DNA from: an uncultured Gammaproteobacteria bacterium | GTDB lineage: Bacteria > Patescibacteriota > Microgenomatia > Daviesbacterales > UBA10151 | Assembly: GCA_964500725.1 (NCBI GenBank) | Contig: CAZCNP010000001.1 | Coordinates: 766-64,765 of the forward strand | DNA: 64,000 bases | Reading direction: 5' to 3' | Shown here: positions 1 to 64,000 of the stretch, in pieces | How positions within the stretch are numbered: the first letter of the stretch is position 1 | Layout of the letters: every line of letters starts with the position of its first letter | The notes under the pieces: model-generated | The model's database searches: none | What the model was told of the DNA's origin: nothing | Seen by the model: the letters and a program-made list of their open reading frames with translations, nothing else | Translations under genes and position numbers: made by a program

Positions 1-377
1 TTTCATCTTACTTGTTGTCCTAAAACACTAACTTTCTATGCTCTAGCCTCATACAGTCACAATAAGCAAAATTCCTCTCAGTTGTCCATACCTCAAAATA
101 CGCTCTTCTCTGTATGATGCAATACCTTAGATAGAGGTTTGCAACCACAAAAAAAGACCCCTTGTAGGCTAAATTGCCTTAAGGAGTCTTGAGTTCGACT
201 CTGACCCGACACGGCAATCAGCCTCAGCCCTTTAATACGCTAAGCCGATAGCCATGTCTTTCTATCTTCTGGTATTAATTATACCATGTCATAATATAAA
301 GAGTATATATACATAATTAATCTGTAATACATAAAAGATATTATAGACAAAAAAACCTACAGCCTTACAATGTAACT

Positions 378-1011
378 ATGGCAGAAGTAACAATTCAACT
401 AGGCACAGGCGGATTCTCAGCTTCCATGCAGCAGGAAGACGCGGATGCAGCAAGCGGTGCGATATCCCTAGCAATGGGGGAAGACAATACCTTTACCCAA
501 CTATTCAGGGGTGGATTAAAGTTCGGATTGACTGATATTCCCCAAGGATCAACAATCAACTCTGCAACCCTAACCTTAACCTATGAACAAGCAGGCAACT
601 GGCGGTCGAGCAACAACAGGACGTGCAGGGTATACAGGTGTTTAAGGGCTTTTGTTAACAATGAAATGACCTGGAATTCCTACTCAACAGGTAATGCGTG
701 GGGTACAGCAGGTGCAGGCAACACCACTACTGACAGGGGAAGCAGCAGACATAGGCACAGCCACCTTTGCGACTACAGCCAATGTTGACGATACAATCAG
801 CTTTACCTTAACAGCAGCTAAGATACAGGAAATGATTACAGGGGGTGTATTCACCAATAATGGCTTTATCCTAAAGGTAGATACAGAAAGCTCAGACAGA
901 TACCAGTTCATAGGTTCAGGGGGGACAGCAGCAAAAAGGCCCAAGCTTGTAATTGACTATACTGCACCAATTGTTGAACAAAAGAACCGTAGCTATGCCT
1001 ACTTCATGTGA
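378..1011 (+). CDS. Hypothetical protein of the mobile element, split over two overlapping frames (378-788 and 694-1011); possible frameshift or pseudogene
   Basis: Both ORF-track frames read as plausible protein on either side of about 700-740. The tail of frame 1 looks like out-of-frame sequence. Confidence 0.35.
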
Positions 1012-1389
1012 CTTAAAGATTGCGAACCGGGTTCCGAATCTCCTAAAGGGTAAATTTCTAAAAATTCCAGAAAAAAAATTTAAGATTAATTTTTAACTTT
1101 GGGTAAATTTTATAAAAAATATAAAAAATAATTTTCAGATCTTTGTATAGCTATTCTTCTACCTAACCCTTTACCCTATATTCTACAGAGGGGGTATGAC
1201 ATTTCATAAGGTACACCACCCACCACCAGGAGGGGGGGATTGAAAACACATGCCCCTATACCTTGAGTAGGGAAACTAGGATAGCAGGGGATTTAGAAAT
1301 AAGGATTTAAGATATGGTGTTTGTTACTCACTAAGTGGACTTTTAGGATAAAGGGAAGAAAACAGTCCGGATAATATACTTAGTATTAC

Positions 1390-1767
1390 TTATCCCTTAT
1401 CGTTATCTATTGAATTATTGCTTTCTAATTGTCTTAGTCTTTTTTCCATATCCGTCTTTTCAACGGTCTCTAAATATATCTTTGAAAGGTGGGCTAGGTC
1501 CCGGGCTGGTATTGTCTTATCGCCTTTGCCTACACTTGTTAATGTAGCCTCAAGTAGTGTCTTTATATCTGCTATTCCTTTTACCTTAAAGTCTTTCAAA
1601 TCTAATGGTCTTTGGAATCTTCCGAATCCACCTTTTTGACTCATTTGTTGTCTAAGTTTTAAGTCCTCAGGGCAATGAAATATACACAAAACCTTTGAAC
1701 TCTTAAATCTACTTGCTCTACAAGGTAAACCCGTCTCTTTATTTTTTGCCTCACATTTTAATGTCAT
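1390..1767 (-). CDS. Small zinc-ribbon protein (mobile element)
   Basis: ORF has CxxxxC and CxxHC motifs near the N-terminus. It is the last gene of a tightly packed minus-strand operon with overlapping stops and starts. Confidence 0.5.
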   Translation of the reverse strand: MTLKCEAKNKETGLPCRASRFKSSKVLCIFHCPEDLKLRQQMSQKGGFGRFQRPLDLKDFKVKGIADIKTLLEATLTSVGKGDKTIPARDLAHLSKIYLETVEKTDMEKRLRQLESNNSIDNDKG

Positions 1768-2063
1768 AATTGTTGCTTACTTTCTGCCAGTCTATACCAA
1801 CTACCGAAAGTCAGCTTTCTGTCCTTAGCCGACCGTTCAATTTCTTTCTGCTTTTCTCTCACTTGGTTTATCTTTTTAGCACCGAAGATTTTTACATATT
1901 CCGCTATTCTCTTGGTGGCATTTGTTGTGTCCGCAAACCCATATTCCAATTGTGTGAAATAATAGTCAACCATTAGGCGGTCCAGACGTGTCATATTATC
2001 CTTATCTTTAAGGTTCTTTTCCAAGATTTTAAGCCGGCTATCAATTGATACACCTGATGGCAT
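1764..2063 (-). CDS. Hypothetical protein (mobile element)
   Basis: ORF overlaps its neighbours by 4 nt, suggesting translational coupling. Confidence 0.5.
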   Translation of the reverse strand: MPSGVSIDSRLKILEKNLKDKDNMTRLDRLMVDYYFTQLEYGFADTTNATKRIAEYVKIFGAKKINQVREKQKEIERSAKDRKLTFGSWYRLAESKQQL

Positions 2064-2064
2064 T

Positions 2065-2466
2065 TTAGTTACTCTCCTTATTGTATCTTTTCTTTAAATC
2101 TTCAGTTAAGACAACAGTAACCGTTTTAGCTAACGCTTCAATATCTTTGCTGTATTTTTCAATTAGGAGTTCCTTTATCCTGGCTGAATGTTCAGCTGTT
2201 GTAACACTAAATGCAGGCAAGGTTACGTCTTCGCTCTTAACAAGCTTTGCTACATCCGCTGCCTGTTGGTTCGTCAATGCTTCTGCTTCCTTGGGATACT
2301 CTTTCCTGAATACTGCATAGAAATATTCTAGTGCTAACCTTTCCGCGAGCTGTTCAATCTCTCGCTCTCTGATAACAACTAAAACTGGTTTTCCATCTTC
2401 TAGTTCTTCTTTTTTAATTGTGTAATCCATATTATTCACCTCGCTTCCTTTATTGATTTTTCCCAT
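2065..2466 (-). CDS. Hypothetical protein (mobile element)
   Basis: ORF in the operon, with charged and helical composition. Confidence 0.5.
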   Translation of the reverse strand: MGKINKGSEVNNMDYTIKKEELEDGKPVLVVIREREIEQLAERLALEYFYAVFRKEYPKEAEALTNQQAADVAKLVKSEDVTLPAFSVTTAEHSARIKELLIEKYSKDIEALAKTVTVVLTEDLKKRYNKESN

Positions 2467-2645
2467 TCAATCGGCACCATTGGATTCATTTCTATAAAGA
2501 ATGTGTGAACAAAATCATTAGCTTTTGGCATTATCTTTAGTTTTCCTGCATCTAAGCCTTTGATTATCCCTTCTAAAAATATCGTTCTGAATTTATGCTT
2601 ACCCCTATCAGTTAGATTGTTATATTCCATTATTTCATTATCCAT
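2436..2645 (-). CDS. Hypothetical small protein (mobile element)
   Basis: ORF overlaps both neighbours. Confidence 0.4.
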   Translation of the reverse strand: MDNEIMEYNNLTDRGKHKFRTIFLEGIIKGLDAGKLKIMPKANDFVHTFFIEMNPMVPIEWEKSIKEAR

Positions 2646-2967
2646 TGTTCTTCCCTTCTAATAGTTTGGCTCGCTCTGCCAGCATAGCTTCCATTTTCTC
2701 CATCTTAAATGCCGGAACGATTGAACCTGTCTTGCCTGTCCCCATGTTTAACAGGGTTTGCTGGTACTCGATCATTAACTTATCCAAAAAGTCTTTTATC
2801 TTTTGCTGTAAAGCTGATAAATAGCCAGGCTTTACCATTTCTTCTTTTAGGATACTGAGCAAGTATTCATTATCACCGTTATTAACCATGAGAGAGCCTA
2901 GGATATAACTTTGAATCATCATCAGCACTTTAGTTTTGTTTTCTTGGTTTTCCATAATTCCTTCCAA
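2638..2967 (-). CDS. Hypothetical protein (mobile element)
   Basis: ORF in the operon. Confidence 0.45.
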   Translation of the reverse strand: MEGIMENQENKTKVLMMIQSYILGSLMVNNGDNEYLLSILKEEMVKPGYLSALQQKIKDFLDKLMIEYQQTLLNMGTGKTGSIVPAFKMEKMEAMLAERAKLLEGKNNG

Positions 2968-3652
2968 ATCGTGTTGTGTGAGATTCTAAAATGCTCTTTT
3001 TTTCGGCTTTGGTTAATCCGCCTTTTTGAAAAGATTGATACCTTTTAATCAGTGGTTCAAGGTGTGTACATTTTGCGCACAACGGTCTTTTTCTGACATC
3101 CTTAGTAAGAACGTCCGTATCACAAATCTCACAGGTTGCTAAACTTAACTGTCTGTTTTTCATTTCCCGTTGTTTTTCTAAGGGTAAATCTGATTTTGTA
3201 GTCTTGGGTTTTTCGTAAGCTGATAACAACTTTCCGAATTTCTCATTTAATCCATTTTGTTTCATAAGGATTCTGACATAATTAGCCAACCGATCGAGCC
3301 TGCTCTCACCTGGAAGGGGTGCTACCATTTTATCTTCCAATGCCCTGATAGTTCCTAATATATCCTCGATCTGGTTGCTCTTAGATTTAACTACTGCATA
3401 ATCAACCAAGTCGCCTACTTTTTCCTTAACCAGATAATCATTATTTTTAGGAATACCCAAAAAGTTAAGAGTTTCATAAAAGGTGGGTGAGCTTCTGTAA
3501 TCATCCTGTGGGATCAATTCTTTTGCTGCTTCAAAATCTTCGGACGTTATCTGGTCTTCCTGGGAAACCTGGTTATCCTGCGTCTCCGGCTGTTCCTGAG
3601 GATTATCAGTAGGTACATCTGTGTATATTGGCTGGGCAGTATTTTCATCCAT
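2930..3652 (-). CDS. Hypothetical protein with an acidic N-terminus and a C-terminal Cys4 zinc ribbon
   Basis: C-terminal CEIC...CAKC motif. Confidence 0.5.
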   Translation of the reverse strand: MDENTAQPIYTDVPTDNPQEQPETQDNQVSQEDQITSEDFEAAKELIPQDDYRSSPTFYETLNFLGIPKNNDYLVKEKVGDLVDYAVVKSKSNQIEDILGTIRALEDKMVAPLPGESRLDRLANYVRILMKQNGLNEKFGKLLSAYEKPKTTKSDLPLEKQREMKNRQLSLATCEICDTDVLTKDVRKRPLCAKCTHLEPLIKRYQSFQKGGLTKAEKKSILESHTTRFGRNYGKPRKQN

Positions 3653-3795
3653 AGTTTTGGTGCATGGGCAGTAGATAGTTACCCTTTAAAAGGCGCTTAA
3701 GGCCACCCATGCGTATTTTTTCTTAAGCCTATATAGAATAACGGCCTAGGAAATTCTGTCAACTAGCAAAGCAGCTAGGTTGTGTTGGCTACCAG

Positions 3796-4137
3796 CTAGT
3801 CCTCGTACAGTGCCTGCCGGTAGCAGCTCTTGCAATAATAAATTAATTTTCCCTCTTCCGCTTCGGTCTCTACCCTTTCACCGCTTAAAGGCTCGTTGCA
3901 GCCGTAGCAGTGACTTCTTTGAAAGATCAACAGTTCATTTTTTAACACCTGCCTAGTCCTACCAACTTTGCCCCTACAGTTTTTGCAATATTTTGCATTA
4001 CTTTTTGTGGCAAATGCTGTTTGGCAATTAAAGCAAACGCTGACATGCGATCTTGGTCGGTATTCCGTCTTTGGTTTCTCGCCAAAGTTTTTAGGTAGGA
4101 TTGTTTTGCCTTGTTTATCCCAGTTTGCAAAGCGCAT
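3796..4137 (-). CDS. Cys-rich zinc-finger protein
   Basis: Multiple CxxC pairs (CFNC, CKNC, CYGC, CKSC). Confidence 0.5.
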   Translation of the reverse strand: MRFANWDKQGKTILPKNFGEKPKTEYRPRSHVSVCFNCQTAFATKSNAKYCKNCRGKVGRTRQVLKNELLIFQRSHCYGCNEPLSGERVETEAEEGKLIYYCKSCYRQALYED

Positions 4138-4142
4138 TTAAC

Positions 4143-4511
4143 CTACACCCCCCATTTACTATCTTTTAAAACTTCTTGCGCCTGTTGGTCCCACTTTCTT
4201 TTTTCCAGTTCAAACCTTCTAGCTTCCTGGCTGGCGTCATAAACCCTATCTTGGATTCTGCTTACTTGGCTATCCTGAACATTAGAGAGCTTTCTAGCCC
4301 ATGAAGTTTCCTGTTTGCTGTGCATCCGTACAGGTTCCAGTTGCTTCTTTAACTTTTCCTGTCTCTCTGCTGCATCTCTTTTGGTAAAAGCTGCAATTCT
4401 GTGAGCAAAAATATCCCTTCCGGTAAATCGCTCACCTTTTTCCAGTTCTATTTTTCTTATCTCAGCTGCCGTGGTTGAATCAATATTATCTGTTGTAAAT
4501 GCTTGTGACAT
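4143..4511 (-). CDS. Hypothetical protein (mobile element)
   Basis: ORF with charged, coiled composition. Confidence 0.5.
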   Translation of the reverse strand: MSQAFTTDNIDSTTAAEIRKIELEKGERFTGRDIFAHRIAAFTKRDAAERQEKLKKQLEPVRMHSKQETSWARKLSNVQDSQVSRIQDRVYDASQEARRFELEKRKWDQQAQEVLKDSKWGV

Positions 4512-4529
4512 TATTTGTACACCTCCTTC

Positions 4530-4829
4530 CTATGGTGAATAGTTAATATAAAATAGCTTCCAGTTCTCGTTAATATATTGAGTCGGTGTAACACTTAAGG
4601 CTATAAGTGTCTCAATCAATAAAGTTCCTATATATGGCGTATTACTTGGCGTACCTAACGCGTCTGTGATTACTTTACGCAACCATTGCTTTGTCTGGTC
4701 TGGTAAAGTTCCTGTGAAGGATTGACCGTTAAAATAAGTTCTTTTTAATTGGTCAATCGTAACCTGGGCTGTACCAGGATTTACCCTAGCCAGCAACCAA
4801 TCCCTCTCCAGTTGTTGTAAGCTTGCCAT
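4530..4829 (-). CDS. Hypothetical protein (mobile element)
   Basis: ORF in the operon. Confidence 0.5.
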   Translation of the reverse strand: MASLQQLERDWLLARVNPGTAQVTIDQLKRTYFNGQSFTGTLPDQTKQWLRKVITDALGTPSNTPYIGTLLIETLIALSVTPTQYINENWKLFYINYSP

Positions 4830-4989
4830 TATATGCCCCTCCTGTAATATGACTGACTAAACGCTAGATCCTTCTGCTCCTTACACGGCTTGCAACGTAC
4901 CGGTTCATTAAAGTTTCTTTTTTTAAAATACTCCTGATCCTTAGTTCCAAAAGTAAAAAATTCTCCACAATCTACACATTTTATTTTTT

Positions 4990-7900
4990 TCATAGTGATT
5001 GCCTTAACATTAATTTTTTAGTAGACAATGGTGTGAAAAGTCGCTTCGGCAGCTTTGGAACCATTATCTTTGCTGGTGTTATTTTATTAATACTTGGACT
5101 AATTTTCCTAATAGGTAAAAACTTTAATTTTTTAGGTCGTGTGTAGTTGCCTGTGGGTGTATCAAGAGTGCCTTTGCTGTAAGCAATTAGCTGATCCAAC
5201 ATTTTTTTCTGTTCTTTGGAAATGTCCCCATCGTCCAACCACTTAGCCGTTACTCCGGTTGATAAAACTTCAACCTCTGCTAAATAAAGAGCTGTCTTTT
5301 TGAATTCCTCATTTGCTAGTCCTTTCAGTGTTCCCTTGATAAACTTACCCCTGCTGCCGTTCTCAACTGATAGTCCCTTCATCATAATTACACTGGCTGT
5401 TTCCCAGCTCAAGCCTTGCTTTTGTAGTATTTCTTCTGTTTGTGCTCTCGGTAGGCCCAAATCAAAAACATCTTTTATTGTTTTCTCGTTTTGGGACATT
5501 TCCCTTTCATTCATCAAAGCATCAAGTAGGGGATCGCCTGTAGGATTCTGTTTAGTTGGTTCTGTAGCTTTTTGTTTAAATAATCCAAACAAATCAAATC
5601 CTGACTTGGGCTGTAAGTCCGGTTTCACTTCCCTGGACCGAATAATCATATTGTGGGCTTCTGTGGGCTTATATCCTGAATTCAGTAATAGTTTGTATGT
5701 TGCTGTTTCTGCCTCTGATAATGGTCTGCCGTCGTCATAATATTGCTGTGCGCCAGAGGTAGTCGTAGGTCCGAAAATAGCAGCTTGTGGACCTTGCACC
5801 GGATACCTTAAACGTCCTGTTTCGGTATAACTTCCACCTTCTCCGATTGCCTTTGTTCCCTCAAAGGTTTTCTTAATCTGTGCACCTGCCGGAAGATAAT
5901 TTATAGCACCTTTCACTACATTTTTATTTAATATACGGTCCTGTAGGCTTAGCGGATTACCATAGGCGTCCTGATCCTGAGTAACAGCTTGAGTTGCACC
6001 GTAGGGTAACTGCAAAGTAGGTGGTACTCCTATCCTTATTGTTGGTATCAAATCTTCAACTTTCATTCCCCATAACCTGCCTAAGGTTGATACCATAAAT
6101 AGGGAAGCGCCTGTCCATCTAACAAGCCCTGCAAAGTCTTTATTTTTTATCATGCCACCCAAAAACTCACCTTGTTTTAAGGTATAGGATTGAAATTGAC
6201 CTAATGTTTTAGCAAGGTCTGAAGAAAGAATCTGAGGAGTATCAATACTGCCAAATGTGAATTGAGTTTCTCTTACCAGTTGCTTTGCATACTTAACCGC
6301 CTCTGCCTCGCTCATGCCCTGACTGATAGCTTTTGCCTTTGCGCCCCAAAAAGCTGCACCCCTGTTGATTTTTTCAGCTAGGTTGAATAGATAAAAAAGG
6401 CCTTCGTCAATCTTTTGCATCGTCTGTTTTGTTGCACTGAGTGTCCGGTCTTCAATTATGTTATTTGCTAAAACTCCCACATCGTGCAGCTCTGTGTCTT
6501 TGCCTGCTAAAAACTTCGGCATATTTTGTAAGACCTTTGTATATCCGATTAAGGTATATTTTTCGCCTAATTTTGCGTAAGTGTTGGCGCCCTGGGTAAG
6601 ATTTAGTAAGGCAGTTTTAACATTGAGCCCCAAAAGTCCCCGGTAAACCATTTGTCGGGCTTTTTGAGTGATAACCGTTAGGGGTCTTGCTCCCATTCTG
6701 TAGCCAAAAGGTGAGGACTTAATGGCATTGTCGATCAAATTATCAATATCCGAGGGCCTCATATTTATACGATCAATCCGGGATTTAACGTACCTGAACT
6801 GCGAATCCTCCAAGCCTTCAGCTGCGTCACTTATCTTTTTTAGCACAGGGTCCAAGTTTACTTTCCTGACGGCCCTTTTTGTGTAAGCATCAAGCGATCG
6901 CCAAACATCCTCAATATAGCCTTGTTTTCCTAGCCGTTGCTCAACAAAAGGATCATAAACTGAACCAGCTACTTTGTCTCGGATTAATTTTGCAAAATCC
7001 GGATCAAATTCTTTTTTTATTAAGTCCTGGTCGAAAATGTGTGTAATGTAATTTGTGATCCTTTTCTCTTTCGGCAAACCCAACCTTTCGGCCCAATTAG
7101 ATAGATAACCTTTGATCTCTTCTGCAACCTTTAACTCTTCCCCCTGCAAAATAGTATTTTTTCCATCTAGCCATTGAAAGATTTTTTGATTTGATTCAGG
7201 CAAAACACGCTTACTCCAATCCGTAATCCTTTGAATCTCTTGCGGTAGTTCTGTTTGATAGCTGTCAAAAGCAGTCCGGAGCTGCTCCGCCTGTTTTCCT
7301 AAACCTATTTTATTAAGTACATATTCGGGTGTTCTGAAATAGTCCAGAATGTTTACCTTTGATTTAACATCAATGCTGCTTTTTAAAGAATTTTCAAAGG
7401 CACTGGCTGAATCGTAATTACCTTGCGATTTAATCCAGTCCAAAGGCGTCATATTATTTTCAATAATTTTCTGGCTTTCCTTATATCCGATCTTGTCTAT
7501 CTGGGCTTTTTTAAAACCTCTTGCGATTAAGTCATTCCCGTAATTTAAAAGGTTTGAGAGCCTTGCTTCTTTAGTGGCTGCTGTAGCAATCTTTGCTCCT
7601 ACCTTTGCCCCAACTTGAGTAACGCCCATTGGTGAAAAACTCAAAGCTTGTTCTGCTATTTGCTCCTGAGTTGGCAGTGGATTCTTTTGTGCAAAGTTTG
7701 ATCTACGTCTTAGGCCTTCCGGTGTTTCACCAAATCCTGCAAAACTGGCAACGTCTTTCCCGTAATTGACTGCGGGCTGAATATATCTAGTGTTTACGTT
7801 CTGAAGCCTTTTCTGTAAATTATTTGCCAGTGTATCAATTGTTGGTTTTAAAACCGTATGCGCTTGACCTAAGAAATTTTGAAAACCTTGGTTTAACTCA

Positions 7901-8175
7901 TTCATTTGCGGCTGAGCTATTTTTTTTAATTCGTTTATAAATCGGTCTTGAGCGACTTCAGTCGGTGGGGTAAATCTAGGTAATTGGCTGGGGGGTTGTG
8001 GGGGTAAAGGGTTAAAATTTTGTGGCCGGGGTGTTTGTAAAAAATTCTGAAAACCCGTTTCTAAGTTTTCCAAACCTTGACTCGCTTTCTGGGCAACAGT
8101 ATTAAAGTTGCTAGCAGAAATTATTTTTTTTACGGCTTCTGATCCGAATTTTTCTAATGCCGTCGAAATGCTCAT
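4990..8175 (-). CDS. Large hypothetical protein (1061 aa), possibly virion-associated or structural
   Basis: Long ORF with a Pro/Gln-rich N-terminal region and a Lys-rich C-terminus. It is the largest gene of the element. I recognise no catalytic motif. Confidence 0.55.
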   Translation of the reverse strand: MSISTALEKFGSEAVKKIISASNFNTVAQKASQGLENLETGFQNFLQTPRPQNFNPLPPQPPSQLPRFTPPTEVAQDRFINELKKIAQPQMNELNQGFQNFLGQAHTVLKPTIDTLANNLQKRLQNVNTRYIQPAVNYGKDVASFAGFGETPEGLRRRSNFAQKNPLPTQEQIAEQALSFSPMGVTQVGAKVGAKIATAATKEARLSNLLNYGNDLIARGFKKAQIDKIGYKESQKIIENNMTPLDWIKSQGNYDSASAFENSLKSSIDVKSKVNILDYFRTPEYVLNKIGLGKQAEQLRTAFDSYQTELPQEIQRITDWSKRVLPESNQKIFQWLDGKNTILQGEELKVAEEIKGYLSNWAERLGLPKEKRITNYITHIFDQDLIKKEFDPDFAKLIRDKVAGSVYDPFVEQRLGKQGYIEDVWRSLDAYTKRAVRKVNLDPVLKKISDAAEGLEDSQFRYVKSRIDRINMRPSDIDNLIDNAIKSSPFGYRMGARPLTVITQKARQMVYRGLLGLNVKTALLNLTQGANTYAKLGEKYTLIGYTKVLQNMPKFLAGKDTELHDVGVLANNIIEDRTLSATKQTMQKIDEGLFYLFNLAEKINRGAAFWGAKAKAISQGMSEAEAVKYAKQLVRETQFTFGSIDTPQILSSDLAKTLGQFQSYTLKQGEFLGGMIKNKDFAGLVRWTGASLFMVSTLGRLWGMKVEDLIPTIRIGVPPTLQLPYGATQAVTQDQDAYGNPLSLQDRILNKNVVKGAINYLPAGAQIKKTFEGTKAIGEGGSYTETGRLRYPVQGPQAAIFGPTTTSGAQQYYDDGRPLSEAETATYKLLLNSGYKPTEAHNMIIRSREVKPDLQPKSGFDLFGLFKQKATEPTKQNPTGDPLLDALMNEREMSQNEKTIKDVFDLGLPRAQTEEILQKQGLSWETASVIMMKGLSVENGSRGKFIKGTLKGLANEEFKKTALYLAEVEVLSTGVTAKWLDDGDISKEQKKMLDQLIAYSKGTLDTPTGNYTRPKKLKFLPIRKISPSINKITPAKIMVPKLPKRLFTPLSTKKLMLRQSL

Positions 8176-8183
8176 ATTGTAAT

Positions 8184-9455
8184 TTAAACGAAAGGATTTG
8201 TTAGATTTTCATAAGGGTCATCTTTATTACCCTTTGTTGGAGCGTATAAAGAATATGAATTCAAACCTTGGCTTTGTGGGGACAAACTTTGCGAACCAGA
8301 AAAACCGGAATAATCTAAAGTCGGCTGCTGAAGCTGGGAGAAGTTGTTTGCAATTTGCGCGTTTTGCTCGTATTTCCATATTTCTAAATCCCAGAGGGCT
8401 GCTTGGCGAGTAGCCGCTAAATTATCTATTTGTGATTTGTATTGACTCAAGAGCTGAAAAGCATTCCCCGCCTTGGCTGACTTTATTGAACTCTCGTCTG
8501 AAAAAATCTGCATAAGCTGGGCTTGAGCGTTGGCTCTGATTTTTTGCTCTTCCGTAAGGACATTCTCATCAATTTTTCGTCTCTGATTGAAGGCGTATCG
8601 GTCCAGTTGCGCGGCATAATCCTGCAATTTAGCTGTTTGATTTGTATATGAGCGCTCATTTGCCCCTTGCTGTCTGGCAAATTCCTTAGAGGCTATTTCT
8701 GTAGCGGCCATCCCTGCACTGCCCCTACCTCCGAATCTGGCTTGGGATTGCTGTTGAAGGGCTTTATACGAGCGGAGAGCCTCGTCAAAAGCTGACGTTT
8801 TTTCTGCATCTAACGCGCCTTGCGAGGTCTTAATTGTATCAAAACCAAGTTGCTTTTGCTCTTCCACATCTCTCTTCATTTGCTCTTGTTGCAATTTCAA
8901 ATCATTAAGCGCTCCTGGTAAAGAAACGTCATTAATATATGATTTTTGTTGTTGAAGAGTGTCAAAAAGTGGATTATAAATACTATCCAATTGTGCACTC
9001 AAATCCGGCTGACTGTTTGATGAACCATAGCCACGGGCTTGTCTTAATCTGTTTATATCGCCACCCATAGCAGAATTGAAGTCATTAATTGCGGAACCTT
9101 CGGGCCAACCTTGATAAAATGGCGAAATTTGATCCCAAAGAGAACCACCGCCGGAATTATTTTGCTGAGGTGCAGGAGTTGGTGCAGGTGCAGGTTTGGC
9201 AGGCTGTGGGACGTTATAACCTACAACACCGGAACTGCTCAAAGGACTAATCAAGCCTGGCGTTTGGTACGGTGTCAGTTGAGCACTGGTTGAGGTCCGG
9301 TAATTTAAATCTAACGGACTGGTGCTTCTATAAAATAAATCATTTGGTACGTTTAATGCCATAATTTTTCCCAATAAAAAAGAGCCCTTTGCCGTTTTGG
9401 CTTTTGGACTCTCTGAATGACCTTTTAAGGTCAAAACAAATATTTGTATTCTCAA
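8184..9455 (-). CDS. Gln/Asn-rich coiled-coil protein (423 aa), possibly scaffold- or fibre-like
   Basis: ORF with Q/N-rich and Pro-Ala stretches. It is the first gene of the leftward operon. Confidence 0.5.
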   Translation of the reverse strand: MRIQIFVLTLKGHSESPKAKTAKGSFLLGKIMALNVPNDLFYRSTSPLDLNYRTSTSAQLTPYQTPGLISPLSSSGVVGYNVPQPAKPAPAPTPAPQQNNSGGGSLWDQISPFYQGWPEGSAINDFNSAMGGDINRLRQARGYGSSNSQPDLSAQLDSIYNPLFDTLQQQKSYINDVSLPGALNDLKLQQEQMKRDVEEQKQLGFDTIKTSQGALDAEKTSAFDEALRSYKALQQQSQARFGGRGSAGMAATEIASKEFARQQGANERSYTNQTAKLQDYAAQLDRYAFNQRRKIDENVLTEEQKIRANAQAQLMQIFSDESSIKSAKAGNAFQLLSQYKSQIDNLAATRQAALWDLEIWKYEQNAQIANNFSQLQQPTLDYSGFSGSQSLSPQSQGLNSYSLYAPTKGNKDDPYENLTNPFV

Positions 9456-9703
9456 GTATATAGGCTGTGGAAAAGTTGTCTAGATACCAAAATAGGCACA
9501 AATCAAAAAAAACTACCCAAAAATCAAAGGCCCTGTAGTTCGATTTAAGGGCTTACAGATAGTGTCCCCTACTCTTAGGGTCAACTAAACTAAAAATTAC
9601 AGGCACAAAATGAAGCTAAAATAGTGGGGGAGTGGTAGGGTATCAAACTATGTCAAAAATGCCTTAGTTTGGATGAGTATATCAAAGTGTATCAAGAAAA
9701 GAT

Positions 9704-9970
9704 TTAACTGCTGTTTTTCTGTGACGTGGCTATATTACAAAGCTGTTCACAGACGAAGTCCGCAGCTTTTCTATCAGACAAACCGCTGGGCACTTCAACG
9801 TGAATGTTTCTGATTTCTATTGCAAATCGCTCTGCGTCCTCACCAGAGTTAAAATAACCTGGTAAAAAACCTCTTGAGGTTTCTTTATTCACAAGAACTG
9901 CAATTGCTGCCTGGAACTTGCCTGTTTGATGATCTTGCCTCACTCCTTTGATTTCAACTTTGTAATTCAT
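9704..9970 (-). CDS. Hypothetical small protein
   Basis: ORF upstream of the leftward operon. Confidence 0.4.
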   Translation of the reverse strand: MNYKVEIKGVRQDHQTGKFQAAIAVLVNKETSRGFLPGYFNSGEDAERFAIEIRNIHVEVPSGLSDRKAADFVCEQLCNIATSQKNSS

Positions 9971-10059
9971 TATTTTAATATTACCAGAACCTTAAAACAT
10001 ATCTAAGCCTATAGATATTTTGGTCTTATTTTGCGCACAAAATGCTTTTAAGTTGCCCC

Positions 10060-10088
10060 TTGACGACAAATATTTTTGGTAGTATTCT
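10060..10088 (+). promoter_or_regulatory. Candidate sigma70-type promoter (TTGACG, 17-nt spacer, TATTCT) driving the rightward replication operon, inside a divergent control region
   Basis: Hexamers read directly from the sequence. Nested inverted repeats (AGCAGC..TCGGAgcgaTCCGA..GCTGCT, then a T-run) lie at about 10140-10200. Confidence 0.3.
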
Positions 10089-10283
10089 TGTTTGCAGTTA
10101 GAAAATAAGAACAGCTAATTCAGCTTTTAAAAAAGCACTTTAGCAGCTATATTTTTCGGAGCGATCCGAAAGAAATGGCTGCTTTTTTTGTGGAATTTTT
10201 AGATTAAAGGAGAGATTCAGTAGGTGGTAATTAATGTTTTCTTGAAAAACTGGGCATATTCCGCCACCTACTGAAAACAAAAC

Positions 10284-10487
10284 ATGAACACTATAAAAGA
10301 TTATATCAGAAATAAAAAAGTAGGCCTTTGGAGCAAGGTATGTCTTACTTGCGGCGTCCCCCTTAAATACAAACACTCAACTCACCCTTATTGCAGTAAG
10401 TGTTACCTGAAATCTGAAATCTTCCACGAGTGGCGCAGAAAATATGACCGAGCACGCAGAAAAAGAGAGAGGGAGGCTAAAAAATGA
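10284..10487 (+). CDS. Small zinc-ribbon protein, translationally coupled to the primase (ATGA overlap)
   Basis: CLTCG...CSKC motifs, Lys/Arg-rich tail, and a 4-nt overlap with the next gene. Confidence 0.5.
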   Translation: MNTIKDYIRNKKVGLWSKVCLTCGVPLKYKHSTHPYCSKCYLKSEIFHEWRRKYDRARRKREREAKK

Positions 10488-12991
10488 GTTATCAATCCTT
10501 AACTCCTGAAAAACTTCTAAGTTATTTCGAGGGTACAATCTTTCAAACTTTTTATGATCCGGATTCTACTAGCAAGGAATTCCCACCTGAAGTGTTTCTA
10601 AGCTACAGCCCCCATGAGTTAAAGGAATTAAACAATCAGAAATATGGAATATATTTTTCGGTTAATGCCTTTAAGGATCAGAGGCTAAACGATAACCTCG
10701 TCAAATTAAATGCCGCCTATGGCGATTTGGACATAGCTAAAGAGGGGGACGGGCAAACACCAGCAGATATTTTAAATAAAAAAAGGGAAGTTTTTAAAAA
10801 GCTGCGCGATCTATCTATTAAGCCTAACATTATTATTCAGACTAAAAATGGCGTTCAACCACTATTCTTAATCGAGAACCCTGGAATTGATAAAGACACT
10901 ATCAAAACCTATACAGACACAATCTGTGGACTTACAGCCTGGTCAAAGAATTATGGCTGCGCCGGAGACGCGGTTAAAGACATAGCAAGGGTTTTAAGGC
11001 TTCCCGGCTATTACCACCAAAAGGGTGAGCCGTTTATGGTTGAAGCCTACCTAATTCATGAAGAAAAAACCACACTCTTAGAGCTTTCTAAACTGTTCCC
11101 ATATTTTGATGAGAGAAAGATCATAAATGATAATTCTGCAAAGGACGGGAAATCTACTGACCTTGATGGCCTTACCATGCAAGAGATTGCCCTGGCAGCC
11201 CTGAAAGAATATGGAGAGCCGGACGCATATTTTGATGATAAAGGCAGGATATGGATTAAGAGAGGGGTTACCGGTGCATTCTTAGGCAAAATGGATAATT
11301 GCGACTATATCGGCAGCAACTCGCATGAGCTGCCCTATGGGAACAAAATAACTTTTGTTAGGGAGCTGTTAAAGCTTGAAAGTAATGCAGCAGCTTTTAA
11401 GTGGATAGCTCAAAAATTCAATTTACAAAGACCGGTACCGGCAAAAGAAAGTTTTGAACAATTAACCGACACTACAAACGCCGAACTCATCAATGAATTG
11501 TTTGGTAATAAAATCCGCTTTGACCATAAACGCAAGAGGTGGCTGAAATGGCAGGACCATTCCTGGCAACCCGATTCTGACGGCAGTATCAGCAGATTAG
11601 CTATAGAGGCAGCCAGACACCGATTCAAATCCGCTGCTAATATTGAAAGCTTAACTAAAAAAACTGCAATCTCTAAGTGGGCCATTCAAAGTGAGAGCAG
11701 ACAAAGACTTGATTCAGCTTTGGCAATATCAAAAAATTTGCTACCAATTGCCGACAATGGTGAAAATTGGGACTTAGACTCTATGCTTTTAGGAGTTAAA
11801 AATGGAGTTTTGGATCTCAAAACAGGAACTTTAAGGGACGGCAAACCTGAAGATCGTATAACCATGCGGGCAGGAACACTATTCTACCCCGAAGCAAAGT
11901 GCCCGCTTTGGGAAAAATTCCTAAATGAGATTTTTGAAAATGATGAGAATTTAATCAGTTATATCCATAAGGCGTTGGGGTATACCTTAACAGGATCAGT
12001 TATAGAACAAGCCCTATTTTTCGGATTCGGCAGTGGCTCAAATGGGAAGAGTGTTTTCTTTGAAACTATCAACGCCGTCTTAGGTGACTATGCACACAAT
12101 GCGCCAGCCAGCTTACTTCAACGAAATGCACAGAATCAATCCTCTAATGACGTTGCAGCAACTGAATTCAAAAGATTTTTAGTGTCTTCGGAAACCCTTA
12201 GCACTTCTAAGCTGAACGAACAACGGTTAAAAAAGTGGAGCGGCGGAGACCGTGAAACGGCAAGGTATCTCTATTCTGAATTTTTTACATTTCAACCCAC
12301 CTGTAAGGTTTGGTTATTCATCAACCATAAACCGGCGGTTGAGGATGATTCCTTCGGGTTTTGGCGGAGAGTCAGACTGATTCCTTTTAACCGAAAGTTT
12401 AAAGAGGAGGACCAGGACAAGCACTTACTGGAAAAATTAAAAACAGAACTACCAGGAATCTTAAACTGGATGGTCAAGGGTTGCTTAAAATGGCAAGCAG
12501 AGGGATTAAGGCCTACACCTGAAAAAATATCTTTGGCGACTAAAAACTATCAAGCCGAAAATGACGAATTGGCTGAATTCTTATTTGAAAAATGCAGTGA
12601 GTTGGCGGGCCAAGAAGTCAAGGCACTGGAACTATACCGCAAATATACAGAATGGGCCGAAAAAGCAGGATTTAAAAATAAAGATGCGCTCACGAAGACA
12701 GCCTTCGGACGAAGAATGGCGGATAAATTTGTTAAAATTCACCGTGAAACTGGCTGGTTTTACCAAATAACTGACGAGTTTGCTAAAAATCTAGGCACGA
12801 CTGACGAGTTAGACCCCATTTTATATAAAGTCCCTATACGAGATAATCACCAAAATAGTTTACTAAAAACAGCTCTCAACTCGTCAGCAGGCACGAAAAC
12901 CCGTCAGGACTCGTCAGCTGACCAAAAGGACGAAAAACCCAAAATTACCCCCACAGACAAGGAGGATGATGGCAGCTGGCTTGAAGCGTGA
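10484..12991 (+). CDS. Phage/plasmid primase-helicase (D5_N / P4-family primase C-terminal, SF3 helicase)
   Basis: 835-aa ORF with a Walker A motif (FGSGSNGKS). The family identification rests on overall resemblance. Confidence 0.75.
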   Translation: MSYQSLTPEKLLSYFEGTIFQTFYDPDSTSKEFPPEVFLSYSPHELKELNNQKYGIYFSVNAFKDQRLNDNLVKLNAAYGDLDIAKEGDGQTPADILNKKREVFKKLRDLSIKPNIIIQTKNGVQPLFLIENPGIDKDTIKTYTDTICGLTAWSKNYGCAGDAVKDIARVLRLPGYYHQKGEPFMVEAYLIHEEKTTLLELSKLFPYFDERKIINDNSAKDGKSTDLDGLTMQEIALAALKEYGEPDAYFDDKGRIWIKRGVTGAFLGKMDNCDYIGSNSHELPYGNKITFVRELLKLESNAAAFKWIAQKFNLQRPVPAKESFEQLTDTTNAELINELFGNKIRFDHKRKRWLKWQDHSWQPDSDGSISRLAIEAARHRFKSAANIESLTKKTAISKWAIQSESRQRLDSALAISKNLLPIADNGENWDLDSMLLGVKNGVLDLKTGTLRDGKPEDRITMRAGTLFYPEAKCPLWEKFLNEIFENDENLISYIHKALGYTLTGSVIEQALFFGFGSGSNGKSVFFETINAVLGDYAHNAPASLLQRNAQNQSSNDVAATEFKRFLVSSETLSTSKLNEQRLKKWSGGDRETARYLYSEFFTFQPTCKVWLFINHKPAVEDDSFGFWRRVRLIPFNRKFKEEDQDKHLLEKLKTELPGILNWMVKGCLKWQAEGLRPTPEKISLATKNYQAENDELAEFLFEKCSELAGQEVKALELYRKYTEWAEKAGFKNKDALTKTAFGRRMADKFVKIHRETGWFYQITDEFAKNLGTTDELDPILYKVPIRDNHQNSLLKTALNSSAGTKTRQDSSADQKDEKPKITPTDKEDDGSWLEA

Positions 12992-13244
12992 TACTAAAGA
13001 GAATATCCGGTTATCAAAAATTGCTCAGTATTTCACAGAGCTGAAAATGCTGCGCAAAACTTGCAAAGAAAACATGGAGCATTACAAATTTCTAAAAGAG
13101 TTTAAAGAAATGCCGATTGTGATTCTTGAGGGACTAGGTGTAGATAGATTTTTCTCAGAGGCAGTCTTCATTTTTGACGGTGTATTAACCCCTGAATTTA
13201 TAGAAAGTTTCAGACAAACAGAAAGTAGGCCATTCTGGGGATAA
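12966..13244 (+). CDS. Hypothetical protein
   Basis: ORF overlapping the primase end. Confidence 0.4.
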   Translation: MMAAGLKRDTKENIRLSKIAQYFTELKMLRKTCKENMEHYKFLKEFKEMPIVILEGLGVDRFFSEAVFIFDGVLTPEFIESFRQTESRPFWG

Positions 13245-13245
13245 T

Positions 13246-13455
13246 ATGGCTGCAATTATTGTGAAAGCAAAACCTGGGGAAAGTACCGATAAGCTGATAA
13301 AACGCTTTCAGCGTGCAACGTCTCAGGACGTAAAAGGTTTTAAAGAACGAAAAGCTTTCATAAGTAAAACTGAAGAACGGTTGCTCGCAGAAAAAGAAAA
13401 GAGAAGAAAAATTGCAAAGTTAAAAAGACTACAAGAATTAGGAATTGAACAATAG
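13246..13455 (+). CDS. rpsU: Ribosomal protein bS21-like (element-encoded)
   Basis: 69-aa basic protein. It aligns along its length to E. coli bS21 (compare [22 protein letters not shown]....[13 protein letters not shown]). Confidence 0.6.
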   Translation: MAAIIVKAKPGESTDKLIKRFQRATSQDVKGFKERKAFISKTEERLLAEKEKRRKIAKLKRLQELGIEQ

Positions 13456-13768
13456 AAGGGGGGTGAATTATGGAAAAAATAAATATTGGTTTATTTGTGG
13501 TTTGCGTACTTTACCTTCTTTGGCTGTTCAAAATGAGCAAGGTTTTTTAAAGTTTGCCGACCGGGCGTTTGTTGGGAATGCCCGGTTGAGAGATTTTAAA
13601 ATATGAAAAAAGAAAAACCATATTGTGAGAAAGACAAAAGCACCTCTTCTGCAGGCCCTGTAGCAAAAAATATGCCAAATTGCGTGCGTAAGTGTAGAGC
13701 TAATACCCCAGAGAGCACTAGTACATCATCTCAAAATAAGCTAGGCACGATTTCGTAGTTAGAAAAAA

Positions 13769-14809
13769 TTAGGATATTTCAACTTCAAGAGTCAGAATAT
13801 TTCCTTTTAAATTTCCACCTTTAATAATACGTCCAACTTCCCAAGCATGAGAAATCAGTTCTTTGGCTTTCTCTTCTGCGCTTCTGAATTTTCTAGCCTC
13901 TGAACTGTAATTTTTTAAAGTTTTAGCTTGAGTGCTTGTATCAAACTGTAAATACCTTAATGTGGTTTCTACTGCCCTATGTCCCATTACGTCTTTAATG
14001 TCTGAAACATCGGCACCGTTAGCTTTTAAATCCCTGGCAAATATCCGGCGTAAGTCGTGCACATTCATGCTGTTACCCCAAAGCTTACCAACTTTTCGCA
14101 TATGTACCTCTAATTTTTGCATATTAACCACAAACAAACGGTCCTTGTCACTTTCTTTATAGTGGCTTTTATCTTTTAAAGTTTTAAGTTCATCCGGTGT
14201 GCGCTCACCATTTACACGCCTCTTTAAATCTTCCAACAACCAAGGTATGTTTGGCAATGCTGCATTCCTGGGTCCGTTCTTGCCTTCAACAATTGTGAGC
14301 TGATTACCACTGAGCGAAACGTCTTTTCTTAATATCTGGGAAGTCTCAAAGTTTCTACCACCACAAGCTACAACCATAAAGCTGAGACAGGCCCGGTGTT
14401 CCATTTTAGAGAATGTTGATAGCCTACTGTCATATTTGCCTGGCTCTGTAGCTTCTTTTATCAGTCCTAAGACTTCGGATTGAGACGGTAAAACACGGGC
14501 TTTCCTGTGTACATGGGTTCGGTCAATATTAACTGTCCATTTTTTAGGGATAATATCTTCATAAAATAGCCAGTCTGCAAAAGCCAGGACAGCGGTTTCA
14601 GCCTGTCTTCTGGTTGACTCTGCCAAACCTTTATCCGGTAGATAGTTAAAGAATTTGATAATGATTTCACGGTTTAAGGGTCCGTCTAAGTATTCAAGGA
14701 ATAGTTTGAAGTAATACAGGTTATTAGTCCTGGTGGATTTTGATTGCCACCTTCGCTGCCTGTGTTCTATAAATCTTTCTAAATGTGTACGCACCTGCTC
14801 TTTATCCAT
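13769..14809 (-). CDS. int: Tyrosine recombinase / integrase
   Basis: C-terminal HDLRRIFARDL....GHRAVETTLRYL motif (His, Arg, catalytic Tyr). The ORF-track start at 14890 is a GTG overlapping the tRNA, so I trimmed it to the ATG (MDKEQ...). Confidence 0.85.
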   Translation of the reverse strand: MDKEQVRTHLERFIEHRQRRWQSKSTRTNNLYYFKLFLEYLDGPLNREIIIKFFNYLPDKGLAESTRRQAETAVLAFADWLFYEDIIPKKWTVNIDRTHVHRKARVLPSQSEVLGLIKEATEPGKYDSRLSTFSKMEHRACLSFMVVACGGRNFETSQILRKDVSLSGNQLTIVEGKNGPRNAALPNIPWLLEDLKRRVNGERTPDELKTLKDKSHYKESDKDRLFVVNMQKLEVHMRKVGKLWGNSMNVHDLRRIFARDLKANGADVSDIKDVMGHRAVETTLRYLQFDTSTQAKTLKNYSSEARKFRSAEEKAKELISHAWEVGRIIKGGNLKGNILTLEVEIS

Positions 14810-14883
14810 ATAAAAGAATAAAGAGATGGTGTCATTCCGCAAGACCTTAACCCACCCGTATGAGTGAGAACTCACCTCAATTG

Positions 14884-14956
14884 TGGGCACTGAGGGATTC
14901 GGACCCCCGACAACCGCAGTGTAAATGCGGTGCTCTACCAGCTGAGCTAAGTGCCC
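14884..14956 (-). tRNA. tRNA-Val (anticodon TAC)
   Basis: Hand-folded cloverleaf: acceptor GGGCACT/AGTGCCC, anticodon stem CCGCA/TGCGG, loop TTTACAC, T-loop TCCGAAT. Confidence 0.85.
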
Positions 14957-14991
14957 AATTTCTGCTCAGCCCGCAGAGCATAGCACAAATA

Positions 14992-15035
14992 CTTCGCAGT
15001 GTAAACGAAGCGCTCTACCACTGAGCTAAGTGCCC
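14992..15035 (-). pseudogene. 5'-half pseudo-tRNA-Val (acceptor, D-arm and anticodon region only); an att-associated remnant
   Basis: GGGCACTTAGCTCAGTGGTAGAGCGCTTCGTTTACACTGCGAAG. The intact tRNA-Val has the same acceptor and the same 11-nt TTTACACTGCG anticodon-region core, but a different D-loop and anticodon stem. The T-arm is missing. Confidence 0.6.
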
Positions 15036-15036
15036 T

Positions 15037-15123
15037 TGGTGGGCGGGACAGGACTTGAACCTGCACAGTCTTGCGACCATATGCACCTCAAGCATACACG
15101 TATACCAATTCCGTCACCCGCCC
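15037..15123 (-). tRNA. tRNA-Leu (anticodon GAG), long variable arm, encoded CCA
   Basis: Acceptor GGGCGGG/CCCGCCC, anticodon stem TATGC/GCATA, loop TTGAGGT, T-loop TTCAAGT, 87 nt. Confidence 0.8.
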
Positions 15124-15178
15124 ACATCATCAGCAATTTTATCAGTTTACTAGGGGGTTAGCAATCTAAAGGAGAGAT

Positions 15179-16411
15179 CTAGGAATTAAGGGTATCTTGT
15201 GCAGCAACTGCATATAAACCGTGGGACTGTTTCGCTTCGCGAAATAAATTCTTCTTTGGTTGACTTCCAGGAATTAATATATTTCCTGATTTTGGTATAG
15301 ATATTATAGGTGCCCTTACTTTTGTATACCTCTTGGCAGGAATATACATCTCTTTTCTATAAATTTTTAGATATTGTAAAGCTGCTGTGTAAGGAGAAAA
15401 ATTCTCCTCCACATGCAGCCTGCAAACTTTTCTGTCAATTTCCCCAACCCTTTTGATAGCTTTGACCATTTCTTGTTTGTCTTTAACCAAAAAACCAGTT
15501 TTATTATTAACAATAAGCTCAGGAGCTGCCCCTCTTTTAAAACTAATAACAGGGGTGCCTGCAGCCATTGATTCCACCATGACCATCCCAAAAGGCTCAT
15601 CCCAATTTATAGGATTTAAAAATGCCTTAGCCCCGCCCAACAATCTATTTTTAAGCCTTAAATTAGCAGGTCCCAGAAACTGAATTTGCTTGCCATCTAT
15701 TAAAGGTTTTACTTTTTCCTTCCAGTATTTAACTGATTTTTCATAATAGGTATCCACAATTCCTGCAAAGACTAGCTGCTCTCCTGCAGCTTTGGCAATC
15801 TTAATTGCTTCAACTGTGCCTTTTTCTGGAATAATTTTGCCCAACCAGGTTAAATACTTCCCACCTTTTGGATTAAACTTGATAGTTGAAGTATCTAAAC
15901 TGTTATAAACAAAGCCCCCATCACGAAAACCTTTTGGCAGGGTTTTATGCATTGATTTGGAAATATTAACAGCCAAAATATCTTTGGCATACAGTTTTAT
16001 CAAAGTCTTATCCATATTAGAATATCTATCATATGGCCATCTGGAATGAATGGTCATCAAATTTGGGATACCTTGCTTAGTCAGATCTGCTAAAAAGGGC
16101 ATTACTATCAAATCTGTAGAAGAAGCAATGTGGGCATGAACTACATCATATTTAAAAGCCTCCTTAAATGCTTCATAATAATGAATAAAAGCAGGCAAAC
16201 CAGCAGTCCAGGAAATTCCCTGGGATAGCAGAGATCTTTTAAAGATATATTTAATGTTACTTATAGCTTTGGAAGTCTTAGTGGCAAAAAGAGTTACTTG
16301 ATGCCCTAAATCAGACAAACCTTTAACTAAATTAGCAATAACCCATTCAGTTCCTCCATAATTATCAGGTGGGGTATCTACCCATGGGGAGGCTATCTGT
16401 AATATCTTCAT
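15179..16411 (-). CDS. Glycosyltransferase family 4 (GT-B, Glycos_transf_1)
   Basis: EPFGMVMVESMAAGTPVI...NNKTGFLV, the E-x7-E retaining GT motif. Confidence 0.8.
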   Translation of the reverse strand: MKILQIASPWVDTPPDNYGGTEWVIANLVKGLSDLGHQVTLFATKTSKAISNIKYIFKRSLLSQGISWTAGLPAFIHYYEAFKEAFKYDVVHAHIASSTDLIVMPFLADLTKQGIPNLMTIHSRWPYDRYSNMDKTLIKLYAKDILAVNISKSMHKTLPKGFRDGGFVYNSLDTSTIKFNPKGGKYLTWLGKIIPEKGTVEAIKIAKAAGEQLVFAGIVDTYYEKSVKYWKEKVKPLIDGKQIQFLGPANLRLKNRLLGGAKAFLNPINWDEPFGMVMVESMAAGTPVISFKRGAAPELIVNNKTGFLVKDKQEMVKAIKRVGEIDRKVCRLHVEENFSPYTAALQYLKIYRKEMYIPAKRYTKVRAPIISIPKSGNILIPGSQPKKNLFREAKQSHGLYAVAAQDTLNS

Positions 16412-16422
16412 AATTTTGTAAA

Positions 16423-16456
16423 AATTACAGTCTTTTACTGAAAGTAAAAGTATATA
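16423..16456. promoter_or_regulatory. 34-nt conserved palindromic element (AATTACAGTCTTTTACTGAAAGTAAAAGTATATA), copy 1, 12 nt upstream of the GT4 start
   Basis: Identical to 48382-48415. It contains an 8-3-8 inverted repeat (CTTTTACT gaa AGTAAAAG) and a TATATA box. Confidence 0.55.
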
Positions 16457-16520
16457 GACCTGCCAAAGTATAAATGTTTTAAATTAGAGAAAATTGAAAA
16501 TTAAGTAAGGTTTTAGTAAG

Positions 16521-17804
16521 TTAAGTTAAAAAATCCAAAGCAGCAGCAGCAGACCAGGCCTGAACCCTGCACCCAACCTGCCCTGAAGAAGAGAGGTACT
16601 CCCTCAAATTACCACATTCATCTTTAATATAAAGTTCAATGGGGTAATTAAAATGATATAAAGGTTTTAAGGATGCTTCTTTCAGCTTGCTAGCCTCATC
16701 ATCAAAGCCAAAATTTTCTAAACCCTCAAAGATAAGCCCATTTAACATAGGCCAAAAGCTGCCATTATGGTAAGAATCCCTATTGTGGTTAAAGGTGGGG
16801 GATAGAGTACTCATTGTTCTTATCCCAGCATCAGCATCAAACAAATCAGGTTGAAAAACCCTCTTTACCATACCCTCTATAAACTCATCATCAATAATAG
16901 ATTCTACTTTACTACCCTTTATATCAGCTGCCCAAAGGGAAATTAAAGGATTGCCTGTGATAGTTTTTATAAGTCTTTTATCACCATCTATAGCCTGTCC
17001 AGCAAAATCGAATCCATGATCTTTAAAAATAAACAGCTTATTAAAGTTTTCCTTAATATGATCTGCCTGGGCAGATAATCTATGGGCAAAAGTAGGAAAT
17101 ATGTCTTGGTAAAATCTGGACCATAATTTTAAAACCAACCAGGCTTTACCTTGAACCTCTACTGGAGCTATTGGGTATTTGGGGAAAAATCCATCAGGGC
17201 CTTTTAAAGACTCATGAGAGTCTGTCCAGGATTGGACTACCAAACCCCCATATCTTCTTTCTTCCTCTAAAGTATAATCCAAAAGTCCATCTTTATCCCT
17301 GTCTCCATAAGTAATAATCCAGTTCAAACCCATCTCAACAAAAGGCTGTACAGCCTTTAAAAACTGCTGGTCTGCTGTGGCTTCCCAGTACCTATAAATA
17401 GCCAGTAAAGCCAGAGGGGTAGAATCTAGGGAATCATAATTTCTTAAATACCCATCAGGATAAAGGTACCAGGGTTTATAGGACTTGGTAGTTAAGTGCT
17501 CATGTTTACTTTTTCTAAACTCATGGATAAATTTGCCAGGCTGCTCTCCTGATTCTATATTTTTTTCTTTACCTTGCAGGGAACAAAGGGTTATTAAGGC
17601 TTTTTTAGAAATATTTAGAAGCTCACTGCAGGGGAATTTTTTATGGACTTTTAATATCTTTAAGATCGTTAAAGCACTGTCTCTGCCAAAGATACAACCA
17701 TAAATTTCATCTTTACCTGAGGCATTAATCCCATCTTCAGTAGCTAAACCAAGAAGGTTTTGGTATATTAGGTCACGGAAATTTGCAGGTTGGACAGTAT
17801 TCAT
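16521..17804 (-). CDS. Amylo-alpha-1,6-glucosidase / glycogen-debranching-enzyme C-terminal family (six-hairpin glycosidase)
   Basis: CIFGRDS motif and overall GDE_C-like sequence. Confidence 0.6.
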   Translation of the reverse strand: MNTVQPANFRDLIYQNLLGLATEDGINASGKDEIYGCIFGRDSALTILKILKVHKKFPCSELLNISKKALITLCSLQGKEKNIESGEQPGKFIHEFRKSKHEHLTTKSYKPWYLYPDGYLRNYDSLDSTPLALLAIYRYWEATADQQFLKAVQPFVEMGLNWIITYGDRDKDGLLDYTLEEERRYGGLVVQSWTDSHESLKGPDGFFPKYPIAPVEVQGKAWLVLKLWSRFYQDIFPTFAHRLSAQADHIKENFNKLFIFKDHGFDFAGQAIDGDKRLIKTITGNPLISLWAADIKGSKVESIIDDEFIEGMVKRVFQPDLFDADAGIRTMSTLSPTFNHNRDSYHNGSFWPMLNGLIFEGLENFGFDDEASKLKEASLKPLYHFNYPIELYIKDECGNLREYLSSSGQVGCRVQAWSAAAALDFLT

Positions 17805-17841
17805 TTTGAAATGGGTAATCTACAAAATTATTATATACAAG

Positions 17842-17988
17842 TCAAGTAAGAATTTGCTTTAGTAACTTTTCTTTTAAATCCTCTAAGTTTTTAAATATAA
17901 TCCCTTTAATTCCTAATTTTTCCTCCATCAAAGTACTTTTGTGTTTTAAAATAACACCCCCAAAATCGAAAATAATATTTTTAATCAT
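17842..17988 (-). CDS. 48-aa ORF resembling a HAD-like hydrolase N-terminal motif I (IIFDFGGVIL); possible gene remnant
   Basis: Hand translation. Absent from the ORF track because it is under 60 aa. Confidence 0.25.
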   Translation of the reverse strand: MIKNIIFDFGGVILKHKSTLMEEKLGIKGIIFKNLEDLKEKLLKQILT

Positions 17989-18043
17989 ACTTTAATTATA
18001 TTATTTTATTGACAAATAAGGAGTAAAGGAAGATAGTAAGCTT

Positions 18044-18766
18044 GTGGCTACCTCAGCGCAAATCGCTATAAAAGCTCGAGAATTTATAAAAACCCATAAA
18101 CCACAATTATGCCAAAAGTTTGCCAGCTTAGAAGAATATCCTCCTGTTGAAAAACCATCTGCTTACTTTATGGCTGGCTCGCCTGGAGCTGGTAAAACAG
18201 AATTCTCCAAGTCTTTTATAAAAGAATTATCAGAAAAAGAACCTACAAGAAGAATTGTCAGAATAGATGCTGATGAGATCAGAGATTTTATCCCTTTCTA
18301 TGATAAAACCAATGCTTATAGAATTCAGGGAGCTGCAGCATTAGGAGTTGAAAAATTATTAGACTGCACATTACAAAACAATCAGGATTTCATACTGGAT
18401 GCTACTTTTGCTGATTTAGAAAAATCTCGTACAAATATCTTACGCTGTCTTCATAAAAAACGTAAGATTGCGGTCGTATATTTATATCAAGATCCAGTAG
18501 TAGCCTGGCAATTTACTAAAAAGAGAGAAAAACTAGAGGGAAGAAAAATTCCCTTAGATATGTTTATAAATGCTTTTTTTGCAGCCAAAGAAAATGTTAA
18601 CAAAATTAAAAAAGAATTTAAAAATTACAAGGAAGTAGAATTGTGGCTTATTATAAAAAATTTAGAGCAGGGTATTGAAAAAACTTATTTTAATATAGAT
18701 AATGTTGATAGTTACCTGAAAATAGATTATACTGCAGAGTCCTTAAAGGAGAAATTAAGAAAATAA
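18044..18766 (+). CDS. Zeta-toxin family P-loop kinase (AAA_33-like)
   Basis: Aligns to PezT/zeta at the Walker A (AYFMAGSPGAGKTEF), at IVRIDADEIR and at the ILDATF block. Confidence 0.6.
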   Translation: MATSAQIAIKAREFIKTHKPQLCQKFASLEEYPPVEKPSAYFMAGSPGAGKTEFSKSFIKELSEKEPTRRIVRIDADEIRDFIPFYDKTNAYRIQGAAALGVEKLLDCTLQNNQDFILDATFADLEKSRTNILRCLHKKRKIAVVYLYQDPVVAWQFTKKREKLEGRKIPLDMFINAFFAAKENVNKIKKEFKNYKEVELWLIIKNLEQGIEKTYFNIDNVDSYLKIDYTAESLKEKLRK

Positions 18767-18767
18767 T

Positions 18768-18941
18768 ATGTTTAAGTTTATCAAGACTAAATTACTAAAT
18801 GAGAAAGAAAAAGTTTCTGCTCCAAGTTTCTTTGATTATACAGCTGCAGAGAAGAAAAAAATTGTAAAAAAAGCAGCTCAAGAAGCTAATAAAATGCAGC
18901 TTAATCTGGTAAAAAAATATAATCGTTTATATCCTGCTTAA
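18768..18941 (+). CDS. 57-aa Lys-rich small ORF coupled to the zeta-like gene (stop/start TAATATG)
   Basis: Hand translation: MFKFIKTKLLNEKEKVSAPSFFDYTAAEKKKIVKKAAQEANKMQLNLVKKYNRLYPA. Confidence 0.3.
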   Translation: MFKFIKTKLLNEKEKVSAPSFFDYTAAEKKKIVKKAAQEANKMQLNLVKKYNRLYPA

Positions 18942-18960
18942 AAACCTACCATTTTTTCTT

Positions 18961-20106
18961 TCAAGATCTATAGCTTTTGAAATAAAGCAGGGTTACTGGG
19001 GCTCCCAGTATTACAGCAAAAATTAAGGCATTAATTGGGCCTACTTTATCTGCAACAATTCCTAAGATTATAGAGAAAATCCCAAAACAAATACTTTGGC
19101 CAAAGTTATTTAAAGATCCCATGGTAGCCCTTTGCTGATTGGTAAAGGCTTTTTGCATTAAATTATCCTCAGCTACCATATTAGTCCCAAATAATAGGGA
19201 AGTAGAACTCATCAAAGCTGGTGAGGCCACAGTTGGGAATATTAAAGAAACTAAATTAATAACAAAAGAATATATCCCACTAAAAATAATTAATTTATAT
19301 TCATTGAATTTATTAATTAGCTTTCCACTAAAGTAGAAGCTCAAAGCTCCTCCTATATTAGAAGCAGTTTGGGCAAGTCCAATAGCCCAGATAGGCCAGA
19401 GGAGTTGTATAAAAGCAGATCTAAACATCCAGGCAGATTCTCCTATTCCATAACTTAAAATACCAGATAAACTTAAATATCTTAATTTTTTATTTGTTAT
19501 AAAAAGCTTTAAGGATTCAGCTAGATGATTATAAATATTAGTGCTTTCTTTTTTATGAATTTTTGGCTCTTTAAAAAGAAAGCTTAGCAAAATACAAACA
19601 ACTGGAGAAAGGATTGATAACCAAAATACTAAAGGAAAAGATTTAGCAGCAATAAAAGAACCTAACACTGCTGAGATAGCTAAGGCTACCTGATCCATAG
19701 AAGAAGTTTTTCCCAACACTTCATGGTAAATATTTACCCTGCCTTGTTCACTTAAAGTATCATAAAGTAAAGCTGTATTATTCCCACTAAAAAAAGATCT
19801 GCTTATCCCTTCTGCAACAGCTCCTAAAAGCAGTACCCAATAAGAAAACCCTAAGGCATAACAGAAAATACCAAAAGTTAAAAATAGGCTTCCCAAAAGG
19901 ATAGTTTTCTTTCTGCCAATATAATCAGAAAATACCCCTGTGGGAATCTCAAAAAGGGCAGAGGATAAGTAGGTAGCAGAGAAAATACTCATCCCCAAAG
20001 CATAAGAACCACTAACTTGGGAAAAATAGATAATAGCAATAGGAGCATAAAACCTAAAATCAGCAAAGAAATTAAACAAATAAAATAAATTAATATTCCT
20101 ATTCAT
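18961..20106 (-). CDS. MFS transporter
   Basis: 381 aa with about 12 hydrophobic segments. Confidence 0.7.
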   Translation of the reverse strand: MNRNINLFYLFNFFADFRFYAPIAIIYFSQVSGSYALGMSIFSATYLSSALFEIPTGVFSDYIGRKKTILLGSLFLTFGIFCYALGFSYWVLLLGAVAEGISRSFFSGNNTALLYDTLSEQGRVNIYHEVLGKTSSMDQVALAISAVLGSFIAAKSFPLVFWLSILSPVVCILLSFLFKEPKIHKKESTNIYNHLAESLKLFITNKKLRYLSLSGILSYGIGESAWMFRSAFIQLLWPIWAIGLAQTASNIGGALSFYFSGKLINKFNEYKLIIFSGIYSFVINLVSLIFPTVASPALMSSTSLLFGTNMVAEDNLMQKAFTNQQRATMGSLNNFGQSICFGIFSIILGIVADKVGPINALIFAVILGAPVTLLYFKSYRS

Positions 20107-20149
20107 TCTTACATTGTACAGTACTCAAACCCTGCAATTGCTCACAGAA

Positions 20150-20713
20150 TTAAATAAGTTCTAACAACCCCTTTTCTGCGGCATTAAAATCCTCAAATGT
20201 TTTATATCCATACTTTTCTGCTTCCTGTTTATATTTTTCTCTTTCACAGTTAAAAAAGAGTTCTGCTTCTTTTCTTTGTAATCTTTCTGTTTTTCCCCAT
20301 CTTGGGTTTTTCTTATTCCTTTCAAAGATTTGTTCCAAAGATTCTCCTAATAAAAATATCCCTGGAAAACTAAAATCTTTATTTGCTAGATGAGGAAGGA
20401 TATTTACTCCTTCTACTACTACTGATTTATGAAATTTTATAGTTTCTTTAACTTTGTTTAACATTGTTGGCCAAAAGGCCTCTGATTGAGCAACTAAATT
20501 TTTCCAATGATCTTCGCAAGAAGTTTGTGTTAAATACTTTTCTTCATCTTGATTAAAGAAAAAATCAGTCCAATACCTTAAGTTTGGGTCATTTCTCATT
20601 TCTGCTCTTAATGTATCTAAATTTAAATGGAAAGCTCCAGTTTTTTCAGCAACTTTTCTTGCTAAATAACTTTTCCCTGATGCTGGTATCCCACCAATAA
20701 AAACATGGCTCAT
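20150..20713 (-). CDS. P-loop NTPase / kinase-like protein
   Basis: Walker A motif GGIPASGKSYLA. Confidence 0.55.
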   Translation of the reverse strand: MSHVFIGGIPASGKSYLARKVAEKTGAFHLNLDTLRAEMRNDPNLRYWTDFFFNQDEEKYLTQTSCEDHWKNLVAQSEAFWPTMLNKVKETIKFHKSVVVEGVNILPHLANKDFSFPGIFLLGESLEQIFERNKKNPRWGKTERLQRKEAELFFNCEREKYKQEAEKYGYKTFEDFNAAEKGLLELI

Positions 20714-20806
20714 AAGCTTAGTATAGATGTTTACATCTGTAATTCAAAGAATTACAGAAAGCATAAGCAACTATCTTACAATCTAACTTTTTGTTAGAAT
20801 TTTGCT

Positions 20807-21337
20807 ATGATCACAAGAAAGCAACAGAAATGGATTGATCATCTCTCTGATGTAGATAAAATAAAGATAGTTCCTTTTGATCCAACTGCTGAAGAAAAAT
20901 TTCAAAAAATAAAACAAAAAATTCAGGATGCCTTGGGAAAAGATATTTCTGTTTTACATCGTGGAGCATCTAGCTTAGGTATTTCTGGACAAGATGAAAT
21001 TGATATTTATGTTCCAGTTCCTTCTAATCAATTTAATCCACTAATAGAACCATTAAAGAATCTTTTTGGAAATCACGGAAGTCTTTATCCATTAGAAAGA
21101 GTGCATTTCGTAACAGAAGTTGATGGAAAACATATAGATATATTTTTAATAAATAATGAGTGTGAGGGTTGGACTAATGGAGTTAAGTTCGAAAATTACC
21201 TTCGTTCCTATCCAGATACCTTGGAAGCATATAGATTATTAAAAGAGAACGGAGATGGATTATCAGGTAGAGAATACTACCGCAGGAAGATTGAATTCTT
21301 TAATGAAGTACTATCTAAACTGGACAAAGGGTGCTAA
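20807..21337 (+). CDS. GrpB family protein (nucleotidyltransferase fold)
   Basis: HRGASSLGISGQDEIDIYVPV matches the GrpB pattern. Confidence 0.6.
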   Translation: MITRKQQKWIDHLSDVDKIKIVPFDPTAEEKFQKIKQKIQDALGKDISVLHRGASSLGISGQDEIDIYVPVPSNQFNPLIEPLKNLFGNHGSLYPLERVHFVTEVDGKHIDIFLINNECEGWTNGVKFENYLRSYPDTLEAYRLLKENGDGLSGREYYRRKIEFFNEVLSKLDKGC

Positions 21338-21465
21338 ATGCCCTGTATCTGGAAAAATCAAAAACCCAATTTTCCCTTTACCACCAACAATATATTCTCC
21401 GGTAATTTTATCAATTTCTAATCTTTGTATCGTGTGATCTTTTATAATAGTTTCAACAAAATTCA

Positions 21466-22092
21466 TTATTTATTTTCTCTTTGGCTAATCTTCCAAAATC
21501 TTAAAATCCCATACCCAATTAGCAAACCTCCCACAATTCCATTTAATAGTTGGATTAATAAAGCAGGAACAGTTCCCTTTATAAGAGAGAATATCATTAC
21601 AGACAAACCCATAAATAAGAATGTAGCAAAACCAGTTCCTAAGCCAAAAATTAATAATTCTTTTCTGGTGTAGTTATACTCAACAGCTTTTGCAGTAAAT
21701 AGACTGGTGAATGTAACAATTGTCTGAGGACTAGATATAGTGATTAAAAAAACTGAGGTAAAACTTGTTAGGATACCTGTGGATGCTATTGTCAAAATAT
21801 TTAATGTATTACCATTAACTGCCCCTTTTAAAATTAAAGATCCCAGGATTATCAATACTCCTGAGCTAATAATCCCAAAAGGTTTTTTAACCTTTTTATG
21901 TTCAATCAGTTTACCGATACCAACAATTGCTAAAGAAATATAAAGGTAGTCAACAAGGGTTACAGCCAATACTCCTGCAAAACCATCTATAAATGATCTC
22001 TGCAAAGCCAAGTTAATAATAAAGAAAAATACAGGACCAATGGCAAGCTGTAAAGTTAACCCTGTTAATAAACCATTTATAAAAATATTCAT
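21466..22092 (-). CDS. LysE/RhtB family amino-acid exporter
   Basis: N-terminal GLLTGLTLQLAIGPV motif and multiple TM segments. Start trimmed to MNIFING. Confidence 0.7.
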   Translation of the reverse strand: MNIFINGLLTGLTLQLAIGPVFFFIINLALQRSFIDGFAGVLAVTLVDYLYISLAIVGIGKLIEHKKVKKPFGIISSGVLIILGSLILKGAVNGNTLNILTIASTGILTSFTSVFLITISSPQTIVTFTSLFTAKAVEYNYTRKELLIFGLGTGFATFLFMGLSVMIFSLIKGTVPALLIQLLNGIVGGLLIGYGILRFWKISQRENK

Positions 22093-22448
22093 CTGTGTAT
22101 CATGAACTACTCTGCAGTTTACGTTTGCGAAGCAAAGGAAAGCTTTGCTTACTGCGGAGTATCCCTTCGGGTGAATTCTTTTTAAACCTTCCATCCCCAA
22201 AGCCTACTGACGGGGTATTCTGGTTCAAAAATAAAAGTAAAAAGGGTCCTTACTCAAATTGTACAACTTTTCTAGTTATTTTTGACAAATATAGAAAACT
22301 TTAGTTTAATAAAGCTATAGCTGAATGCAAAGTTAAAAAGCCTATTTTTGCTTAAAATAAAAAATTAAGGCTACATTGTAAGAATTCTCGTACTAAAATA
22401 CAACTTGACTTTCATAATTCTCGGGCTATAATTGAACATAGTGAAATT

Positions 22449-23699
22449 ATGATAAGAAGAGTCATACTAAACCAGATACAAAATCACCTTTCAAATCCTG
22501 AAATTACCCTTATTGTGGGACCGCGCCAGGCTGGTAAAACCACGTTGATGGAGATATTAAGAGATGATTTAGAGAAAAAGGGCGAAAAAACTCTTTTTCT
22601 AAATCTTGATTTCAATGCAGACCGGCCTTTTTTCGACTCCCAGGAGAAACTCCTGCAAAGAATTTCCTACGAGATGGGTCAAGATAAAGGGTATGTTTTT
22701 ATTGATGAAATACAAAGGAAAGAAGACGCCGGAGTATTCCTAAAAGGACTTTATGATATGAAGCTACCATATAAATTTATTGTCTCAGGATCTGGAAGCA
22801 TAGAACTGAAAGAGAAAATTCATGAATCATTGCCAGGCAGAAAAAGGCTGTTTGAACTTACAACTTTAAGTTTTGAAGAGTTTGTGGCATATAAGCAAGG
22901 TCGTTCCTTTGTAAAGCTTGCTACCTTTTTTGATCTTTTTGGGGAGTTGTCCATTCAATATCTTGAAGAGTATCTAAATTTTGGGGGATATCCTAAGGTG
23001 GTGCTGGCACCAACTATCGATGAAAAACGGGCAACTATTGCTGATATTTACCAAAGTTTTCTGGAAAAAGATATGTCAGTTCTTTTAAACATCCAAAAAA
23101 CTGAAAGCTTAACTGCCTTACTTAGAGTCCTTGCTTCCCAAATAGGTAATTTAGTTAATTTGGCAGAGCTTTCCAATACTTTAGGAATCTCAGTTCAAAC
23201 TGTCAAAGATTATCTCTGGTATTTGGAAAAAACCTATATCATCAGCAAAGTTACACCTTATTTTAAGAATACCAGAAAGGAAATAACAAAAAGTCCTGTC
23301 TACTATTTTGTTGATTTGGGACTTCGCAACTTCGCAGCCAATCAGTTTGGCAATGCCACTTTTGACTCTGCTGGGTTTTTATTTGAAAATTTTGTCCACA
23401 ACAATCTTAAAAATCATCTTCAGCTTACCCCTACTACTGTTCATTTTTGGAGAACCAAGGATAGGGCTGAGGTTGATTTTGTCCTAAATACTGGCAAAGA
23501 GGTTGTACCTATAGAGGTCAAGTATACAAACTTAAAAAAGCCTGAGACGAGCCGTTCTTTTAGATCATTTCTAACCAAATATAAAGTACCAAAAGCATTT
23601 ATTGTGAATATTAGTTTAACCCAGGAAATAACTACTGAAGGAACTAAAGTTTATTTTGTTCCCTTCTTTAACACCCAAATTATAACTAAAAATATATAG
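22449..23699 (+). CDS. AAA+ ATPase (AAA_14 + DUF4143 family)
   Basis: Walker A motif GPRQAGKTTL and family-typical length. Confidence 0.7.
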   Translation: MIRRVILNQIQNHLSNPEITLIVGPRQAGKTTLMEILRDDLEKKGEKTLFLNLDFNADRPFFDSQEKLLQRISYEMGQDKGYVFIDEIQRKEDAGVFLKGLYDMKLPYKFIVSGSGSIELKEKIHESLPGRKRLFELTTLSFEEFVAYKQGRSFVKLATFFDLFGELSIQYLEEYLNFGGYPKVVLAPTIDEKRATIADIYQSFLEKDMSVLLNIQKTESLTALLRVLASQIGNLVNLAELSNTLGISVQTVKDYLWYLEKTYIISKVTPYFKNTRKEITKSPVYYFVDLGLRNFAANQFGNATFDSAGFLFENFVHNNLKNHLQLTPTTVHFWRTKDRAEVDFVLNTGKEVVPIEVKYTNLKKPETSRSFRSFLTKYKVPKAFIVNISLTQEITTEGTKVYFVPFFNTQIITKNI

Positions 23700-23739
23700 T
23701 AAAAGTATTATTCAGCAAATAGTTCACTGTCCTATCAAG

Positions 23740-23766
23740 TGCCGAGGAGAGGAATTGAACCTCCAC
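23740..23766 (-). other. Orphan tRNA 3' fragment (T-arm plus acceptor 3' strand: GTGGAGGTTCAATTCCTCTCCTCGGCA)
   Basis: Close to the 3' end of tRNA-Leu(TAG) at 29235-29261 (GTGGAGGTTCAACTCCTCTCCTGGGCA). No 5' half is present. Confidence 0.35.
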
Positions 23767-23788
23767 GAAGCAAATATATTTCACAAAA

Positions 23789-24523
23789 TTACCACAGTAA
23801 AGGAATTTTTCTATCAGGAGGTAAAGCTGTCCTTCCTTTTGATATCGAAGGAGAATAATACCAATCATAGGAAGAAAATTGGTTTGGACTAGATGCTTTA
23901 AAAATCTCATCGGGACCCAATAAATATACAGCCTTCCTATATGCATTTTTTAAATCATGATAGTTTCTTAAATATGTCGAGTAAGAACAGTATGGCGTCA
24001 GTTTATAAACATATTCTGCAGCATTAATTTCTGTATTAAACATATTCATTGCTGTAATCACACCATCGGAAAGTAAACGCCTAAAGTCCTGATTGACCCA
24101 CATGTCAGTGGTCCAAAAATCGTTTCCATCAATGATTTTTCTCTCGCGAATTTCATCTATCGCTCTGTTGAATCTGTTGCCTACATCAAAAGTTACTTCG
24201 TAATTAAAACAAACATGTCTATAAATTTTATCTTTAGGAGGATCTGGCAAATGTGCAAGTGTGAATAATTCTGAAAGCGAAACATCGATGTCAGGTGAAA
24301 TTTTTCGGTACAAATCATAAGCCTGAGTAATAGCACCTACTTCGTTTACTCTCAATAAACCTCTATCTAAAATTACAGCAAGCCAAAGACCAGCATTTGA
24401 AAGTGGGTGTTTTTTAAGTAGCGTTTCTCTTTTATGATCCTGTTCCGCAAGAGTGAGTCCGTGTGGTTGAAAAATTCTTCCAACCAAGGCTCTTGGTACT
24501 TCCGTAATCCCCATTTGAATCAT
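23789..24523 (-). CDS. Hypothetical protein (245 aa)
   Basis: The ORF-track N-terminus (to 24745) would overlap tRNA-Leu(CAG), so I trimmed it to the ATG at 24523 (MIQMGITEV). Confidence 0.45.
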   Translation of the reverse strand: MIQMGITEVPRALVGRIFQPHGLTLAEQDHKRETLLKKHPLSNAGLWLAVILDRGLLRVNEVGAITQAYDLYRKISPDIDVSLSELFTLAHLPDPPKDKIYRHVCFNYEVTFDVGNRFNRAIDEIRERKIIDGNDFWTTDMWVNQDFRRLLSDGVITAMNMFNTEINAAEYVYKLTPYCSYSTYLRNYHDLKNAYRKAVYLLGPDEIFKASSPNQFSSYDWYYSPSISKGRTALPPDRKIPLLW

Positions 24524-24550
24524 TTTAACATAGCTTACAACCTTCTTTTG

Positions 24551-24633
24551 TGCGGACGAAAGGAGTTGAACCTTCACCCCATTGCTGGGACAGCGCTCTG
24601 AACGCTGCGCGTCTGCCATTCCGCCACGTCCGC
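24551..24633 (-). tRNA. tRNA-Leu (anticodon CAG), long variable arm
   Basis: Acceptor GCGGACG/CGTCCGC, anticodon stem CAGCG/CGCTG, loop TTCAGAG, T-loop TTCAACT. Confidence 0.8.
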
Positions 24634-24673
24634 ATGTCACATATTCTAACATCAATGATATAATATTTCCGCT

Positions 24674-25699
24674 GTGGCAAATACAACAAACAATAAGTAC
24701 CCTTTCCAGCAAAAGATAGTGACTTTTGGTGGGGGGACTGGACATTTTTCTTTACTTAGAGGATTAGTTGAGCAAAACCAGCCAGACCTTTTAACTGCTG
24801 TTGTAGGAACATGGGATTCTGGTGGATCTTCTGGGAGACTAAGAACAGAAGTAGGTATTTTACCCCCTGGGGATATTAGACAGTGTTTGCTAGCTTTAAT
24901 GGAGGATCCCAAACAAAGACAAGTAGCCCAGAAACTATTTGATGACAGGCTGGAAGATATCAGTGGTCCTTTGAAAGGGCACAGTTTTGGGAACCTGGTA
25001 GCAGCCAGGCTTGAACATATTTATAAAGGCCCGGACAGGGGAGTTGAGGCTGAAAGATTATTATTTAGAATCAAAGGCAGGGTTTTACCAATTTCCTTAA
25101 CAGAACTTAATTTAATGGCCAAGTTAGTAGGTGGGGAAGAAATTGAAGGGGAAACTAATATTGACCTTAGAGGTGAAAGCAAAAACTATAATCCCAAACA
25201 TAGAATTTTAAGAATTTATTTTGATACTAATGCTGATCCTAATCCAGAAGTAATTGAACAAATTTCCTGTGCTGATAAAATCATTTTTTCAGCAGGAGAT
25301 TTATATACCTCTCTGCTTCCACACCTTTTAGTTGGGGGAATTAAAGAAGCAATTATAGCCTCAAAAACCAAAGTTATTTTAGTTTTGAACCTGATGACCA
25401 AAAGAGGAGAAACAGATTTTTTCCAAGCCTCAGATTATTTAAAAGCATTTTTATCCTATTTAGAAGATAAAAACAGAATAAATTATATGATTGCCAATTC
25501 AAATGGTTTGGATCCAGAAGTATTGAAGATTTATAAAAAACAAGGACAAGGGGTGGTTAAGGTAGATGAGGAGGGATGCAAGAAAGTTTCCCCAGCTACC
25601 AAGATTATAAAATCAAATTTGGCAATTTATCACTTAAGAGACCATCTTTTCCGTCATGATCCAGCCTCTTTGGCAAAGCTGATTTTAGAGCTAAATTAG
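24674..25699 (+). CDS. YvcK/CofD-like (UPF0052) gluconeogenesis-factor family protein
   Basis: VTFGGGTGHFSLLRGL N-terminal motif. Confidence 0.7.
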   Translation: MANTTNNKYPFQQKIVTFGGGTGHFSLLRGLVEQNQPDLLTAVVGTWDSGGSSGRLRTEVGILPPGDIRQCLLALMEDPKQRQVAQKLFDDRLEDISGPLKGHSFGNLVAARLEHIYKGPDRGVEAERLLFRIKGRVLPISLTELNLMAKLVGGEEIEGETNIDLRGESKNYNPKHRILRIYFDTNADPNPEVIEQISCADKIIFSAGDLYTSLLPHLLVGGIKEAIIASKTKVILVLNLMTKRGETDFFQASDYLKAFLSYLEDKNRINYMIANSNGLDPEVLKIYKKQGQGVVKVDEEGCKKVSPATKIIKSNLAIYHLRDHLFRHDPASLAKLILELN

Positions 25700-25765
25700 C
25701 CTCAAAAATGGCATTGACAAATCCCAAATTTTAGAGTTACTATAATTCACTGCTAGAGAATTAAC

Positions 25766-25796
25766 AGGTTCTGCGAGCACGAGGTATAATAATTCA
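25766..25796 (+). promoter_or_regulatory. Candidate promoter TTAACA, 18-nt spacer, TATAAT
   Basis: Hexamers read upstream of 25842. Confidence 0.3.
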
Positions 25797-25841
25797 TACC
25801 GAAGTGCGAAGCAGGTCCTTATCAAAGGCAACAAAAAGCAG

Positions 25842-26438
25842 ATGGACACTGTAAAACCTCAAGCCAGAATATGGTTTGTGGCTGCCTGGTTTGGAGCATC
25901 CACAACTACCTTAATATTTACTATTTTATTTAGCTTGTACCTATCAAGCCCAAAACTCATTACCCCTCATAATAGCGGACAAAGCTTTAAACTTTATGCA
26001 GCTTTACCTAAAACAGAAGCAGAGGTTACTGATGGGATAGTTGCTGCTGATGGCAGGGCTAAAATAGTTGAAAACTTTTTTGTAAGTTATCAAGCTCCTT
26101 TGGCTGAGCATAGCCAGACTTTTATTGAGGTGGCTGATAAGTACCAATTAGACTGGAGGCTGCTTCCCTCGATTGCTATGCAGGAATCAAATGGAGGCAA
26201 AAAAATTATAGAGGAATCCTATAATCCCTTTGGGTATGGGATTTATGGAAAGCTGGTTACTAAGTTTGACTCCTGGGATATGGCAATAGAAAGAGTAGGC
26301 AGGGCTTTAAGAGAAGACTATCTAAATCAGGGTTTGAAAAATCCAACTCAAATTATGGCCAAATACACCCCTCCATCTTTGGAAAAGGGTGGAGCCTGGG
26401 CCAAAGGTGTTTTAACCTTCATGAAAGAACTGCAATAG
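25842..26438 (+). CDS. Membrane-anchored glucosaminidase-like (GH73-like) peptidoglycan hydrolase, paralog 1
   Basis: N-terminal TM segment. IAMQESNGGK..NPFGYG resembles the FlgJ/GH73 AQAxLESGWG..NNLFGIK motif. Confidence 0.5.
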   Translation: MDTVKPQARIWFVAAWFGASTTTLIFTILFSLYLSSPKLITPHNSGQSFKLYAALPKTEAEVTDGIVAADGRAKIVENFFVSYQAPLAEHSQTFIEVADKYQLDWRLLPSIAMQESNGGKKIIEESYNPFGYGIYGKLVTKFDSWDMAIERVGRALREDYLNQGLKNPTQIMAKYTPPSLEKGGAWAKGVLTFMKELQ

Positions 26439-26516
26439 ACCTCTAGACTTGACATTTTAATTTCACTTTGCTATACTATCGGCTTCATCCTGTCTTTTTG
26501 TGACAGGATTTTTTTT

Positions 26517-27107
26517 ATGAAAGCAAAAATATTGTTTTCTTTTCTTTTAACTTTTCTTCTTATTCTAACCAGCAAACAAGTGTTGGCCCAAACTAGTGAA
26601 AACAACCTCACTAGTTACCAAGTTGAAAGCAAAAAGCTGGATAACAGGGCTAAAATACTCTCTGAGTATTTGGCTCAATTTAACTCACCTCTACAAAATC
26701 ATGCTCAAGATTTTATTGAGGCTGCTGATACTTATAACCTGGACTGGAAAATGGTAGCCTCTATTGCTGGGGTAGAATCTACTTTTGGTAAACATATTCC
26801 TGGTGGATACAATGCCTGGGGATGGGGAGTATATGGCACACAAGCCATTTATTTTAACTCATGGAGAGATGGTATTTTTACTGTTTCCAAGGGTCTAAGG
26901 GAAAACTACTTAAACAAAGGCTTAACTGATCCTTATTCTATAAATAGAATTTATGCTGCCTCTCCTTCCTGGGGCAAAAATGTTAGTTACTTCATGCAGG
27001 ATTTAGAAAAGTTTGCTAGTGACTTTAAGATAGACAAACAAGAAATAACCCAACTTGACAAAGCTCCAATGATAGCTGCTATCTCTGGCCAATTAGTTTC
27101 AAAGTGA
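26517..27107 (+). CDS. Secreted glucosaminidase-like protein, paralog 2
   Basis: Signal peptide. IAGVESTFGK..NAWGWG, same motif as the upstream paralog. Confidence 0.5.
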   Translation: MKAKILFSFLLTFLLILTSKQVLAQTSENNLTSYQVESKKLDNRAKILSEYLAQFNSPLQNHAQDFIEAADTYNLDWKMVASIAGVESTFGKHIPGGYNAWGWGVYGTQAIYFNSWRDGIFTVSKGLRENYLNKGLTDPYSINRIYAASPSWGKNVSYFMQDLEKFASDFKIDKQEITQLDKAPMIAAISGQLVSK

Positions 27108-27119
27108 TACAATCTCTTC

Positions 27120-28433
27120 ATGCTCTTTTTTCCTGCAATTTTGTTAGGTAAAACAATTGCCTACTTCACAAAGTTTTTCAATCTTGGTGGTGGCTCAGCT
27201 GCTCCTGGGCTTTATGCTTTAAAATTAGAACCTAATTTGGTAGAAAAATTAAGCTCTAATATCCCAAAAAATATAGTAATTACAGGCACCAATGGTAAAA
27301 CCACTACCTCTAAAATGCTTGCCCATTTTGCTAAAAACTCTGGATTAAAAGTTATCAGAAATCACACTGGCTCAAATTTAGAAAGAGGCATTGCATCAAC
27401 CCTAATTTCTAACTATACCCTACACCCTAGACCCTACCTCCGTTCTTCGGAGGCAAGCTCTGCTTATACCCTAGACTTAGGGATTTGGGAGCTTGATGAG
27501 GCTGCCTTTAACAGCGTGGCTCCAAAACTAAAACCAGAGATAGTAGTTTTTTTAAATGTATTTAGGGATCAACTGGACAGGTATGGGGAAGTTGACAGTA
27601 TGGTAAAAAAGTGGTGCCAGACTTTAAAAACACTTGATCCAAAAACCCTGGTATTAGTAAATGGTGATGATGCCAATACAGCTGAGCTGAAGAAATGCTT
27701 TACAGGAAAGGTCCAGAAATTTGGAGTTAAAGGCTTAAAGATAACAGGTGAGGCCACAGAACACCAACAAGGAAAAGGTAAGTTAGACTATGAGGCCAGA
27801 AATATTAAATTTACTGGACTTAAGAATTCTAATTTTTCACTCTTAACTCATAACTCTACACTCTTAACTCGGTTACCCGTGCCAGGGCTTTATCATATTT
27901 ATGATTTCCTGGCCAGTTTTGCTGCTGGAGTTAACTTAGGTTTAGCACCCAAACAAATAATTTCTTCTCTCAAAAGCTATTCCCCAGCTTTCGGAAGAGT
28001 AGAAAAACTTCCCTTTGGGCATATATTCCTAATTAAAAATCCAGCTGGGGCTACCCAGGTTTTTGAAACTATTACTCCTAATATAAAACCTAATGACACC
28101 TTACTGCTGGCTTTAAATGATAACTTAGCAGATGGCACAGATGTTTCCTGGATCTGGGACGCCAAATTTGAAAAACTACGAACTACAAACTACAAACTTC
28201 AAACTATCTGCTCTGGCGCCAGAGCCTATGATCTGGCTAACAGATTAAAATATGCTGGGTTTGATCCTGAAAAGATTATCATTGAGCCAGAACTAAATAA
28301 GGCCTTTAAGCAGGCTAGAAGGAACCAAAAAGGCCACCTGTTTATCCTGCCTACCTATACAGCAATGCTTGAACTACAATCAATCCTGGTCAAAGCTGGA
28401 ATCAAGAAACATTACTGGGAGACAGAATCATGA
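27120..28433 (+). CDS. murT: Lipid II isoglutaminyl synthase subunit MurT (Mur-ligase family)
   Basis: GGGSAAPG N-terminus and Mur ligase P-loop ITGTNGKTTT. Paired with the downstream gatD. Confidence 0.8.
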   Translation: MLFFPAILLGKTIAYFTKFFNLGGGSAAPGLYALKLEPNLVEKLSSNIPKNIVITGTNGKTTTSKMLAHFAKNSGLKVIRNHTGSNLERGIASTLISNYTLHPRPYLRSSEASSAYTLDLGIWELDEAAFNSVAPKLKPEIVVFLNVFRDQLDRYGEVDSMVKKWCQTLKTLDPKTLVLVNGDDANTAELKKCFTGKVQKFGVKGLKITGEATEHQQGKGKLDYEARNIKFTGLKNSNFSLLTHNSTLLTRLPVPGLYHIYDFLASFAAGVNLGLAPKQIISSLKSYSPAFGRVEKLPFGHIFLIKNPAGATQVFETITPNIKPNDTLLLALNDNLADGTDVSWIWDAKFEKLRTTNYKLQTICSGARAYDLANRLKYAGFDPEKIIIEPELNKAFKQARRNQKGHLFILPTYTAMLELQSILVKAGIKKHYWETES

Positions 28434-29152
28434 AATTAATAATTGGTTATCTTTATGGTGATTTAATGAATATTTACGGAGACACAGGCAATATTACTGC
28501 CTTGCAAAAAAGAGCCCGGTGGAGAGGGATTGGAGTTGAGGTTAAACTAATTTCTATTGGAAGAAAATTAAAACCAAAAGAGGTGGACTTGTTTTTCTTT
28601 GGTGGAGGACAAGACCAAGCCCAGGAATTAGTTTCCAAAGACTTAGTAAAATCTGGAAAAGGTAAACTTATTAAAAGAGAGGTAGAAAGAGGAGTACCAC
28701 TGCTTTCTATTTGTGGTGGTTACCAGTTACTAGGGGAGTATTATCAACCCCATAAAGGGCCAAAATTGCCTGGTATAGGATTATTCCCAGCCTATACTTT
28801 AGCAAGCTATGACAGAATGATAGGGAATATTGTAATTGAGTCTATGTTTGGAAAATTAGTAGGCTTTGAAAATCATTCAGGTAAAACTCACCTTAAAAAA
28901 GGAGCTTTACCTTTAGGAATGGTTATTAAAGGGTTTGGAAATAATGGCAAAGACAAAGGAGAAGGATGTTTATATAAAAATGCTGTAGGTTGTTATATGC
29001 ATGGATCACTGCTTCCTAAAAACCCAAGACTTGCTGATTGGTTACTACAAAAAGCTTTAGAAACTAAATTTGGTAAACAATTTAAGCTGGAATCTTTGGA
29101 TGATGCTTTAGAACTCCAAGCCCACCAAAAAGCCATTTCCAGATTCAGCTAA
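28430..29152 (+). CDS. gatD: Glutamine amidotransferase GatD (CobQ-type), partner of MurT
   Basis: SICGGYQLLG catalytic Cys motif. Overlaps murT by 4 nt. Confidence 0.8.
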   Translation: MKLIIGYLYGDLMNIYGDTGNITALQKRARWRGIGVEVKLISIGRKLKPKEVDLFFFGGGQDQAQELVSKDLVKSGKGKLIKREVERGVPLLSICGGYQLLGEYYQPHKGPKLPGIGLFPAYTLASYDRMIGNIVIESMFGKLVGFENHSGKTHLKKGALPLGMVIKGFGNNGKDKGEGCLYKNAVGCYMHGSLLPKNPRLADWLLQKALETKFGKQFKLESLDDALELQAHQKAISRFS

Positions 29153-29178
29153 AAACTGTTAAAATACGAGGGTTAGTT

Positions 29179-29261
29179 AGCCCAGGTGATGGAATGGCAG
29201 ACATGTAACGTTTAGGGCGTTATGCTAGCAATAGCGTGGAGGTTCAACTCCTCTCCTGGGC
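29179..29261 (+). tRNA. tRNA-Leu (anticodon TAG), long variable arm
   Basis: Acceptor GCCCAGG/CCTGGGC, anticodon stem TAACG/CGTTA, loop TTTAGGG, T-loop TTCAACT. Confidence 0.8.
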
Positions 29262-29267
29262 ACAATT

Positions 29268-30224
29268 ATGAATAGAGTAGAAAATACCAAACAATATACT
29301 CGAGCAGATTTTCTAAGATTAGCAATAGGCGCTGCTTTAATTACAACAAGTTGCGCAAGGCAACCTGTCCCTACAGGATCCCCTCAAGTTGATGTAGGTA
29401 TCCGCCGAGAATTAGGTATATGGACACAAGAACAAGTAGAAACTTTTGCAGGGGCAATGATGGGTAACTCAGAATTTAACAATATTGCTTATGCAGGTTC
29501 TATACTCTTAGACAATCAACAAGGAAAACCTTCATTTTCCAAAAATGGCTCTATATTTTCTGATGAGAAGGCTAAAGTAGTTACTGTAGACAAAATAGAT
29601 CCTGCAGACTCTGGAATGAATGTACTTCAAGTAGCCCCAGTGGGAGCAATAATCAAAGTAAGTGATCAAAAGATTAATGCTAACCTCCGTTCGTTAACAG
29701 GTGGGCCTGATTTAAGAATGTCTGCTCCTGCATCTTTACAATTTAAAGAGATTAGAATTGATGGTGTAGTAACCAGAAATTATCCTGATTTTCTAATGCA
29801 TTTTTTAGTTGCCAAAGAGGTATTGAGCGCACAGGCTTTTGATATGGTGGCAAAATATGTTATGGCAAATACTCTATACCCTGATTACGAAAGGCCCAAG
29901 GATGAAAGAATAAGGAAAGCTGTGGAAACCTCAGCAATTAACAGTGGATTTGGTAGGGTACCCACATCCTTTATGGCAGATCTGTGGGGACATTATTTGT
30001 TACTACCTGACTATCTTAAGGCAATTGAGCAAGGCAAATTTTCTCAAGATGAACTTGACGGGGATATTTTAAGAGTCTTTAAAATAGCAAATGATAATTT
30101 TCAGAAAGCTGGAATTTTGGTAAAAGATCAGGATGGAAAATATAAGTGGACAGAGGATTCCAAAAAATTTTATGATACCTGGATTGATTTTTCTGTTGCT
30201 GGCTATAATGCCCTTCATAGATAA
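29268..30224 (+). CDS. Putative lipoprotein / secreted hypothetical protein
   Basis: Signal peptide with a lipobox-like LITTSC. Confidence 0.45.
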   Translation: MNRVENTKQYTRADFLRLAIGAALITTSCARQPVPTGSPQVDVGIRRELGIWTQEQVETFAGAMMGNSEFNNIAYAGSILLDNQQGKPSFSKNGSIFSDEKAKVVTVDKIDPADSGMNVLQVAPVGAIIKVSDQKINANLRSLTGGPDLRMSAPASLQFKEIRIDGVVTRNYPDFLMHFLVAKEVLSAQAFDMVAKYVMANTLYPDYERPKDERIRKAVETSAINSGFGRVPTSFMADLWGHYLLLPDYLKAIEQGKFSQDELDGDILRVFKIANDNFQKAGILVKDQDGKYKWTEDSKKFYDTWIDFSVAGYNALHR

Positions 30225-30280
30225 TTACATGCTGCAAACGTAATTCTTACACAAACCTTACCTTTATGTAATTTGACTTC

Positions 30281-30628
30281 TTGTATAAAAGAGGTAAAAT
30301 AGGCCCCAATCATATGAATAACACCCAAGACCCAAATTCATCTAACATATCTACCCTGCCAAAGGAGACTTTGCCTAATTCCACCCAGATTGAACCAGGA
30401 TACCAGATAGACCCAGTAACTAGTTCTGAATCTACAGAAGGATCAATAAACAATTTCCAAAAACCTGCTCCCAAATCACTTGAGGAAGTTAGAGCATATA
30501 TTAAAAATTTAACCACAAATCCTATTGCCCCTATTACTGTTGGAGGATCAAACTCTATACCTTACGAAAAGCCACAAGGATTAACAAAGCAACAACTGGC
30601 AGAACAAGTCAGAAACCGCAAACCTTAG
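30281..30628 (+). CDS. Hypothetical Ser/Thr/Pro-rich protein
   Basis: ORF with low-complexity composition. Confidence 0.35.
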   Translation: MYKRGKIGPNHMNNTQDPNSSNISTLPKETLPNSTQIEPGYQIDPVTSSESTEGSINNFQKPAPKSLEEVRAYIKNLTTNPIAPITVGGSNSIPYEKPQGLTKQQLAEQVRNRKP

Positions 30629-30662
30629 CAAATTTTGGTAAAAAGTTGTAAAATATACCTCC

Positions 30663-31295
30663 ATGAATACCTTTGGCAGTACCAGCAGTAAAGTAAACCC
30701 TAAGAATATTTTAGGAGGCATCTTAGGAGGATTTGAGGAAGATTTTGAGACAGAAGCCTCAATGGTTTCCAGTGCTGCTAAAAAGGGTGTTGGTGGACTG
30801 ATAGATGCAGTAATGGATTTAGGCCAGGATGTAGCAGGAATTGAACCGAAAAAAGAAACAAATGGGGAGGTAAAATTTCCCTCCAAAGGTACACTGGAGT
30901 TCAGTAATGCTCAAACAGCTCAAGCTGAACAGGCTAAAAAGCAAAAAGAAATTGATAGAAAAAAGGTATTCTTCCAAAACTTAAAAGAGGAACAAGCAAA
31001 AGCCCAAAGAGAAAAGGAACAATTAGAGGAAGAGATTGATGATATTGCTGCTAATTTACCAATAAGTCAAAAAAATGAGCTGCTTCACTACCAATCAAGC
31101 TATAAAGACAAAAGTGTTTATCAAAGGGCTGAATTGAGAAGAAAATTAATTGAGCAAAGAAAACAAGCAGATCAACAACAAAAAGATGAAAGTAAAGCTG
31201 CTACTAACCCTAAGGGTAAATTTTCCATGGGAGAAAATGAGCTGCTGATGGGTGGGGAAAATAAAGGTGGACATTGGTCCCAAAACCCAGGGTAA
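30663..31295 (+). CDS. Hypothetical coiled-coil protein (KQE-rich)
   Basis: ORF. Confidence 0.4.
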   Translation: MNTFGSTSSKVNPKNILGGILGGFEEDFETEASMVSSAAKKGVGGLIDAVMDLGQDVAGIEPKKETNGEVKFPSKGTLEFSNAQTAQAEQAKKQKEIDRKKVFFQNLKEEQAKAQREKEQLEEEIDDIAANLPISQKNELLHYQSSYKDKSVYQRAELRRKLIEQRKQADQQQKDESKAATNPKGKFSMGENELLMGGENKGGHWSQNPG

Positions 31296-31446
31296 TTTAG
31301 TCTTCTTGAATAAAAACCTTCTTTCACTTAAAATACACTCGGGTAGCCCTTGTCAAAAATTGTCATTTAGACAATTTATTGCAAGCGATCTCCCTTGATC
31401 AAAACAACTTTGAAGAAATTATAATTGTTTTGATCTTCGGTCCGAT

Positions 31447-31521
31447 GGACGGTTAGCTCAGTTGGTAGAGCGCTTTCTTGACGTGAAAGAGGTTTCACAG
31501 GTTCGAGCCCTGTACCGTCCA
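31447..31521 (+). tRNA. tRNA-Val (anticodon GAC)
   Basis: Acceptor GGACGGT/ACCGTCC, anticodon stem CTTTC/GAAAG, loop TTGACGT, T-loop TTCGAGC. Confidence 0.85.
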
Positions 31522-31654
31522 CAGCTTGACAAATATAAGCTTATAAAATATTATAAATAATAATGATTAGATTACCTCAAACATGTTGCACTACACCAAT
31601 CCCGCAAAGGGAGGTTTTGTAGTGTAGTTTGGTAAAAACCAAAAGCATACATAA

Positions 31655-31679
31655 GCCTCCTCACAAGGGAGGTTTTTTA
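31655..31679 (+). terminator. Rho-independent terminator (CCTCC tcacaag GGAGG + T6)
   Basis: GC stem followed by a T-run. A second weaker hairpin (tccc gcaaa ggga ggTTTTG) lies at about 31590-31616. Confidence 0.55.
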
Positions 31680-31701
31680 TTGGAAAAGAAAGGAGGACAA
31701 A

Positions 31702-31932
31702 ATGGCAAACAAAAGTATAGAAACCAGGGGATGCGGTTTAGCACCTGATGACCCAAGAATACCAAGAAGAGGTATTGCATACTCAGAACTCTCCCGAGTT
31801 ATACAAAACAATCGGGCTAGTAACGGTTTACCACCCCAAACACCTCAAGAGCATATTGCAGAGGTTTTAAAAACCGGTCATTATAAAGTCTGGGCAAGAG
31901 TAGTAGATGCTATTGTTGGTACTGGTTGCTAA
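31702..31932 (+). CDS. Hypothetical small protein (76 aa) with a strong SD (AAAGGAGG)
   Basis: ORF preceded by a Shine-Dalgarno site. GC is higher than in the neighbours. Confidence 0.4.
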   Translation: MANKSIETRGCGLAPDDPRIPRRGIAYSELSRVIQNNRASNGLPPQTPQEHIAEVLKTGHYKVWARVVDAIVGTGC

Positions 31933-31983
31933 TTATTTAGCACCCTTCTACTTAGATCTTGTTTTTGATATAGTAAAAATACT

Positions 31984-33744
31984 ATGAGTAATGAGAATGA
32001 AAATCTAAATAACCTAAGACACTCTTGTGCCCATCTTTTGGCTGCTGCTGTAAAGGAGCTTTGGCCTGGAACTCATAATGCAATTGGTCCCTCAATAGAA
32101 AATGGCTTTTACCAGGATTTTGACTTTGGCGAAAGAAAAATTTCAGAAGAAGATTTACCTAAGATTGAGAGAAAGATGCAGGATGTGGTGCAAAGCTGGG
32201 GGACATTTCAGGTAAAAGAAGTCTCTCCCGACCAAGCCAGGAAAGATTTTGCCAGCAACCCTTATAAACTTGAACTTATTGAAGAATTTGCCAAAGAAGG
32301 AAAAACACTTACAGAAAATGATCCAGGGAATTTCTTGGATTTATGCAAAGGTGGACATGTAGAAGGTGACCCTAAAAAGGAGTTAAAATATTTTAAACTT
32401 CTTTCTATTGCTGGAGCTTACTGGAGAGGATCTGAGAAAAATAAAATGCTCACCAGAATTTATGGAACTTGTTTTCCATCTAAACAAGAACTTGATGAAT
32501 ATTTAAACATGCTGGAAGAGGCTAAAAAAAGAGATCATCGAAAAATAGGTAAAGAGTTGGGACTTTTTGTATTCTCAGATTTAGTGGGAGCTGGACTACC
32601 TTTGCTTACTCCAAAAGGGGCAACTATTAGAAGAGAACTCGAAAGATTTATTGTTGATGAAGAATTAAAACGCGGATACCAGCATGTCTGGACACCCCCA
32701 CTTGCAAAAGTACAGTTATATGAAAAATCTGGACATTATCCTTACTACAAAGACACTATGTATCCTCCAATGAAGATTGATGAGGAAGAGTTAATCTTAA
32801 GACCAATGACTTGCCCTCATCACTTTATGCTTTACAAATCACAACCAAGAAGCTATAGGGAGCTCCCAGTAAGATACGCAGAAATTTCGCCTCAATTCCG
32901 CTATGAAAAAAGTGGAGAGCTAACAGGTCTGATGAGAGTAAGAATGTTTACACTTTCAGATGCACATATTATCTGTATCCCAGACCAGGCAAAAGAAGAA
33001 ATTAAAAAAGCTTTAGATTTAATAGATCATGCCAATAAAGTTTTTGGGTTGCGTAAAGGTATTGACTACAGATACAGGCTTTCTCTTGGGGATAGAAACA
33101 ACGAAACTAAATATTACAAAGATGATACAGCGTGGGAAAAAGTTGAGGAAACGTTAAGAGAAGTGTTGCAAGAAACAGAAGCTCCGTTTTATGAAGCAGA
33201 AAATGAAGCAGCTTTTTATGGACCAAAAATTGATGTGCAAATGAAAAATGTTTTAGGTAAAGAAGAAACAGCCTTTACAGTTCAATATGATTTCGTGATG
33301 CCAAAGAGGTTTGAATTAAGATACACTGATGCAGAAGGTAAAGAACAAGAACCTGTTGTTATTCATCGCTCATCCATAGGAGCTATTGAAAGAGTTATGG
33401 CTTTTTTAATTGAAAAATATGGAGGGGCTTTCCCAACATGGCTTGCACCCATTCAGGTACAAATTATACCCATTGCAGATCGCCATCAAGAATATGCACA
33501 AAAAGTACTCGAGCAACTTATATCCGCAAACATAAGAGCAGAGGTTGATACAAGGGCTGAAAAAATGCAAGCCAAAATTAGAGATGCTCAACTGCAAAAA
33601 ATCCCTTATATGATAATCATTGGAGACAGGGAAGAAAAAGAAGAAAAAGTTGCAGTTAGAGCAAGAGACGGAAAAGACCTGGGACCAATAGATTTTGCAG
33701 AGTTTTTAGACAAGATAAAACAAGAGGTTGAATCTCAAGCCTAA
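31984..33744 (+). CDS. thrS: Threonyl-tRNA synthetase (lacks the N-terminal TGS domain; starts in the editing domain)
   Basis: HSCAHLL editing motif, class II catalytic core and a C-terminal anticodon-binding domain. Confidence 0.9.
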   Translation: MSNENENLNNLRHSCAHLLAAAVKELWPGTHNAIGPSIENGFYQDFDFGERKISEEDLPKIERKMQDVVQSWGTFQVKEVSPDQARKDFASNPYKLELIEEFAKEGKTLTENDPGNFLDLCKGGHVEGDPKKELKYFKLLSIAGAYWRGSEKNKMLTRIYGTCFPSKQELDEYLNMLEEAKKRDHRKIGKELGLFVFSDLVGAGLPLLTPKGATIRRELERFIVDEELKRGYQHVWTPPLAKVQLYEKSGHYPYYKDTMYPPMKIDEEELILRPMTCPHHFMLYKSQPRSYRELPVRYAEISPQFRYEKSGELTGLMRVRMFTLSDAHIICIPDQAKEEIKKALDLIDHANKVFGLRKGIDYRYRLSLGDRNNETKYYKDDTAWEKVEETLREVLQETEAPFYEAENEAAFYGPKIDVQMKNVLGKEETAFTVQYDFVMPKRFELRYTDAEGKEQEPVVIHRSSIGAIERVMAFLIEKYGGAFPTWLAPIQVQIIPIADRHQEYAQKVLEQLISANIRAEVDTRAEKMQAKIRDAQLQKIPYMIIIGDREEKEEKVAVRARDGKDLGPIDFAEFLDKIKQEVESQA

Positions 33745-33789
33745 TTTATGTTAATATCTAGAGCAATTATGTCAAGGAGGGCTGGTTAA

Positions 33790-34320
33790 CTGGCCAAGTT
33801 TTATCGCTTAAACGAGCATATCCAGGCTCAAGAACTGAGGGTATTAGATTCCAAAGGTGAACAACTGGGAGTCTTATCCAAGCTTGAGGCTTTGGAAAAA
33901 GCTAAGCAGCTGGGGCAAGATTTAATAGAGATTGCTCCAAATGCTAATCCTCCTGTTGCCAAAATAGCTGATTTTCAAAAATTCAGGTATGAGGAAAGCA
34001 AAAAGGAAAGAGCGTCAAGAAGAGGTGCAGCTGGAGGAGAATTAAAAGAGTTATGGCTTTCTCCTAGAATAGCTGAGCACGACCTTAAGGTAAGGCTAAA
34101 TAGGACTGAAGAGTTTTTGAAAGATGGACATAAAGTAAAATTAACTGTCAAATTTAAAGGCAGGGAAATGGCTCATCAGGAAATTGGCCATCAGGTTTTA
34201 CAGGATGCCTTAAATCTTTTGGGGGATAAGGTGAGCATTGAAAGAGACCCAAAGATGGAGGGCAGAAAGCTGTCCATGATAGTAGGAAAAGGTAAGGGGA
34301 AAGGAGAGTCAAGAGTCTAG
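33790..34320 (+). CDS. infC: Translation initiation factor IF-3, probable non-AUG (CUG) start
   Basis: The N-domain (RLNEHIQAQELRVLDSKGEQLG) lies upstream of the ORF-track start, which is an internal TTG at 33892. Between the stop at 33787 and 33892 there is no ATG, GTG or TTG. AAGGAGG sits about 9 nt before the CTG at 33790. Confidence 0.75.
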   Translation: MAKFYRLNEHIQAQELRVLDSKGEQLGVLSKLEALEKAKQLGQDLIEIAPNANPPVAKIADFQKFRYEESKKERASRRGAAGGELKELWLSPRIAEHDLKVRLNRTEEFLKDGHKVKLTVKFKGREMAHQEIGHQVLQDALNLLGDKVSIERDPKMEGRKLSMIVGKGKGKGESRV

Positions 34321-34375
34321 ACAAAATCAGAAAGGAAATACTAGTCCCTAGACTCTAGCGACTAGTCACTAAAAT

Positions 34376-34573
34376 ATGCCAAAACAGAAAACAAATAAGT
34401 CAGTTTTAAAAAGAATCAAAATTACCTCCACAGGTAAGATTCTAAGAAGACATCAACTTGGTGCTGGACATTTAAAAAGGAAAAAAAGTAAAGGTGCTTT
34501 AAACAGGCAAAAAAAGACCAGCACATTTTTTAAAGGTGAAGCCAAAAGGCTTAGAAAGGTAATAGGGATATAA
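34376..34573 (+). CDS. rpmI: 50S ribosomal protein L35
   Basis: MPKQKTNKSVLKRIKITSTGK... is typical bL35. Confidence 0.9.
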   Translation: MPKQKTNKSVLKRIKITSTGKILRRHQLGAGHLKRKKSKGALNRQKKTSTFFKGEAKRLRKVIGI

Positions 34574-34709
34574 ATGGGTAGAGAAACTAGAAATTTTAAA
34601 CAAACAGGCAGATCAAGGTCAGGTAATCAATCTGCAAGAAATTATGCAGGGGTTAACAGACAAGGGTATTGGGGAAAAATAGTTAATTATTTTAATAAAG
34701 GAGGAAAAA

Positions 34710-35075
34710 ATGGCTCGAGTTAAACGAGGTGTTGTCTCACATAGAAAACATAAAAAAGTTTTAGAATTAACAAAGGGCCACAGAGGTGGCAGAAGCAAAA
34801 ACATTAAGGAAGCCAAGTCTTCCTTGCTTCATGCTGGAGCTTATGCTTTTGCTGGAAGAAAGTTAAGAAAAAGAGACATGAGAGCCCTTTGGATTGTCCA
34901 GCTTGGTAATGCTGTAAGAATGGAGGGCTTAAGTTACTCTAAATTTATAGCAGGATTAAAAGCTAAAAATATAAACCTTGATAGGAAAATCTTGGCTGAT
35001 TTAGCAGTTCACCACCTAGATGACTTTAAAAAAATTGTTGCCCAAGTGCGTACTGGCAGTGGGCGCTCATCCTGA
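34710..35075 (+). CDS. rplT: 50S ribosomal protein L20
   Basis: MARVKRGVVSHRKHKKVLELTKGHRGG... is typical bL20. SD AAAGGAGG upstream. Confidence 0.9.
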   Translation: MARVKRGVVSHRKHKKVLELTKGHRGGRSKNIKEAKSSLLHAGAYAFAGRKLRKRDMRALWIVQLGNAVRMEGLSYSKFIAGLKAKNINLDRKILADLAVHHLDDFKKIVAQVRTGSGRSS

Positions 35076-35751
35076 TGATATTGATATAGGTTGTTCTGGC
35101 ACTGTAGCCAAATATATATCTGAGGGCCACACAGTTTATTATCTGGTATTAACAGATGGCAGCAAAGGCTCTGAAGATCCCAAGATTTCCAGCAAAGAGC
35201 TAACCAGAATTAGAAGGGCTGAACAGCAGGCAGCTGCAGATACTTTAGGAGTTAAAAAGGTTTTTTTTCTAGACTTTGTTGATGGGGAACTGGAAAATAG
35301 CCCAGAACTTAAAAAAGAAATTATTAAAGTTATTAGATCCATTAAACCTAATACAGTAATTTGCTGGGATCCAACACTTTACTATGATGAAACCAGATCT
35401 TTTGTTAACCACCCAGACCATAGAGTTGGAGGGGAAGCTACTATGGATTGTGTGTATCCTTTTGCCAGAAATGCCAGAACTTTTCCTGAACTTTTAGAGC
35501 AAGGATTGGAATCCCATTGTGTGGAAGAGTTACTTTTAATAAATTTCAGTAAGGCAAATTATTTTGTGGATATTAGTAAAGTAATAGATAAAAAAATAGA
35601 AGCCCTTTTTAAACATGAAAGCCAATTTACAGATTTAAAGGCCTTTGGAGAAAGAATCAAAGAAATGAACAAAATAGCAGGGAAAAAAGCCAAACCAAAA
35701 GTAAAATATGCTGAAGGATATATAAGACTTATTCTTCGCCCCCCAGTTTGA
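35020..35751 (+). CDS. PIG-L / LmbE family N-acetylglucosaminyl deacetylase
   Basis: AHPDDIDIGCSGT motif. The start may be a downstream alternative codon near 35032, because the ATG frame overlaps the rplT end by 56 nt. Confidence 0.7.
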   Translation: MTLKKLLPKCVLAVGAHPDDIDIGCSGTVAKYISEGHTVYYLVLTDGSKGSEDPKISSKELTRIRRAEQQAAADTLGVKKVFFLDFVDGELENSPELKKEIIKVIRSIKPNTVICWDPTLYYDETRSFVNHPDHRVGGEATMDCVYPFARNARTFPELLEQGLESHCVEELLLINFSKANYFVDISKVIDKKIEALFKHESQFTDLKAFGERIKEMNKIAGKKAKPKVKYAEGYIRLILRPPV

Positions 35752-35786
35752 TTTGAAAATTATAGGTCTATATTATATAATTTTCA
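35752..35786. repeat. Perfect AT-rich palindrome (TTGAAAATTATA, 9-nt spacer, TATAATTTTCAA) just before the methyltransferase start
   Basis: Read directly from the sequence. Confidence 0.5.
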
Positions 35787-35787
35787 A

Positions 35788-36741
35788 ATGCCCGTACATT
35801 CAGTAGAAAAATATCTTCAAGACGAAAAAATTGCTCGTGATGACTTAGGCACATATATAGGTAATTTATTGGTCCGCCAAAGGCTTGTTAATGAAGCAGT
35901 ACTAGAATTTGCTCAACCTATATTGCCTGCTAAATCTTTGGTCATTGATGCATGCGCTGGTCCTGAAGGGAGCTGGCTAGCTGCTGCCAGAAGAGGCTAC
36001 CAATGGGTAGGAAATGATATCTCTGTAAAATTTGCTCATACTTTACGAAGAACTGGTGCTAATGTAGTAATGTCAGATTTTCCAAACGCTCCTTTTAAAG
36101 ACGAAATTGCAGATGCTGTATTTTTTATCTTTGCCCTAAATAATATATGCAACCCAAAAGAGGCTTTTGATGAAGCAGCTAGGATTACAAAACCAGGTGG
36201 AGTTATAGTAGGAGCAGAACCTGGATTATCGACCTGGGTAACCAAAATTCTATTCCATTCAGTTTTATCTCCATCATCTAAGCGAATACCGTTTAGTCAA
36301 GAAATAGAAAAGCAATTCGCAGATAAACCCTACTCAGAGATGGACTATACAGACCTCCTGGCAGAAAAAACGTTAGGATTAACTACTGCTGATCTTGCAA
36401 CTATTGCACAAACTGCAGCTAGTTCGGAGACAAAAATCCATAGAGCCCATTATAGATTTCATGAAACAATTTTGAAAATATATTTTGCCCAAGTTTTAGC
36501 TAAAAGCCAGAATGCTGGATTTAAATTAGAAAAAGCTGGAATCCTTGCTATCGCTCAATCACTTACAGAATGGGAGGTTAGCGCTCCAATTGAGCTTACA
36601 AGAAACCAATGGTTAGATCAATTCATGCAGGTAAGAGTGTGGAAAAGAGGGCAAAATTCACCAGTAGATCAACTTCCACCATCTATGGATAGAGCAGCTA
36701 GAAGAATAATCGTTCCTATTTTATGTATGAAAAAATCGTAA
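35788..36741 (+). CDS. Class I SAM-dependent methyltransferase
   Basis: VIDACAGPEGSW motif I. Confidence 0.6.
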   Translation: MPVHSVEKYLQDEKIARDDLGTYIGNLLVRQRLVNEAVLEFAQPILPAKSLVIDACAGPEGSWLAAARRGYQWVGNDISVKFAHTLRRTGANVVMSDFPNAPFKDEIADAVFFIFALNNICNPKEAFDEAARITKPGGVIVGAEPGLSTWVTKILFHSVLSPSSKRIPFSQEIEKQFADKPYSEMDYTDLLAEKTLGLTTADLATIAQTAASSETKIHRAHYRFHETILKIYFAQVLAKSQNAGFKLEKAGILAIAQSLTEWEVSAPIELTRNQWLDQFMQVRVWKRGQNSPVDQLPPSMDRAARRIIVPILCMKKS

Positions 36742-36794
36742 TTTAAATCAACTCTAAATAGCCTCACATTTATTATTATGTTAGAATCAAATTC

Positions 36795-37838
36795 ATGGAA
36801 GAAAAGATTTTACAGATTCAAAAAGATTATTTGGGAAAAATTAACCAAGCCCAAAACTTAAAGGAGCTTGATGAGATTTTCTTAGCCCTTTTTGGAAAAA
36901 CTGGAGAGCTGGATTTACTCCCTAAAGAATTTGGAAAACTGCCTCAGGAAGAAAGAAAAAAGGTAGGTCCACTTTTTAATTCAACAAAGCAAGCTTTAGA
37001 AAAAGCTATAGAAGAAAAAAGAACTGAAGTTAGGGAACAAAGCTACCAAGAACTTAAATCAGAAGAGCTTAACCTTCAGGCTAAAATAGAACCTAGAACA
37101 AGAAGAGGACATCTTCACCCCGTTACCCAGCTGGAACAAGAAATAGTTGATTTATTTGGTAAGCTAGGTTTTAAACAATTTGAAGCCCCCCATATAGATT
37201 CTGAAGAATATAATTTTGAGCTACTGAATATCCCTCAAGGACATCCTGCCAGAGACCTTTGGGATACTTTATATATTGATCCCCATAATTTAAAAGCTTC
37301 TCCAGGAGAGCTACTTTTAAGAACCCATACCTCAAATGCCCAAGTTAGAATTATGAAGGAACTCAAACCCCCAATCAGAATGATGATTATTGATAGATGT
37401 TTTAGGTATGAAAATGTGGATGCAAGACATGAGCATACTTTAGACCAATTTGAGATTGTTTATATAGACAAAGGTGTTAGTATGGCCAACCTTCAATACC
37501 TATCTGAATACTTTTTTAAAGGAATTTTAGGAGAAGATATTAAAGCCAGGTTAAGACCAAAATATTACCCTTTTGTTGAACCAGGAGCAGGAGTAGATGG
37601 GCTGTGTATTTTCTGTAAAGGAAAAGGCTGTAAAGTTTGTGGAGAAATGGGCTGGTTAGAACTGGCTGGAGCAGGAATGATTCACCCTCAAGTATTAAAA
37701 AATGGGGGGATAGATCCAAATGAGTATTCAGGAATTGCCTGGGGTGTAGGACCTGAAAGAATGGCTATGCTCAAGTATGGAGTAGAAAATATAAGATCTT
37801 TTAAAAGTGGTGATGTTAAATTTTTGGAGAAATATTAA
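36795..37838 (+). CDS. pheS: Phenylalanyl-tRNA synthetase alpha subunit
   Basis: Class II core motifs. Adjacent to pheT. Confidence 0.9.
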   Translation: MEEKILQIQKDYLGKINQAQNLKELDEIFLALFGKTGELDLLPKEFGKLPQEERKKVGPLFNSTKQALEKAIEEKRTEVREQSYQELKSEELNLQAKIEPRTRRGHLHPVTQLEQEIVDLFGKLGFKQFEAPHIDSEEYNFELLNIPQGHPARDLWDTLYIDPHNLKASPGELLLRTHTSNAQVRIMKELKPPIRMMIIDRCFRYENVDARHEHTLDQFEIVYIDKGVSMANLQYLSEYFFKGILGEDIKARLRPKYYPFVEPGAGVDGLCIFCKGKGCKVCGEMGWLELAGAGMIHPQVLKNGGIDPNEYSGIAWGVGPERMAMLKYGVENIRSFKSGDVKFLEKY

Positions 37839-39536
37839 ATGAAAGTTTCTATAAACTGGTTAAAAGAATTAGTAGATTTAAAAGCTTCTGTTGAGGAGCT
37901 AGTGAAGCTTTTAGCTCTTAGGACTATTGGAACCAAAGAAGTAACAGGCCAATATATTGAGCTGGATATGAAAGGCTACAATAGGGCAGACCTGTTATCT
38001 TTAAGAGGGGTAGCCAGAGAAATAGCTGCTATTACTGATTCTCAAATTACTTTTGAAAATGAGAACCCTAATAAATTCCCTTGGGTTACCCAAAAACTAC
38101 CTGAAACACCAGTTAAAGTAGAAAATCCAGAGCTGGCTCCAGTTTATTGTATTGTCAAAATTGAGGGACTAAAAATTGGTCCTTCTTCTAAAGAGTGGGT
38201 AAATAAACTTGAAAGCAGTGGTATAAGATCAGTGAATAATCTGGTAGATATAACCAACCTCCTGATGGTTGAATATGGTCAAGACATGCATGCATTTGAT
38301 GCTGACTGTATTGCTGAACAAAAACTAATAGTTAGACTTGCAAAAAAAGGAGAACAGTTAACAACCCTTGATGGAAAAAGGCTTCAGCTATCAGAAGAGG
38401 ATTTGATAATTGCTGACCCTCAAAAACCAGTTGGCTTGGCAGGTATCATGGGAGGTAAGGATTCAGAAGTTTCTCAAAATACCCAGACTATTTTTTTGGA
38501 GATCACTATTTTTGATCCCATTGCTATTCGTAAAAGCAGCCACAGGCATAGACTTCATTCAGAAGCTGCAAAAAGAGTCCAACATGGGCTTACCAGAACT
38601 AATCTTCTACAATCAATGTCTGCTGCTATAAAAATGTATGAGAGCTTAGGAGGCAAAGTCACAGCAATTACATTAATAGGAGACCTAAAAGATGAAACTA
38701 AAACTGTTACTTTATCTCAAGAAAAAATTAACTCTTTAGTTGGAGTAGATATTTCTCCTGAACAAGTAGAAGATTCTTTAACTAAGCTAGGTTTTACTTT
38801 AGCTTCCCACATCGGAAGTGGGAATGTAATTTGGGAAGTTACAGTTCCATACTGGAGACTGGATATAAATATTGAGGAGGATATAGTAGAGGAAGTAGCC
38901 AGGATGTATGGTTATGAAAAGATTCCTGCCAAGCCTTTGACTGACAATATACCAAATATAGAGGAAAATCCCCTTTTTGAGGCTTTAGAGAGGCTTAAGC
39001 AGGCACTTTCAAAGACAGGTCTAACTGAAGTCCAAACCTATTCCTATTACTCCAGCAAGGTAATTCTCAATTCTCAATTCTCAATTGTCAATTTGATCAA
39101 AGTTGCCAATCCTATCTCATCTGAAACAGAATACTTAAGAGATAATCTTTGGCCAAATTTACTGGAAGCAGTTGCTAAAAATATTAGAAATGGAGTTAAA
39201 GATGTTGCTATTTTTGAGGTAGGAAAAGCCTACCTTATAAAGAATGGCTTACCAGAAGAACCTCACAGGTTAGCTATAGCTTTATCAAATAGTACTGATA
39301 ATCCTATTGCTGAGCTTTACCAGATTTTCCAACGTTTAGGATCACACCTGGAAGGTATCAAGCTAAATGCTGATAAGAAACCAGGACGAGAAACTTTTCA
39401 TCCCACCAGATCATCTGTTTTAGAAGAAGATGGAAAACAAGTTGGCTTTATAGCTGAAATCCACCCCAGGATTGTTAATAAATTTGGAATAGACCAAAGA
39501 GTAGCTGTGTTGGAAATAGAAATAAATAATTACTAA
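37839..39536 (+). CDS. pheT: Phenylalanyl-tRNA synthetase beta subunit (short form)
   Basis: B3/4 and B5 regions (VTVPYWRLDINIEEDIVEEVARMYGYEKI). Contains an in-frame REP-like insert at 38801-38827 and a 7-mer tandem repeat at about 39056-39084. Confidence 0.9.
   Translation: MKVSINWLKELVDLKASVEELVKLLALRTIGTKEVTGQYIELDMKGYNRADLLSLRGVAREIAAITDSQITFENENPNKFPWVTQKLPETPVKVENPELAPVYCIVKIEGLKIGPSSKEWVNKLESSGIRSVNNLVDITNLLMVEYGQDMHAFDADCIAEQKLIVRLAKKGEQLTTLDGKRLQLSEEDLIIADPQKPVGLAGIMGGKDSEVSQNTQTIFLEITIFDPIAIRKSSHRHRLHSEAAKRVQHGLTRTNLLQSMSAAIKMYESLGGKVTAITLIGDLKDETKTVTLSQEKINSLVGVDISPEQVEDSLTKLGFTLASHIGSGNVIWEVTVPYWRLDINIEEDIVEEVARMYGYEKIPAKPLTDNIPNIEENPLFEALERLKQALSKTGLTEVQTYSYYSSKVILNSQFSIVNLIKVANPISSETEYLRDNLWPNLLEAVAKNIRNGVKDVAIFEVGKAYLIKNGLPEEPHRLAIALSNSTDNPIAELYQIFQRLGSHLEGIKLNADKKPGRETFHPTRSSVLEEDGKQVGFIAEIHPRIVNKFGIDQRVAVLEIEINNY
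38801..38827. repeat. REP-like 27-nt palindrome (AGCTTCCCAC ATCGGAA GTGGGAATGT) in frame inside pheT (encodes SHIGSGN)
   Basis: 7-bp inverted repeat TTCCCAC/GTGGGAA around a 7-nt spacer. It is near-identical to the copies at 47437-47463 and 58018-58044. Confidence 0.8.
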
Positions 39537-39563
39537 TTAACTAATTAACCTAATTTCTAAAGA

Positions 39564-39926
39564 ATGACTAATGATAAAATTACTAATAAGTTTGATTTAG
39601 AAGATAGAACTGCTAAATTTGGAGAAGATACCATACAGTTTTGTCAAAAAATACCCAAGGGACCTATCACTAATCCTCTAATAACTCAACTAGTAAGATG
39701 TAGTACTAGTGTAGGAGCAAATTATTGTGAGGCAGATGATGCAGAAAGTAGAATGGATTTTAAGCATAAAATAGGCATTTGTAAAAAAGAATCAAGAGAA
39801 TCTAAACATTTTATTAGAATGATTGTGGTTGCAGTACCAAATTTAAAAGAAGAAGCAAGATTATTATGGCAAGAAGCTAAAGAACTAAATTTGATTTTCA
39901 ATTCAATATTTAAAAAAGTTACATAA
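39564..39926 (+). CDS. Four-helix-bundle protein (23S rRNA intervening-sequence protein family, TIGR02436-like)
   Basis: QLVRCSTSVGANYCEADDAESRMDFKHKIGICKKESRESKHFIRM fits the family pattern. Flanked by AT-rich TTAGTAATT/ATTAGAAATT repeats. Confidence 0.65.
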   Translation: MTNDKITNKFDLEDRTAKFGEDTIQFCQKIPKGPITNPLITQLVRCSTSVGANYCEADDAESRMDFKHKIGICKKESRESKHFIRMIVVAVPNLKEEARLLWQEAKELNLIFNSIFKKVT

Positions 39927-39975
39927 TTTAGTAATTGGGATTTATTTAGTAATTAGAAATTAGTAATTAGAAATT

Positions 39976-42567
39976 TTATAAGGCTACAGTAACCCCAATT
40001 GAATGGGTGAAGGTCCCACCATTGTTATCTTCTAAAGTAACTGAAATAGTATGTGATCCTTTATCTCCATTAGGAAACTCAACATGTAAAGCATAAGGCT
40101 CAGAGGTCTGAGTAGATTTAATACCCCCATCTATTAACCAGGTCATCTTTTTAACTCCTGCAGGAGAATTTGCCCTGGCTAAAACATCAAAAACCCTGGG
40201 AACATTAGCCCCATTTGTAACATTAACTATCTCAACAACAGCCCCAGTCCCAGCAGTAAATCCTGGCACCCCTGAACAACCCTGGGAAGCTCCCACAAAC
40301 CTAGGATCAGCAGCAGTTAATACCCACTCATCTATCCCTTTCTGCCATTTATTAGCTCCAGTTGGATCATCTTCTTTTAAAACAACCACATCCTTTTCCT
40401 CATTATCTTCACCATCATTGGCTAACCTGTGAGTGTTACTTTTACAGACCTTTTTTCTTTGATAAGATCCTGATTCTCCTTTAGGCTCAGTTCCTGCTAT
40501 AAAATATTCTTTTCTGGTAGGAGAACCACCATGAGGCTTGCCAGTCATCAACCCATCCACCTCTACTTGTAAAACATTTTCAGGTTTGGCAAAAGGCTCA
40601 TTTTGCTTACCTTCTAAAGCAGCTCTCATTATCTTATTCCAAATAGGGGAGGCTCCAGTAACTCCAGAGGCTACCACAGGGCTCATCTCAGCATTGTTGT
40701 TATTTCCTACCCAGGCTCCTACTACCACAGATGGGGTATACCCCACAGCCCAGTTATCTCTTTTTTGATCTGTTGTTCCAGTTTTAACAGCTACAGTTTT
40801 TCCTGGAATATTTAATACTGAGTTTGAACCAAAAGCAGCAGTTCTGGCTCCATTATCAGATAAAATATCAGAAATAATAAAAGCAATCCCTGGTTCTAAG
40901 ACTTTTCTTCCCTCAGGCTGTCTATATTCAAAAAGGGTTTTTCCTTTACTATCTGTAACCTTTAAAATAGAGATTGGATCAAGCTGCATGCCTTGATTGG
41001 CAAAAACAGCATAGGCTGAAGCTAAATCCAAAAGTCTTACTTCTCTTCCTCCTAATACTAAAGATAATCCAACAGAGTTAATATTCTCCTCAGAAGGCTC
41101 CCAGGTTGAAATACCCATCCTATATCCAAGCTCCATAGCATCTTTTACCCCGACCAGAGCCAAGTTTTTAACAGCAGGGATATTGTAAGAATTAGCCAGG
41201 GCATACCTTAACTGAACTGGACCATGAAACTGACCATCATAATTTACTGGGTTGTAAGCTGGTTGATCTCCTCCAGGAAATTCAGTCTTAACATCCATAT
41301 AAACCTGGCTGGCTGTATAACCTTTTTCCAAAGCTTTTGTATAAACAATGGGTTTGGTGGCAGAACCTGGCTGTCTTGGGGCAATAGCCACATTAACATT
41401 AGGTTCAAAAGTACAAGTTTCTCCCTCTTTACAACCTTCAGGCAAAGAATCTCCAAAATAATCCTTGCTTCCAACCATAGCTAAAATCTGCCCAGTTTTA
41501 GGATCCAATACTACAGCAGCAGCATTTCCCACCTTTGCAGAAGATAAGCTTTCTACTTCTTCTTTAACTATCTCTTCAGCCTTTTTCTGCAACTTATAAT
41601 CCAAAGAGGTAGTTACTCTCAAACCCCCACTTTCCACCATCCTGTCCCCAAATTGTTCTATTAATTTTTCTTTAACATACAAAACAAAATGGGGGGCTTT
41701 AAAGCCTTGTTCACTTCTGCTGGTTCTATAAGTTAACTCTGCTGCTGCAGCCTCTTCAGCTTGATTTTTAGTAATATATTTATCCTCAACCATCCTATTT
41801 AAGACTTCTTTTTGCCTTGTTTTGGCAAGCTGAGGACGGGTGCCGTATGGAGAATAAACAGAAGGCCTTTGAGGAAGTCCTGCAAGGAGCGCTGCCTCAG
41901 CCAAATTTAAATCCTTAGAAGATTTACCAAAGTATAAATTAGCTGCAGCTTCTATCCCATAAGCAGTACCACCATAAGGAATCTCATTTAAATACATCTC
42001 TAAAATTTGGTCTTTGCTGTAAGACCTTTCAACTTGAACAGCTAGGATAAACTCTTTAAGTTTTCTAGTAACAGTTCTTTCCCCAGAAAGCAGGGCATTT
42101 TTAACAAGCTGCTGGGTTAAAGTTGAACCTCCCCCTTCAACCTGCCTATGAATAACCAATTTAAACAGTGACCTGACAATTCCAGATACAGAAAAACCAC
42201 CGTGTTTATAAAAATCCTTATCCTCTATAGAAAGAGTAGCCTGTTTTACATAATCTGGAATATCAGCAAGTTTTACAGGAGTCCTATTTTGATCTTCATA
42301 AATATCATACAAAAGCTCATCTTCTTTATCATAAATTTTAGTAGCTGCTGCTATTTCCCTGTTGGTTAAATCAGAAGGGTTGGGGATTTGGGTTGCAAAA
42401 AAGATCACTGCAGCAAAAAGCAAAAAAAGAAAACCTACCACAATAACTAAAATACTGGCAGATAGGCCTGATAATAGTTTGAATTTCCAGAGTTTTTTAC
42501 TTTGTCTTCTGGCACTCCAGGAACCATGAGTCATCTTAGAGAGATTATACCAACTCTGGAAAGTCAA
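39976..42567 (-). CDS. Class A penicillin-binding protein PBP1A (transglycosylase + transpeptidase) with a C-terminal Ig-like extension
   Basis: N-terminal TM segment, GT51 motifs (ATKIYDKEDELLYDIYE...GGSTLTQQLVKN), transpeptidase SATKP and KTGTT. Confidence 0.85.
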   Translation of the reverse strand: MTFQSWYNLSKMTHGSWSARRQSKKLWKFKLLSGLSASILVIVVGFLFLLFAAVIFFATQIPNPSDLTNREIAAATKIYDKEDELLYDIYEDQNRTPVKLADIPDYVKQATLSIEDKDFYKHGGFSVSGIVRSLFKLVIHRQVEGGGSTLTQQLVKNALLSGERTVTRKLKEFILAVQVERSYSKDQILEMYLNEIPYGGTAYGIEAAANLYFGKSSKDLNLAEAALLAGLPQRPSVYSPYGTRPQLAKTRQKEVLNRMVEDKYITKNQAEEAAAAELTYRTSRSEQGFKAPHFVLYVKEKLIEQFGDRMVESGGLRVTTSLDYKLQKKAEEIVKEEVESLSSAKVGNAAAVVLDPKTGQILAMVGSKDYFGDSLPEGCKEGETCTFEPNVNVAIAPRQPGSATKPIVYTKALEKGYTASQVYMDVKTEFPGGDQPAYNPVNYDGQFHGPVQLRYALANSYNIPAVKNLALVGVKDAMELGYRMGISTWEPSEENINSVGLSLVLGGREVRLLDLASAYAVFANQGMQLDPISILKVTDSKGKTLFEYRQPEGRKVLEPGIAFIISDILSDNGARTAAFGSNSVLNIPGKTVAVKTGTTDQKRDNWAVGYTPSVVVGAWVGNNNNAEMSPVVASGVTGASPIWNKIMRAALEGKQNEPFAKPENVLQVEVDGLMTGKPHGGSPTRKEYFIAGTEPKGESGSYQRKKVCKSNTHRLANDGEDNEEKDVVVLKEDDPTGANKWQKGIDEWVLTAADPRFVGASQGCSGVPGFTAGTGAVVEIVNVTNGANVPRVFDVLARANSPAGVKKMTWLIDGGIKSTQTSEPYALHVEFPNGDKGSHTISVTLEDNNGGTFTHSIGVTVAL

Positions 42568-42633
42568 TGCGAATGCATGTGTATTTGGTATTTAACAATA
42601 CATGTATTGGATATTGTATAATTTGCTTGAAAT

Positions 42634-42873
42634 ATGAATATACCTTTTAAATTACTCTCCACAGTATTACTTGGTCTAGGAACAAACTTCTTGGTTAGCC
42701 CATTCGTGGCTTGGTTACTCTTTTACAGTAGCTCTGAACGATATCTTTGGACAATCCAGGGACCTTTCCCATTTAACTATGCAGGAAGCAGTGCAGGATT
42801 ACTGTTTGTACTAATCGGAATATTGCTTCTTGGATTTTTCTTAATCTTTCTTTCTCAACTTATTAAAAAATAA
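42634..42873 (+). CDS. Small membrane protein (2 TM)
   Basis: Hydrophobic ORF. Confidence 0.35.
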   Translation: MNIPFKLLSTVLLGLGTNFLVSPFVAWLLFYSSSERYLWTIQGPFPFNYAGSSAGLLFVLIGILLLGFFLIFLSQLIKK

Positions 42874-42945
42874 TCCAGATTTTCTTCTAATTTGAGCGTA
42901 GTAAAAATTATAGTCTTTCTAAAAAAGTATACAAATTCTAAAGGG

Positions 42946-43028
42946 TCCGGAGGGAAGGGATCGAACCTTCGTAGGGTTACCCCGCCAGATTTACAGTCTG
43001 GAGCAATTGACCACTCTGCCACCTCCGG
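42946..43028 (-). tRNA. tRNA-Tyr (anticodon GTA), long variable arm
   Basis: Acceptor CCGGAGG/CCTCCGG, D-stem GCAG/TTGC, anticodon stem CCAGA/TCTGG, loop CTGTAAA, T-loop TTCGATC. Confidence 0.8.
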
Positions 43029-43077
43029 ATCCTGTTATTATACCTAAATTTGCTGATTGAGGAAAGGGGACTACCTT

Positions 43078-43921
43078 TTAAACTATGCTTACTAAAATTA
43101 CTCCCAAAATAGTAATAAATACCCCTGTTAGCTGAAACTTGGTAATTTTTTCTTTAAACCAAACAAAAGCTAAAAATAACATTACTAAAGAAGAGCTAGC
43201 TGAAATTGGAGTAACTATTGATGCTGGACCTTTTTGTAAAGCAAGATGAAAAAATAAAACTCCAATAAACAGAAAAAAAACTTGAGGCTATAGCATAACT
43301 AGTTTCTGGTGATATTTTCCTGGGTAAAATAAATTTCCTACTACTTAATAAATTTAAAATTACTGCTACAATAGTCCACCCTAAAACAAAAGATATAGAA
43401 TAACTGTAAGCCCCATACTCAGAACTCATTACCTTAGCTATAAAATCCCCTAAACCAGCAAAAACAGCGCCTCCTAAACCCCACAATAACCAAGTACCAA
43501 TTTTTATATTTTTAATTTCCTTTGGGTGTTCTAAAGAGATAAAAATTAAACCTAATAAAATAGCAAAAATACCAAATTTTGCTGTAGCAGTAATAGATTC
43601 ATTTAAAAACAGTGAGGCTAAAATAACAGTATAAAGTGGATAAGTTTCCAAGACTGTACCAGTTAAAGATAATTTGCCCTTTTCTAAAGCATAATAATAT
43701 AAAGCATATCCTCCTGAGGCTATAGCAGCAGCTGGGACTAAAGGCCAAAAAATAAATTTTCCTCCCTGTAAAAGTGAAAAAGGGATCAAAGTTATAACAG
43801 AAGCAACACCCCTAAGGCTAACATAATCAATAGGGGATAATTGCTTATAAGCTCTTTTGGCAAAAGCAATATTTAACCCCCAGACTAAAGCTGTAAGAAA
43901 AGATAATAGCAACCAATCCAT
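43078..43921 (-). CDS. DMT/EamA family transporter, interrupted by a -1 frameshift in an A8 (sense T8) homopolymer at about 43271-43280
   Basis: The ORF-track frame ends in junk (FSVYWSFIFSSCFTKRSS). The other frame continues with canonical EamA sequence (FFLFIGVLFFHLALQKGPASIVTPISASSSLVMLFLAFVWFKEKITKFQLTGVFITILGVILVSIV) to the stop at 43078. Confidence 0.6.
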
Positions 43922-43966
43922 TATTAAGTTATATCATTTATTTAAGAAAATCTGTAAAATATCCTG

Positions 43967-44341
43967 ATGCCAACTGCAGAAGCAAGAGAGCAAGGAAAAA
44001 ATACACAGGATTCAAAAAAACTTGTATTATCCTTGGATTTTGCTCGCAAAGTACATGAGTGCATTCAGGAATTACCTATTAATACTCCTATCGCAGATCT
44101 TAAATTCTGGCGCCAGCATCCTGGGCGCATACCTACATGGACTCAGCTAATGAGAAACTCCTCACATTGGGAGCAAAAGCAATTAAGCGCTCTCTTCTAT
44201 AGAATACTTCGTTCCCCTGGAGGCAAAGATATCAATCTTGGCGCACTTACAACCGAGTTTGATGTAGACACACTAACACTATGGAGTAACAGTGGGGGAA
44301 CCGGAAAAACATTTGTTCGCGAAGCCTTCCAGAAATTTTAA
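43967..44341 (+). CDS. Hypothetical protein (GC-richer islet)
   Basis: ORF with local GC of about 42-44% against a background of about 33%. Confidence 0.45.
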   Translation: MPTAEAREQGKNTQDSKKLVLSLDFARKVHECIQELPINTPIADLKFWRQHPGRIPTWTQLMRNSSHWEQKQLSALFYRILRSPGGKDINLGALTTEFDVDTLTLWSNSGGTGKTFVREAFQKF

Positions 44342-44400
44342 GATTATATCTTTACCACATTATTGACTTTAAAAAAAATCTTGGTAATAATCATAAAGGC

Positions 44401-44970
44401 ATGGGATTGTTAACCGAAGTCCTCCATTTTGGAAGATCTATATTACCAGGAGAACCCCCTAAAACATTAGATGATATCAAAGCTGTAGAAGAATGCGCCA
44501 CTGCTACCGAAATGCTCCTTAGTGATACCGGCCTAGCATGGACAAGAATGGCCAACAATAACACTGTTATAATCGGAGAAGTTATCACAAACAAAGGTCG
44601 GGTTGTGAGCCACCAATCTTGGTTTATCGTACGCAACAGAAAGGGTCGTTTAGAGATTGAGGTGGCTCCAACTGATGGAGCAGAAATAACACTGGATGTT
44701 TTTGCAAACAGCCAACCAGAGACGCCTTTAACACAGTCAATCGCCAATCATAACCAACAATTTGAACCTATTAATATCGGTGATGGTCAATTTGGCAAAT
44801 TACGCTATGAAACTAGGGAACCCAATCTAGGTCCAGAAGCAACTTTTATTATAGATCAGCAAGGAATACGTCCATTTGCAAGTGAAAAACCCGTTAGAGA
44901 AGTTGAAGAAATTGGAGGGCGAGATACTCATATCATCAAGTCTATTCTTGCCGAACCCTCATCTACATAA
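44401..44970 (+). CDS. Hypothetical protein (GC-richer islet)
   Basis: ORF in the same compositional island. Confidence 0.45.
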   Translation: MGLLTEVLHFGRSILPGEPPKTLDDIKAVEECATATEMLLSDTGLAWTRMANNNTVIIGEVITNKGRVVSHQSWFIVRNRKGRLEIEVAPTDGAEITLDVFANSQPETPLTQSIANHNQQFEPINIGDGQFGKLRYETREPNLGPEATFIIDQQGIRPFASEKPVREVEEIGGRDTHIIKSILAEPSST

Positions 44971-44974
44971 ATCT

Positions 44975-45442
44975 TTAACGGAACTTGGGGTTAAGGGATT
45001 TTTTAACTAGTTTGGCCACAAATACTATCTCTCTTATTTGCCCATCCTCACCTTCAATCTCATTTAAACCAGACAATCTCTGGTATTCTCTCAAGTAGTC
45101 AGATAAACCTTCTCTTAATTCTTTTTGTTCTAACTTTAAATCTTTTAATTTATTTATTAAATCAGCCACCTCAGGCCTTTTTTGAATCTCTTTTTTGGTA
45201 TTGGAACGTATTCTGGCTGCTTCTTTGGCTACTTTATCATGTTCTTGATAGGTTTCATCATTTACAAAGACATCATTTACCATATCCCTAAGCTTTGTAA
45301 TTTCTCCCTGCAAAGTATCAATTTGAGAGGTATGGGTTTTAATCATCTCCTCGATTCTAACAAGTAGTACTGCATCAGAGCTTGAAGTTTGCTCTTCTGG
45401 TGCGGGGGTTTCTTCTATAGTTTGTACATCCTGGTTATCCAT
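44975..45442 (-). CDS. Hypothetical coiled-coil protein
   Basis: ORF. Confidence 0.45.
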   Translation of the reverse strand: MDNQDVQTIEETPAPEEQTSSSDAVLLVRIEEMIKTHTSQIDTLQGEITKLRDMVNDVFVNDETYQEHDKVAKEAARIRSNTKKEIQKRPEVADLINKLKDLKLEQKELREGLSDYLREYQRLSGLNEIEGEDGQIREIVFVAKLVKKSLNPKFR

Positions 45443-45544
45443 GGGAATAGATATAATAGCTGAAATTTTCCTAAAAATGCAAGGCTTAATTTATGAGTAC
45501 TATACTTGCAAGTTTATTTATCAAGATGTAAATTTAACTGCAAT

Positions 45545-46141
45545 ATGATTGAGGACAATCCAGAGATGAACACGTTCTTTGCTTTGCAAATAAAAGACTT
45601 AGACCTTGTTCGAAGAACCCAAAGCGGTGATCTAGAAGCATTTGGAGATTTATATATAAGATACCAAAGACGAGTTACTCGTATACTTACAAGATTTGGC
45701 TGCAGTGATGTTGAAAATGTGGTTGGAGATGTATTTTTAAAAGCTTTTACAGGAATACAAAAATTTAGGCCCGAAACTGAAACTTCTTTTAAATCCTGGA
45801 TTGACAGAATTACAATCAATACAGGTATTAATGCTGTTGCAAGAAAACCTTCTGAAATTACCACTGTAACGGAATTTGCAGAAACCCATAAATGGGCAGA
45901 TCCAGAAGCAACTTACCAAATAAGAGAAACCATTCTAGAATTACTCAACTCTATAGGCAAACTACCTTCCCGTCAAAGAATGGCAATTAAGGCAAGATTT
46001 GGAGAAGGCCTAGATAGTCCAAGTATAGCTAAATTAACTAATACTACAATAGGTGGAGCCAAAGCCCTAGTGCACAGAGCCCTAGAACAGTTAAGAAGGA
46101 ATTTACAACCAATATCAACAACTCCATCAGAAGATGTTTAA
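45545..46141 (+). CDS. Sigma-70 family (ECF-like) RNA polymerase sigma factor
   Basis: Region 2 (DLYIRYQRRVTRIL...FKSWIDRITIN) and region 4 (LPSRQRMAIKARFGEGLDSPSIAKL). Start trimmed to MIEDNPEM. Confidence 0.7.
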   Translation: MIEDNPEMNTFFALQIKDLDLVRRTQSGDLEAFGDLYIRYQRRVTRILTRFGCSDVENVVGDVFLKAFTGIQKFRPETETSFKSWIDRITINTGINAVARKPSEITTVTEFAETHKWADPEATYQIRETILELLNSIGKLPSRQRMAIKARFGEGLDSPSIAKLTNTTIGGAKALVHRALEQLRRNLQPISTTPSEDV

Positions 46142-46149
46142 GATTTGTC

Positions 46150-46602
46150 TTAAGCCTTTTTTACTAGGAAATATAATCCAATTACCTCTATTGATATCAT
46201 TAAAAGATTCAAGTTATCAGATGCAGAACTTAAACTACCCAGTCCCAGCCAAAAATTAATATTTAAAAATATACCTCCTAAAAGCCCCGACATTAGTAAA
46301 ACTCTTGCCCATTTGAGTTGATATTGTTTTAGAAGCAATACTGATCCAATAGTAATAGCCATCCCGCTCAACAACTCTCCCCACATAACCAGGGTCCCAA
46401 ACAGATAAGAGTTGGGTATCACAATACTAGTTAAAAATTGTTTAAAAGCAGGATAGGGGTTATTATCAACACTTTTAGATAATATCTGTCCCAAAGAAGA
46501 TGCAAAACTGCCTTCAGAAAATTTTGTCAGACTGCTTCTTAGCCAAACAAAACCTATTGATAAAAGTATCAGCAGCAATGGTTTATTATTCATATAAATC
46601 AA
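46150..46602 (-). CDS. Membrane protein (4 TM), hypothetical
   Basis: Hydrophobic ORF overlapping the GT2 stop. Confidence 0.45.
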   Translation of the reverse strand: MIYMNNKPLLLILLSIGFVWLRSSLTKFSEGSFASSLGQILSKSVDNNPYPAFKQFLTSIVIPNSYLFGTLVMWGELLSGMAITIGSVLLLKQYQLKWARVLLMSGLLGGIFLNINFWLGLGSLSSASDNLNLLMISIEVIGLYFLVKKA

Positions 46603-48365
46603 TTATCAGTCCATTTAGTTTCTGGAGTCTCCACCCTTCCTAATTTTTGACCTAATAACAAAACGAAAGATAGCAGATAACTATAAAACTTACCATGATA
46701 ATGTACCGAAGCTTTTTTTAGTAACTCATAAGCTTTTTCGCGGCCAATTCTTTTAGTAGAACCTCCATGATGGTGAATAAACTTTGCCTCTGGCACAAAG
46801 AATAAAGGCACCCCGAACTGTTTTAATCTTCTGGCATATTCAATATCCTCAAAGAAAATGAATGATCCTTCATCTAATAACCCAACTTTATTAAGTATCT
46901 TCTTGGGAATGAACAAACAAGCCATTACCATCCCTTCTACCAGAGAGTGCTTATCGCCTGTAGGTAAATACATAAAATAAGACCCTTTCTGAGCCAGAAA
47001 ATACTCCTTAAATGCTCCAGTTAGGGTAGGCAAATGAAAAGCAGAATCTTGGGAAGAATAATCTGGAAAAACTAATTTTCCTCCTAAAACAGCCTTTCCT
47101 TTGAATTGCTCCTCAGCTTCTATTAATTTAGAAATGCCACCCTCTAAAACTTCTATATCAGAATTTAACATTAAATAATACTCACCTAGAGAGTACTTTA
47201 TTGTTTTGTTATAGCCTTTGGAGAAACCTTCATTTTCTTTATTTTGTAAATATTTAACATTAAACTGATTGATCCAACTTGAGCAAGGATCCAAAAGCCC
47301 ATTATCTAAAACTATTACCTCCATATTTTTTTCATCAAAACCAGATTTTTTATCAAAAATGCTTTGCAGGAGTTTTTTGGTTAAATCTGCAGTGTTGTAA
47401 TTTACTATTCCTATTGATAATTTCAAAGGATATTCTACGTTCCCACTTCCGATGTGGGAAGCTAAATTCCCATTTCCTGTTATGCCTAAATAAAAATCCA
47501 ATATTCCTTTTCTTTGAGCTGGCCTGCCAAAAATAAACAGCCATAAAGCCTCTCTAAGTAAAGCAAACCTAGTCCTTAATTTTCCATACTGCATCCCAAA
47601 AATTAATCTGTTTCTGGTGTGGTAATAATCTGTAAGTTCTGATCCTATTCCTGTAGACTGGGAAACTTTATGATAAATGCTTGTCTTGCCATTATAGTAA
47701 ATCTTAAATCCTGCATCTTTAACTCTTTTTGCAAAATCACTATCTTCAAAGTACAAGAAATATTTTTCATCTAAACTCACTTGTTCAAAAACTTCTTTTT
47801 TTACTAGCACACAAGCCCCAGAAAAAATCTCAGCTTCTTCAACTTGATCATATTGTCTCTTATCTACTTCATCTATTCCTCTGTGAATCGAGCCAATATT
47901 ATCCCAGTCAAATTTTCCCCCAGCAAACCAAATTACTCTTCCTAAATCCTGCCTTTCATACCTGTCTTTGTGAAATTCAAATCCAGGAGCAAAATAAATT
48001 TTAGGAGAAACCAAACCAATTTTTGAATCAGATTCTAATGTTTTTATAAGTTGAGAAATCAAATCAGCATCACTTACTTCACAATCATTATTTATCAGTA
48101 AAAAATAATCAGACCCACAAATTTGGGCATACTCTATACCTTTGTTAAACCCTCCAGAAAACCCCAAATTTTCTCCAGTTTGCACTATATCAACTTCAGG
48201 AAACTGTTTATGGAAAGCTTGTATTCTTCCATCTATAGATCCGTTATCCACAACAACAATTTTCAATTCTCCATTGTCAATTTTCAATTTCTCTAGCGAT
48301 TCTAAAAACTCTAGCGTGTCTTTTTTTCCGTTGTAATTTAGCGTAATTATTGCGGCTTTTTTCAT
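46599..48365 (-). CDS. Tandem two-domain family-2 glycosyltransferase (GT-A x2)
   Basis: Two ITLNYNG...VVDNGS and IVNYNT...VLDNG GT2 modules. The linker carries an in-frame REP-like insert at 47437-47463. Confidence 0.75.
   Translation of the reverse strand: MKKAAIITLNYNGKKDTLEFLESLEKLKIDNGELKIVVVDNGSIDGRIQAFHKQFPEVDIVQTGENLGFSGGFNKGIEYAQICGSDYFLLINNDCEVSDADLISQLIKTLESDSKIGLVSPKIYFAPGFEFHKDRYERQDLGRVIWFAGGKFDWDNIGSIHRGIDEVDKRQYDQVEEAEIFSGACVLVKKEVFEQVSLDEKYFLYFEDSDFAKRVKDAGFKIYYNGKTSIYHKVSQSTGIGSELTDYYHTRNRLIFGMQYGKLRTRFALLREALWLFIFGRPAQRKGILDFYLGITGNGNLASHIGSGNVEYPLKLSIGIVNYNTADLTKKLLQSIFDKKSGFDEKNMEVIVLDNGLLDPCSSWINQFNVKYLQNKENEGFSKGYNKTIKYSLGEYYLMLNSDIEVLEGGISKLIEAEEQFKGKAVLGGKLVFPDYSSQDSAFHLPTLTGAFKEYFLAQKGSYFMYLPTGDKHSLVEGMVMACLFIPKKILNKVGLLDEGSFIFFEDIEYARRLKQFGVPLFFVPEAKFIHHHGGSTKRIGREKAYELLKKASVHYHGKFYSYLLSFVLLLGQKLGRVETPETKWTDN
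47437..47463. repeat. REP-like 27-nt palindrome (ACGTTCCCAC TTCCGAT GTGGGAAGCT) in frame in the GT2 inter-domain linker (encodes ASHIGSGNV)
   Basis: Reverse complement of the pheT copy with one mismatch. Confidence 0.8.
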
Positions 48366-48381
48366 AATTTGAGTCCTCGAG

Positions 48382-48415
48382 AATTACAGTCTTTTACTGA
48401 AAGTAAAAGTATATA
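48382..48415. promoter_or_regulatory. 34-nt conserved palindromic element, copy 2, 17 nt upstream of the tandem-GT2 start
   Basis: Identical to 16423-16456 and in the same orientation relative to the downstream gene. Confidence 0.55.
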
Positions 48416-48433
48416 ACTCTTAAATCATAAATC

Positions 48434-49342
48434 TTAAATCACTTTTAACCCCTCTAAATATACTCTGGCTCTTTTGGTTTTGCCCAAAATAGAAAAAGCT
48501 ATAACCCTCAAAAGTAATCCAATTATTAAAAATATTTTAACCAAAATATAACTTGATCTGTAATGCTTATTAAAATAATACCTAATTCCTTTTAACTCAT
48601 TTAAAAATGAAGCGCTTAAATCAAAGTTGGTAGAAGCTCCATGCAGGTGAACCACCTCAACTTGGGGGTTATACCAAATCTTATATCCTTTATCCCAAAT
48701 TCTTTTGCACCACTCAACCTCTTCCATATGCATAAAGATATTTTCATCAAACCCCAAAGTTTTATCATAAACTTTTTTCTTCAGTATAAAAAATGCTCCC
48801 ATAATCCAACCAACTTTGTGGGCTTTAGAAAAATATTTTGTATCCTTAGGATGAAAAGCAGGAACTATTTTTTTTATAATAGGCAATAAACTCAGCCCTA
48901 AAATCCAAAATATAATATTTACAGGGTTTGGTAAACTGCCAGCGCTTGGCTGCAAATTACCAGTATGGTAATTAAGTCTGGCACCCAAAACATCACAGTT
49001 TAAATTAACTCTAAAATAGGCCACAGCTTTATATAAACTATTTTCTTCCAAATAAACATCAGAATTTAAAAGAAGAATATATGGAGTTTGGGTTTCTTTC
49101 ATCACAAAATTATTTCCTTTGGAAAATCCTAAATTAGTAGGGGAGACAATAGTTTTTACAAAACGGTAATTGGCTTTTATAAATTGAGCTGAACCATCAG
49201 TGGATGCATTATCTAAAACAATTACTTTAATATTATTTTTTAATTTTTTCTGGCAATACTCTTTAGCAATTTTTAATTTATCTAAACACTTGGCAGTAAT
49301 TTCTTTTGTGTTATAGCTTAATATAATAACTGTTAAATCCAT
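48434..49342 (-). CDS. Family-2 glycosyltransferase
   Basis: IILSYNT...VLDNAS.DGS GT-A motif. Confidence 0.75.
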   Translation of the reverse strand: MDLTVIILSYNTKEITAKCLDKLKIAKEYCQKKLKNNIKVIVLDNASTDGSAQFIKANYRFVKTIVSPTNLGFSKGNNFVMKETQTPYILLLNSDVYLEENSLYKAVAYFRVNLNCDVLGARLNYHTGNLQPSAGSLPNPVNIIFWILGLSLLPIIKKIVPAFHPKDTKYFSKAHKVGWIMGAFFILKKKVYDKTLGFDENIFMHMEEVEWCKRIWDKGYKIWYNPQVEVVHLHGASTNFDLSASFLNELKGIRYYFNKHYRSSYILVKIFLIIGLLLRVIAFSILGKTKRARVYLEGLKVI

Positions 49343-50262
49343 TACTTATACCTCATCCCCATCTTTACCCTAAATTTCCTAGAATGTTCTAATAATTTGA
49401 TTCCCCACAACACTAGATCTCTAAAAATTGGGGGGTACTTTTGATAGTAATGCTTCTTATAAAAAATCCTCATAGCAGAAGATGCATGAGATGCCACCAA
49501 TAACTTAGTTGCTTTTTCCACCTGGACTTTTGAAGTTGACCAAAGCCCCGAGGAAGACCCTTTATAATGAATGATCTTTTCGCCAGGATAATAATAGATT
49601 TTCCAGCCTTTTTGTTTCAGGCTATAGCAAAACTCTATATCTTCACCATTCCAAAAATAATCCTTATCCCACCAGCCAATCTGGTCTCCTGCAATTTTTC
49701 TTACCATCAAAAATGCTCCTGTTAAACAGTCAATTTCATGTACAGTATTTATATCCAAATATGATGCAGTATATCCTGCAAAAAAAGGAGAGCGAGGGAA
49801 AACTTTGGCAAGCCCGCTAAAATAAGCTAAGGAATTCCAAGGGGTAGGAAAACCTCTATGGCAAGAATAATCAAGCTTTCCATCAGGCAGCTCTACTCTA
49901 ACAGTTAAAGCTCCAATATCAGGATCAGATTTTAGCCTGTCCAAGGATTTTTGGATAGCTTTACCTACCACTACTGTATCAGGATTTAAAAAAAGTATTA
50001 CTGGAGCTTTGGCAAACTTTACTCCTATATTATTTCCAGCAGCAAATCCAAGATTCTCTTTATTTTCTACCACTTCTACTTGAGGAAATTCCTTTTTTAC
50101 CGCCTCAGCTGAGGAATCAAAAGATGCATTATCCACAACAATAACCTGCCATAAATCTAAATTCCCTTTATTGGCAAAAATAGACTTTAAACAATTTAGC
50201 AAAAGCTCTCTAACGTTATAATTGAGGATAACTATAGAAAGCTCAGGAGATATATCTGCCAT
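49342..50262 (-). CDS. Family-2 glycosyltransferase
   Basis: IVILNYN...VVDNASFDSS GT-A motif. Overlaps the downstream GT2 by 1 nt. Confidence 0.75.
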   Translation of the reverse strand: MADISPELSIVILNYNVRELLLNCLKSIFANKGNLDLWQVIVVDNASFDSSAEAVKKEFPQVEVVENKENLGFAAGNNIGVKFAKAPVILFLNPDTVVVGKAIQKSLDRLKSDPDIGALTVRVELPDGKLDYSCHRGFPTPWNSLAYFSGLAKVFPRSPFFAGYTASYLDINTVHEIDCLTGAFLMVRKIAGDQIGWWDKDYFWNGEDIEFCYSLKQKGWKIYYYPGEKIIHYKGSSSGLWSTSKVQVEKATKLLVASHASSAMRIFYKKHYYQKYPPIFRDLVLWGIKLLEHSRKFRVKMGMRYK

Positions 50263-50368
50263 GTGTTGATATTGTATAACAATCTGTGCTTAACCTCAAA
50301 AACTAAGTAAATAGTTAGAATCTAAAGTGCGAACGCTTTTTTGCGGCCAAACGAGCCACATTAAAGCA

Positions 50369-50779
50369 CTATCTAACCCTATGTCTTCTCTTTACCTTAA
50401 GCTGTGCTAAAGATTTTTCCAAGTTTGCTAAGGTTTCTGCATATTCTTCATCAGACAAAGTTTGCTCCAAAGCAGCCTGCGCTCTTTTTCTTGCTTCTTC
50501 TACCTCTTTCTCATCAATATCTGTTTCATATGTTGCCAAGTCAGTCATAACAGTTAAAATATTATCAGTAACTTGCAAAAACCCATCTCCAATTGCTAAA
50601 CAATCTTCTTTTGATCCCTTTTTAATTATTAACTGTCCTGGAGCCAGCTTTGCCATCAAATTAGCATGATTGGGGAGTATTCCTATCTCTCCATCAACTG
50701 TAGAAACATTAACCTGGGAAACCTCCTCATCAATTAATAATTTTTCAGGAGTAACAACTTTTAAATGCAACTGAGTCAT
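50369..50779 (-). CDS. atpC: F0F1 ATP synthase epsilon subunit
   Basis: MTQLHLKVVTPEKLLIDEEVSQVNVSTVDGEIGILPNHANL. It is separated from atpD by two opposite-strand genes. Confidence 0.8.
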   Translation of the reverse strand: MTQLHLKVVTPEKLLIDEEVSQVNVSTVDGEIGILPNHANLMAKLAPGQLIIKKGSKEDCLAIGDGFLQVTDNILTVMTDLATYETDIDEKEVEEARKRAQAALEQTLSDEEYAETLANLEKSLAQLKVKRRHRVR

Positions 50780-51012
50780 AAATAAATTATATCATCTACT
50801 CTAAATCTTAATCCATCTTGGGCAAGCTCAGTGTAGCGTCTAAAAGGATTTATTCTAACTGCTTGCTCGTTGTGATTACCGTTTAATCTATAATGCTTCC
50901 CACCCAAGGCTTTCATTCTCTCAGCTAACCAATTACCAATTCCTAACCCCCCTCTTTCTGCTTCCTCTTTTAGCTCATAAGGGTAAAGTGCAGACTTTAA
51001 TTCTCCTGCCAT
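50776..51012 (-). CDS. Hypothetical small protein / possible gene remnant upstream of atpC
   Basis: 78-aa ORF. The in-frame upstream extension has no start codon and reads RCRAAPGTHSADHGGCGYADLW. I could not assign a family. Confidence 0.3.
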   Translation of the reverse strand: MAGELKSALYPYELKEEAERGGLGIGNWLAERMKALGGKHYRLNGNHNEQAVRINPFRRYTELAQDGLRFRVDDIIYL

Positions 51013-51220
51013 CCATAAATCAGCATATCCACAACCTCCGTGGTCTGCGCTATGTGTACCAGGTGCTGCTCTACATCTTTGGATTAAAGCCTGTATATAC
51101 TTCGTATTTCACATATCTTTAAAAAAATCCGGCCATGTAGGCCGAATTGATTAAATTGATTAAGCTAATAGTGTACCAAATCTGGCCAAAAAAGCAAAAA
51201 TAGTGTAATATTTTAAAATT

Positions 51221-51586
51221 ATGTCAGATCATAATTGTGAAGCAGTCATAGTAACTTGTATTGACTTCAGATTTCAAGAATATATAAATAATTGGATTTC
51301 AGAAAACGTCACCCCAAAATCTTTTGATAGGGTAGCTTTAGCTGGGGGAGTATTTGATTTTGGTTATGTCTTAAAACAAGTTGAAATCTCCAAAAGGCTG
51401 CATCATATTAAAAAAGTAATCCTAGTAAACCATGAGGACTGTGGAGCATATGGAGAGTCAGGGACAGCCCAAAAACATGCAGAGGATTTAAAAGATGCTG
51501 CTTCCAAAATCAAACAGCAATACCCAGACTTGGAAGTAGATTTATACTACCTCCACCTAGATGGCACTTTTGAACCAATTACCTAA
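51221..51586 (+). CDS. Minimal beta-class carbonic-anhydrase-like protein (121 aa)
   Basis: TCIDFR (CxDxR) and NHEDCGAY (HxxCG) zinc-ligand motifs with Cab-like spacing. It aligns to the M. thermoautotrophicum Cab core and lacks the C-terminal third. Confidence 0.5.
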   Translation: MSDHNCEAVIVTCIDFRFQEYINNWISENVTPKSFDRVALAGGVFDFGYVLKQVEISKRLHHIKKVILVNHEDCGAYGESGTAQKHAEDLKDAASKIKQQYPDLEVDLYYLHLDGTFEPIT

Positions 51587-51641
51587 ACCTTAGTAACTAA
51601 TCTTACAGAAAAATCTTCAGGCTATAGCTATTATATTAATA

Positions 51642-52034
51642 ATGATAAAAGGAATCGAAAGCATTATTTTATTTTCTGAAGATGCTAAAGCTTTGGCAGA
51701 GTTTTATCAGGAAAAAGTGGGGCTTAAACTGACAACAGAAGCAGAAGTAGGGGAGGAAGGAGAAAGTTTGTATGGCTTTGAATTTGGTAGTGATAAACCT
51801 GCTTTATATATAATGAATCACTCAGAAGTAGAAGATGAAAATGAGGAGCCCGAAAGAATAATTTTTAATTTAGAAGTTGATGATATAGAGGAAGAAGCTA
51901 AAAAATTAGATGAGGCTGGAGTTAAAAAGATTGCTGATACTTATCATGTGCAGAATTACGGTCTGATTGCTACATTTGAAGATTTAGATGGCAACTACTT
52001 CCAACTCGTCCAAATCCGCTCCAGCGAAGCCTAA
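51642..52034 (+). CDS. VOC / glyoxalase-bleomycin-resistance family protein
   Basis: Glyoxalase-like N-terminus (IESIILFSEDAKALAEFYQEKVGLK) and an acidic core. Confidence 0.6.
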   Translation: MIKGIESIILFSEDAKALAEFYQEKVGLKLTTEAEVGEEGESLYGFEFGSDKPALYIMNHSEVEDENEEPERIIFNLEVDDIEEEAKKLDEAGVKKIADTYHVQNYGLIATFEDLDGNYFQLVQIRSSEA

Positions 52035-54282
<2,248 letters not shown>

Positions 54283-54289
54283 ATCTTGA

Positions 54290-54405
54290 AAATTTCTAAT
54301 TTCTAAGTACTAATTTCTAATCAATTTCTAATGACTTAATATCTAATTTAGAAATTTAGTCATTATGTCATTCTTTAGGTTAATTAGGTCAATTAGAAAT
54401 TAGGT
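54290..54405. repeat. AT-rich intergenic repeat block: five or more copies of TTAGAAATT / AATTTCTAA between atpA and atpG
   Basis: Direct reading. The same ATTAGAAATT motif is repeated at 39940-39985 downstream of the four-helix-bundle gene. Confidence 0.45.
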
Positions 54406-54408
54406 TAA

Positions 54409-55929
54409 TTATTTTTTTCCTCCTTTTACTTCTTTGTTTCCTTTCATAAACATACTTACAAACTCTTTAGTAGTCTTCTCCAAATTCTTAATCATCCCTT
54501 CATCTAATATCTTTTTATCTGCTATTTCAGCAAGCAGCTTCTTTTCCCTTAACTTAAGAAGAGCTAAATATTTTTCCTCAAACTCTTTGACCTTGGAAAC
54601 TTCTATCTCATCCATATATCCATTAGTTACTGCCCACAAAGCAACTACTTGCTCTTCAACTGGGACAGGAGAGTAGGGAGGTTGTTTTAACACCTCAGTA
54701 ATCCTTCTGCCTCTTTCTATTTGAGCTCTGGTTTGTGGGTCTAAATCAGAGGCAAATTGGGCAAAAGCCTGCAACGCTCTAAATTGAGCCAAATCCAGCT
54801 TTAATCTTCCAGCCACGCTTTTCATAGCTTTGGTTTGAGCATCTCCACCAACCCTGGAAACAGAAATACCCACATTTAAGGCTGGCCTAACCCCTGCAAA
54901 AAACAAATCTGGCTCCAAATAAATTTGTCCATCAGTAATAGAAATAACATTAGTAGGAATATAAGCAGACACATCAGAAGCTTGAGTTTCAATTACTGGC
55001 AAAGCAGTGAGTGACCCGCCACCATATTCTTTATTCAACTTAGCAGCTCTTTCTAGTAACCTGGAATGAAGGTAAAAAACATCTCCAGGGTAAGCTTCTC
55101 TTCCAGAAGGTCTTCTTAAAAGCAGAGACATTTGCCTATATGCCCAGGCATGTTTAGATAAATCATCATAAATAATCAAAGCATCTTTTCCAGCATCCAT
55201 AAAATATTCACCCATTGCTACCCCGGAGTAAGGAGCAAGATACTGCATTGTTGCAGAATCAGAAGCAGAGGCAGAAACTACAATAGTATGTTCCATTGCT
55301 CCAGCTTCTTCAAGCTTTGCAACCAGCTGGACAACTTTGGAAGTTTTCTGGCCAATAGCCACATAAATACAAATCACATCTTTTTGATTAATAATGGTGT
55401 CTATGGCAATAGTAGTTTTTCCTGTACCTCTATCACCAATAATTAACTCTCTCTGACCCCTACCAATAGGGATTAAAGCATCAATTGCTTTGATTCCTGT
55501 TTGCAGGGGAGTATTAACTTTTTGTCTGGTAATAACCCCTGAGGCAATTTTCTCAACAGGGTAACTTGTTTTTGTTTTAATTGGACCTTTTCCATCAATT
55601 GGGTTACCCAAAGCGTCAACCACTCTGCCAATTAAAGCCTCACCAACAGGCACTTGTAGAACTTGTCCTGTAGTTTCAACCGTATCTCCTTCTTTTATCT
55701 TGGTAAAATCTCCAAAAATAACAGCGCCAACTCCATATTCTTCTAAGTTCAAAGCCAGCCCAGTAACTCCTTTTCCAAAATCAATCAGCTCTGAGTACTG
55801 AACATCAGACAAACCCTCAATTCTGGCAACACCATCACCAATTTCTGTAACAGTTCCAGTATTTTGCCTTTGGGCTTTTAATTTCAGGCCCTGTATATCT
55901 TTTTCAATTTGTGCAATTAGATCAGCCAC
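54409..55929 (-). CDS. atpA: F0F1 ATP synthase alpha subunit
   Basis: GDRGTGKT P-loop, full-length alpha. Confidence 0.95.
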
Positions 55930-56317
55930 GGATAGCCTCCTTTACCTGGTCAATCTTCCCTCTTACTGACTCATCCCAAGTCTCATCACCAATTTTTAAT
56001 TTAAATCCACCTAAAATTTCTGGATTGATGCTAACTAAAACTTTTGTTATTTTAACCTTTTTTTCAATAATTTTCTTGGCCCTTTTTACCTGAGAGGTAG
56101 ACAAGGGGATAGATGTTTCTATATACATAGTATGTTCTCTTTCTGTCCTTTTTAATCCTTTTAAATATTCAGACAAAGCAAAAATAGATTGGGATGTTGG
56201 TAAGGATTTGAGGATTTTAATAGTTTTGACTACCTCTTTCTCAATAAGTCTGCCATCTATAAAACTAGACTCAGTCAGCTTATGTATTATTTTTAACAAC
56301 TGTTTATCCTTTTTCAT
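55922..56317 (-). CDS. atpH: F0F1 ATP synthase delta subunit (short, OSCP C-terminal-like)
   Basis: Position between atpF and atpA, C-terminal [21 protein letters not shown]. Confidence 0.7.
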
Positions 56318-56320
56318 ACT

Positions 56321-56811
56321 TTATGATAGGTTTTTCATACCCTTTTCTATTATATCTTTCTGATTTTTGTTTAGTATTTTGCCTGTTACTTTTTCCATTC
56401 CTGCAGCCACTACCTCTGCCACTCTGGCCATAACTTGTTGCTCCAATTGTTCAGCCCGAGCTATAGCTGCTTCTTCGCCTTTTTTAATAATCTGTTCTGC
56501 CTGCTGCTGGGCTGTTTGCTGCATTTCCTGTTTGAAAGCTTCCATTTCCTTCTTAGTTTCTTCTGCTATTTTTTGAGCATCTTTGGCAGCTTTTGCTAAA
56601 ACTCTATCTTTTTCTTCCTCTGTTTCTAAAAGTCTTTTTTCAATCTTTTCAGCATTGGTTAAACTCTCTTCAATCTTTTGCTTTCTTTCCTGCAAAACCT
56701 TAAGCAAAGGTTTATACATAAACTTTTTTAAGATAAAAAGCAGGACTAGAAAATTAACCACTTGCGCAGCCAAAAGTATTGGGTTAACCCCAAATTGGTT
56801 TAAGATTTCCA

Positions 56812-56812
<1 letters not shown>
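56321..56812 (-). CDS. atpF: F0F1 ATP synthase subunit b
   Basis: Single N-terminal TM segment then a long charged helix. Operon position. Confidence 0.7.
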
Positions 56813-57030
<218 letters not shown>

Positions 57031-57753
57031 TTAATGTTGCTCGCCATGCTTTTCTGATAATAACACCATAAAAGCTAGTGTTAACATCATAAAAACAGCA
57101 GCCTGTACAAATCCTACAATAATTTCCAAAAAATAAAAAGGGAGGGGTACTATAAAGGCAACAAGCGAAGACACTGTTGATAGTACTACCTCACCTGCAA
57201 ATATATTACCAAAAAGCCTGAAAGAAAGCGAGACTATTTTTGTTACCTCTCCAACAAGCTCCAAGATTCCCACAAATAAAAATATTGGATTTAGGGTAAA
57301 CCATTTTTTTAAATAATCAACAATCCCTAAATAGTAAATAGCAAAGGCATGTGTTAAAAATGCAGAGGTTAAAGCCAGTGCCAAAGTCATGTTTAAATCA
57401 GAGTTCATAGAGCGGAGTAGTGGTTCTTTATGGTAAGTAATGGTGGCAAACCCTGGTAAAAGTCCTATCCAGTTAGAAAAAAGAATAAAGAAAAAAAAGG
57501 TCATCACAATTGGAAAAAAGACTTTAGCTTTTTTGTCTCCAGCTAACCCCTCAACTGTGGTGTATCCAAAATCAATTATCATTTCAAATAAATTTTGCAG
57601 TCCTTGTGGAACTAAAGTTACTTTTTTAGTTGCAAGAAAAGTAATAAATATAATCACAGCCATAGTAATCCAACTAACCAAAAGAGTGTTGGTAATAGGG
57701 AAGCTATTAAAAAAACCCAGTACCTCGGGTTTCAAAACTATAGTATTTTCCAT
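57031..57753 (-). CDS. atpB: F0F1 ATP synthase subunit a
   Basis: Multi-TM protein with a conserved Arg region (LSFRLFGNIFAGE). Confidence 0.85.
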   Translation of the reverse strand: MENTIVLKPEVLGFFNSFPITNTLLVSWITMAVIIFITFLATKKVTLVPQGLQNLFEMIIDFGYTTVEGLAGDKKAKVFFPIVMTFFFFILFSNWIGLLPGFATITYHKEPLLRSMNSDLNMTLALALTSAFLTHAFAIYYLGIVDYLKKWFTLNPIFLFVGILELVGEVTKIVSLSFRLFGNIFAGEVVLSTVSSLVAFIVPLPFYFLEIIVGFVQAAVFMMLTLAFMVLLSEKHGEQH

Positions 57754-57797
57754 GTTATATATTGTGCCTGAATTCCAATTATTTTACAAGAAGCTTT

Positions 57798-57826
57798 TTC
57801 CTACATTCCCACATCGGATGTAGGAA
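57798..57826. repeat. REP-like variant hairpin (TTCCTACAT tcccacatcgg ATGTAGGAA), 3' of the transposase
   Basis: 9-bp inverted repeat that contains the family core TTCCCACATCGGA. Confidence 0.7.
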
Positions 57827-57832
57827 TACGAA

Positions 57833-58555
57833 TTAATCTTCACCATCAATTAGTAATCCAAACAGTGCAGGATCATAAACTTCAGTTTCCTCAACAAAAG
57901 ACTGATAATCTAAATTGGGATTAGTTTTGGAAAAAAATGAATTAATAAAACCAGTATCACAAAAAGGATGCTGTTTTCCAGATAAATAATATGAATAAGA
58001 GGAATAGGGGTAATGTCTACGTTCCCACATCGGAAGTGGGAAGCTGTTTCTATGTATATATTTTGATAGGTGAAGAAGGTATTCTTCTGTCTCAACTAAC
58101 TTGGCTTTAAAACTGCCTTGAAATAAAGAACCAACTCTATCATGTTTAGTATTAAAGTATCTTGTGTAACTATCTGCTAATCTCCTTAAGAATTCTGATA
58201 TACCACCATCAGATATTTGCTGGACTAACAGGTGAAAATGGTTTGGCATCAAACAATAACAATATATTCTAACCAATTCTGTTTGATTCTCTATTTTTTT
58301 GAGTTTTATTACACCTCTTCTAAAATCTGAAAGTTTCATAGGTACAGGATATTTGCGGTAAAAATCCAAAGTTTCTAAAAACCTCAAATGATCTCTTCTA
58401 TCCATAAAGGTTTTTCTTTTTTCAACACCGCGGTTATAAATATGATAAAAACTGCCACTTACAAATGGGGGATTAACCACAAACTTATTCTCTACATTCG
58501 TGTTCCCACATGTCAAGTGGGAATTCAACTGGAAGAAACTAGTGCTTTTTCCCAT
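57833..58555 (-). CDS. tnpA: Y1 HuH transposase (IS200/IS605 TnpA-like / REP-associated tyrosine transposase)
   Basis: FYHIYNRGVEKRKTF, HuH motif CLMPNHFHLLV and a C-terminal catalytic YIHRN. Both ORF ends read through REP-like palindromes, so the true N- and C-termini are probably shorter. Confidence 0.75.
   Translation of the reverse strand: MGKSTSFFQLNSHLTCGNTNVENKFVVNPPFVSGSFYHIYNRGVEKRKTFMDRRDHLRFLETLDFYRKYPVPMKLSDFRRGVIKLKKIENQTELVRIYCYCLMPNHFHLLVQQISDGGISEFLRRLADSYTRYFNTKHDRVGSLFQGSFKAKLVETEEYLLHLSKYIHRNSFPLPMWERRHYPYSSYSYYLSGKQHPFCDTGFINSFFSKTNPNLDYQSFVEETEVYDPALFGLLIDGED
58018..58044. repeat. REP-like 27-nt palindrome (ACGTTCCCAC ATCGGAA GTGGGAAGCT) overlapping the transposase 3' end
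   Basis: Canonical family member. It shares both arms with the GT2 copy and differs only in spacer orientation. Confidence 0.8.
58501..58529. repeat. REP-like variant (GTTCCCAC ATGTCAA GTGGGAATTC), 27 nt inside the transposase 5' end
   Basis: Same 7-bp arms with a different spacer. It shares the GTGGGAATTCA flank with the recG copy. Confidence 0.7.
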
Positions 58556-59010
58556 ATCTCTTGGTTACGAGATAAGAAAAACTTATGATCAGAATAACCA
58601 TCCCTCCTTAATTGTTCTCTGGTATAAGGCTGGTGACCTGATCTTTGCATCTCTTGTAAAATAGCTCCTCTCTGATCTGGGGTAGCTCCATCAAATCTAA
58701 TCTTTCTCCAAAATCTAACACTCCAATGCATAGCATCTACTGGAGTAACTAAACCTCTGGAGCGTGGAATGTTGACCATTGCATGGTTTATCAACAATTT
58801 GGCATCTACTTCGCTTCTTGCCAACGGATCAATTCCACCAATACGCACCCCCCAATCGCGACCCAAATACCTTTCAATATTTTCAATAGCACCAAAATAT
58901 CTCCGTCTCTCCCATACAGATTCTGCGTTAGGATCAAATCTACCTTCGCCCCTTCCGTCTTGAGGACATAAACCAAAATATAAATATAACTCAGCGTAAG
59001 CTTCTGGCAT
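58525..59010 (-). CDS. Hypothetical protein (161 aa), GC-richer
   Basis: ORF. I recognise no motif. Confidence 0.45.
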   Translation of the reverse strand: MPEAYAELYLYFGLCPQDGRGEGRFDPNAESVWERRRYFGAIENIERYLGRDWGVRIGGIDPLARSEVDAKLLINHAMVNIPRSRGLVTPVDAMHWSVRFWRKIRFDGATPDQRGAILQEMQRSGHQPYTREQLRRDGYSDHKFFLSRNQEIWEKALVSSS

Positions 59011-59045
59011 ATACTATAGGGAAGTATATCACAGTGGAACAATAG

Positions 59046-59120
59046 CTTACTTAGTCTAATTTTTCCCTTTGATTCCTTAGGAAAAGAAACCACTGTTCAA
59101 AGAAGGCAAATATGCCTTTT
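59046..59120. repeat. Direct repeat copy A (about 72 nt), a duplicate of the 3' end of gene 59745-61316
   Basis: 62 nt (59049-59110) are identical to 59744-59805, then one mismatch, then ATGCCTTT. Confidence 0.8.
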
Positions 59121-59131
59121 ATCTTGCTATA

Positions 59132-59476
59132 ATGAATCTTACTATGAAACTTCCCAATGGCAATAATGCTTTAGTTTCCAAAGAGAAGTTGACTGGTTAT
59201 CTTCTTTCAGAAACCCATGCAGTAGGTAAGGCGAAGGCTAAGTTCTTTCGTAAATTAGGGTTTAATGAATCCAATGTCAATAAGTTTGAGAAATCATTGC
59301 TAAATATTGCAAAGAGAAACGAAATAAAAAATGTTAAGGAATTCACATATGGTATTAATTATGTCTTAGAAGGGAAAATTAAAACTCCAAGTAGAAAAAT
59401 AATAACTCTAGTGACAGTCTGGTTTACTAAAACAAAAGGAGGAAGACCTAGTTTTGTAACAGCATATCCTGTATAA
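59132..59476 (+). CDS. DUF6883-like protein (predicted toxin-like partner of DUF4926)
   Basis: KLTGYLLSETHAVGKAKAKFFRKLGF resembles the DUF6883 signature. Family recalled from memory. Confidence 0.45.
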   Translation: MNLTMKLPNGNNALVSKEKLTGYLLSETHAVGKAKAKFFRKLGFNESNVNKFEKSLLNIAKRNEIKNVKEFTYGINYVLEGKIKTPSRKIITLVTVWFTKTKGGRPSFVTAYPV

Positions 59477-59494
59477 TACATAAGGGATAAATTT

Positions 59495-59731
59495 ATGCAC
59501 AAATTTAAGAATTTAGAAACAGTTATATTAACTCATGATATTAAAAAATACGGTCTCTGCAAAGGAGACATGGGAGCTGTTGTAAATGTGTACGAAGATG
59601 GCAAAGCAGCAGAAGTAGAATTTGTGACTGCTGCCGGTAAAACCGCAGCGCTAGTTACTCTAACTTCTGATGATGTTCGCGACATCAAACAAAACGATAT
59701 ACTTCATGTCAGAGGCTTTGCTGCAGTATAA
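59495..59731 (+). CDS. DUF4926 domain protein
   Basis: VILTHDIKKYGLCKGDMGAVVNVYEDGKAAEVEFVTAAGKTAALVTL matches the DUF4926 pattern. Confidence 0.55.
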   Translation: MHKFKNLETVILTHDIKKYGLCKGDMGAVVNVYEDGKAAEVEFVTAAGKTAALVTLTSDDVRDIKQNDILHVRGFAAV

Positions 59732-59740
59732 TTCTTATAT

Positions 59741-59817
59741 CTACTTAGTCTAATTTTTCCCTTTGATTCCTTAGGAAAAGAAACCACTGTTCAAAGAAGG
59801 CAAAGATGCCTTTAAAT
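59741..59817. repeat. Direct repeat copy B (native 3' end of gene 59745-61316)
   Basis: See copy A. It encodes ...FFEQWFLFLRNQREKLD and the stop. Confidence 0.8.
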
Positions 59818-61316
59818 GGAGTCTCAATAATAAAATCAAAGATAAATAGAAGAATATTTATCTGGGAAATTGCTAAGGTTAACCTGCTTCCTATTTGAAT
59901 AAAAGGCATAAAGAAAAAGTCCATTACTACTGAGCTTATTCTTTCCCTTTTTTCTTTCATCACATACATATTGGCTGTTCTATTAATCCTAAAACTGACA
60001 AAAGAAACTATTGCCAGGAAGAACAAAAATATCCCCTGGGATAGAGGATTAATCCCTACTTTAGTTAAAACAAAAACAATTGACCCAAGACTAATACCAA
60101 AAGCAGTTAGCCACATCAGTATAAACAAACTCCACATCAAGGGATCAGTTTTGCTTGGTTTTTTCTTTACTGTCAAAGGCTGGTCCAAAGCTGGAGGATC
60201 ATCATACAAAATAGTATTTATTTTCTTTAAAATCTTAAATGAATTTTCCCTTGTTGGAGTTTTAATTAAAAACCCTACTAAAATCATCAAGGCTGGAGGA
60301 GTTAAGGTATTTAAAACTATAGAAGGCCAAAGTATCCTGCCATACAAAATCCTTTCAAATGTTCCTTCCACAAAAAGGGCAAACACAGCCTTTGTACAAA
60401 ATATAAAAATAACACTTCTAACAATTGCTCTGTTAACTTTGCTTCTGATAGCTTTATAGCGCGCATTACAAGCTGCTAAAATTTCTGAATTTAGACGATC
60501 TTCGTCTAAAACTAAAGCTGCAGTTTTACCCCGATACTTTCTGAAAACATCATCCAAAATTAAAAAGGGGACTGACTGATTCTTAATATAAGTATATATT
60601 TTGTCTTTAGCTGGATATTTAAAATGATCCTCAAATTGCTTATAAGCATCCGCAAAACCTTCTGCCACTTTTTCTAAATTCTCACTATTTAAATGCCCAA
60701 AGTATTGTTTAAAAAGGTGATAGCGTAAAAATGCCAAATCATCGTTGGCATATGCCCGCCTCACAGCAATAAAAGTCTGGATATTCTTTACCTCATCAGT
60801 ATCATCAGCAATTGTTATTCTATCTTTGAAGATATTAAAGATAAAATTACTCATAACATCTTTGGGATCATTGGGTTTTAAAATATGCTCAATCTCAGAA
60901 GATACAAGGTGCATAATCCATTCATTTACTGCTCCTTTACCAATGCGGTGCTTCTGGTTAACTTTTCGTTCTAACTCCAAGTATAAATCTAGGGCATGTG
61001 AAACTTGAGCTACCTGAGATTCAGCTATAGTAAAATCAGGAAAATATCTTGCCCAAACAAGTTCGCGAATTAAAGGGGTAGCAACAGTTTTACCTTCTCC
61101 TCCTAGTATTAATCTTCTTTTTAATATTCGCTCAATGGCAGCCCGGAGAATTACCTCTTCAGCTCTATAATCCATTGCAGTTCTAAATTTTTCATACCAG
61201 GTAGCAAGCTCAGCCACCACAGGGTTAACAGAAATAGTCCTATCATGGTTTTGGGCAGAATTTTTATCATATGCTGCAGTTAATGCCTGAGAAAGCCTGT
61301 TTAAGTTTTTAGACAT
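59745..61316 (-). CDS. Hypothetical protein (523 aa) with a large cytoplasmic N-domain and a C-terminal multi-TM region
   Basis: ORF with C-terminal hydrophobic helices. Confidence 0.5.
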   Translation of the reverse strand: MSKNLNRLSQALTAAYDKNSAQNHDRTISVNPVVAELATWYEKFRTAMDYRAEEVILRAAIERILKRRLILGGEGKTVATPLIRELVWARYFPDFTIAESQVAQVSHALDLYLELERKVNQKHRIGKGAVNEWIMHLVSSEIEHILKPNDPKDVMSNFIFNIFKDRITIADDTDEVKNIQTFIAVRRAYANDDLAFLRYHLFKQYFGHLNSENLEKVAEGFADAYKQFEDHFKYPAKDKIYTYIKNQSVPFLILDDVFRKYRGKTAALVLDEDRLNSEILAACNARYKAIRSKVNRAIVRSVIFIFCTKAVFALFVEGTFERILYGRILWPSIVLNTLTPPALMILVGFLIKTPTRENSFKILKKINTILYDDPPALDQPLTVKKKPSKTDPLMWSLFILMWLTAFGISLGSIVFVLTKVGINPLSQGIFLFFLAIVSFVSFRINRTANMYVMKEKRERISSVVMDFFFMPFIQIGSRLTLAISQINILLFIFDFIIETPFKGIFAFFEQWFLFLRNQREKLD

Positions 61317-61322
61317 AAATTC

Positions 61323-61745
61323 TTAAAGAGCTTTTAAAAACCCTTTTGTCTCCTTAATAGTTTTATCAGGAATATTTTTAAAATATGCATATTTGCTTGC
61401 TTGTCTATCAAGCTTGATTTGGGTACTTTTAAGCTTAACTAAAAGTTCTACTGCAAGCGCATGTCCAAAAATAGTGGATTTGCCAAAATATTCCACAATA
61501 CCTAAATATTTTTCCACCTTTGCTTTTACCCCAAGCTCTACCTGAGATATCCTTTCTGCAGCTTCTTCCAAAGTTTCGCCATGAAGAACTGATCCTCCAG
61601 GAAGATGCCAAAAATCTTTAGAAGGAGGAATATTTCTTAAGGTAAGCAAAATACCATCATTGCTTTTCACTATTAGCTCTACACAAAGCCTGGGAGCTTT
61701 TTTATAAATATTTCTAAATTCTTCTGATGTCAGTTGTCTAGGCAT
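61323..61745 (-). CDS. NUDIX hydrolase
   Basis: Nudix box GGSVLHGETLEEAAERISQVELGV. Confidence 0.75.
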   Translation of the reverse strand: MPRQLTSEEFRNIYKKAPRLCVELIVKSNDGILLTLRNIPPSKDFWHLPGGSVLHGETLEEAAERISQVELGVKAKVEKYLGIVEYFGKSTIFGHALAVELLVKLKSTQIKLDRQASKYAYFKNIPDKTIKETKGFLKAL

Positions 61746-61777
61746 ATGGTAATATTAGCATATCGGACTGAAAAACT

Positions 61778-62899
61778 ATGACTCTAGATGAAAAATTTAA
61801 ATTAATAACCAGAAACTTAGAAGAAGTTTTAACTGAAGAAGAACTAAAGACTTTAATAAATTCTGGAACCCCTCTTAAACATTATATTGGCTTTGAAATT
61901 TCTGGAAAATTACATCTAGGATATCTATTTACATTATTAAAAGTTAAAGACTTGCAGGATGCAGGTGCTGAAACAATTATCTGGCTAGCAGATCTGCATT
62001 CAGCTATTAATGATAAATTAGATGGAAATTTAGAAACTATTAAAAGGGTAGCAAGAGGGTATTTTACAGATGCTTTTAAAGCCCTTTTTAAAAGTATCGG
62101 GGGAGATCCAAACAAACTACAGTTTAAGCTTTGTTCTGAAACTTATTCAGAAAACCCAGATTTTTGGCTGACTTTACTAGAGATTGGTAAAACTACCACA
62201 CTAGCCCGTACTAAAAGATCAATCACTATTATGGGTAGGGAACAGTCAGATGATAGCATGCCAACTGATAAACTCTTTTATCCTATTATGCAAGCAGCTG
62301 ATATTTTTCTTTTAGGTGCAAACATTGCCCATGCTGGAATTGACCAAAGGAAAGTACATGTAATTGCCAAAGATGCAGCCATGCAGGTTAAAACCTATCC
62401 TTTGAAAGATATAAGAGGCAATCAAATAAAACCAGTTGCTATTCATCATCCTATTTTACTTAGCCTCAGTGGGCCTACCAAAAGCGAAGGATCCGTAGAT
62501 GAAATGGCCATGAAAAATAAAATGAGCAAGTCTAAACCAGGCAGTGGGATAACTCTCCATGACAGCCCAGAACAAATCAATGCAGCTATAAACCAGGCAT
62601 ATGCCCCAGAAGGAATAGTGGAAGGAAATCCAGTTTTAAATTGGACAAAATACATTATTTTCTATAACCCTGGTTCCAATCTAGAAATTAAAAGACCAGA
62701 AAAGTTTGGAGGAAATATTACCTATACTTCTTATGAAGATCTGGAAAAAGACTATGCTGCAAAAAACTTACATCCACAAGATTTAAAAATGGCTGTAGCA
62801 GAGTGGTTAATTAATAAACTTGAACCAGTAAGAAAATATTTTGAAGATCCAAAAAGAAAAGCAGCTTTAGAAGAGATTGAAAGGTTAACAACAAAATGA
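61778..62899 (+). CDS. tyrS: Tyrosyl-tRNA synthetase, archaeal/eukaryal type
   Basis: HIGH-like GKLHLG and KMSKS motifs. It aligns along its length to M. jannaschii TyrRS (IKRPEKFGG..SYE.LE......LHP.DLK.AVAE.LI..LEP.RK). Confidence 0.85.
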   Translation: MTLDEKFKLITRNLEEVLTEEELKTLINSGTPLKHYIGFEISGKLHLGYLFTLLKVKDLQDAGAETIIWLADLHSAINDKLDGNLETIKRVARGYFTDAFKALFKSIGGDPNKLQFKLCSETYSENPDFWLTLLEIGKTTTLARTKRSITIMGREQSDDSMPTDKLFYPIMQAADIFLLGANIAHAGIDQRKVHVIAKDAAMQVKTYPLKDIRGNQIKPVAIHHPILLSLSGPTKSEGSVDEMAMKNKMSKSKPGSGITLHDSPEQINAAINQAYAPEGIVEGNPVLNWTKYIIFYNPGSNLEIKRPEKFGGNITYTSYEDLEKDYAAKNLHPQDLKMAVAEWLINKLEPVRKYFEDPKRKAALEEIERLTTK

Positions 62900-63000
62900 T
62901 GAACTCAAAAAAGATGAGAATTTTCTGGATAATTTTATCTGTAATTGCAGGTATTTCAATTATTCTGTTTTCTCTTTTCCCGCTCTTTTCTGCCTTTTAA
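62896..63000 (+). CDS. 34-aa hydrophobic small ORF overlapping the tyrS stop (ATGATGA)
   Basis: Hand translation: MMNSKKMRIFWIILSVIAGISIILFSLFPLFSAF. Confidence 0.2.
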   Translation: MMNSKKMRIFWIILSVIAGISIILFSLFPLFSAF

Positions 63001-63024
63001 AAGAAACCATAGTATAATTTCCTC

Positions 63025-64000
63025 ATGAAGCTTGGAACTCCACTTGACCAGCTAATAGGAATTGGGCCAGGATTATCTTATAAGCTTAAAAAGTTAAACC
63101 TAAATACCGTAGAAGATCTAATTTATCATTTTCCTTTCAGGTATGATGATTTTTCTGCTATCAAATCTAGTACTGAGGCTCAAATAGGGGAGATTGTAAC
63201 TTTACAAGGGGAAATCTGGTCTATTAAAAATATTTTTACAAGATATGGAAAAGTATTAACCCAGGCAATTTTTAATGATGGACAGTCTCCTGTAGCTTTA
63301 ACATGGTTTAACCAGTCTTGGCTGACAAAACAAATTAAAACAGGGGACAGGCTGCAAATTTCAGGCAAACTCAGTAAGTATAAAGGCAAACTTTCTATCA
63401 TGGCCCCCAAATGGGAAAAACAGCTTCCCACATCGAATGTGGGAATTCATACAGGCAGACTTGTCCCTATCTACCCTGAAACAGAAGGGTTAACTTCTAA
63501 ATGGGTTAGAACAAAAATTGATCAGCTCTTACCTCAAATTGAAAACCAAATCCAAGACCCTTTGCCAAATTTTATTCAAGATAAAATGCTGGATTTACCA
63601 GAAGCAGTTAAAAAGATCCACTTTCCTCAAAATTATGAAGATGTTCAAAAAGCCCAAGAAAGATTAGGTTTTGATGAGCTTTTCTATATTTCTTTAGCTA
63701 CTCAAAAAACCAGACTTGCTTGGAGAGAAAAACCTACTGTTCCTCCTTTGCAAATGTACCCTAATGCCTTAGAGGAATTTATCAAAAAACTGCCTTTTGA
63801 TTTAACTAATGCTCAAAAGAAAGTAATAGATGAAGTTTTGGAGGATTTAAAAAAAGACCAGCCTATGAATAGGATGATCCAAGGTGAAGTAGGCTCAGGA
63901 AAAACAGTAGTTGCTGCTGTAATTATTTACCTGCTACATCTTAATAATTTAAAAACTCTTTTTATGGCCCCCACAGAAATTTTAGCCTTTCAGCACTTTT
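63025..64000 (+). CDS. recG: ATP-dependent DNA helicase RecG (5' partial; runs off the window end)
   Basis: Wedge-domain YHFPFRYDD, LTNAQKKVIDEV and GEVGSGKT. Absent from the ORF track because no stop falls inside the window. Contains an in-frame REP-like insert. Confidence 0.85.
   Translation, partial: MKLGTPLDQLIGIGPGLSYKLKKLNLNTVEDLIYHFPFRYDDFSAIKSSTEAQIGEIVTLQGEIWSIKNIFTRYGKVLTQAIFNDGQSPVALTWFNQSWLTKQIKTGDRLQISGKLSKYKGKLSIMAPKWEKQLPTSNVGIHTGRLVPIYPETEGLTSKWVRTKIDQLLPQIENQIQDPLPNFIQDKMLDLPEAVKKIHFPQNYEDVQKAQERLGFDELFYISLATQKTRLAWREKPTVPPLQMYPNALEEFIKKLPFDLTNAQKKVIDEVLEDLKKDQPMNRMIQGEVGSGKTVVAAVIIYLLHLNNLKTLFMAPTEILAFQHF
63422..63448. repeat. REP-like variant (AGCTTCCCACAT cga ATGTGGGAATTC) in frame inside recG (encodes LPTSNVGIH)
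   Basis: 9-bp inverted repeat with a 3-nt loop and the same family arms. Confidence 0.75.

Follow-up and report, generated by a model that had tools for sequence, protein, structure and literature searches.

A divergent bS21 homolog beside the replicase is a core gene of small integrative elements in Daviesbacteria-like CPR bacteria

Why should a gene for a ribosomal protein travel on a mobile element, next to the genes that replicate and integrate it? The locus examined here raises this question within a stretch of 64,000 nucleotides (the window), in which a short open reading frame had been interpreted as a bS21 homolog carried by an integrated element. CPR bacteria have reduced ribosomes, and to our knowledge very few mobile elements or viruses of these organisms have been described. 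In the analyses below we asked what the protein is, what carries it, how widely the arrangement is conserved, and which functions are compatible with its position. The features on which the argument rests are collected in Table 1.

Table 1. Features of the integrative element and its right junction, in window coordinates
Feature	Position	Strand	Remarks
Window portion of the ~15.7-kb integrative element	1..14998	.	about 715 nt more to the left
Treble-clef zinc finger, 54 aa (PF13451 zf_Tbcl)	4829..4993	-	common to the elements
Conserved element protein, 1061 aa	4990..8175	-	
Conserved element protein, 392 aa	8184..9362	-	disordered N-terminus, long helices
AP2-like DNA-binding ORF, 88 aa	9704..9970	-	by the divergent intergenic region; candidate regulator; E=1.6e-4, below cutoff
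Basic zinc-ribbon-like ORF, 67 aa	10284..10487	+	head of the replication operon; weak zinc-ribbon matches only
D5/P4-type primase-helicase, 835 aa (D5_N, DUF5906, Pox_D5)	10484..12991	+	the element's replicase
92-aa ORF	12966..13244	+	overlaps the primase 3' end; immediately precedes the S21 gene
Element-type bS21 homolog, 69 aa	13246..13455	+	net charge +10, pI 10.3
Hydrophobic micro-ORF, 26 aa (MEKINIGLFVVCVLYLLWLFKMSKVF)	13470..13550	+	strong SD ahead
Tyrosine integrase (PF00589), 346 aa per public record	13769..14809	-	
Intact element-borne tRNA-Val(TAC)	14883..14956	-	between the split host tRNA-Val halves
Orphan 5' half of host tRNA-Val(TAC)	14999..15035	-	right junction of the element

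The reading frame opens with an ATG, and its translation is the sequence quoted in the sequence-only reading, which had described a basic protein of 69 residues that aligns with bS21 over its full length; NCBI gives the product the name 30S ribosomal protein S21. PF01165, the model that had been proposed as a check, matches the protein nearly end to end (profile positions 2-54 of 55, E=2.9e-4), but with 20.9 bits it does not reach the gathering score, which is 27. The S21p equivalog model TIGR00030 gives 30.4 bits, above its cutoff of 28.95. When the window protein was used as a single query, phmmer matched only bS21 chains in the PDB, and the top six PDB matches of a profile built from five subfamily members were likewise bS21 chains (E 0.0015-0.07). 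An HMM of canonical S21, built here from 110 Microgenomates/Daviesbacteria proteins, gave the window protein 44.7 bits, and an approximate E. coli S21 sequence reached 29.6 bits on the same model. TIGR00030, the PDB profile and the 110-protein HMM support the proposed relationship to S21. Judged by these scores, the homology to S21 lies beyond chance, yet it is marginal on generic models.

The predicted structure points the same way. An AlphaFold2 model computed from a 43-sequence alignment (pLDDT 86) has an extended N-terminus followed by helices at residues 14-34 and 41-64. All 10 of its 10 Foldseek matches in the PDB are bS21 chains, derived from bacterial, plastid and mitochondrial ribosomes, and every one has E>=0.64; that none is singly significant is expected for a two-helix protein of 69 residues. 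Size and charge also fit bS21, which measures about 55-75 aa and is strongly basic. The helix 1 motif (L.RF+R) is kept as LIKRFQR, and the motif preceding helix 2 (+.F/Y.KPS/T..+) has changed from KPS to SKTE, with an additional deletion of two residues. Taken together, sequence comparison and modeling identify the protein as a divergent bS21 homolog.

How it differs from the S21 of its host lineage is apparent from a comparison with the canonical Daviesbacteria protein, which is 65 aa long (e.g. P0065 and P0084, both named as such by NCBI) and is encoded at a conserved housekeeping locus in the order tig-HIT-rpsU-yqeY-ybeY-dnaX. Canonical Daviesbacteria/Microgenomates S21 proteins belong to the same length class, are 33-38% identical to the element type, and share with it an N-terminal [IV]V[KR]A.PG[ED]S.D motif as well as LI.+F and EK+RKI; net charge is equal, at +10/+11 in the element type and in host bS21. 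The differences are concentrated in three places. Canonical YKKPS[EQ] is replaced by F[IV]S[KE]TE, two residues between the helices are deleted in the element type, and the C-terminal tail consists of Lys, Leu and Glu and ends in G-I-I/L, in contrast to the Arg-rich RKIMRARRYSG of canonical S21. As judged from the alignment, changes in the KPS motif, the inter-helix region and the tail could have altered ribosome binding or caused its loss.

Neither a second S21 gene nor the canonical tig-HIT-yqeY-ybeY neighbours were found within the 64,000-nt window. A scan of species-representative genomes, driven by a 6-sequence alignment and run on a collection that excludes the window's own assembly, detected canonical S21 in about 20 Daviesbacteria-titled records, including the complete chromosome CP066688.1. 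The same scan encountered the element type once only, in JACPKM, where it corresponds to the L004 element; the pattern scan saw no canonical S21 in this genome. In a neighbour-joining tree of the kind that had been suggested, with host and viral S21 sequences included, the element proteins form one clade of their own (bootstrap 70) outside the tight host S21 clade. The tree leaves the deeper placement of the element clade unsettled. Because the element clade lies outside that of the host, the gene was not recently captured from the present host lineage. One sequence, L032, had seemed to be an intermediate S21 (41% identity) and was discarded when its surroundings proved to be those of a normal canonical rpsU.

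The sequence-only reading had placed the gene inside an element integrated at a tRNA-Val gene, between a P4-type primase and an integrase, and this placement is confirmed. The integrase gene lies next to a complete tRNA-Val(TAC) on the element's right side, beyond which the orphan 5' half of the host tRNA-Val adjoins tRNA-Leu(GAG). The partner of this half, which would mark the left att site, was sought within the window and is absent from it. Logan contig L007, which is 100% identical to window 1-1075 and runs 2.7 kb further left, supplies it: the missing 3' half occupies L007 1981-2018, which places it about 715-752 nt outside the left end of the window, and is followed by host genes including glmS. 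The anticodon-stem and acceptor strands of the two halves are complementary, and when rejoined at the anticodon loop they yield a canonical tRNA-Val(TAC) in which the CCA end is encoded. GC content is ~0.40 over window 1-15000, the element, versus ~0.35 in the remaining window, which is host. Since split tRNA-Val halves flank ~15.7 kb of higher GC and rejoin canonically, the element boundary is not an artefact. The element of ~15.7 kb interrupts the anticodon loop of a host tRNA-Val, for which it brings an intact tRNA-Val(TAC) as a substitute. With a PF00589 recombinase at one end and halves of the target gene on both flanks, it has the organization of a tRNA-integrated element.

Several details of the junctions deserve mention. 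The insertion does not regenerate the host tRNA-Val(TAC), and the complete copy lies 38 nt inside the junction. Both junctions, at window ~14998 and L007 ~2019, share only a short core of about TACAY..CGAAG, in which there is a 2-nt indel. In the predicted circular form, attP would join L007 2019 onwards to window 14998. The predicted reconstituted attB contains CTTCGTTTACACCGAAGATGTC, and no empty attB site was found among the fetched loci. At the far left of the window, a Disaggr_repeat (PF06848)-like protein is encoded at 378-1011 (+) in two frames, 378-788 and 694-1011; this region is 100% identical in independent Logan contigs, and the split is therefore a real or programmed frameshift, not an error in a single assembly. 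As for the organism, a protein identical to the window S21 is encoded on JACQIW010000013.1, part of the Candidatus Daviesbacteria MAG GCA_016198315.1, and recurs in several Logan assemblies from the same series of groundwater samples. The host, which had been surmised to be CPR-like, is Candidatus Daviesbacteria.

Within the element, the S21 start codon lies 1 nt past the stop codon of the 92-aa frame, and this spacing, together with the overlap of that frame with the primase gene, indicates that the three genes form one operon. The 92-aa product has a homolog in a 95-aa ORF of L004 and is absent from some elements. A hydrophobic, single-helix micro-ORF of 26-30 aa, preceded by a strong SD, lies 3' of the S21 gene in 4 of 5 elements (in the window, and at L004 10511, L012 10224 and L015 4455). 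The window copy has a GC-rich hairpin after it, at about 13560-13590. Its product may be a membrane peptide, such as a toxin, holin or exclusion factor.

We then considered how far this arrangement extends. An exhaustive HMMER search over 1.84 billion representative proteins returned only 20 relatives at E<=1e-3. In an indexed search with the subfamily profile, 11 proteins scored at E 5e-31 to 1.5e-21, and canonical PF01165 S21 proteins started at E about 4e-6; on the strength of these values, the 11 proteins constitute an element-type clade sharply set apart from canonical S21. Genomic context was readable for 6 of the 11 members (the window, L004, L012/L013, L014, L015 and L086), and in all six it is a related element in which the S21-like gene follows the replicase either directly or after a single small ORF. 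The rightward operon has the same plan in each case: replicase, sometimes a small ORF, the S21-like gene, small ORFs and a recombinase. A leftward module is also common to the elements, as compared without the short contigs L015 and L086, and comprises a protein of ~1,060-1,170 aa, a second of ~380-410 aa, a treble-clef zinc finger and small ORFs. The replicases are of four kinds: a fused D5 primase-helicase, Zn_ribbon_DnaG plus D5, a DnaG-DnaB fusion with RepO, and Prim-Pol/AAA_25. The recombinase is of the tyrosine type in two of the six elements and of the serine type in the other four, and the sister element L004 terminates at tRNA-Glu. The S21-like gene holds its place while replicases and recombinases are swapped, and it is a hallmark, or core, gene of a family of integrative elements, ~15 kb in size, that reside in Daviesbacteria-like CPR bacteria.

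Comparison of the coding sequences gave dN/dS values of 0.13-0.45 at near-saturated dS, which points to purifying selection on the S21-like gene. Between the window and L004 the gene retains about 80% nucleotide identity and is among the few stretches still alignable. That 13246..13455 might be a chance ORF was also considered, and this is ruled out by its conservation and dN/dS. In L012, a second island-like block (12815-20207) lies just past the element's serine recombinase and encodes a MerR-type protein, a tyrosine integrase, an SLFN/AlbA_2 protein and a large AAA_11/AAA_12 helicase; a defence island is one possible interpretation, and a mobile element in tandem with the first is another.

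The carrier had been described as a small integrative element or prophage. The first term is justified by the split tRNA-Val; the second is unproven, as no virion genes were recognised. Searches of the element ORFs tested against Pfam and PHROGs gave no match to a capsid, portal, terminase or packaging ATPase, and profiles of the 1061-aa and 392-aa families found no sequence matches in the PDB. A single-sequence AlphaFold2 model of the 392-aa protein (pLDDT 57) is all-helical or disordered, with no recognisable capsid fold. The 1061-aa protein has one region, residues 583-669, that is similar to a domain known from 'polyvalent'/DarB-like proteins of giant phages (phrog_11358, E=1.9e-6), and the remainder of this protein has no detectable relatives beyond the element family. 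Such a domain is compatible with a protein that is delivered along with DNA, and is not diagnostic. The element S21 family is absent from IMG/VR, INPHARED, PLSDB and JGI metagenomes, where elements or free circles were sought. The sole relative in IMG/VR is a viral S21 on L016 8609-8821 (UViG_3300002514_001143) that has 33% identity and clusters in the tree with ordinary bacterial S21, not with the element clade. We therefore refer to an integrative element; virus status is unproven, and a novel capsid may have escaped detection.

If the element protein acts on translation, the signals preceding element and host genes are of interest. Strong SD sequences (dG<=-8) precede 17 of 49 element ORFs versus 15 of 118 host ORFs (Fisher p=0.002), and 6 of 12 versus 4 of 50 in the window alone; these counts assume a canonical anti-SD, admit lenient start codons, and pool elements that are related and non-independent. 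At a weaker threshold the contrast is not significant (p=0.08), and overall GGAGG density is lower in the element. The contrast is suggestive and fits a model of translation bias.

Two observations were made on the host side of the junction. In window 15150-64000 few host genes have an SD motif and many have a TATAAT-like box 7-12 nt ahead of the ATG, a pattern suggesting that mRNAs of this Daviesbacteria have very short leaders or none. A 34-nt sequence (TATATACTTTTACTTTCAGTAAAAGACTGTAATT) with a perfect internal hairpin (CTTTTAC/GTAAAAG) is repeated exactly at 16423-16456 and 48382-48415. The two copies lie a short distance upstream of host genes that are unrelated to each other, one for a glycosyltransferase (15179-16411, -) and the other a 588-aa ORF (46599-48365, -), and may serve both as a common operator or 5'-leader element.

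What, then, might the protein do? We favor a functional, divergent bS21 paralog, a core gene of the element, whose product would replace host bS21 and shift initiation, and we put the chance of this at about even. The gene would be transcribed within the element's replication operon, and its product would take the 30S platform site in place of the 65-aa host bS21 on some ribosomes. The swapped-in protein would then alter the choice of initiation sites, and altered initiation would favor the element's own, more Shine-Dalgarno-dependent mRNAs. Ribosome incorporation, and with it any effect on translation, is something that we infer. For phage bS21, entry into host ribosomes in place of the host protein at initiation has been proposed (PMC9723584, PMC6375957), and bS21 of a Pelagibacter phage has been expressed in a surrogate host (PMC6375957). 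Francisella bS21 paralogs alter the set of translated mRNAs (PMC9578407), and in Flavobacterium bS21 helps control anti-SD availability (PMC9976891). A bolder version holds that the elements are unrecognised small temperate viruses or virus-like elements of CPR bacteria, in which a specialised bS21, co-expressed with the replicase as a single-protein takeover module, would turn Daviesbacteria ribosomes that are indifferent to the SD, their mRNAs being mostly leaderless or SD-poor, toward SD-led element mRNAs; this we consider rather unlikely.

The fixed position beside the replicase would fit a replication function just as well, and the main rival to ribosome substitution, possible though on balance unlikely in our estimation, is that a bS21-derived protein has been exapted as a non-ribosomal, basic nucleic-acid-binding accessory of replication or regulation that acts on primers, the origin or element RNA. 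The gene follows the replicase whatever the replicase type, but gene order alone does not demonstrate a functional link. In the same direction, the KPS motif and the C-terminal tail depart from canonical S21, the score on the host S21 HMM can be counted as about the level of E. coli S21 (44.7 versus 29.6 bits), and bS21 has a reported extraribosomal RNA partner in the OLE RNP (PMC12054373). Full-length collinearity with S21, length, charge and the predicted two-helix topology have nevertheless all been kept, and a signature of a DNA-binding domain was sought in the protein and not found. The element copy might instead benefit or addict its host, without hijacking it, by replacing a lost rpsU or topping up a limiting supply of bS21. 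JACPKM, the sole species-representative genome with an element copy, showed no canonical S21 in the pattern scan, a result that MAG incompleteness or a pattern miss could also explain. Several CPR lineages have lost bS21, but Daviesbacteria are not among the lineages listed as usually lacking it (PMC9297842). Canonical rpsU is widespread at its conserved locus in the Daviesbacteria records noted above, which makes supply of the host less likely, and we regard it as improbable, although it could still hold for this particular genome. Finally, the marginal scores on generic S21 models might be taken to indicate a recently captured or decaying passenger without a selected function. Retention in at least 11 diverged sequences and in six elements with swapped modules, the dN/dS values and nucleotide identity given above, and a clade that is not nested within host S21 largely refute this interpretation, to which we attach very little credence.

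The element bS21 can be set against systems already described. The bS21 genes of viruses (Mizuno et al. 2019, PMC6375957; Chen et al. 2022, PMC9723584) likewise belong to mobile genomes and are under purifying selection. The carriers reported there are overwhelmingly lytic and often very large phages, in which bS21 has the look of an accessory gene. Temperate markers were present in only 3 of 1310 bS21-encoding viral genomes or contigs (PMC6375957), and the 47 genomes of Chen et al., up to 331 kbp in size, lack an integrase (PMC9723584). In those phages the gene is usually found beside capsid, protease or terminase genes, typically a few genes from those for the prohead protease and major capsid protein, and is late-expressed; the predicted hosts are Proteobacteria, Bacteroidetes and Firmicutes (PMC9723584). 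Here, in contrast, a CPR bacterium is the host, and the gene is borne on an element of ~15.7 kb that is integrated at a tRNA gene and in which neither a capsid nor a terminase could be recognised; the gene adjoins the replicase and is a hallmark of its family. The bS21 paralogs of Francisella tularensis (Trautmann and Ramsey 2022, PMC9578407) offer a second parallel: there too a divergent second bS21 exists beside the canonical one, and the paralogs generate heterogeneous ribosomes and selective translation, the mechanism that we propose for the element. The Francisella genes are chromosomal, whereas ours travels with a mobile element, and that its product joins ribosomes is a proposal. P4-like and other tRNA-integrating islands share the D5_N/Pox_D5 primase-helicase, the tyrosine integrase and the tRNA target. 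They differ in that our element inserts into an anticodon loop, does not regenerate the host tRNA and carries a replacement tRNA-Val, and in that its sister elements have serine recombinases and other replicases. Mobile-element- and virus-encoded bS21 was already known; what is new is its carriage by small integrative elements of CPR bacteria, as a replicase-adjacent hallmark gene.

The bS21 paralog is the one small gene that a family of ~15-kb elements keeps while exchanging its replicases and integrases. If the element protein enters the ribosome, these elements would provide a compact natural system in which a single ribosomal protein redirects initiation, and bS21 would also serve as a marker gene for mobile elements of CPR bacteria. 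If it does not, they would illustrate how a mobile element can exapt a ribosomal protein.

Follow-up and report, generated by a model that had tools for sequence, protein, structure and literature searches.

A 15.7-kb element in Candidatus Daviesbacteria (CPR) has very probably split the host gene for tRNA-Val(UAC) at its anticodon and left it unrestored; it carries a complete tRNA-Val(UAC) gene of its own. The evidence consists of the element boundaries, an empty site, the split gene, the element-borne tRNA gene and a layout that relatives share, all of them read from sequences. One junction of the element lies in the window, which here means the whole analyzed stretch of 64,000 nt (Table 1). 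Along the minus strand of this junction, a single base separates tRNA-Leu(GAG) from a 5' part of tRNA-Val; after a spacer come an intact tRNA-Val(TAC) and then a tyrosine integrase. This order had been given in the original prediction, and it was confirmed by ARAGORN, by the sequence itself and by Pfam.

Table 1. Features of the element and the adjoining host DNA, in window coordinates.
Feature	Position	Strand	Basis or remark
Element body inside the window	1-14999	-	runs ~710 nt beyond position 1 to attR
Two conserved large genes: 392 aa (8184-9362) and 1061 aa (4990-8175)	4990-9362	-	gene calls
P4/D5-family primase-helicase, 835 aa	10484-12991	+	Pfam D5_N, DUF5906, Pox_D5
bS21-like protein, 69 aa	13246-13455	+	NCBIfam TIGR00030 30.4 bits, cut-off 28.95
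Tyrosine integrase, 346 aa, as called in GenBank	13769-14809	-	Pfam PF00589; PHROG integrase
Complete tRNA-Val(UAC), no encoded CCA	14883-14956	-	ARAGORN; Rfam 68.8 bits
Spacer, element arm of attL	14957-14999	-	holds conserved TGnTAnnnT block
TACA, only block common to attL, attR and attB	15000-15003	-	window vs L016 vs L027
Host tRNA-Val(UAC) positions 1-37, 36 nt, host arm of attL	15000-15035	-	sequence
Host tRNA-Leu(GAG), CCA encoded	15037-15123	-	ARAGORN; Rfam 52.7 bits
Promoter-like site of the host tRNA-Leu/tRNA-Val operon: TTGCTA, 17 nt, TAAAAT, TG before	15136-15164	-	consensus scan only

The 5' part of tRNA-Val starts at 15035, one base past the CCA of tRNA-Leu, and reads GGGCACT TA GCTC AGTGGTA GAGC G CTTCG TTTACA..., covering the acceptor 5' strand, the D arm, the 5' strand of the anticodon stem and the loop as far as A37. 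It had been described as a 44-nt half; the assignment as a 5' part stands, but only 36 nt are host sequence and the last 8 nt (CTGCGAAG) belong to the element. The fragment received no tRNA call by ARAGORN and scored 22 bits with Rfam, below the threshold of 29. It has the acceptor strand GGGCACT in common with the intact tRNA-Val, and the two are 88% identical across 42 aligned nt. The 11-nt sequence TTTACACTGCG occurs in exactly two copies in the 64 kb (14915-14925 and 14995-15005), with a chance expectation of about 0.4 matches, and at least two copies were present in 10 of 100 shuffles. The fragment is not a chance resemblance to a tRNA, because its last 15 nt before TACA (19 nt including TACA) are identical to the uninterrupted host allele of another sample, on the empty-site contig L027. 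The promoter-like site upstream ends 12 nt ahead of tRNA-Leu and is a putative promoter of the tRNA-Leu/tRNA-Val operon.

The missing 3' half of the host gene was found about 710 nt outside the left edge of the window, on a read-assembly contig (Logan contig L016) that overlaps window positions 1-1075 with 100% identity, the overlap being placed by coordinate offset. The TACA of attR is located at positions 2020-2023 of this contig, equal to window positions -713 to -710, and the sequence reads ...GCACGACC TACAT CGAAG ATGTC AGGGG TTCAAGT CCCTT AGTGCCC ACCA. Its acceptor strand pairs with GGGCACT of the 5' half and its stem strand with CTTCG. ARAGORN detected no tRNA in attR by itself, and a 75-nt tRNA-Val(tac) when the 5' part and the far 3' part were joined. 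Searches of the window for the 11-nt repeat, the 3' half of the intact gene and short junction repeats gave no far-end copy, because the far end lies outside the window.

The empty site was present on contig L027 (SRR4343430), in which 1147 nt of host flank are 100% identical to L016 and pass at exactly TACA into GTAGAGCGCTTCGTT, the host 5' half, and thus into an uninterrupted gene. The tRNA-Val can be followed without a break from the D stem to the CCA, the contig reaching 15 nt beyond the junction and stopping before tRNA-Leu. Two further contigs (L028 and L029) both terminate exactly at TACA, as is expected where two alleles branch, and occupied alleles were present in several samples. The empty site was reached through a gene on the flank opposite the glycosyltransferase; a look-up with the flanking glycosyltransferase itself gave the same GenBank contig and no other. 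Integration into a tRNA-Leu/tRNA-Val tandem, as originally predicted, is thus borne out both by the other end of the element and by an element-free allele carrying a whole tRNA-Val instead of a half.

The TACA block corresponds to tRNA positions 34-37, that is, the anticodon UAC and A37, and the alignments place the crossover within it or at its edges. The anticodon region had accordingly been named correctly as the crossover site, but the proposed 11-nt core TTTACACTGCG did not hold: the sequence common to the junctions is TACA in this locus and TTACATCGAA in the relative L011. The attB sequence is ...GCTCAGTGGTAGAGCGCTTCGTTTACATCGAAGATGTCAGGGG..., and the predicted attP, ...GGGTCCGGACGCACGACCTACACTGCGAAGTATTTGTGCTATGCT..., was derived from attL and attR since no circular form or attP junction was seen. 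A scan of IMG/VR with the integrase alignment found no relative, and for this reason no free viral genome or attP was obtained. With 4 bp, the identity block falls short of the usual overlap of tyrosine recombinases (6-8 bp), which points either to tolerance of mismatches or to mutation of a junction after integration.

Halves of one tRNA encoded kilobases apart, with the break beside the anticodon, are also a feature of Nanoarchaeum equitans, where complementary leader and trailer sequences accompany the halves and the archaeal splicing machinery joins them. Unlike in the Nanoarchaeum type, no complementarity was seen by eye between the sequence after the 5' half and that before the 3' half; the host is bacterial, and the break is an insertion scar, as the empty site demonstrates. 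Joining of the split tRNA in trans was rejected on these grounds.

The same left junction was found in five relatives with integrase identities of 46-75% (L006 75%, L007 50%, L010 54%, L011 46%, L022 54%). They show the same order of tRNA-Leu (not in L011), 5' tRNA-Val part, spacer, complete tRNA-Val(tac) inside the element, and integrase. In all six loci the anticodon of the element tRNA is that of the split gene and the tRNA is situated directly at the junction, 19-61 nt past the TTTACA of the anticodon loop (43 nt for the window locus). The right junction was detected in three relatives (L011, L015 and L030) and both junctions in one, L011. A single contig contains the two ends of L011, at a distance of about 7.2 kb; they have the direct repeat TTACATCGAA, and the acceptor pair GGGCGCT/AGCGCCC matches across them. 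The far ends of L006 and L007 are outside the 10-kb flanks examined. Conservation of the layout within the integrase family down to 46% identity marks it as a stable strategy rather than an accident. The 15.8-kb Logan contigs were considered as circular genomes and rejected: the full contig L030 has no terminal overlap and spans from the element tRNA to the attR junction, and is therefore an integrated copy. In L009 and L014 a related integrase adjoins tRNA-Pro(TGG), and no half tRNA or 3' fragment was found there. L022 also has a distinct 5' pseudo-tRNA-Arg, which adjoins a GIY-YIG-like ORF.

Islands integrated into tRNA genes usually show an intact tRNA with an integrase gene after it, and together with the acceptor strand common to the fragment and the intact gene this might suggest a canonical integration, in which the intact tRNA-Val would be a hybrid of host 5' and element 3' parts and the upstream fragment would have been left by some unrelated integration or deletion at an earlier time. 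Such a history is very improbable. The empty-site allele links the far 3' half to the upstream fragment and not to the 5' part of the intact gene, and the 3' half of the intact gene has no copy in the window and differs from the one at the far end. The acceptor stems of the fragment and the intact gene also differ in L006, L007, L010, L011 and L022, and the whole intact gene of L011 falls inside the interval bounded by the two copies of the repeat. An earlier round of integration, which had been suggested as the source of the fragment, is not needed. That the fragment is a host pseudogene from a local tRNA-Val duplication, unrelated to the element, has next to no probability: partial tRNA copies do arise in bacteria, the pseudo-tRNA-Arg of L022 among them, but the complementary 3' half lies exactly at the other end of the element, the element-free allele is one uninterrupted gene, and six independent loci with nothing but the integrase family in common have the fragment cut off at one and the same tRNA position.

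The intact tRNA-Val is located within the element boundaries both in the window and in L011, in agreement with the original suggestion that the element brought a complete gene of its own. Its identity to the host tRNA-Val gene is 79% in pairwise comparison, the D loop and stem reading GTAGAGCGCTTCG in the host allele and GTAGAGCACCGCA in the element gene. It lies 43 nt past the crossover and has the same orientation as the host gene, with the integrase gene following closely, and therefore occupies the former place of the host gene in the tRNA-Leu operon. The T loop is TCCGAAT, with C55 where U is nearly universal, which leaves some doubt about the full function of the tRNA. The only other Val tRNA detected by ARAGORN in the 64-kb window has the anticodon GAC and by standard wobble rules cannot read GUA, and tRNA genes are generally single-copy in CPR genomes.

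In the proposed course of events, the element would insert into the host tRNA-Val(UAC) one base after tRNA-Leu(GAG), its tyrosine integrase presumably catalyzing recombination of attP with the host anticodon loop by an exchange within TACA (34-37). With so few bases common to attP and the tRNA, the gene is rebuilt at neither junction: the 5' 36 nt remain beside tRNA-Leu at attL, and the 3' 39 nt, including the CCA, are found 15.7 kb away at attR. The retention of a 5' half had been regarded as atypical; in fact each end of the element retains one of the two halves, since no rebuilding takes place. The element tRNA presumably supplies the lost tRNA-Val(UAC), on which the cell would depend, and may be expressed by read-through from the tRNA-Leu promoter, from the promoter-like motif at the junction, or from both.

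It is unlikely that integration occurred in this way and the element tRNA is nevertheless dispensable, the genome having another tRNA-Val(UAC) or the tRNA serving codon supply in replication or escape from anticodon nucleases. The anticodon matches that of the split gene, directly at the junction, in six of six loci; the GAC tRNA of the window does not serve GUA codons; a second copy would be unusual for CPR; and occupied alleles occur in several samples. In favor of dispensability, the survey of tRNA genes covered the 64-kb window, C55 is unusual, and such other roles have been assigned to phage tRNAs in published accounts (PMC10264068, PMC11025619).

The spacer contains the block TGC TATGCT, its hexamer at 14977-14982 lying exactly 17 nt past the TTTACA of the split anticodon loop, and a promoter scan reported TTTACA, 17 nt and TATGCT, with TG. 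The 17-nt spacing and TGn recur in six of six related junctions, and the match is the sole one of its kind in the window. The predicted free element has CCTACA or CTTACA at the position of TTTACA. The junction could conceivably act as an integration-dependent switch, in which the host TTTACA would serve as a near-consensus -35 to an extended -10 (TGnTAnnnT) of the element; the replacement tRNA-Val, and perhaps int, would in that case be turned up only after the host gene is destroyed. We consider this doubtful and kept it as a minority idea only, because the end of the -10-like box is only 5 nt (L010) and 2 nt (L022) away from the tRNA, too close for a normal leader.

The element has a length of 15,713 bp and a G+C content of about 0.40, against 0.32-0.37 in the host flank. 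One public assembly is broken inside it. The ORF at 13769-14890 (minus strand) matched Pfam PF00589 (Phage_integrase) with an E-value of 7.7e-11, and the integrase gene starts 191 nt from the crossover. Residues R152, K177, H251, R254, H277 and Y286 of the integrase, which we take to be the catalytic set, are invariant in 27 homologues. The primase-helicase, likely the replication protein of the element, matched PHROG DNA primase (E 1e-108 to 1e-111) and TIGR01613 (268 bits), and the bS21-like protein reached 20.9 bits with Pfam PF01165, below the cut-off of 27. The two large genes are paired also in the relatives L022, L023/L030 and L024. The 1061-aa protein weakly matched a PLxRFG domain (NF032893, cut-off not reached, E 3.6e-14) and the 392-aa protein is coiled-coil-like with only five homologues; neither had a useful match in PDB sequences, GenBank phages, Pfam or PHROGs. 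A look-up of the ORF at 2065-2466, at the left end, recorded nothing. The P4-family primase, the bS21-like ORF and the weak PLxRFG match are phage-like hints, but the prophage label is unproven, since no capsid, portal or terminase was recognized in the element with Pfam, PHROGs or NCBIfam. The element had no match in IMG/VR or the GenBank phage collection.

Sublocation classes of integration within tRNA genes were reportedly distinguished by Williams in 2002. With canonical tRNA/tmRNA islands (Islander, PMC4383910) the element shares a junction-adjacent tyrosine integrase, an anticodon-loop crossover and the order tRNA-int-element. Those islands carry the 3' portion of the target tRNA and so regenerate the gene, leaving only a displaced 3' fragment, whereas here none is regenerated, both halves persist and a whole extra gene is carried. 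The hybrid gene with a displaced 3' repeat, by which canonical islands are recognized, was not found, the intact gene being wholly element DNA.

Closest is the tRNA-dependent lysogeny described in 2024 in actinobacteriophages (Guerrero-Bustamante and Hatfull, mBio, PMC10865867), with Fionnbharth/K4, cluster L, Gaia and Gordonia CQ2/DL phages as examples. These systems have cores of 8-17 bp, the tRNA is not rebuilt and the cognate phage tRNA is required, as established experimentally; the retention of both halves without rebuilding is their defining trait (PMC10865867). Judged by sequence, the Daviesbacteria element belongs to this type, and what is new is its occurrence in a new phylum with the replacement tRNA directly at the junction. 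Shared features are a tyrosine integrase beside the attachment site, an attB within a host tRNA gene, and a very short core (8-17 bp in the phages, 4-10 bp here), because of which no tRNA is rebuilt at attL or attR. Also in both, relatives of the same integrase family differ in their solutions, and the phage authors likewise discuss a shorter-than-usual overlap or tolerance of mismatches (PMC10865867). In contrast to the actinobacteriophages, the host is a member of CPR/Patescibacteria, the target is tRNA-Val(UAC), and the elements, 7-16 kb long, have no recognizable genes for capsid or terminase. The replacement tRNA has the orientation of the split gene and is located between attP and int, while in Fionnbharth it is elsewhere, overlapping gene 37 and with its own promoter (PMC10865867). 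Dependence on the tRNA is experimental in the actinobacteriophages, whereas here we only infer it. Lj965 of Lactobacillus johnsonii and the Lo5R7ANS-like prophages of Sinorhizobium are reported, in papers citing them (PMC10865867, PMC12429752), to be similar in that the target tRNA is not rebuilt and a cognate tRNA is encoded; they belong to other phyla and are recognizable tailed prophages.

The mobile elements of CPR are barely known, and single tRNA copies are to be expected in the small genomes of these bacteria. The authors of 2024 asked how common tRNA-dependent lysogeny is beyond actinobacteriophages (PMC10865867); the present locus is a clean example at the sequence level, with attL, attR and attB all available. 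The split halves are precise markers of element boundaries in CPR metagenome bins, and further elements may be found by a simple search for a 5' tRNA fragment with a full isoacceptor after it. The attP-tRNA-int cassette is also a candidate integration tool for organisms without a genetic system.

Read on the minus strand, tRNA-Leu(gag), with a CCA encoded at its 3' end (position 15037), is followed by a 5' fragment of tRNA-Val, a spacer, an intact tRNA-Val and an ORF matching Pfam PF00589 (E 7.7e-11). The ARAGORN and Rfam calls and the integrase match thus agreed with the layout described in the original prediction. The fragment starts at 15035, one base past tRNA-Leu, and reads GGGCACT TA GCTC AGTGGTA GAGC G CTTCG TTTACA C TGCGAAG. 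It aligned with the intact tRNA-Val at 88% identity across 42 nt, received no tRNA call from ARAGORN, and scored 22 bits in Rfam, where the threshold is 29.

Features of the element and its left junction (window coordinates)
Feature	Position	Strand	Basis
tRNA-Val(tac), intact	14883-14956	-	ARAGORN; Rfam 68.8 bits
tRNA-Leu(gag)	15037-15123	-	ARAGORN; Rfam 52.7 bits
Integrase, 346 aa	13769-14809	-	GenBank gene call
bS21-like ORF, 69 aa	13246-13455	+	NCBIfam TIGR00030 30.4 bits, barely over cut-off; Pfam PF01165 20.9 bits, under cut-off
1061-aa protein	4990-8175	-	Weak PLxRFG domain match, NCBIfam NF032893 'tail-700', E 3.6e-14, under cut-off
P4/D5-family primase-helicase	downstream of integrase
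AP2-like DNA-binding protein	downstream of integrase
Treble-clef zinc-finger protein	downstream of integrase
Two large proteins without assigned function, one of them the 1061-aa protein	downstream of integrase

The junction repeat was not found anywhere in the 64-kb window. The other end of the element, expected to the left of the window together with the missing tRNA half, was present on a Logan contig (L016) that overlaps the first 1075 bases of the window and then extends another 2.7 kb to the left. Its right junction reads, on the tRNA strand, ...GGGTCCGGACGCACGACC TACAT CGAAG ATGTC AGGGG TTCAAGT CCCTT AGTGCCC ACCA, and this 3' half pairs with the window fragment (CGAAG with CTTCG, AGTGCCC with GGGCACT). 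ARAGORN called no tRNA in the right junction alone, and a canonical 75-nt tRNA-Val(tac) when the 5' part from the window was joined to the 3' part from L016.

An exact-protein look-up with the 245-aa protein encoded by the host gene adjoining the 3' half identified L027, a contig of another run (SRR4343430). It matches L016 at 100% identity for 1147 nt and diverges exactly past TACA, where it continues from the 3' half into GTAGAGCGCTTCGTT, the stretch with the D and anticodon stems of the window fragment. L027 is the unoccupied site. Two further contigs, L028 and L029, both terminate exactly at TACA, as assembly graphs do where occupied and empty alleles coexist.

The original prediction placed the crossover in an 11-mer, TTTACACTGCG, which occurs only twice in the 64-kb window, once in the fragment and once in the intact gene. 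This core was not borne out, since TACA, at tRNA positions 34-37, is the only block common to attB (CTTCG TTTACAT CGAAG), attL (CTTCG TTTACAC TGCGAAG) and attR (CGACC TACAT CGAAG). Within the 11-mer, TTTACA corresponds to the anticodon loop of Val(UAC), and CTGCG is the beginning of the element arm, which by chance resembles the stem of the element tRNA. In the relative L011 the direct repeat is TTACATCGAA, 10 nt. For a tyrosine recombinase, 4 nt of identity is little. Guerrero-Bustamante and Hatfull (PMC10865867, mBio 2024) faced the same puzzle and proposed either that the overlap was unusually short or that mismatches were tolerated.

Some features of the tRNA genes and the junction were observed in addition. 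Among the six tRNA genes of the window only tRNA-Leu(GAG) encodes CCA (15037-15040); the split host tRNA-Val also does so (L016 1981-1984), and CCA is lacking in the element tRNA-Val and the remaining four genes. Position 55 of tRNAs is almost universally U (pseudouridine 55); the T loop of the element tRNA-Val (14897-14903, minus strand) is TCCGAAT, with C at this position, and that of the split host gene is the normal TTCAAGT. The split anticodon arm and the element arm together make a 7-bp hairpin, GCTTCG...CGAAGT (14991-15011, minus strand), which was flagged in a terminator scan, with a weak T tract behind it, and could lower the read-through that reaches the element tRNA from tRNA-Leu.

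Homologues of the integrase numbered 26 in a collection of 5.8 billion proteins, all unnamed or from Patescibacteria/Daviesbacteria, with R152, K177, H251, R254, H277 and Y286 invariant. A tRNA stands directly ahead of the integrase gene at every locus with readable upstream sequence. The order of 5' tRNA-Val part, spacer, full tRNA-Val(tac) and integrase was found in five relatives: L006 from Daviesbacteria (integrase identity 75%), L007 on the closed 811-kb chromosome OZ246419.1 (50%), the metagenome contigs L010 (54%) and L011 (46%), and L022 on an ENA metagenome assembly contig (54%). The immediate upstream neighbour is tRNA-Leu in all of these except L011. In each of the five the acceptor strand of the fragment is unlike that of the adjacent intact gene, so that neither is a copy of the other. 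In L011 both ends lie on one contig, 7.2 kb apart, the 3' half (...AGCGCCC) being complementary to the 5' part (GGGCGCT...), with host tRNA-Phe and tRNA-Gly beyond it. Two further right junctions, L015 and the full 15.85-kb contig L030, carry a related element arm, GCAC..CG.C, ahead of [C/T]TACA. With the far end on L016, the empty site on L027 and the layout kept in five relatives, the main interpretation, integration into a host tRNA-Val by an element with its own complete copy, was right.

Two other arrangements were seen among these loci. In L009 (2200-3511) and L014 it is tRNA-Pro(TGG), in place of tRNA-Val, that immediately precedes a related integrase (52% identity), and a TCGTTACATTAG motif lies 80 nt upstream of the tRNA; searches upstream for a half tRNA and across 10 kb downstream for a 3' fragment found neither. 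In L022 (9150-9545) an ORF that is GIY-YIG-like by eye is preceded by a duplicate of the first ~33 nt of tRNA-Arg(TCT), whose D loop carries an inserted 18-nt hairpin, and is followed by the intact tRNA-Arg; this copy represents a second type of 5' pseudo-tRNA and apparently stems from a different insertion.

All six left junctions share TTTACA, exactly 17 nt and then TGnTAnnnT, a combination found nowhere else within the 64-kb window; the 17-nt stretch is variable in sequence and constant in length. This layout has the form of an extended -10 promoter of the sigma-70 type, and the -35 position in the inferred attP would be CCTACA or CTTACA. The motif could be a promoter strengthened through integration. 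A site for the recombinase or an accessory protein is at least as likely, because in L010 and L022 only 5 and 2 nt separate the -10-like box from the tRNA.

The element comprises 15,713 bp, from window position 14999 to about -713. On the lower-coordinate side, downstream of the integrase, the genes are foreign-looking, with G+C of ~0.40 against 0.32-0.37 in the host flank. The 1061-aa protein and a neighbouring ~400-aa coiled-coil protein are kept as a pair in L022, L023/L030 and L024. Near the right end, the overlapping ORFs 378-788 and 694-1011 (378-1011, plus strand) each partly match a Disaggregatase-related repeat domain and look like one gene split by a frameshift. A 34-nt exact repeat occurs in inverted orientation at ~16423-16456, upstream of a glycosyltransferase gene, and at the distant host site 48382-48415.

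The window and contig JACQIW010000013.1 of GCA_016198315.1, Candidatus Daviesbacteria bacterium (CPR), were compared across 15,312 nt (window 2864-18175, L001) and are 100% identical there. That contig terminates at 2864, inside the element, and the assembly was therefore fragmented by the mobile element; Logan read assemblies extend beyond the left edge of the window. JACQIW010000013.1 lacks the right junction with the adjoining host flank; both may be on another contig of the same assembly. An NCBI source (longest contig 79.6 kb) is listed for host protein P0028, and the contigs returned for it were from Logan only.

In actinobacteriophages, tRNA-dependent lysogeny is defined as follows (PMC10865867): the integrase is of the tyrosine type, attB lies in a host tRNA, the core is ~10 bp and leaves the tRNA not rebuilt, and viable lysogens need a phage tRNA of matching isotype. 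Lj965 of Lactobacillus johnsonii is cited there as a probable case outside Actinobacteria, and a group working on Sinorhizobium has reported another; no CPR case was found in the literature on the term tRNA-dependent lysogeny. The window element agrees with this system in four sequence-level criteria: the tyrosine integrase, attB in a tRNA gene, the short core with no tRNA rebuilt, and a tRNA of its own with the isotype of the split gene. The main difference is in architecture: in the family of the window element the replacement tRNA is encoded between attP and the integrase gene, 19-61 nt beyond TTTACA of the anticodon loop and in the same strand, whereas in the phage Fionnbharth the tRNA is placed elsewhere and has its own promoter. 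From this same-strand position near the junction, the replacement gene enters the host tRNA-Leu operon at the place of the lost gene. With boundaries, split gene, empty site and conservation established at the sequence level, the locus is a well-documented case, in a new phylum, of the recently described tRNA-dependent lysogeny, in which the integrase is predicted to act, the element tRNA would be expressed and the cell would depend on it.

Follow-up and report, generated by a model that had tools for sequence, protein, structure and literature searches.

The occurrence of one short palindromic sequence immediately upstream of two unrelated glycosyltransferase genes raises the question of whether it marks a shared control of cell-envelope glycosylation or whether it reached the two sites in some other way. 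We addressed this question on a 64,000-nt stretch of DNA, hereafter the window, from a Candidatus Daviesbacteria (CPR) MAG. The initial annotation had described two copies with 34/34 identity, alike in orientation before their genes, and the exact match and its coordinates bear this out. Indeed, AATTACAGTCTTTTACTGAAAGTAAAAGTATATA is present exactly twice on the + strand, at 16423-16456 and 48382-48415 (0 expected; 0/100 dinucleotide-preserving shuffles gave a match). No third match with up to three mismatches was found within the window, and the next-best 34-mers carry 12-13 mismatches, which is the shuffle level. The identity between the copies ends exactly at the 34-nt borders.

Both copies lie in short spacers between co-directional minus-strand genes: copy 1 is flanked by GDE (16521-17804) and then GT4, with 11 nt between its end and the GT4 ATG (16411), and copy 2 by GT2 (48434-49342) and then the tandem GT2, with 16 nt to the ATG (48365). 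Written in the sense of the gene, its sequence is TATATAC-TTTTACT-TTC-AGTAAAA-GACTGTAATT in either copy. The 8-3-8 inverted repeat was located in copy 1 and, at 48391-48398/48402-48409, in copy 2. The "TATATA box" is present as well, although in gene sense it forms the gene-distal end of the element and therefore sits far from the gene. The main features are listed in Table 1.

Table 1. Coordinates of the element, its putative insertion blocks and the neighbouring features in the window.
Feature	Position	Strand	Details
Copy 1, 34-nt conserved core	16423..16456	-	Gene sense TATATACTTTTACTTTCAGTAAAAGACTGTAATT; GDE-GT4 spacer; exact match
Copy 1 hairpin	16432..16450	-	8-bp arms 16432-16439 and 16443-16450; 3-nt loop
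Putative inserted block, locus 1	16413..16454	-	TATAC...ACAAAAT, ~42 nt under a TA-duplication model; empty sites in L057, L045 and L042
TGTAAT, -10-like box in copy 1 3' flank	16424..16429	-	12 nt from GT4 ATG; read from sequence
TATACT, probable displaced ancestral GT4 -10 box	16467..16472	-	Now 55 nt from ATG; aligned with relatives' boxes
GT4 glycosyltransferase, 3' of copy 1	15179..16411	-	Pfam PF00534, PF13439; start codon kept in orthologues
Copy 2, 34-nt core	48382..48415	-	GT2/tandem-GT2 spacer; exact match
Putative inserted block, locus 2	48367..48413	-	~44-47 nt; spacer comparison with L048, L049 and L050
Tandem GT2 glycosyltransferase, 3' of copy 2	46599..48365	-	Pfam PF00535 twice; N-terminus kept in orthologues
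Third, degenerate family member	42887..42935	-	TTTGTATACTTTTTTAGAAAGACTATAATTTTTACTACGCTCAAATTAG; short stem; directly 3' of tRNA-Tyr

The comparison of orthologous loci among relatives revealed empty sites for three loci. The tandem-GT2 locus is without the element in three sister species (L048, L049, and L050; ~80% amino-acid identity): the spacer between the two GT2 genes measures 68 nt in the window and 25 nt in L048, while the genes overlap in L049 and L050. Since the sister genes overlap or lie 25 nt apart, copy 2 represents a lineage-specific insertion of ~45 nt. The tail of this block, CTCGAGGACTCAAAT, carries a Shine-Dalgarno-like GAGGA 8 nt from the ATG, and the alignment is ambiguous as to a TA duplication. 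The GT4 locus is likewise without the element in L042, L045, and L057 (67-70% identity), and L042 reads TTC-TA-TG against GTC-TA-{insert}-TA-TG in the window, consistent with duplication of the TA.

The nearest relative, L041, carries an orthologue of copy 1 in which the flanks are 25/25 identical to those of the window, against 79% identity (55/70) in the rest of the spacer, a difference expected by chance with a probability of ~0.003. Conversely, the centre of the element is only 3/9 identical, and the stem is altered by compensatory substitutions (A-U to G-C and C-G to U-A). The GT4 copy is thus the older one. A very recent duplication had been proposed to explain the identity of the copies: it holds in a modified form, with a small dispersed repeat inserted as copy 2 in this lineage alone, and the identity may reflect constraint rather than a recent origin.

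A third site was found in the sister species L006, where a 33/34 identical copy lies inside the promoter of an unrelated DHH-like gene belonging to the nusA-infB-rpsO cluster. Neither relatives nor the window's own genome (L051) carry an insert at this position, and the comparison of L055 (TTTTTA^TGGGC) with L006 (TTTT[TA]{insert}[TA]TGGGC) fits a TA (or TTA) duplication exactly. The four sister species are equidistant (~80% amino-acid identity), and L006 is nonetheless 33/34 identical to the window copies. Counted across lineages, the element has entered at least three non-orthologous sites: the spacer between GDE and GT4, the junction of GT2 and tandem GT2, and the DHH-like promoter of L006. 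At all three it is oriented as the flanking genes.

The degenerate member next to tRNA-Tyr lies in a spacer convergent with a small ORF (42634-42873) and has TATACTTTT and AAAGACTATAATTTTTAC in common with copy 1 and its flank in a gapped match; its match to the covariance model is not independent, because it was used to build that model. In the ~85 kb of the source genome that were searched, the family amounts to two exact copies and this degenerate one. Among GTDB representative genomes, the 19-nt core matched only L006, with a single exact-core copy in that whole genome. No relatives of the core were found in JGI metagenomes or IMG/VR, and no further family members in 257 kb of Daviesbacteria DNA. 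On these searches the family appears to be confined to a narrow clade of Candidatus Daviesbacteria, its carriers being a few related bacteria from groundwater. The search for more copies, suggested in the initial annotation, gave one before a DHH-like gene and a degenerate one after a tRNA, and no link to glycosylation. Only tRNAs were matched by Rfam 15 over the window, and over 16350-16560 the best E was at least 2.8, with scores far below gathering.

The explanation we favour, with roughly even odds (probability about 0.5), is that the 34-mer forms the core of a dispersed palindromic insertion element, small and present in few copies, that acts as a portable boundary and promoter module. 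The whole insert would span ~42-51 nt and consist of the core and a degenerate tail with CAAAT as its end. Insertion would target a TA dinucleotide and duplicate it, and in two cases this TA would belong to a TATG start site; the support for duplication is a dinucleotide in AT-rich DNA, hence weak. Each insertion would have displaced native signals, be it a leaderless-type -10 box, the coupling of translation, or the distance between -35 and -10, and the element would survive only where its own -10-like boxes (TATACT and TRTAAT) face the downstream gene. Acting in cis, its hairpin and -10-like motif would then take the place of the signals lost. It is from the displaced expression signals, together with the orientation, that a role as boundary and promoter module would follow. 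The hairpin could serve mobilisation as single-stranded DNA or form an RNA stem in read-through transcripts. Under this explanation the pairing with two glycosyltransferase genes is coincidental.

Terminal inverted repeats are absent, as the ends TATAC... and ...CAAAT are not complementary and the palindrome is internal, and no TA-duplicating transposase was found near the element. For these reasons, and because L006 holds one exact-core copy, transposition is only putative; gene conversion and short templated insertion are other possible routes for a segment of this kind.

The promoter side of this explanation was evaluated against the native signals of the clade, which consist of a -35 TTGAC, ~17 nt, and (TGn)TATAAT placed 6-16 nt before the ATG. 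Across 45 genes the distance from the -10 box to the ATG downstream of it is 4-16 nt and in most cases 6-10 nt, and Shine-Dalgarno-like motifs are rare (11/89). The element carries two -10-like boxes, TATACT, a frequent native variant, and TRTAAT, 12 or 17 nt from the ATG. In copy 1 the latter reads TGTAAT (TATAAT in L006 and in the 42887-42935 relative), at a distance from the GT4 ATG that compares with 7-13 nt for the GT4 -10 box of element-less relatives. The columns of the displaced TATACT read TATAAT in L057, TATCAT in L045, and TAAGAT in L042, at those 7-13 nt from the start codon.

Several observations argue against a promoter role. The element is without a -35 box and without the TG extension that more than half of the native promoters have. 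The TGTAAT of the window has G at -11, where all selected native boxes have A, although this A was imposed by the selection filter, besides being the canonical essential base. Moreover, the 42887-42935 member, in its convergent spacer, has no gene to drive. L006 has kept its native -10 box, and a TTGCAA found 17 nt upstream might act as a new -35; the element's own box may thus not matter there. A local cis effect of the element on expression would still be plausible.

The strongest competitor, which we regard as possible but clearly less probable, keeps the insertion-derived repeat and assigns it no promoter role: it would be a transcribed stem-loop with conserved A/U-rich flanks in 3'-UTRs or between cistrons that, like a REP element, terminates transcription weakly, protects 3' ends, or is recognised by an RNase or protein, and so uncouples neighbouring cistrons. 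The hairpin itself, already considered in the initial annotation, is strengthened by the compensatory stem changes in L041, which also speak for this alternative. In copy 1 an outer 4-bp stem (TATA/TGTA) continues the hairpin across a 2x2 internal loop, the fold reaches -6.6 kcal/mol (z = -2.5), and the stem cells are all paired across five family members. The outer stem has a U-G wobble that can pair on the sense strand only and is U-A in L006. All five members are sense to the upstream gene or tRNA and occupy unidirectional or convergent spacers, never divergent ones, and REPs too are found mainly 3' of ORFs, in unidirectional or convergent gene spacers (PMC3733652). Among the four independent sites, however, the lack of divergent spacers is not significant (p ~0.2, from spacer lengths), and, as a point also against the favoured explanation, template switching can produce compensatory changes in a DNA palindrome in the absence of selection. 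The hairpin is also weak across the family (-5 to -6.6 kcal/mol, A/U-rich apart from one or two G-C pairs), unlike a G+C-rich terminator stem, and a scan for intrinsic terminators found none. Three of the five members (copy 1, L041, and the tRNA-Tyr copy) have 4-5 consecutive U after the outer stem, while copy 2 and L006 have no such run. Finally, this alternative leaves unexplained the continued expression of genes whose promoter or coupling was disrupted.

A bolder version of the insertion-element explanation, rather unlikely in our view, would make it a ~45-nt CPR-specific mobile hairpin, smaller than any described MITE, that inserts at TA and replaces the native promoter with its own -10. 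In genomes relying on leaderless mRNAs, its target would often be the TA within a TATG start, and the element would be moved in trans, possibly by a resident domesticated Y1/HUH transposase acting on single-stranded hairpins. The Y1_Tnp gene of the window (57833-58555) is flanked by TTCCCAC-N7-GTGGGAA palindromes and not by the 34-nt element.

We consider it improbable that the element is a neutral remnant without host function, be it a transposon footprint, a selfish miniature repeat, or a templated repair insertion. Sporadic presence and low copy number would suit such a remnant, as would the other small intergenic inserts of the window lineage that sister species lack. Against it stand the excess conservation of the locus 1 flanks over the surrounding spacer in L041 and the 33/34 identity between species at ~80% amino-acid identity, which argues for constraint or repeated homogenisation; moreover, the insertions struck expression signals of conserved genes that are still intact.

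Even less probable is the original proposal of a shared site co-regulating envelope glycosylation, in which a dimeric transcription factor governing GT4 and GT2 would bind the palindrome as its operator, the latter perhaps spread by insertion. As imperfect inverted repeats, the outer half-sites TATATACTTTT and AAAAGACTGTA are shared in full by the window and L041, which differ in the centre, and the position overlaps -10-like boxes beside the start codons. The distribution does not support the proposal: the site is not conserved at the orthologous tandem-GT2 or GT4 loci of the relatives compared above, the third exact-type copy precedes a DHH-like housekeeping gene, and the degenerate one follows a tRNA. 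Moreover, the centre measures 9, 8, or ~4 nt among members, a variation rarely tolerated by a dimer, and a protein operator needs no compensatory changes in its centre. No regulator gene adjoins either copy, and the ECF sigma gene (45506-46141) syntenic with the tandem GT2 is also found in species without the element. As for attL/attR repeats bounding a 32-kb integrated element, which the 31,959-nt distance between direct repeats and a nearby integrase gene (13769-14890) adjoining tRNA-Val might recall, the reading is refuted by the housekeeping content of the interval (murT/gatD, thrS, infC, pheST, a PBP gene, and four tRNAs), as well as by the empty sites, which show each copy to be an insertion of its own, the interval being also syntenic with sister species and the integrase outside it.

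The element was compared with known families of small repeats. Correia elements (CREE) of Neisseria are 100-155 bp long, bear 26-bp terminal inverted repeats, and number in the hundreds. Like them and other MITEs, the element would be a small non-autonomous insert at TA with TA duplication (only putative here), next to genes, with outward -10/-35-like boxes and RNA hairpins; unlike them, it is ~45 nt long, with an internal palindrome, no terminal inverted repeats, and few copies. The small dispersed repeats (SDR) of cyanobacteria are reportedly very small palindromic units of 21-27 nt, abundant and often nested in other repeats, whose mobility is said to be inferred only from presence/absence at orthologous sites; we know of no enzyme mobilising them. 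The small palindrome and the type of evidence for mobility are shared, whereas the present family is rare, longer, and always close to start codons. For the SDR, PMC3116915 cites Elhai et al. (2008, Genome Res 18:1484).

REP/REPIN sequences, or repetitive extragenic palindromes, are mobilised by RAYT Y1 transposases. The likeness lies in imperfect palindromes of 20-40 nt, kept across related species in short unidirectional or convergent spacers, probably transcribed as hairpins in both cases, and in the Y1_Tnp protein encoded by the present genome too. REPs are defined as extragenic imperfect palindromes of 20-40 bp with an unpaired GTAG/CGTC tag, high copy number, and a flanking RAYT (PMC3733652). 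The intergenic 34-nt core, with its 8-3-8 stem-loop and outer 4-bp stem, has the size and form of a REP. Neither GTAG nor CGTC was found on either strand of the 34-mer and its flanks, which hold only TGTAA 3' of the stem, and the element differs from REPs in its low copy number and in forming no inverted pairs. As a separate observation, REP-like palindromes are another type of small intergenic insert missing from sister species, as are the AT-rich TAATTAGAAATTAG repeats that fill the 126-nt atpA-atpG spacer.

Putative mobile promoters are highly similar sequences that one genome holds upstream of unrelated genes, sometimes also across taxa, whose means of movement is unknown (Matus-Garcia, Nijveen, van Passel 2012; PMC3575422). 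The high similarity upstream of the non-paralogous GT4 and GT2 genes recalls them, whereas the promoter activity of the element is only putative. They are defined by at least 80% identity over at least 50 nt between -150 and -50 of non-paralogous genes (PMC3575422), and the element would escape this definition because its identity covers 34 nt at -12 to -50.

The general significance of the finding is probably moderate, because few copies of a narrowly distributed family are involved and its function is putative. To our knowledge, the promoters and translation signals of Patescibacteria are known from sequence alone, and hardly anything has been described in this group of small palindromic repeats or of how they provide or abolish expression signals. 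If the favoured explanation is true, a tempting but false glycosylation regulon would be removed from a CPR bacterium. It would also offer a concrete case of tiny repeats reshaping gene boundaries in very compact genomes, in which a ~45-nt insert separated two formerly overlapping GT2 genes and a leaderless-type promoter was displaced.

The initial annotation had described two identical 34-nt copies of a palindromic element, in the same orientation before two glycosyltransferase genes, and all of this held. The sequence AATTACAGTCTTTTACTGAAAGTAAAAGTATATA is exact at both places, each copy lies upstream of a minus-strand gene, and Pfam bears out the downstream genes as a GT4 and a tandem (double) GT2. 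No further match with up to three mismatches was found in the window, nor any in 100 dinucleotide-preserving shuffles, and the identity between the copies stops exactly at the 34-nt borders at either end. Along the gene-sense strand, the element consists of TATATAC, TTTTACT, TTC, AGTAAAA and GACTGTAATT. Copy 1 occupies a 109-nt spacer between a GDE-like hydrolase gene and the GT4 gene, with 11 nt left before the ATG; copy 2 occupies a 68-nt spacer between a GT2 gene and the tandem GT2 gene, with 16 nt left, and the genes are co-directional in both cases. Both proteins, GT4 and GT2, come from NCBI assembly GCA_016198315.1 (contig JACQIW010000013.1), and the source assigns them to Candidatus Daviesbacteria, a CPR/Patescibacteria lineage.

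Coordinates of the element copies and of neighboring features
Feature	Sequence	Coordinates	Strand
Element, copy 1	window	16423-16456	exact on plus; gene sense minus
GT4 ATG	window	16411	minus
GDE-like hydrolase gene	window	16521-17804	minus
Element, copy 2	window	48382-48415	exact on plus; gene sense minus
Tandem-GT2 ATG	window	48365	minus
GT2 gene	window	48434-49342	minus
Third, degenerate relative	window	42887-42935	minus
Second palindrome	window	38798-38827, 47434-47463, 57800-57829, 58016-58045, 58500-58524, 63422-63446	
Second palindrome	L048	2061	
Second palindrome	L049	432, 649, 8179, 10894, 18123	
TAATTAGAAATTAG-type repeats, atpA-atpG spacer	window	54283-54408	
TAATTAGAAATTAG-type repeats, flanking	window	39512-39560, 39926-39977	
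23S_rRNA_IVP-family gene	window	39564-39926	
72-nt direct repeat	window	59048-59119, 59742-59813	
DUF6883 gene	window	59132-59476	
523-aa gene	window	59745-61316	
Tyrosine integrase	window	13769-14890	
D5_N/DUF5906 primase-helicase	window	10484-12991	
Large ORFs without Pfam matches	window	4990-8175, 8184-9455	
Toxin-antitoxin genes	window	18044-18766	
Toxin-antitoxin genes	L051	5961-6417, 9375-9885	
Toxin-antitoxin genes	L049	13967-14608	

The 32 kb between the copies hold murT/gatD, thrS, infC, pheST, a PBP gene and four tRNAs, and are syntenic with a sister genome. Because of this housekeeping content and synteny, we rejected the copies as att sites of an island; the integrase and D5-primase genes beside tRNA-Val lie outside the interval. 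At ~1-15,000 of the window, the integrase beside tRNA-Val and tRNA-Leu, the nearby primase-helicase and the large ORFs together resemble a prophage remnant or an integrated mobile element.

Then, we looked for further members. Scans with the 19-nt palindromic core gave 14, 22 and 2 matches in GTDB representative genomes, JGI metagenomes and IMG/VR, respectively, and all were chance-like singletons in unrelated flanks with the sole exception of L006, a locus of GCA_964415615.1. Its copy is identical at 33/34 positions (GACTGTAATT becomes GACTATAATT), and is oriented as its downstream gene, a DHH-like gene of the nusA-infB-rpsO cluster that starts 52 nt away. This assembly, which also contains the locus L049, is titled “uncultured Gammaproteobacteria bacterium”; since its genes are ~80% identical to those of Daviesbacteria and syntenic with the window, the taxonomic label appears to be wrong. 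In the window, ungapped degenerate copies did not exceed shuffle level. When the conserved flanks were searched with gaps allowed, a third, degenerate relative appeared (GTATACTTTT-TTAG-AAAGACTATAATTTTTAC...), directly 3' of tRNA-Tyr and convergent with a small ORF. A flank-based pattern tolerating variant stems had 0 matches among the viral contigs searched, and the element matched no Rfam family. Beyond the GT loci, members were found before the DHH-like gene and after tRNA-Tyr; a covariance model built from all five members (these two, the window copies and the L041 copy described below) added none in 257 kb of Daviesbacteria loci, the best non-training match (E = 0.12) being the reverse strand of copy 2.

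Orthologues of the tandem GT2 occur in three sister species at ~80% identity, the four species being mutually equidistant, and the element is absent from the orthologous sites of all three (L048, L049, and L050); the junction is a 25-nt spacer in L048, and the genes overlap in L049 and L050. Since the element is missing from all three junctions, copy 2 is a ~44-47-nt insertion in the window’s lineage, between genes formerly overlapping or closely spaced. At locus 1, the element is present at the corresponding position in L041, the nearest relative (GT4 78% identical), and is absent from the 51-69-nt spacers of L057 (GT4 70%), L042 and L045 (both 67%). Their native -10 boxes (TATAAT, TAAGAT, and TATCAT, respectively) lie 7-13 nt from the start and align with a TATACT that in the window is now 55 nt from the ATG. 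The promoters orthologous to that of L006 are element-free in L055 (90% amino-acid identity), L056 and L051, the last from the window’s own genome. They read ...TTG(C/A)TTTTTA^TGGGCT...(TAAAAT/TATAAT/TAGAAT)...ATG, and in L006 an insert of 51 nt separates the former -35 box from the -10 box. These comparisons show presence/absence at three non-orthologous sites, every insert being inside native expression signals. A TA (or TTA) duplication fits exactly between L006 and L055, fits locus 1 against L042 and is ambiguous at locus 2, and from these few sites in AT-rich DNA we infer a TA-duplication border model. The inserts share the core and a loosely conserved tail ending in CAAAT, longest in the tRNA-Tyr copy.

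The element’s stem-loop has a folding energy of -5.2 to -6.6 kcal/mol; beyond a 2x2 internal loop, TATA and TGTA pair as an outer stem. When the window is compared with L041, the spacer outside the element is 55/70 (79%) identical, the left flank TATATACTTTT 11/11, the right flank AAAAGACTGTAATT 14/14 and the nine central bases 3/9; at the spacer’s rate, full conservation of both flanks has a chance of ~0.003. The central changes in L041 turn A-U into G-C and C-G into U-A, with a loop one base larger. In the five-member alignment there is pairing in every cell; covariation support for the stem is real but thin, because only one pair counts as changed on both sides (a second is hidden by a MAFFT gap). 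Matched changes in a palindrome can also arise via template switching, without selection.

Each insertion should have been damaging against the native promoter background: the GT4 -10 box was shifted to 55 nt from the ATG, the coupled GT2 genes were parted and the -35/-10 pair of L006 was split. The genes downstream of all insertions are intact and conserved. The element contains two -10-like boxes, both directed toward the downstream gene. Its TATACT is a common native -10 variant. From its TRTAAT it is 12 nt to the GT4 ATG, as from the native box in L045, and 17 nt to the ATG of the tandem GT2, which also has a GAGGA 8 nt upstream. Our preferred reading is that the element would act as a portable promoter and boundary module, persisting only in the orientation supplying replacement start signals; its hairpin would serve mobilization or form an RNA stem. 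This reading has substantial weaknesses: the lack of a -35 box and of a TG extension, the G at the key -11 position in the window copies, and the tRNA-Tyr copy, which has no gene to drive. A consensus promoter scan found only a weak TTAAGA-18-TATACT at copy 2, without counterpart at copy 1. A further weakness concerns L006, where the native -10 box survives and the insert end has created a TTGCAA 17 nt away from it, which may do the promoter job there.

For the clade’s own signals, we aligned 45 native promoters from the compared loci, anchored on their -10 boxes, after an unsupervised EM motif search had drifted to a TGnTA register. They have a TTGA-type -35, more than half are TG-extended, and most of their -10 boxes end 6-10 nt before the ATG; just 11/89 promoter-proximal genes are preceded by a Shine-Dalgarno-like motif. 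Given these close -10 boxes and few Shine-Dalgarno-like motifs, first genes appear to be widely translated from leaderless or very-short-leader mRNAs. Promoter-proximal genes of these Daviesbacteria mostly show a TATAAT-like box, often TGn-extended (L039, L040, and L051 of the window’s genome; L042, L045, L049, and L056).

The chief competing reading gives the element a function at the RNA level, like that of a REP: it would be a weak terminator, a 3' protector or a processing site. This reading agrees with the orientation, the spacer types, the U run in three of the five members and an outer-stem U-G that wobble-pairs on the gene-sense strand only (U-A in L006), whereas the stem is weak and terminator scans of the element found none. 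We rejected an ECF-sigma promoter reading of TGTAAT, as a suitably spaced CGTC-type -10 box is missing and synteny of the sigma gene extends to element-free species. Least supported is a transcription-factor operator for glycosylation genes; the shared regulon of the initial annotation is not supported, as sister GT2 and distant GT4 loci are empty and the L006 copy precedes a DHH-like gene. The annotation’s alternative, a duplication, is supported by the empty orthologous sites if it is taken to mean a miniature element that inserts sporadically and is locally constrained.

Other repeats occur nearby. A second palindrome (core TTCCCAC-N7-GTGGGAA, ~30-nt unit TTAGCTTCCCACATCGGAAGTGGGAAYGTA) flanks and lies within a syntenic Y1_Tnp (IS200-like) gene, and is read in frame as LASHIGSGNV inside two unrelated proteins, PheT and the tandem GT2. 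It keeps the same positions in sister species (80% amino-acid identity) and is missing from the L050 tandem GT2; it seems to be a REP/RAYT-type system of a CPR bacterium, including intragenic copies that are in frame. A link of the element to the Y1 transposase was discarded: that a YGTAR follows the hairpin on its 3' side in each repeat family is a weak resemblance and no evidence. AT-rich TAATTAGAAATTAG-type repeats fill the 126-nt atpA-atpG spacer (the genes overlap in L049 and L050) and flank the 23S_rRNA_IVP-family gene between pheT and the PBP gene (overlapping in L049); we read them as further lineage-specific small insertions. A 72-nt direct repeat (99% identical, 694 nt apart) brackets the DUF6883 gene and overlaps the 3' end of the 523-aa gene, whose insertion may have made the duplication. 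Toxin-antitoxin genes (zeta toxin, HicAB, Phd/YefM, and MazE) are many and occupy variable spacers that differ between sister genomes.

Among known kinds of repeats, cyanobacterial small dispersed repeats are very small and owe the case for their mobility to empty sites alone, and the element is alike in both respects. They are the repeats of Elhai et al. 2008, as cited in PMC3116915. The element resembles REPs (PMC3733652) in size and placement but lacks their GTAG/CGTC tag, high copy number and RAYT gene association. With Correia-type MITEs it shares outward promoter boxes and, by inference, a TA duplication, but it is only about a third of their size and has no inverted repeats at its ends. 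It matches the concept of putative mobile promoters (PMC3575422) but not their operational definition. We class the element among the small dispersed palindromic insertion repeats; to our knowledge, no earlier case has been noted in a CPR lineage.

Follow-up and report, generated by a model that had tools for sequence, protein, structure and literature searches.

Bacteria of the candidate phyla radiation (CPR) have tiny, gene-dense genomes and are usually called poor in mobile DNA. The stretch of 64,000 nucleotides analysed here (the window) raises the question of why one short palindrome should recur, in frame, within genes as different as pheT, a tandem GT2 gene and recG and also around a transposase gene. 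The answer that we consider probable is a conserved REP-RAYT system of Daviesbacteria and related Microgenomates, passed on by vertical descent, whose copies have been written into coding DNA.

Repeat unit and copies in the window

An exact search of the 64-kb window for TTCCCAC-N(3-11)-GTGGGAA gave five matches, at 38804, 47440, 58022, 58503 and 63425, and the same exact pattern was matched nowhere in 100 dinucleotide-preserving shuffles of the window. A mismatch-tolerant search added a sixth copy at 57806, with a right arm of GTAGGAA, so that the six core copies counted initially comprise five exact ones and one carrying a mismatch. Four of the six lie in frame within long open reading frames (pheT, tandem GT2, recG and the Y1 transposase gene), and the other two flank the transposase gene. 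The three frame-keeping coding copies initially described are all present, but the copy within the transposase gene is a fourth. Pfam domains agree with the identities first given to these four genes.

The palindromic repeat spans 21-30 nt and the full unit about 30 nt, AGC-TTCCCAC-N7-GTGGGAA-N-GTAG-A, with the GTAG one base past the 3' arm on what is usually the coding strand. In the window the tag is seen in the copies at 47434, 58016 and 57800, while the pheT copy has GTAA instead. The sequence AGCTTCCCACATCGGAAGTGGGAA(T/C)GT is shared by the pheT copy and, as its reverse complement, the GT2 copy; these are the near-identical 27-mers of the initial annotation, whose sequence was correct, although the unit is the tagged one of about 30 nt and not 27 nt. 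In the stem-loops a 7-nt loop goes with 7-bp arms and a 3-nt loop with 9-bp arms. The predicted RNA folding energy of the window hairpins ranges from about -11 to -13 kcal/mol (z-scores -2.6 to -4.4). The palindromes are GTAG-tagged REPs adjoining a RAYT-like gene (Table 1). At about one copy per 10 kb in the window, palindromic and tied to a RAYT, they are not DNA uptake sequences (DUS/USS), which are non-palindromic, occur about once per kb and have no link to a transposase.

Table 1. Host genes, RAYT-like gene and REP copies in the window
Feature	Positions	Strand	Details
pheT host gene	37839..39536	+	Pfam B3_4/B5/tRNA_synthFbeta
REP copy in frame in pheT (B5 domain)	38801..38830	+	AGC-TTCCCAC-ATCGGAA-GTGGGAA-T-GTAA-T; encodes ASHIGSGNV(I), PheT residues 322-331
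Tandem GT2 host gene, two GT-A domains	46599..48365	-	Pfam: two GT2 domains (20-232, 317-429) around insert
REP copy in frame in tandem GT2 gene	47434..47463	-	Coding strand AGC-TTCCCAC-ATCGGAA-GTGGGAA-C-GTAG-A; encodes ASHIGSGNVE, residues 302-311, linker between GT-A domains
REP copy past RAYT stop codon (by 7 nt), between RAYT gene and atpB	57800..57826	-	One arm GTAGGAA; GTAG tag
RAYT-like Y1 (HUH) tyrosine transposase gene, 215 aa, GTG start	57833..58480	-	HUH motif H81-F-H83, catalytic Y141; Pfam Y1_Tnp E=9e-10
REP copy in frame within RAYT-like gene, nt 438 of gene	58016..58045	-	Encodes FPLPMWE(RR), residues 147-155, directly past catalytic YIHRN motif
REP copy 23-43 nt upstream of RAYT start codon	58503..58523	-	Loop contains TTGACA
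recG host gene, 5' part only within window, runs off window end	63025..64000	+	Pfam RecG_wedge
REP copy in frame in recG (wedge domain)	63422..63448	+	AGC-TTCCCACAT-CGA-ATGTGGGAA-TTC; encodes LPTSNVGIH, residues 134-142

The RAYT-like gene and its three copies

The start of the transposase gene was placed at the GTG at 58480, an ATG at 58555 being rejected, and the 58503 copy therefore lies upstream of the gene and not within it. Microgenomates homologues of the protein are 215 aa long and 64-93% identical, and 46 homologues all keep H81-F-H83 and Y141-I-H-R-N unchanged. The AlphaFold model (pLDDT 85) has its best TM-score match in 4er8, the E. coli TnpA-REP (TMt 0.69), and Foldseek also matches it to 2a6m, 2vjv and 2xo6; a phmmer search against PDB sequences gave no match. 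Against the NCBIfam model REP_Tyr_transpos (NF047646) the protein scores 39.8 bits, under the cutoff of 80, and it is a distant relative of this curated RAYT family. The gene is single at every locus examined, with paralogues at 36-42% identity in some genomes, and the order tRNA-synt_1b, RAYT, ATP synthase is conserved in two relatives (L200 and L202), matching the window.

The layout of three copies, upstream, internal at nt 438 and downstream, is found in the window, L022, L111, L200 and L202, and in part in L016, L091 and L055. Copies flank the gene in at least eight other genomes, which supports the association of the palindromes with an IS200/RAYT-like Y1 transposase drawn at the outset. 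The upstream copy keeps its position and a TTGAC(A/G) loop in L022, L111, L091, L055, L016 and L200, and its TTGACA forms the -35-like hexamer of the best predicted promoter-like match, TTGACA-18-GAGAAT (58516..58487). The internal copy is the 30-mer of the GT2 copy with the 7-nt loop inverted; in L200, L202 and L016, chosen without regard to this copy, the palindrome is perfect. Of the 120 closest RAYT homologues listed, nearly all have F-P-L-x-x-W-E as the translation of this copy, and the residues that vary among them are exactly those encoded by the loop. Here the palindrome takes the place of a segment of similar length in the paralogues and adds no length.

Position of the inserts in the host proteins

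The reading frames of the host genes are intact, with Pfam domains on both sides of the inserts. Translation gives the peptides predicted initially, SHIGSGN in PheT and ASHIGSGNV in GT2 (within residues 322-330 and 302-310, respectively). The recG copy is read in a frame that differs from that of the other two; its palindrome fits either a 7-7-7 layout or a stem of 9 bp closed by a 3-nt loop, and folding favours the latter. Both the peptide LPTSNVGIH and the 3-nt-loop variant of the initial annotation are upheld. In the AlphaFold model of PheT the peptide is the tip of a beta-hairpin, with strands at 320-326 and 329-336, a turn at 327-328 and a mean pLDDT of 86 over residues 321-330, as expected from the suggestion that such inserts fall in loops. 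As modelled, the PheT insert would sit in a permissive place, and the same is likely for that of GT2, between two Pfam domains. The proposal that the extra PheT segment is about the size of one element needs some tempering, as orthologues without the palindrome are just 4-8 residues shorter and not a clean 9-10.

Distribution and turnover in relatives

The scan of reference genomes used one loop pattern, and its counts are samples and not a census; coding location was approximated by stop-free stretches of at least 150 codons, standing in for gene calls. The genome-collection scan gave at least 118 blocks against some 35 chance matches, by the analysis's own estimate. Among the matches listed, Daviesbacteria and Levybacteria assemblies have multiple copies per genome, and the stop-free stretches hold 43 of the 80 Microgenomates copies against 9 of 64 in other phyla with the same core. 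Likewise among the matches listed, GTAG is on exactly one side in 31 of the 80 Microgenomates copies compared with 2 of 64 elsewhere; the exact tag is absent from 49 of the 80, and in none is it on both sides. About half of the sampled Microgenomates copies are intragenic, the main departure from the extragenic location that is the norm for REPs. In-frame hosts in the relatives include MurC, MurF, MurT, HolB, Alr, PheS, CysS and an M1 peptidase.

The orthologous loops of PheT, GT2, RecG and MurC hold the TTCCCAC palindrome, other palindromes or none, and with HolB included the palindromes differ at the same sites; the arm pairs are TTCCCAC/GTGGGAA, TTCCACC/GGTGGAA, CCCACAC/GTGTGGG and CGCAAGGC/GCCTTGCG. 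At the GT2 site the same family is found in L205 and other palindromes in further orthologues, and at the recG site the same family is present in L105 and variant palindromes in L022, L016 and L114. Nested or tandem copies (L111 recG, L144 pheT) and decayed ones (L123 pheT, L201 RAYT) also occur. When PheT sequences are ordered by similarity the loop states are patchy, even among sequences as close as P0051 and P0105, which differ at 5% of residues; 61 of 120 PheT sequences are unclassified for a loop palindrome, and many orthologues have none at the site. The pheT genes of L199 and L138 are 91.5% identical in nucleotides, but a tract of about 170 nt around the loop is at only 40-60% and the palindrome type is switched, which indicates recombination and not transposition. 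A search among the relatives for a filled and an empty site in a pair of high identity found none, and demonstrated no insertion event or target site. The initial expectation of presence and absence among orthologues is therefore borne out by the patchy states but not by a clean filled-versus-empty pair, as the sites are shared and house other palindrome families too. The intragenic copies are not recent one-off insertions, and their sites are hot spots common to species.

Origin of the inserts

Copies of the repeat use all three reading frames and either orientation, and some lie between genes. Identity also extends to the DNA level across diverged orthologues: all five PheT orthologues chosen by protein only use the codons TCC CAC ... 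AGT GGG, a palindromic set with a chance of about 0.001 per gene by the codon usage of this genome. The same peptide in a form free of the palindrome, which would have spoken against a mobile element, was not encountered, as the protein-chosen orthologues with the peptide use GCT TCC CAC ... AGT GGG. By these measures the element is a dispersed DNA repeat and not a protein motif. That SHIGSGN, FPLxxWE and related peptides are instead selected as protein motifs, with the palindrome incidental, is close to untenable. The S-H..S-G frame of 30 of the 43 in-ORF copies (among the matches listed) and the near-universal FPLxxWE of the RAYT clade (the 120 closest homologues listed) would fit such selection, but the host proteins are unrelated, the varying residues are exactly the loop-encoded ones, and the fixed codons and varied frames, together with the copies between genes, already contradict it.

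It is also unlikely that the host keeps the hairpins for a function, whether as sites bound by a domesticated RAYT or by some other factor that binds DNA or RNA, or as mRNA hairpins setting the pace of translation at the boundaries of domains. Little intergenic space would then force elements into genes, and the RAYT gene would regulate itself through its internal and promoter copies. Consistent with this, hairpin potential is kept at orthologous sites despite the differing arms, predicted RNA hairpins reach about -11 kcal/mol, the upstream copy contains the -35-like hexamer, and the RAYT is syntenic and more conserved (64-93% identity) than PheT (55-72%); of the 120 closest homologues listed, nearly all keep F-P-L-x-x-W-E, with varying loop residues. 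Against it stand the patchy presence among close relatives, the decayed pheT and RAYT copies, the many orthologues whose site has no palindrome (61 of 120 PheT sequences being unclassified) and the unrelated host proteins and positions within them; moreover the differing arms have the look of distinct repeat families, some of them tied to RAYT paralogues, and not of a single helix under compensatory drift. Homologous recombination or gene conversion between lineages and copies could likewise spread and homogenise the intragenic copies, with the palindromes as passengers in imported tracts or as stimulants of import and RAYT transposition a minor contributor. The tract around the pheT loop of L199 and L138, the patchy loop states of sequences as close as P0051 and P0105 and the 30-mer whose loop is inverted between otherwise identical copies all point that way. 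As the main source of the copies this is nevertheless decidedly unlikely, since the same 30-mer is present in unrelated genes (pheT, GT2, murC, holB, RAYT) and in intergenic DNA, and some copy-and-paste step between non-homologous sites is therefore needed.

In the REP-RAYT system that we favour, a RAYT-like Y1 gene between two REP copies, carrying a third in frame, would move copies via single-stranded hairpin intermediates, and some of these would be inserted into coding DNA. Copies would persist in genes because the unit length is a multiple of three, because the frames used have no stop codon, because the encoded peptide is short and mostly Ser/Gly-rich, and because the sites (beta-hairpin tips, domain linkers, variable loops) are permissive. 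The copies are presumably translated, the peptide being a by-product of the DNA element, and they may well be neutral. Over time the permissive sites would be re-occupied or exchanged, through new insertions beside or inside old copies and homologous recombination between lineages, and as a result orthologous sites would hold different palindrome variants or none. A more far-reaching version, which we regard as doubtful, is that the Microgenomates REP-RAYT pair is domesticated and vertically inherited. Compact genomes would then confine the hairpins mainly to essential genes, at fixed permissive 'landing pad' loops overwritten by each lineage's current REP variant (concerted turnover), and the RAYT would control itself through the REP with the -35 box and the REP past the catalytic tyrosine. 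If so, REP hairpins in these genomes would be maintained features that also shape protein surfaces, and not transient parasites.

Significance

The mechanism of REP dissemination is still unsettled, and the many orthologous sites in differing states offer material for studying REP movement and RAYT/REP co-evolution. In the literature on CPR we found no report of intragenic in-frame REPs, as the initial annotation had supposed, but such REPs have already been described outside Rickettsia (PMC3733652); they are new to the CPR lineage and not new in kind. The present case extends to the candidate phyla radiation (Candidatus Daviesbacteria and relatives) a rare phenomenon that was known from Rickettsia and a small number of other bacteria. 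It is an independent case of protein-coding palindromes on a large scale, the second after that of Rickettsia, and here too the genome is reduced. The hosts are core enzymes: aminoacyl-tRNA synthetases, Mur ligases, the clamp loader and RecG. REP inserts may account for many short lineage-specific inserts in CPR proteins otherwise read as adaptive, could serve as natural markers of permissive loops, and can mislead alignments, phylogenies and structure predictions of CPR proteins.

Comparison with known systems

Elements of the IS200/IS605 group (IS608, ISDra2) share with the window the Y1 HUH fold (Foldseek 2a6m, 2vjv, 2xo6) and hairpins of the same orientation on both sides of the gene. The RAYT-like gene differs in being syntenic and single at each locus examined, whereas an IS would be multi-copy and mobile, and Daviesbacteria hairpins also stand alone, far from the gene.

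The Rickettsia palindromic elements (RPEs; Ogata et al. 2002; Claverie and Ogata 2003), as far as they are summarised in PMC3733652, are in-frame palindromic inserts in functional, often essential proteins. RPE-4 and RPE-6 have a CGTC tag and no dedicated transposase, and RPE-1 is a longer palindromic insertion (PMC3733652). The likeness noted at the start holds: Daviesbacteria copies are likewise in frame in functional, often essential proteins of a small, reduced genome, and their sites in the PheT model and the GT2 linker are of the surface or loop kind. In both, several inserts are possible per protein, sites are common to species and the inserts presumably lie on the protein surface. The Daviesbacteria units are about 30 nt long (7-10 residues), GTAG-tagged and tied to a RAYT gene; RPE-1 measures roughly 100-150 bp. 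With GTAG in place of CGTC and an associated RAYT gene, membership of the RPE family was rejected, and the copies are RPE-like in their working only.

GTAG-tagged REPs with RAYT genes, called REPtrons, were reportedly described by Nunvar in 2010 and by Bertels and Rainey in 2011. Like these, the window element is a short stem-loop with GTAG at one end, dispersed copies, some of them intragenic, and a conserved Y1/HUH gene flanked by copies. Its 7-bp stem and 7-nt loop are within the published ranges for GTAG REPs (stem 5-13 bp, loop 2-20 nt; PMC3733652), and the same survey reports REPs within genes, some of them for tRNA synthetases and DNA repair, in bacteria such as Opitutus and Thauera (Di Nocera et al. 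2013, PMC3733652). The host lineage, Patescibacteria/Microgenomates, is by contrast not among the phyla listed in that survey (PMC3733652), the GTAG lies one base past the 3' arm on the usually coding strand, and the RAYT falls under the NCBIfam cutoff. The Microgenomates units are also single and minimal, not REPIN-style dimers, the sampled copies are intragenic in about half of cases and not in a small minority, and the RAYT gene itself contains an in-frame copy that is shared by the entire group of orthologues.

Palindrome copies and their host genes

A pattern search of the window for exact TTCCCAC-N(3-11)-GTGGGAA returned five copies, and a sixth was recovered when mismatches were allowed. 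The loops of all six fit WT-NNN-AW, and the flanks of the copies define an asymmetric unit, AGC-TTCCCAC-N7-GTGGGAA-N-GTAG-A, of about 30 nt or ten codons, with a predicted RNA folding energy of about -11 kcal/mol for the hairpins. Among the 80 Microgenomates copies in the matches listed, an exact N-GTAG stands on a single side in 31 and on both sides in none. A terminal GTAG, a stem of 5-13 bp, a loop of 2-20 nt and a link to a REP-associated tyrosine transposase (RAYT) are the features that define the GTAG superfamily of REPs (PMC3733652). On their coding strands the GT2 and RAYT-internal copies are one 30-mer with the 7-nt loop inverted (ATCGGAA in GT2, TTCCGAT in the RAYT) in a flip/flop-like manner, and in other genomes too the loop occurs in either orientation relative to the GTAG tag.

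Extraction and translation of the copies bore out the sequences and peptides of the initial annotation: near-identical 27-mers encode ASHIGSGNV in both PheT and the tandem GT2 protein, while the recG copy encodes LPTSNVGIH in another frame. Its host assignments agree with Pfam, which places B3_4, B5 and beta-chain core domains in PheT, the wedge domain in RecG, and one GT2 domain on each side of the GT2 insert, the copy lying between them. A Candidatus Daviesbacteria protein matches the window PheT at 100% identity, and the next closest PheT is 72% identical; a near-identical strain of the window organism is absent from the protein collection. In the AlphaFold model of PheT (pLDDT 89) residues 322-330 form the tip of a beta-hairpin with strands 320-326 and 329-336, an S-G turn between them and only a slight dip in confidence, so that the two arms of the element encode both strands of the hairpin extension.

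Coordinates of palindrome copies and associated features (positions without an L number refer to the window; L numbers are loci fetched from other genomes)
Feature	Position	Remarks
pheT copy	at 38804	exact
GT2 copy	at 47440; 30-mer 47434-47463	exact
Copy downstream of RAYT	at 57806	right arm GTAGGAA; 7 nt past stop codon
Copy inside RAYT	at 58022; 30-mer 58016-58045	exact; nt 438 of gene, in frame; FPLPMWE, directly behind catalytic Y141-I-H-R-N
Copy upstream of RAYT	at 58503	exact; 23-43 nt before start codon
recG copy	at 63425	exact
RAYT-like ORF	57833-58555	240 codons; Pfam Y1_Tnp match
RAYT start codon	58480	GTG
Promoter-like match	58487-58516 (-)	TTGACA-18-GAGAAT; 10/12 positions
161-aa ORF	58525-59010 (-)	no Pfam/NCBIfam match; ends 2 nt from upstream copy
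DUF6883 gene	59132-59476 (+)	adjoins 161-aa ORF
CAAGG(C/T)-type palindromes	L144 10967-11010; L119 6746; L130 10953; L074 2017; L082 5256	tandem duplicate in L144
Nested recG copy	L111 ~4569-5588 (recG)	TTCCCAC tcgtcaagctcgcctcgcgaagcgg GTGGGAA
pheT pair	L199 9047-10708; L138 10001-11623
Paralogous Y1 genes	L049 1841-2476; L064 6066-6653; L102 1158-1823; L012; L055 6645-7238; L015 3051-3578
CRISPR-like array	L177 57-1900	GTCGCCCCACGCA(T/G)GTGGGGCGTGGA-like repeats ~68 nt apart

The RAYT-like transposase locus

The best 120 homologues listed for the Y1_Tnp ORF are mostly about 215 aa long and begin M-V-N-P-P-F, which identifies the GTG codon as the true start. The HUH motif and catalytic tyrosine are invariant across 46 homologues. 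The AlphaFold model (pLDDT 85) resembles IS608-type transposases, with its best TM-score to E. coli TnpA-REP with bound REP hairpin (4er8, TMt 0.69); a phmmer search of PDB sequences returned noise only. As the protein scores 39.8 bits against the NCBIfam REP-associated tyrosine transposase model, under the cutoff of 80, we call it RAYT-like.

The arrangement of one copy upstream, one inside and one downstream of the gene recurs in L022, L111, L200 and L202, and partly in L016, L091 and L055. The best promoter-like match of the region ends 7 nt 5' of the start codon, its -35 hexamer, TTGACA, lies within the loop of the upstream copy, and a TTGAC(A/G) loop is kept in the orthologous RAYT loci, which suggests that the REP hairpin and the RAYT promoter may overlap. 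The neighbours are conserved: the gene is bordered by a class I tRNA synthetase gene and, at its opposite end, by the ATP synthase operon, and recG is close to the RAYT in L202 as in the window. Across Microgenomates the RAYT is 64-93% identical and PheT 55-72%, making the RAYT the more conserved of the two. Judged by these comparisons it would behave as a vertically inherited gene, unlike an insertion sequence.

The internal copy lies in the loop that follows the catalytic helix in the model. Nearly all of the best 120 homologues listed keep F-P-L-x-x-W-E, the variable residues being precisely the two encoded by the palindrome loop. Perfect internal palindromes are present in L200, L202 and L016, loci chosen independently of that copy, and L055 has one with a single mismatch. 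The internal copy is lost from the RAYT of L201; its genome carries a longer variant, GAGTTCCCACCT-gga-AGGTGGGAACTC. At this place paralogous RAYTs (36-42% identity to the window gene) have an ordinary YIHLNPV.SYLV segment, similar in length, and are without the in-frame palindrome. The palindromes flanking the paralogues are of other types, for example GTATTCCCACT-cgtca-AGTGGGAATAC and TTCCACAC-cgg-GTGTGGAA, with REP doublets in L015. One genome may contain several RAYT-REP pairs.

A dispersed DNA element rather than a protein motif

Chance or base composition as the origin of the copies is ruled out by dinucleotide-preserving shuffles of the window, none of 100 of which contained any match to the search pattern. 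A DNA uptake sequence would have a different density, and the palindromy does not fit one. As for CRISPR, the sole array-like match, CCCCAC...GTGGGG, is on L177, an unrelated human-gut contig encoding a distant PheT; its regularly spaced repeats look like a CRISPR array and have no connection with the REP copies.

A peptide selected for its own sake would also yield a recurrent S-H-x-x-S-G, and 30 of the 43 in-ORF copies among the matches listed are in this frame. Copies are nevertheless found in all three reading frames and in either orientation. Codon choice points the same way: the set GCT TCC CAC ... AGT GGG, for which the codon usage of the window genome gives a per-gene probability of about 0.001, is used in all five pheT genes compared (L203, L204, L205, L121 and the window), of which L203, L204 and L205 were picked by protein sequence alone. 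The palindrome is perfect in four of the five and has a single mismatch in the other; in the pheT of L123 it has decayed and the peptide is altered too. Frames, orientations and codon choice together rule out a selected protein motif. Most likely, we infer, the S-H-x-x-S-G frame is preferred as the least disruptive, giving a Ser/Gly-rich peptide.

Different palindromes occupy the same protein loops

Alignment-based mapping of PheT loops showed that the B5 loop of orthologues holds the TTCCCAC family, other palindromes, tandem or nested copies, or nothing. A second palindrome at this site, (C/T)(G/A)CAAGG(C/T)-N3-(G/A)CCTTG.., encodes SQG.AL, and a third, CACC(C/T)...(A/G)GGTG, encodes H(L/P).G. 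The second, GC-rich type fills the loop in many Daviesbacteria. No transposase associated with it was identified, and a search of the sequence flanking these loci found no extra CGCAAGGC-type variants; only two were found elsewhere, in other ORFs of L074 and L082. At the GT2 linker TTCCCAC (window, L205) is replaced by TTCCACC-cgaaa-GGTGGAA in L199 and L138 and by a CCACC...GGTGG type in L088. The RecG site has TTCCCAC in the window and L105, CCCACAC-N3-GTGTGGG in L016 and in L022, the closest relative found, CCACCC-gga-GGGTGG in L114, and a nested form in L111. There the arms are split by a palindrome-like insert; the PheT homologue P0017 is likewise nested, with its arms further apart (ASHSSTPIKSGSSGNV). 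Similar switching occurs at two sites in MurC and three in HolB.

When PheT sequences were ordered by average-linkage clustering outside the loop, a similarity order and not a proper phylogeny, loop states were patchy, the closest contrasting pair differing at 5% of residues. The pheT genes of L199 and L138 are 91.5% identical overall, and a tract of about 170 nt around the B5 loop, inside which the palindrome type switches, is only 40-60% identical. This looks like import by recombination, not precise insertion. No clean filled/empty pair was found among the orthologous loci compared, so the insertion step itself can only be inferred.

Distribution across genomes

A single scan of species-representative genomes with TTCCCACWTNNNAWGTGGGAA returned at least 118 blocks, against our own estimate of about 35 matches by chance. 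One group of matches is from Microgenomates (Daviesbacteria, Levybacteria, Shapirobacteria) and takes in several third-party assemblies that bear the label 'uncultured Gammaproteobacteria'. Since the assemblies checked bear orthologues of the window RAYT, RecG or PheT, this label appears wrong. Such assemblies (L019, L020, L022, L045, L051, L063, L071, L076, L077, L104, L111 and others) are apparently Microgenomates MAGs, and titles of the form 'uncultured Gammaproteobacteria bacterium' appear to be placeholders. CAYQAW01 holds the closest relatives of the window PheT (72%) and RAYT (92%).

The second group has the same core inside longer stems, as in tctcgTTCCCAC...GTGGGAAcgaga, with no GTAG tag and mostly outside long ORFs. 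It comes from Campylobacterota (Sulfuricurvum, Sulfurimonas, Helicobacter bilis), large sulfur bacteria (Beggiatoa/Thiomargarita relatives), Methylococcaceae and Gilliamella (L025, L030, L037, L043, L047, L078, L093, L096, L103, L107, L007/L026). If a run of at least 150 codons without a stop is taken to stand for a gene, 43/80 Microgenomates copies are intragenic, as against 9/64 in the second group, among the matches listed. As coding sequence makes up, on a crude count, at least 0.82 of the window, genic copies are still somewhat depleted relative to random placement, a depletion far weaker than the REP norm. Pfam identified as hosts MurC (five species), MurF, MurT, PheS, CysS and an M1 aminopeptidase, with two copies each in alanine racemase and in one gene for HolB, the delta-prime subunit of the clamp loader; further hosts recognised by eye were ATP synthase gamma subunit, phosphoglycerate kinase and peptide deformylase.

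Comparison with known REP systems

The data are best read as a GTAG-tagged family of REPs together with its RAYT, a first for the candidate phyla radiation. Length, placement and the absence of stop codons would make in-frame copies tolerable, and copies would turn over through re-insertion and recombination; the RAYT presumably mobilises them, and they are probably translated and neutral. The hairpins may instead be functional, including in autoregulation of the RAYT gene, and this is the most interesting alternative.

In-frame palindromes are known from Rickettsia. Searches of the full-text literature returned nothing relevant on REP or RAYT in Patescibacteria, the candidate phyla radiation or Microgenomates. 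Intragenic REPs of the GTAG and CGTC kinds are described from Opitutus, Thauera and others, with tRNA synthetase and DNA-repair genes among the hosts (PMC3733652). Compared with REPs generally, the Microgenomates copies are much more often intragenic. What is new is the lineage, the large proportion of copies that lie inside core genes, the presence of an in-frame copy within the RAYT gene throughout its orthologue group, and the succession of different palindromes at identical protein loops.
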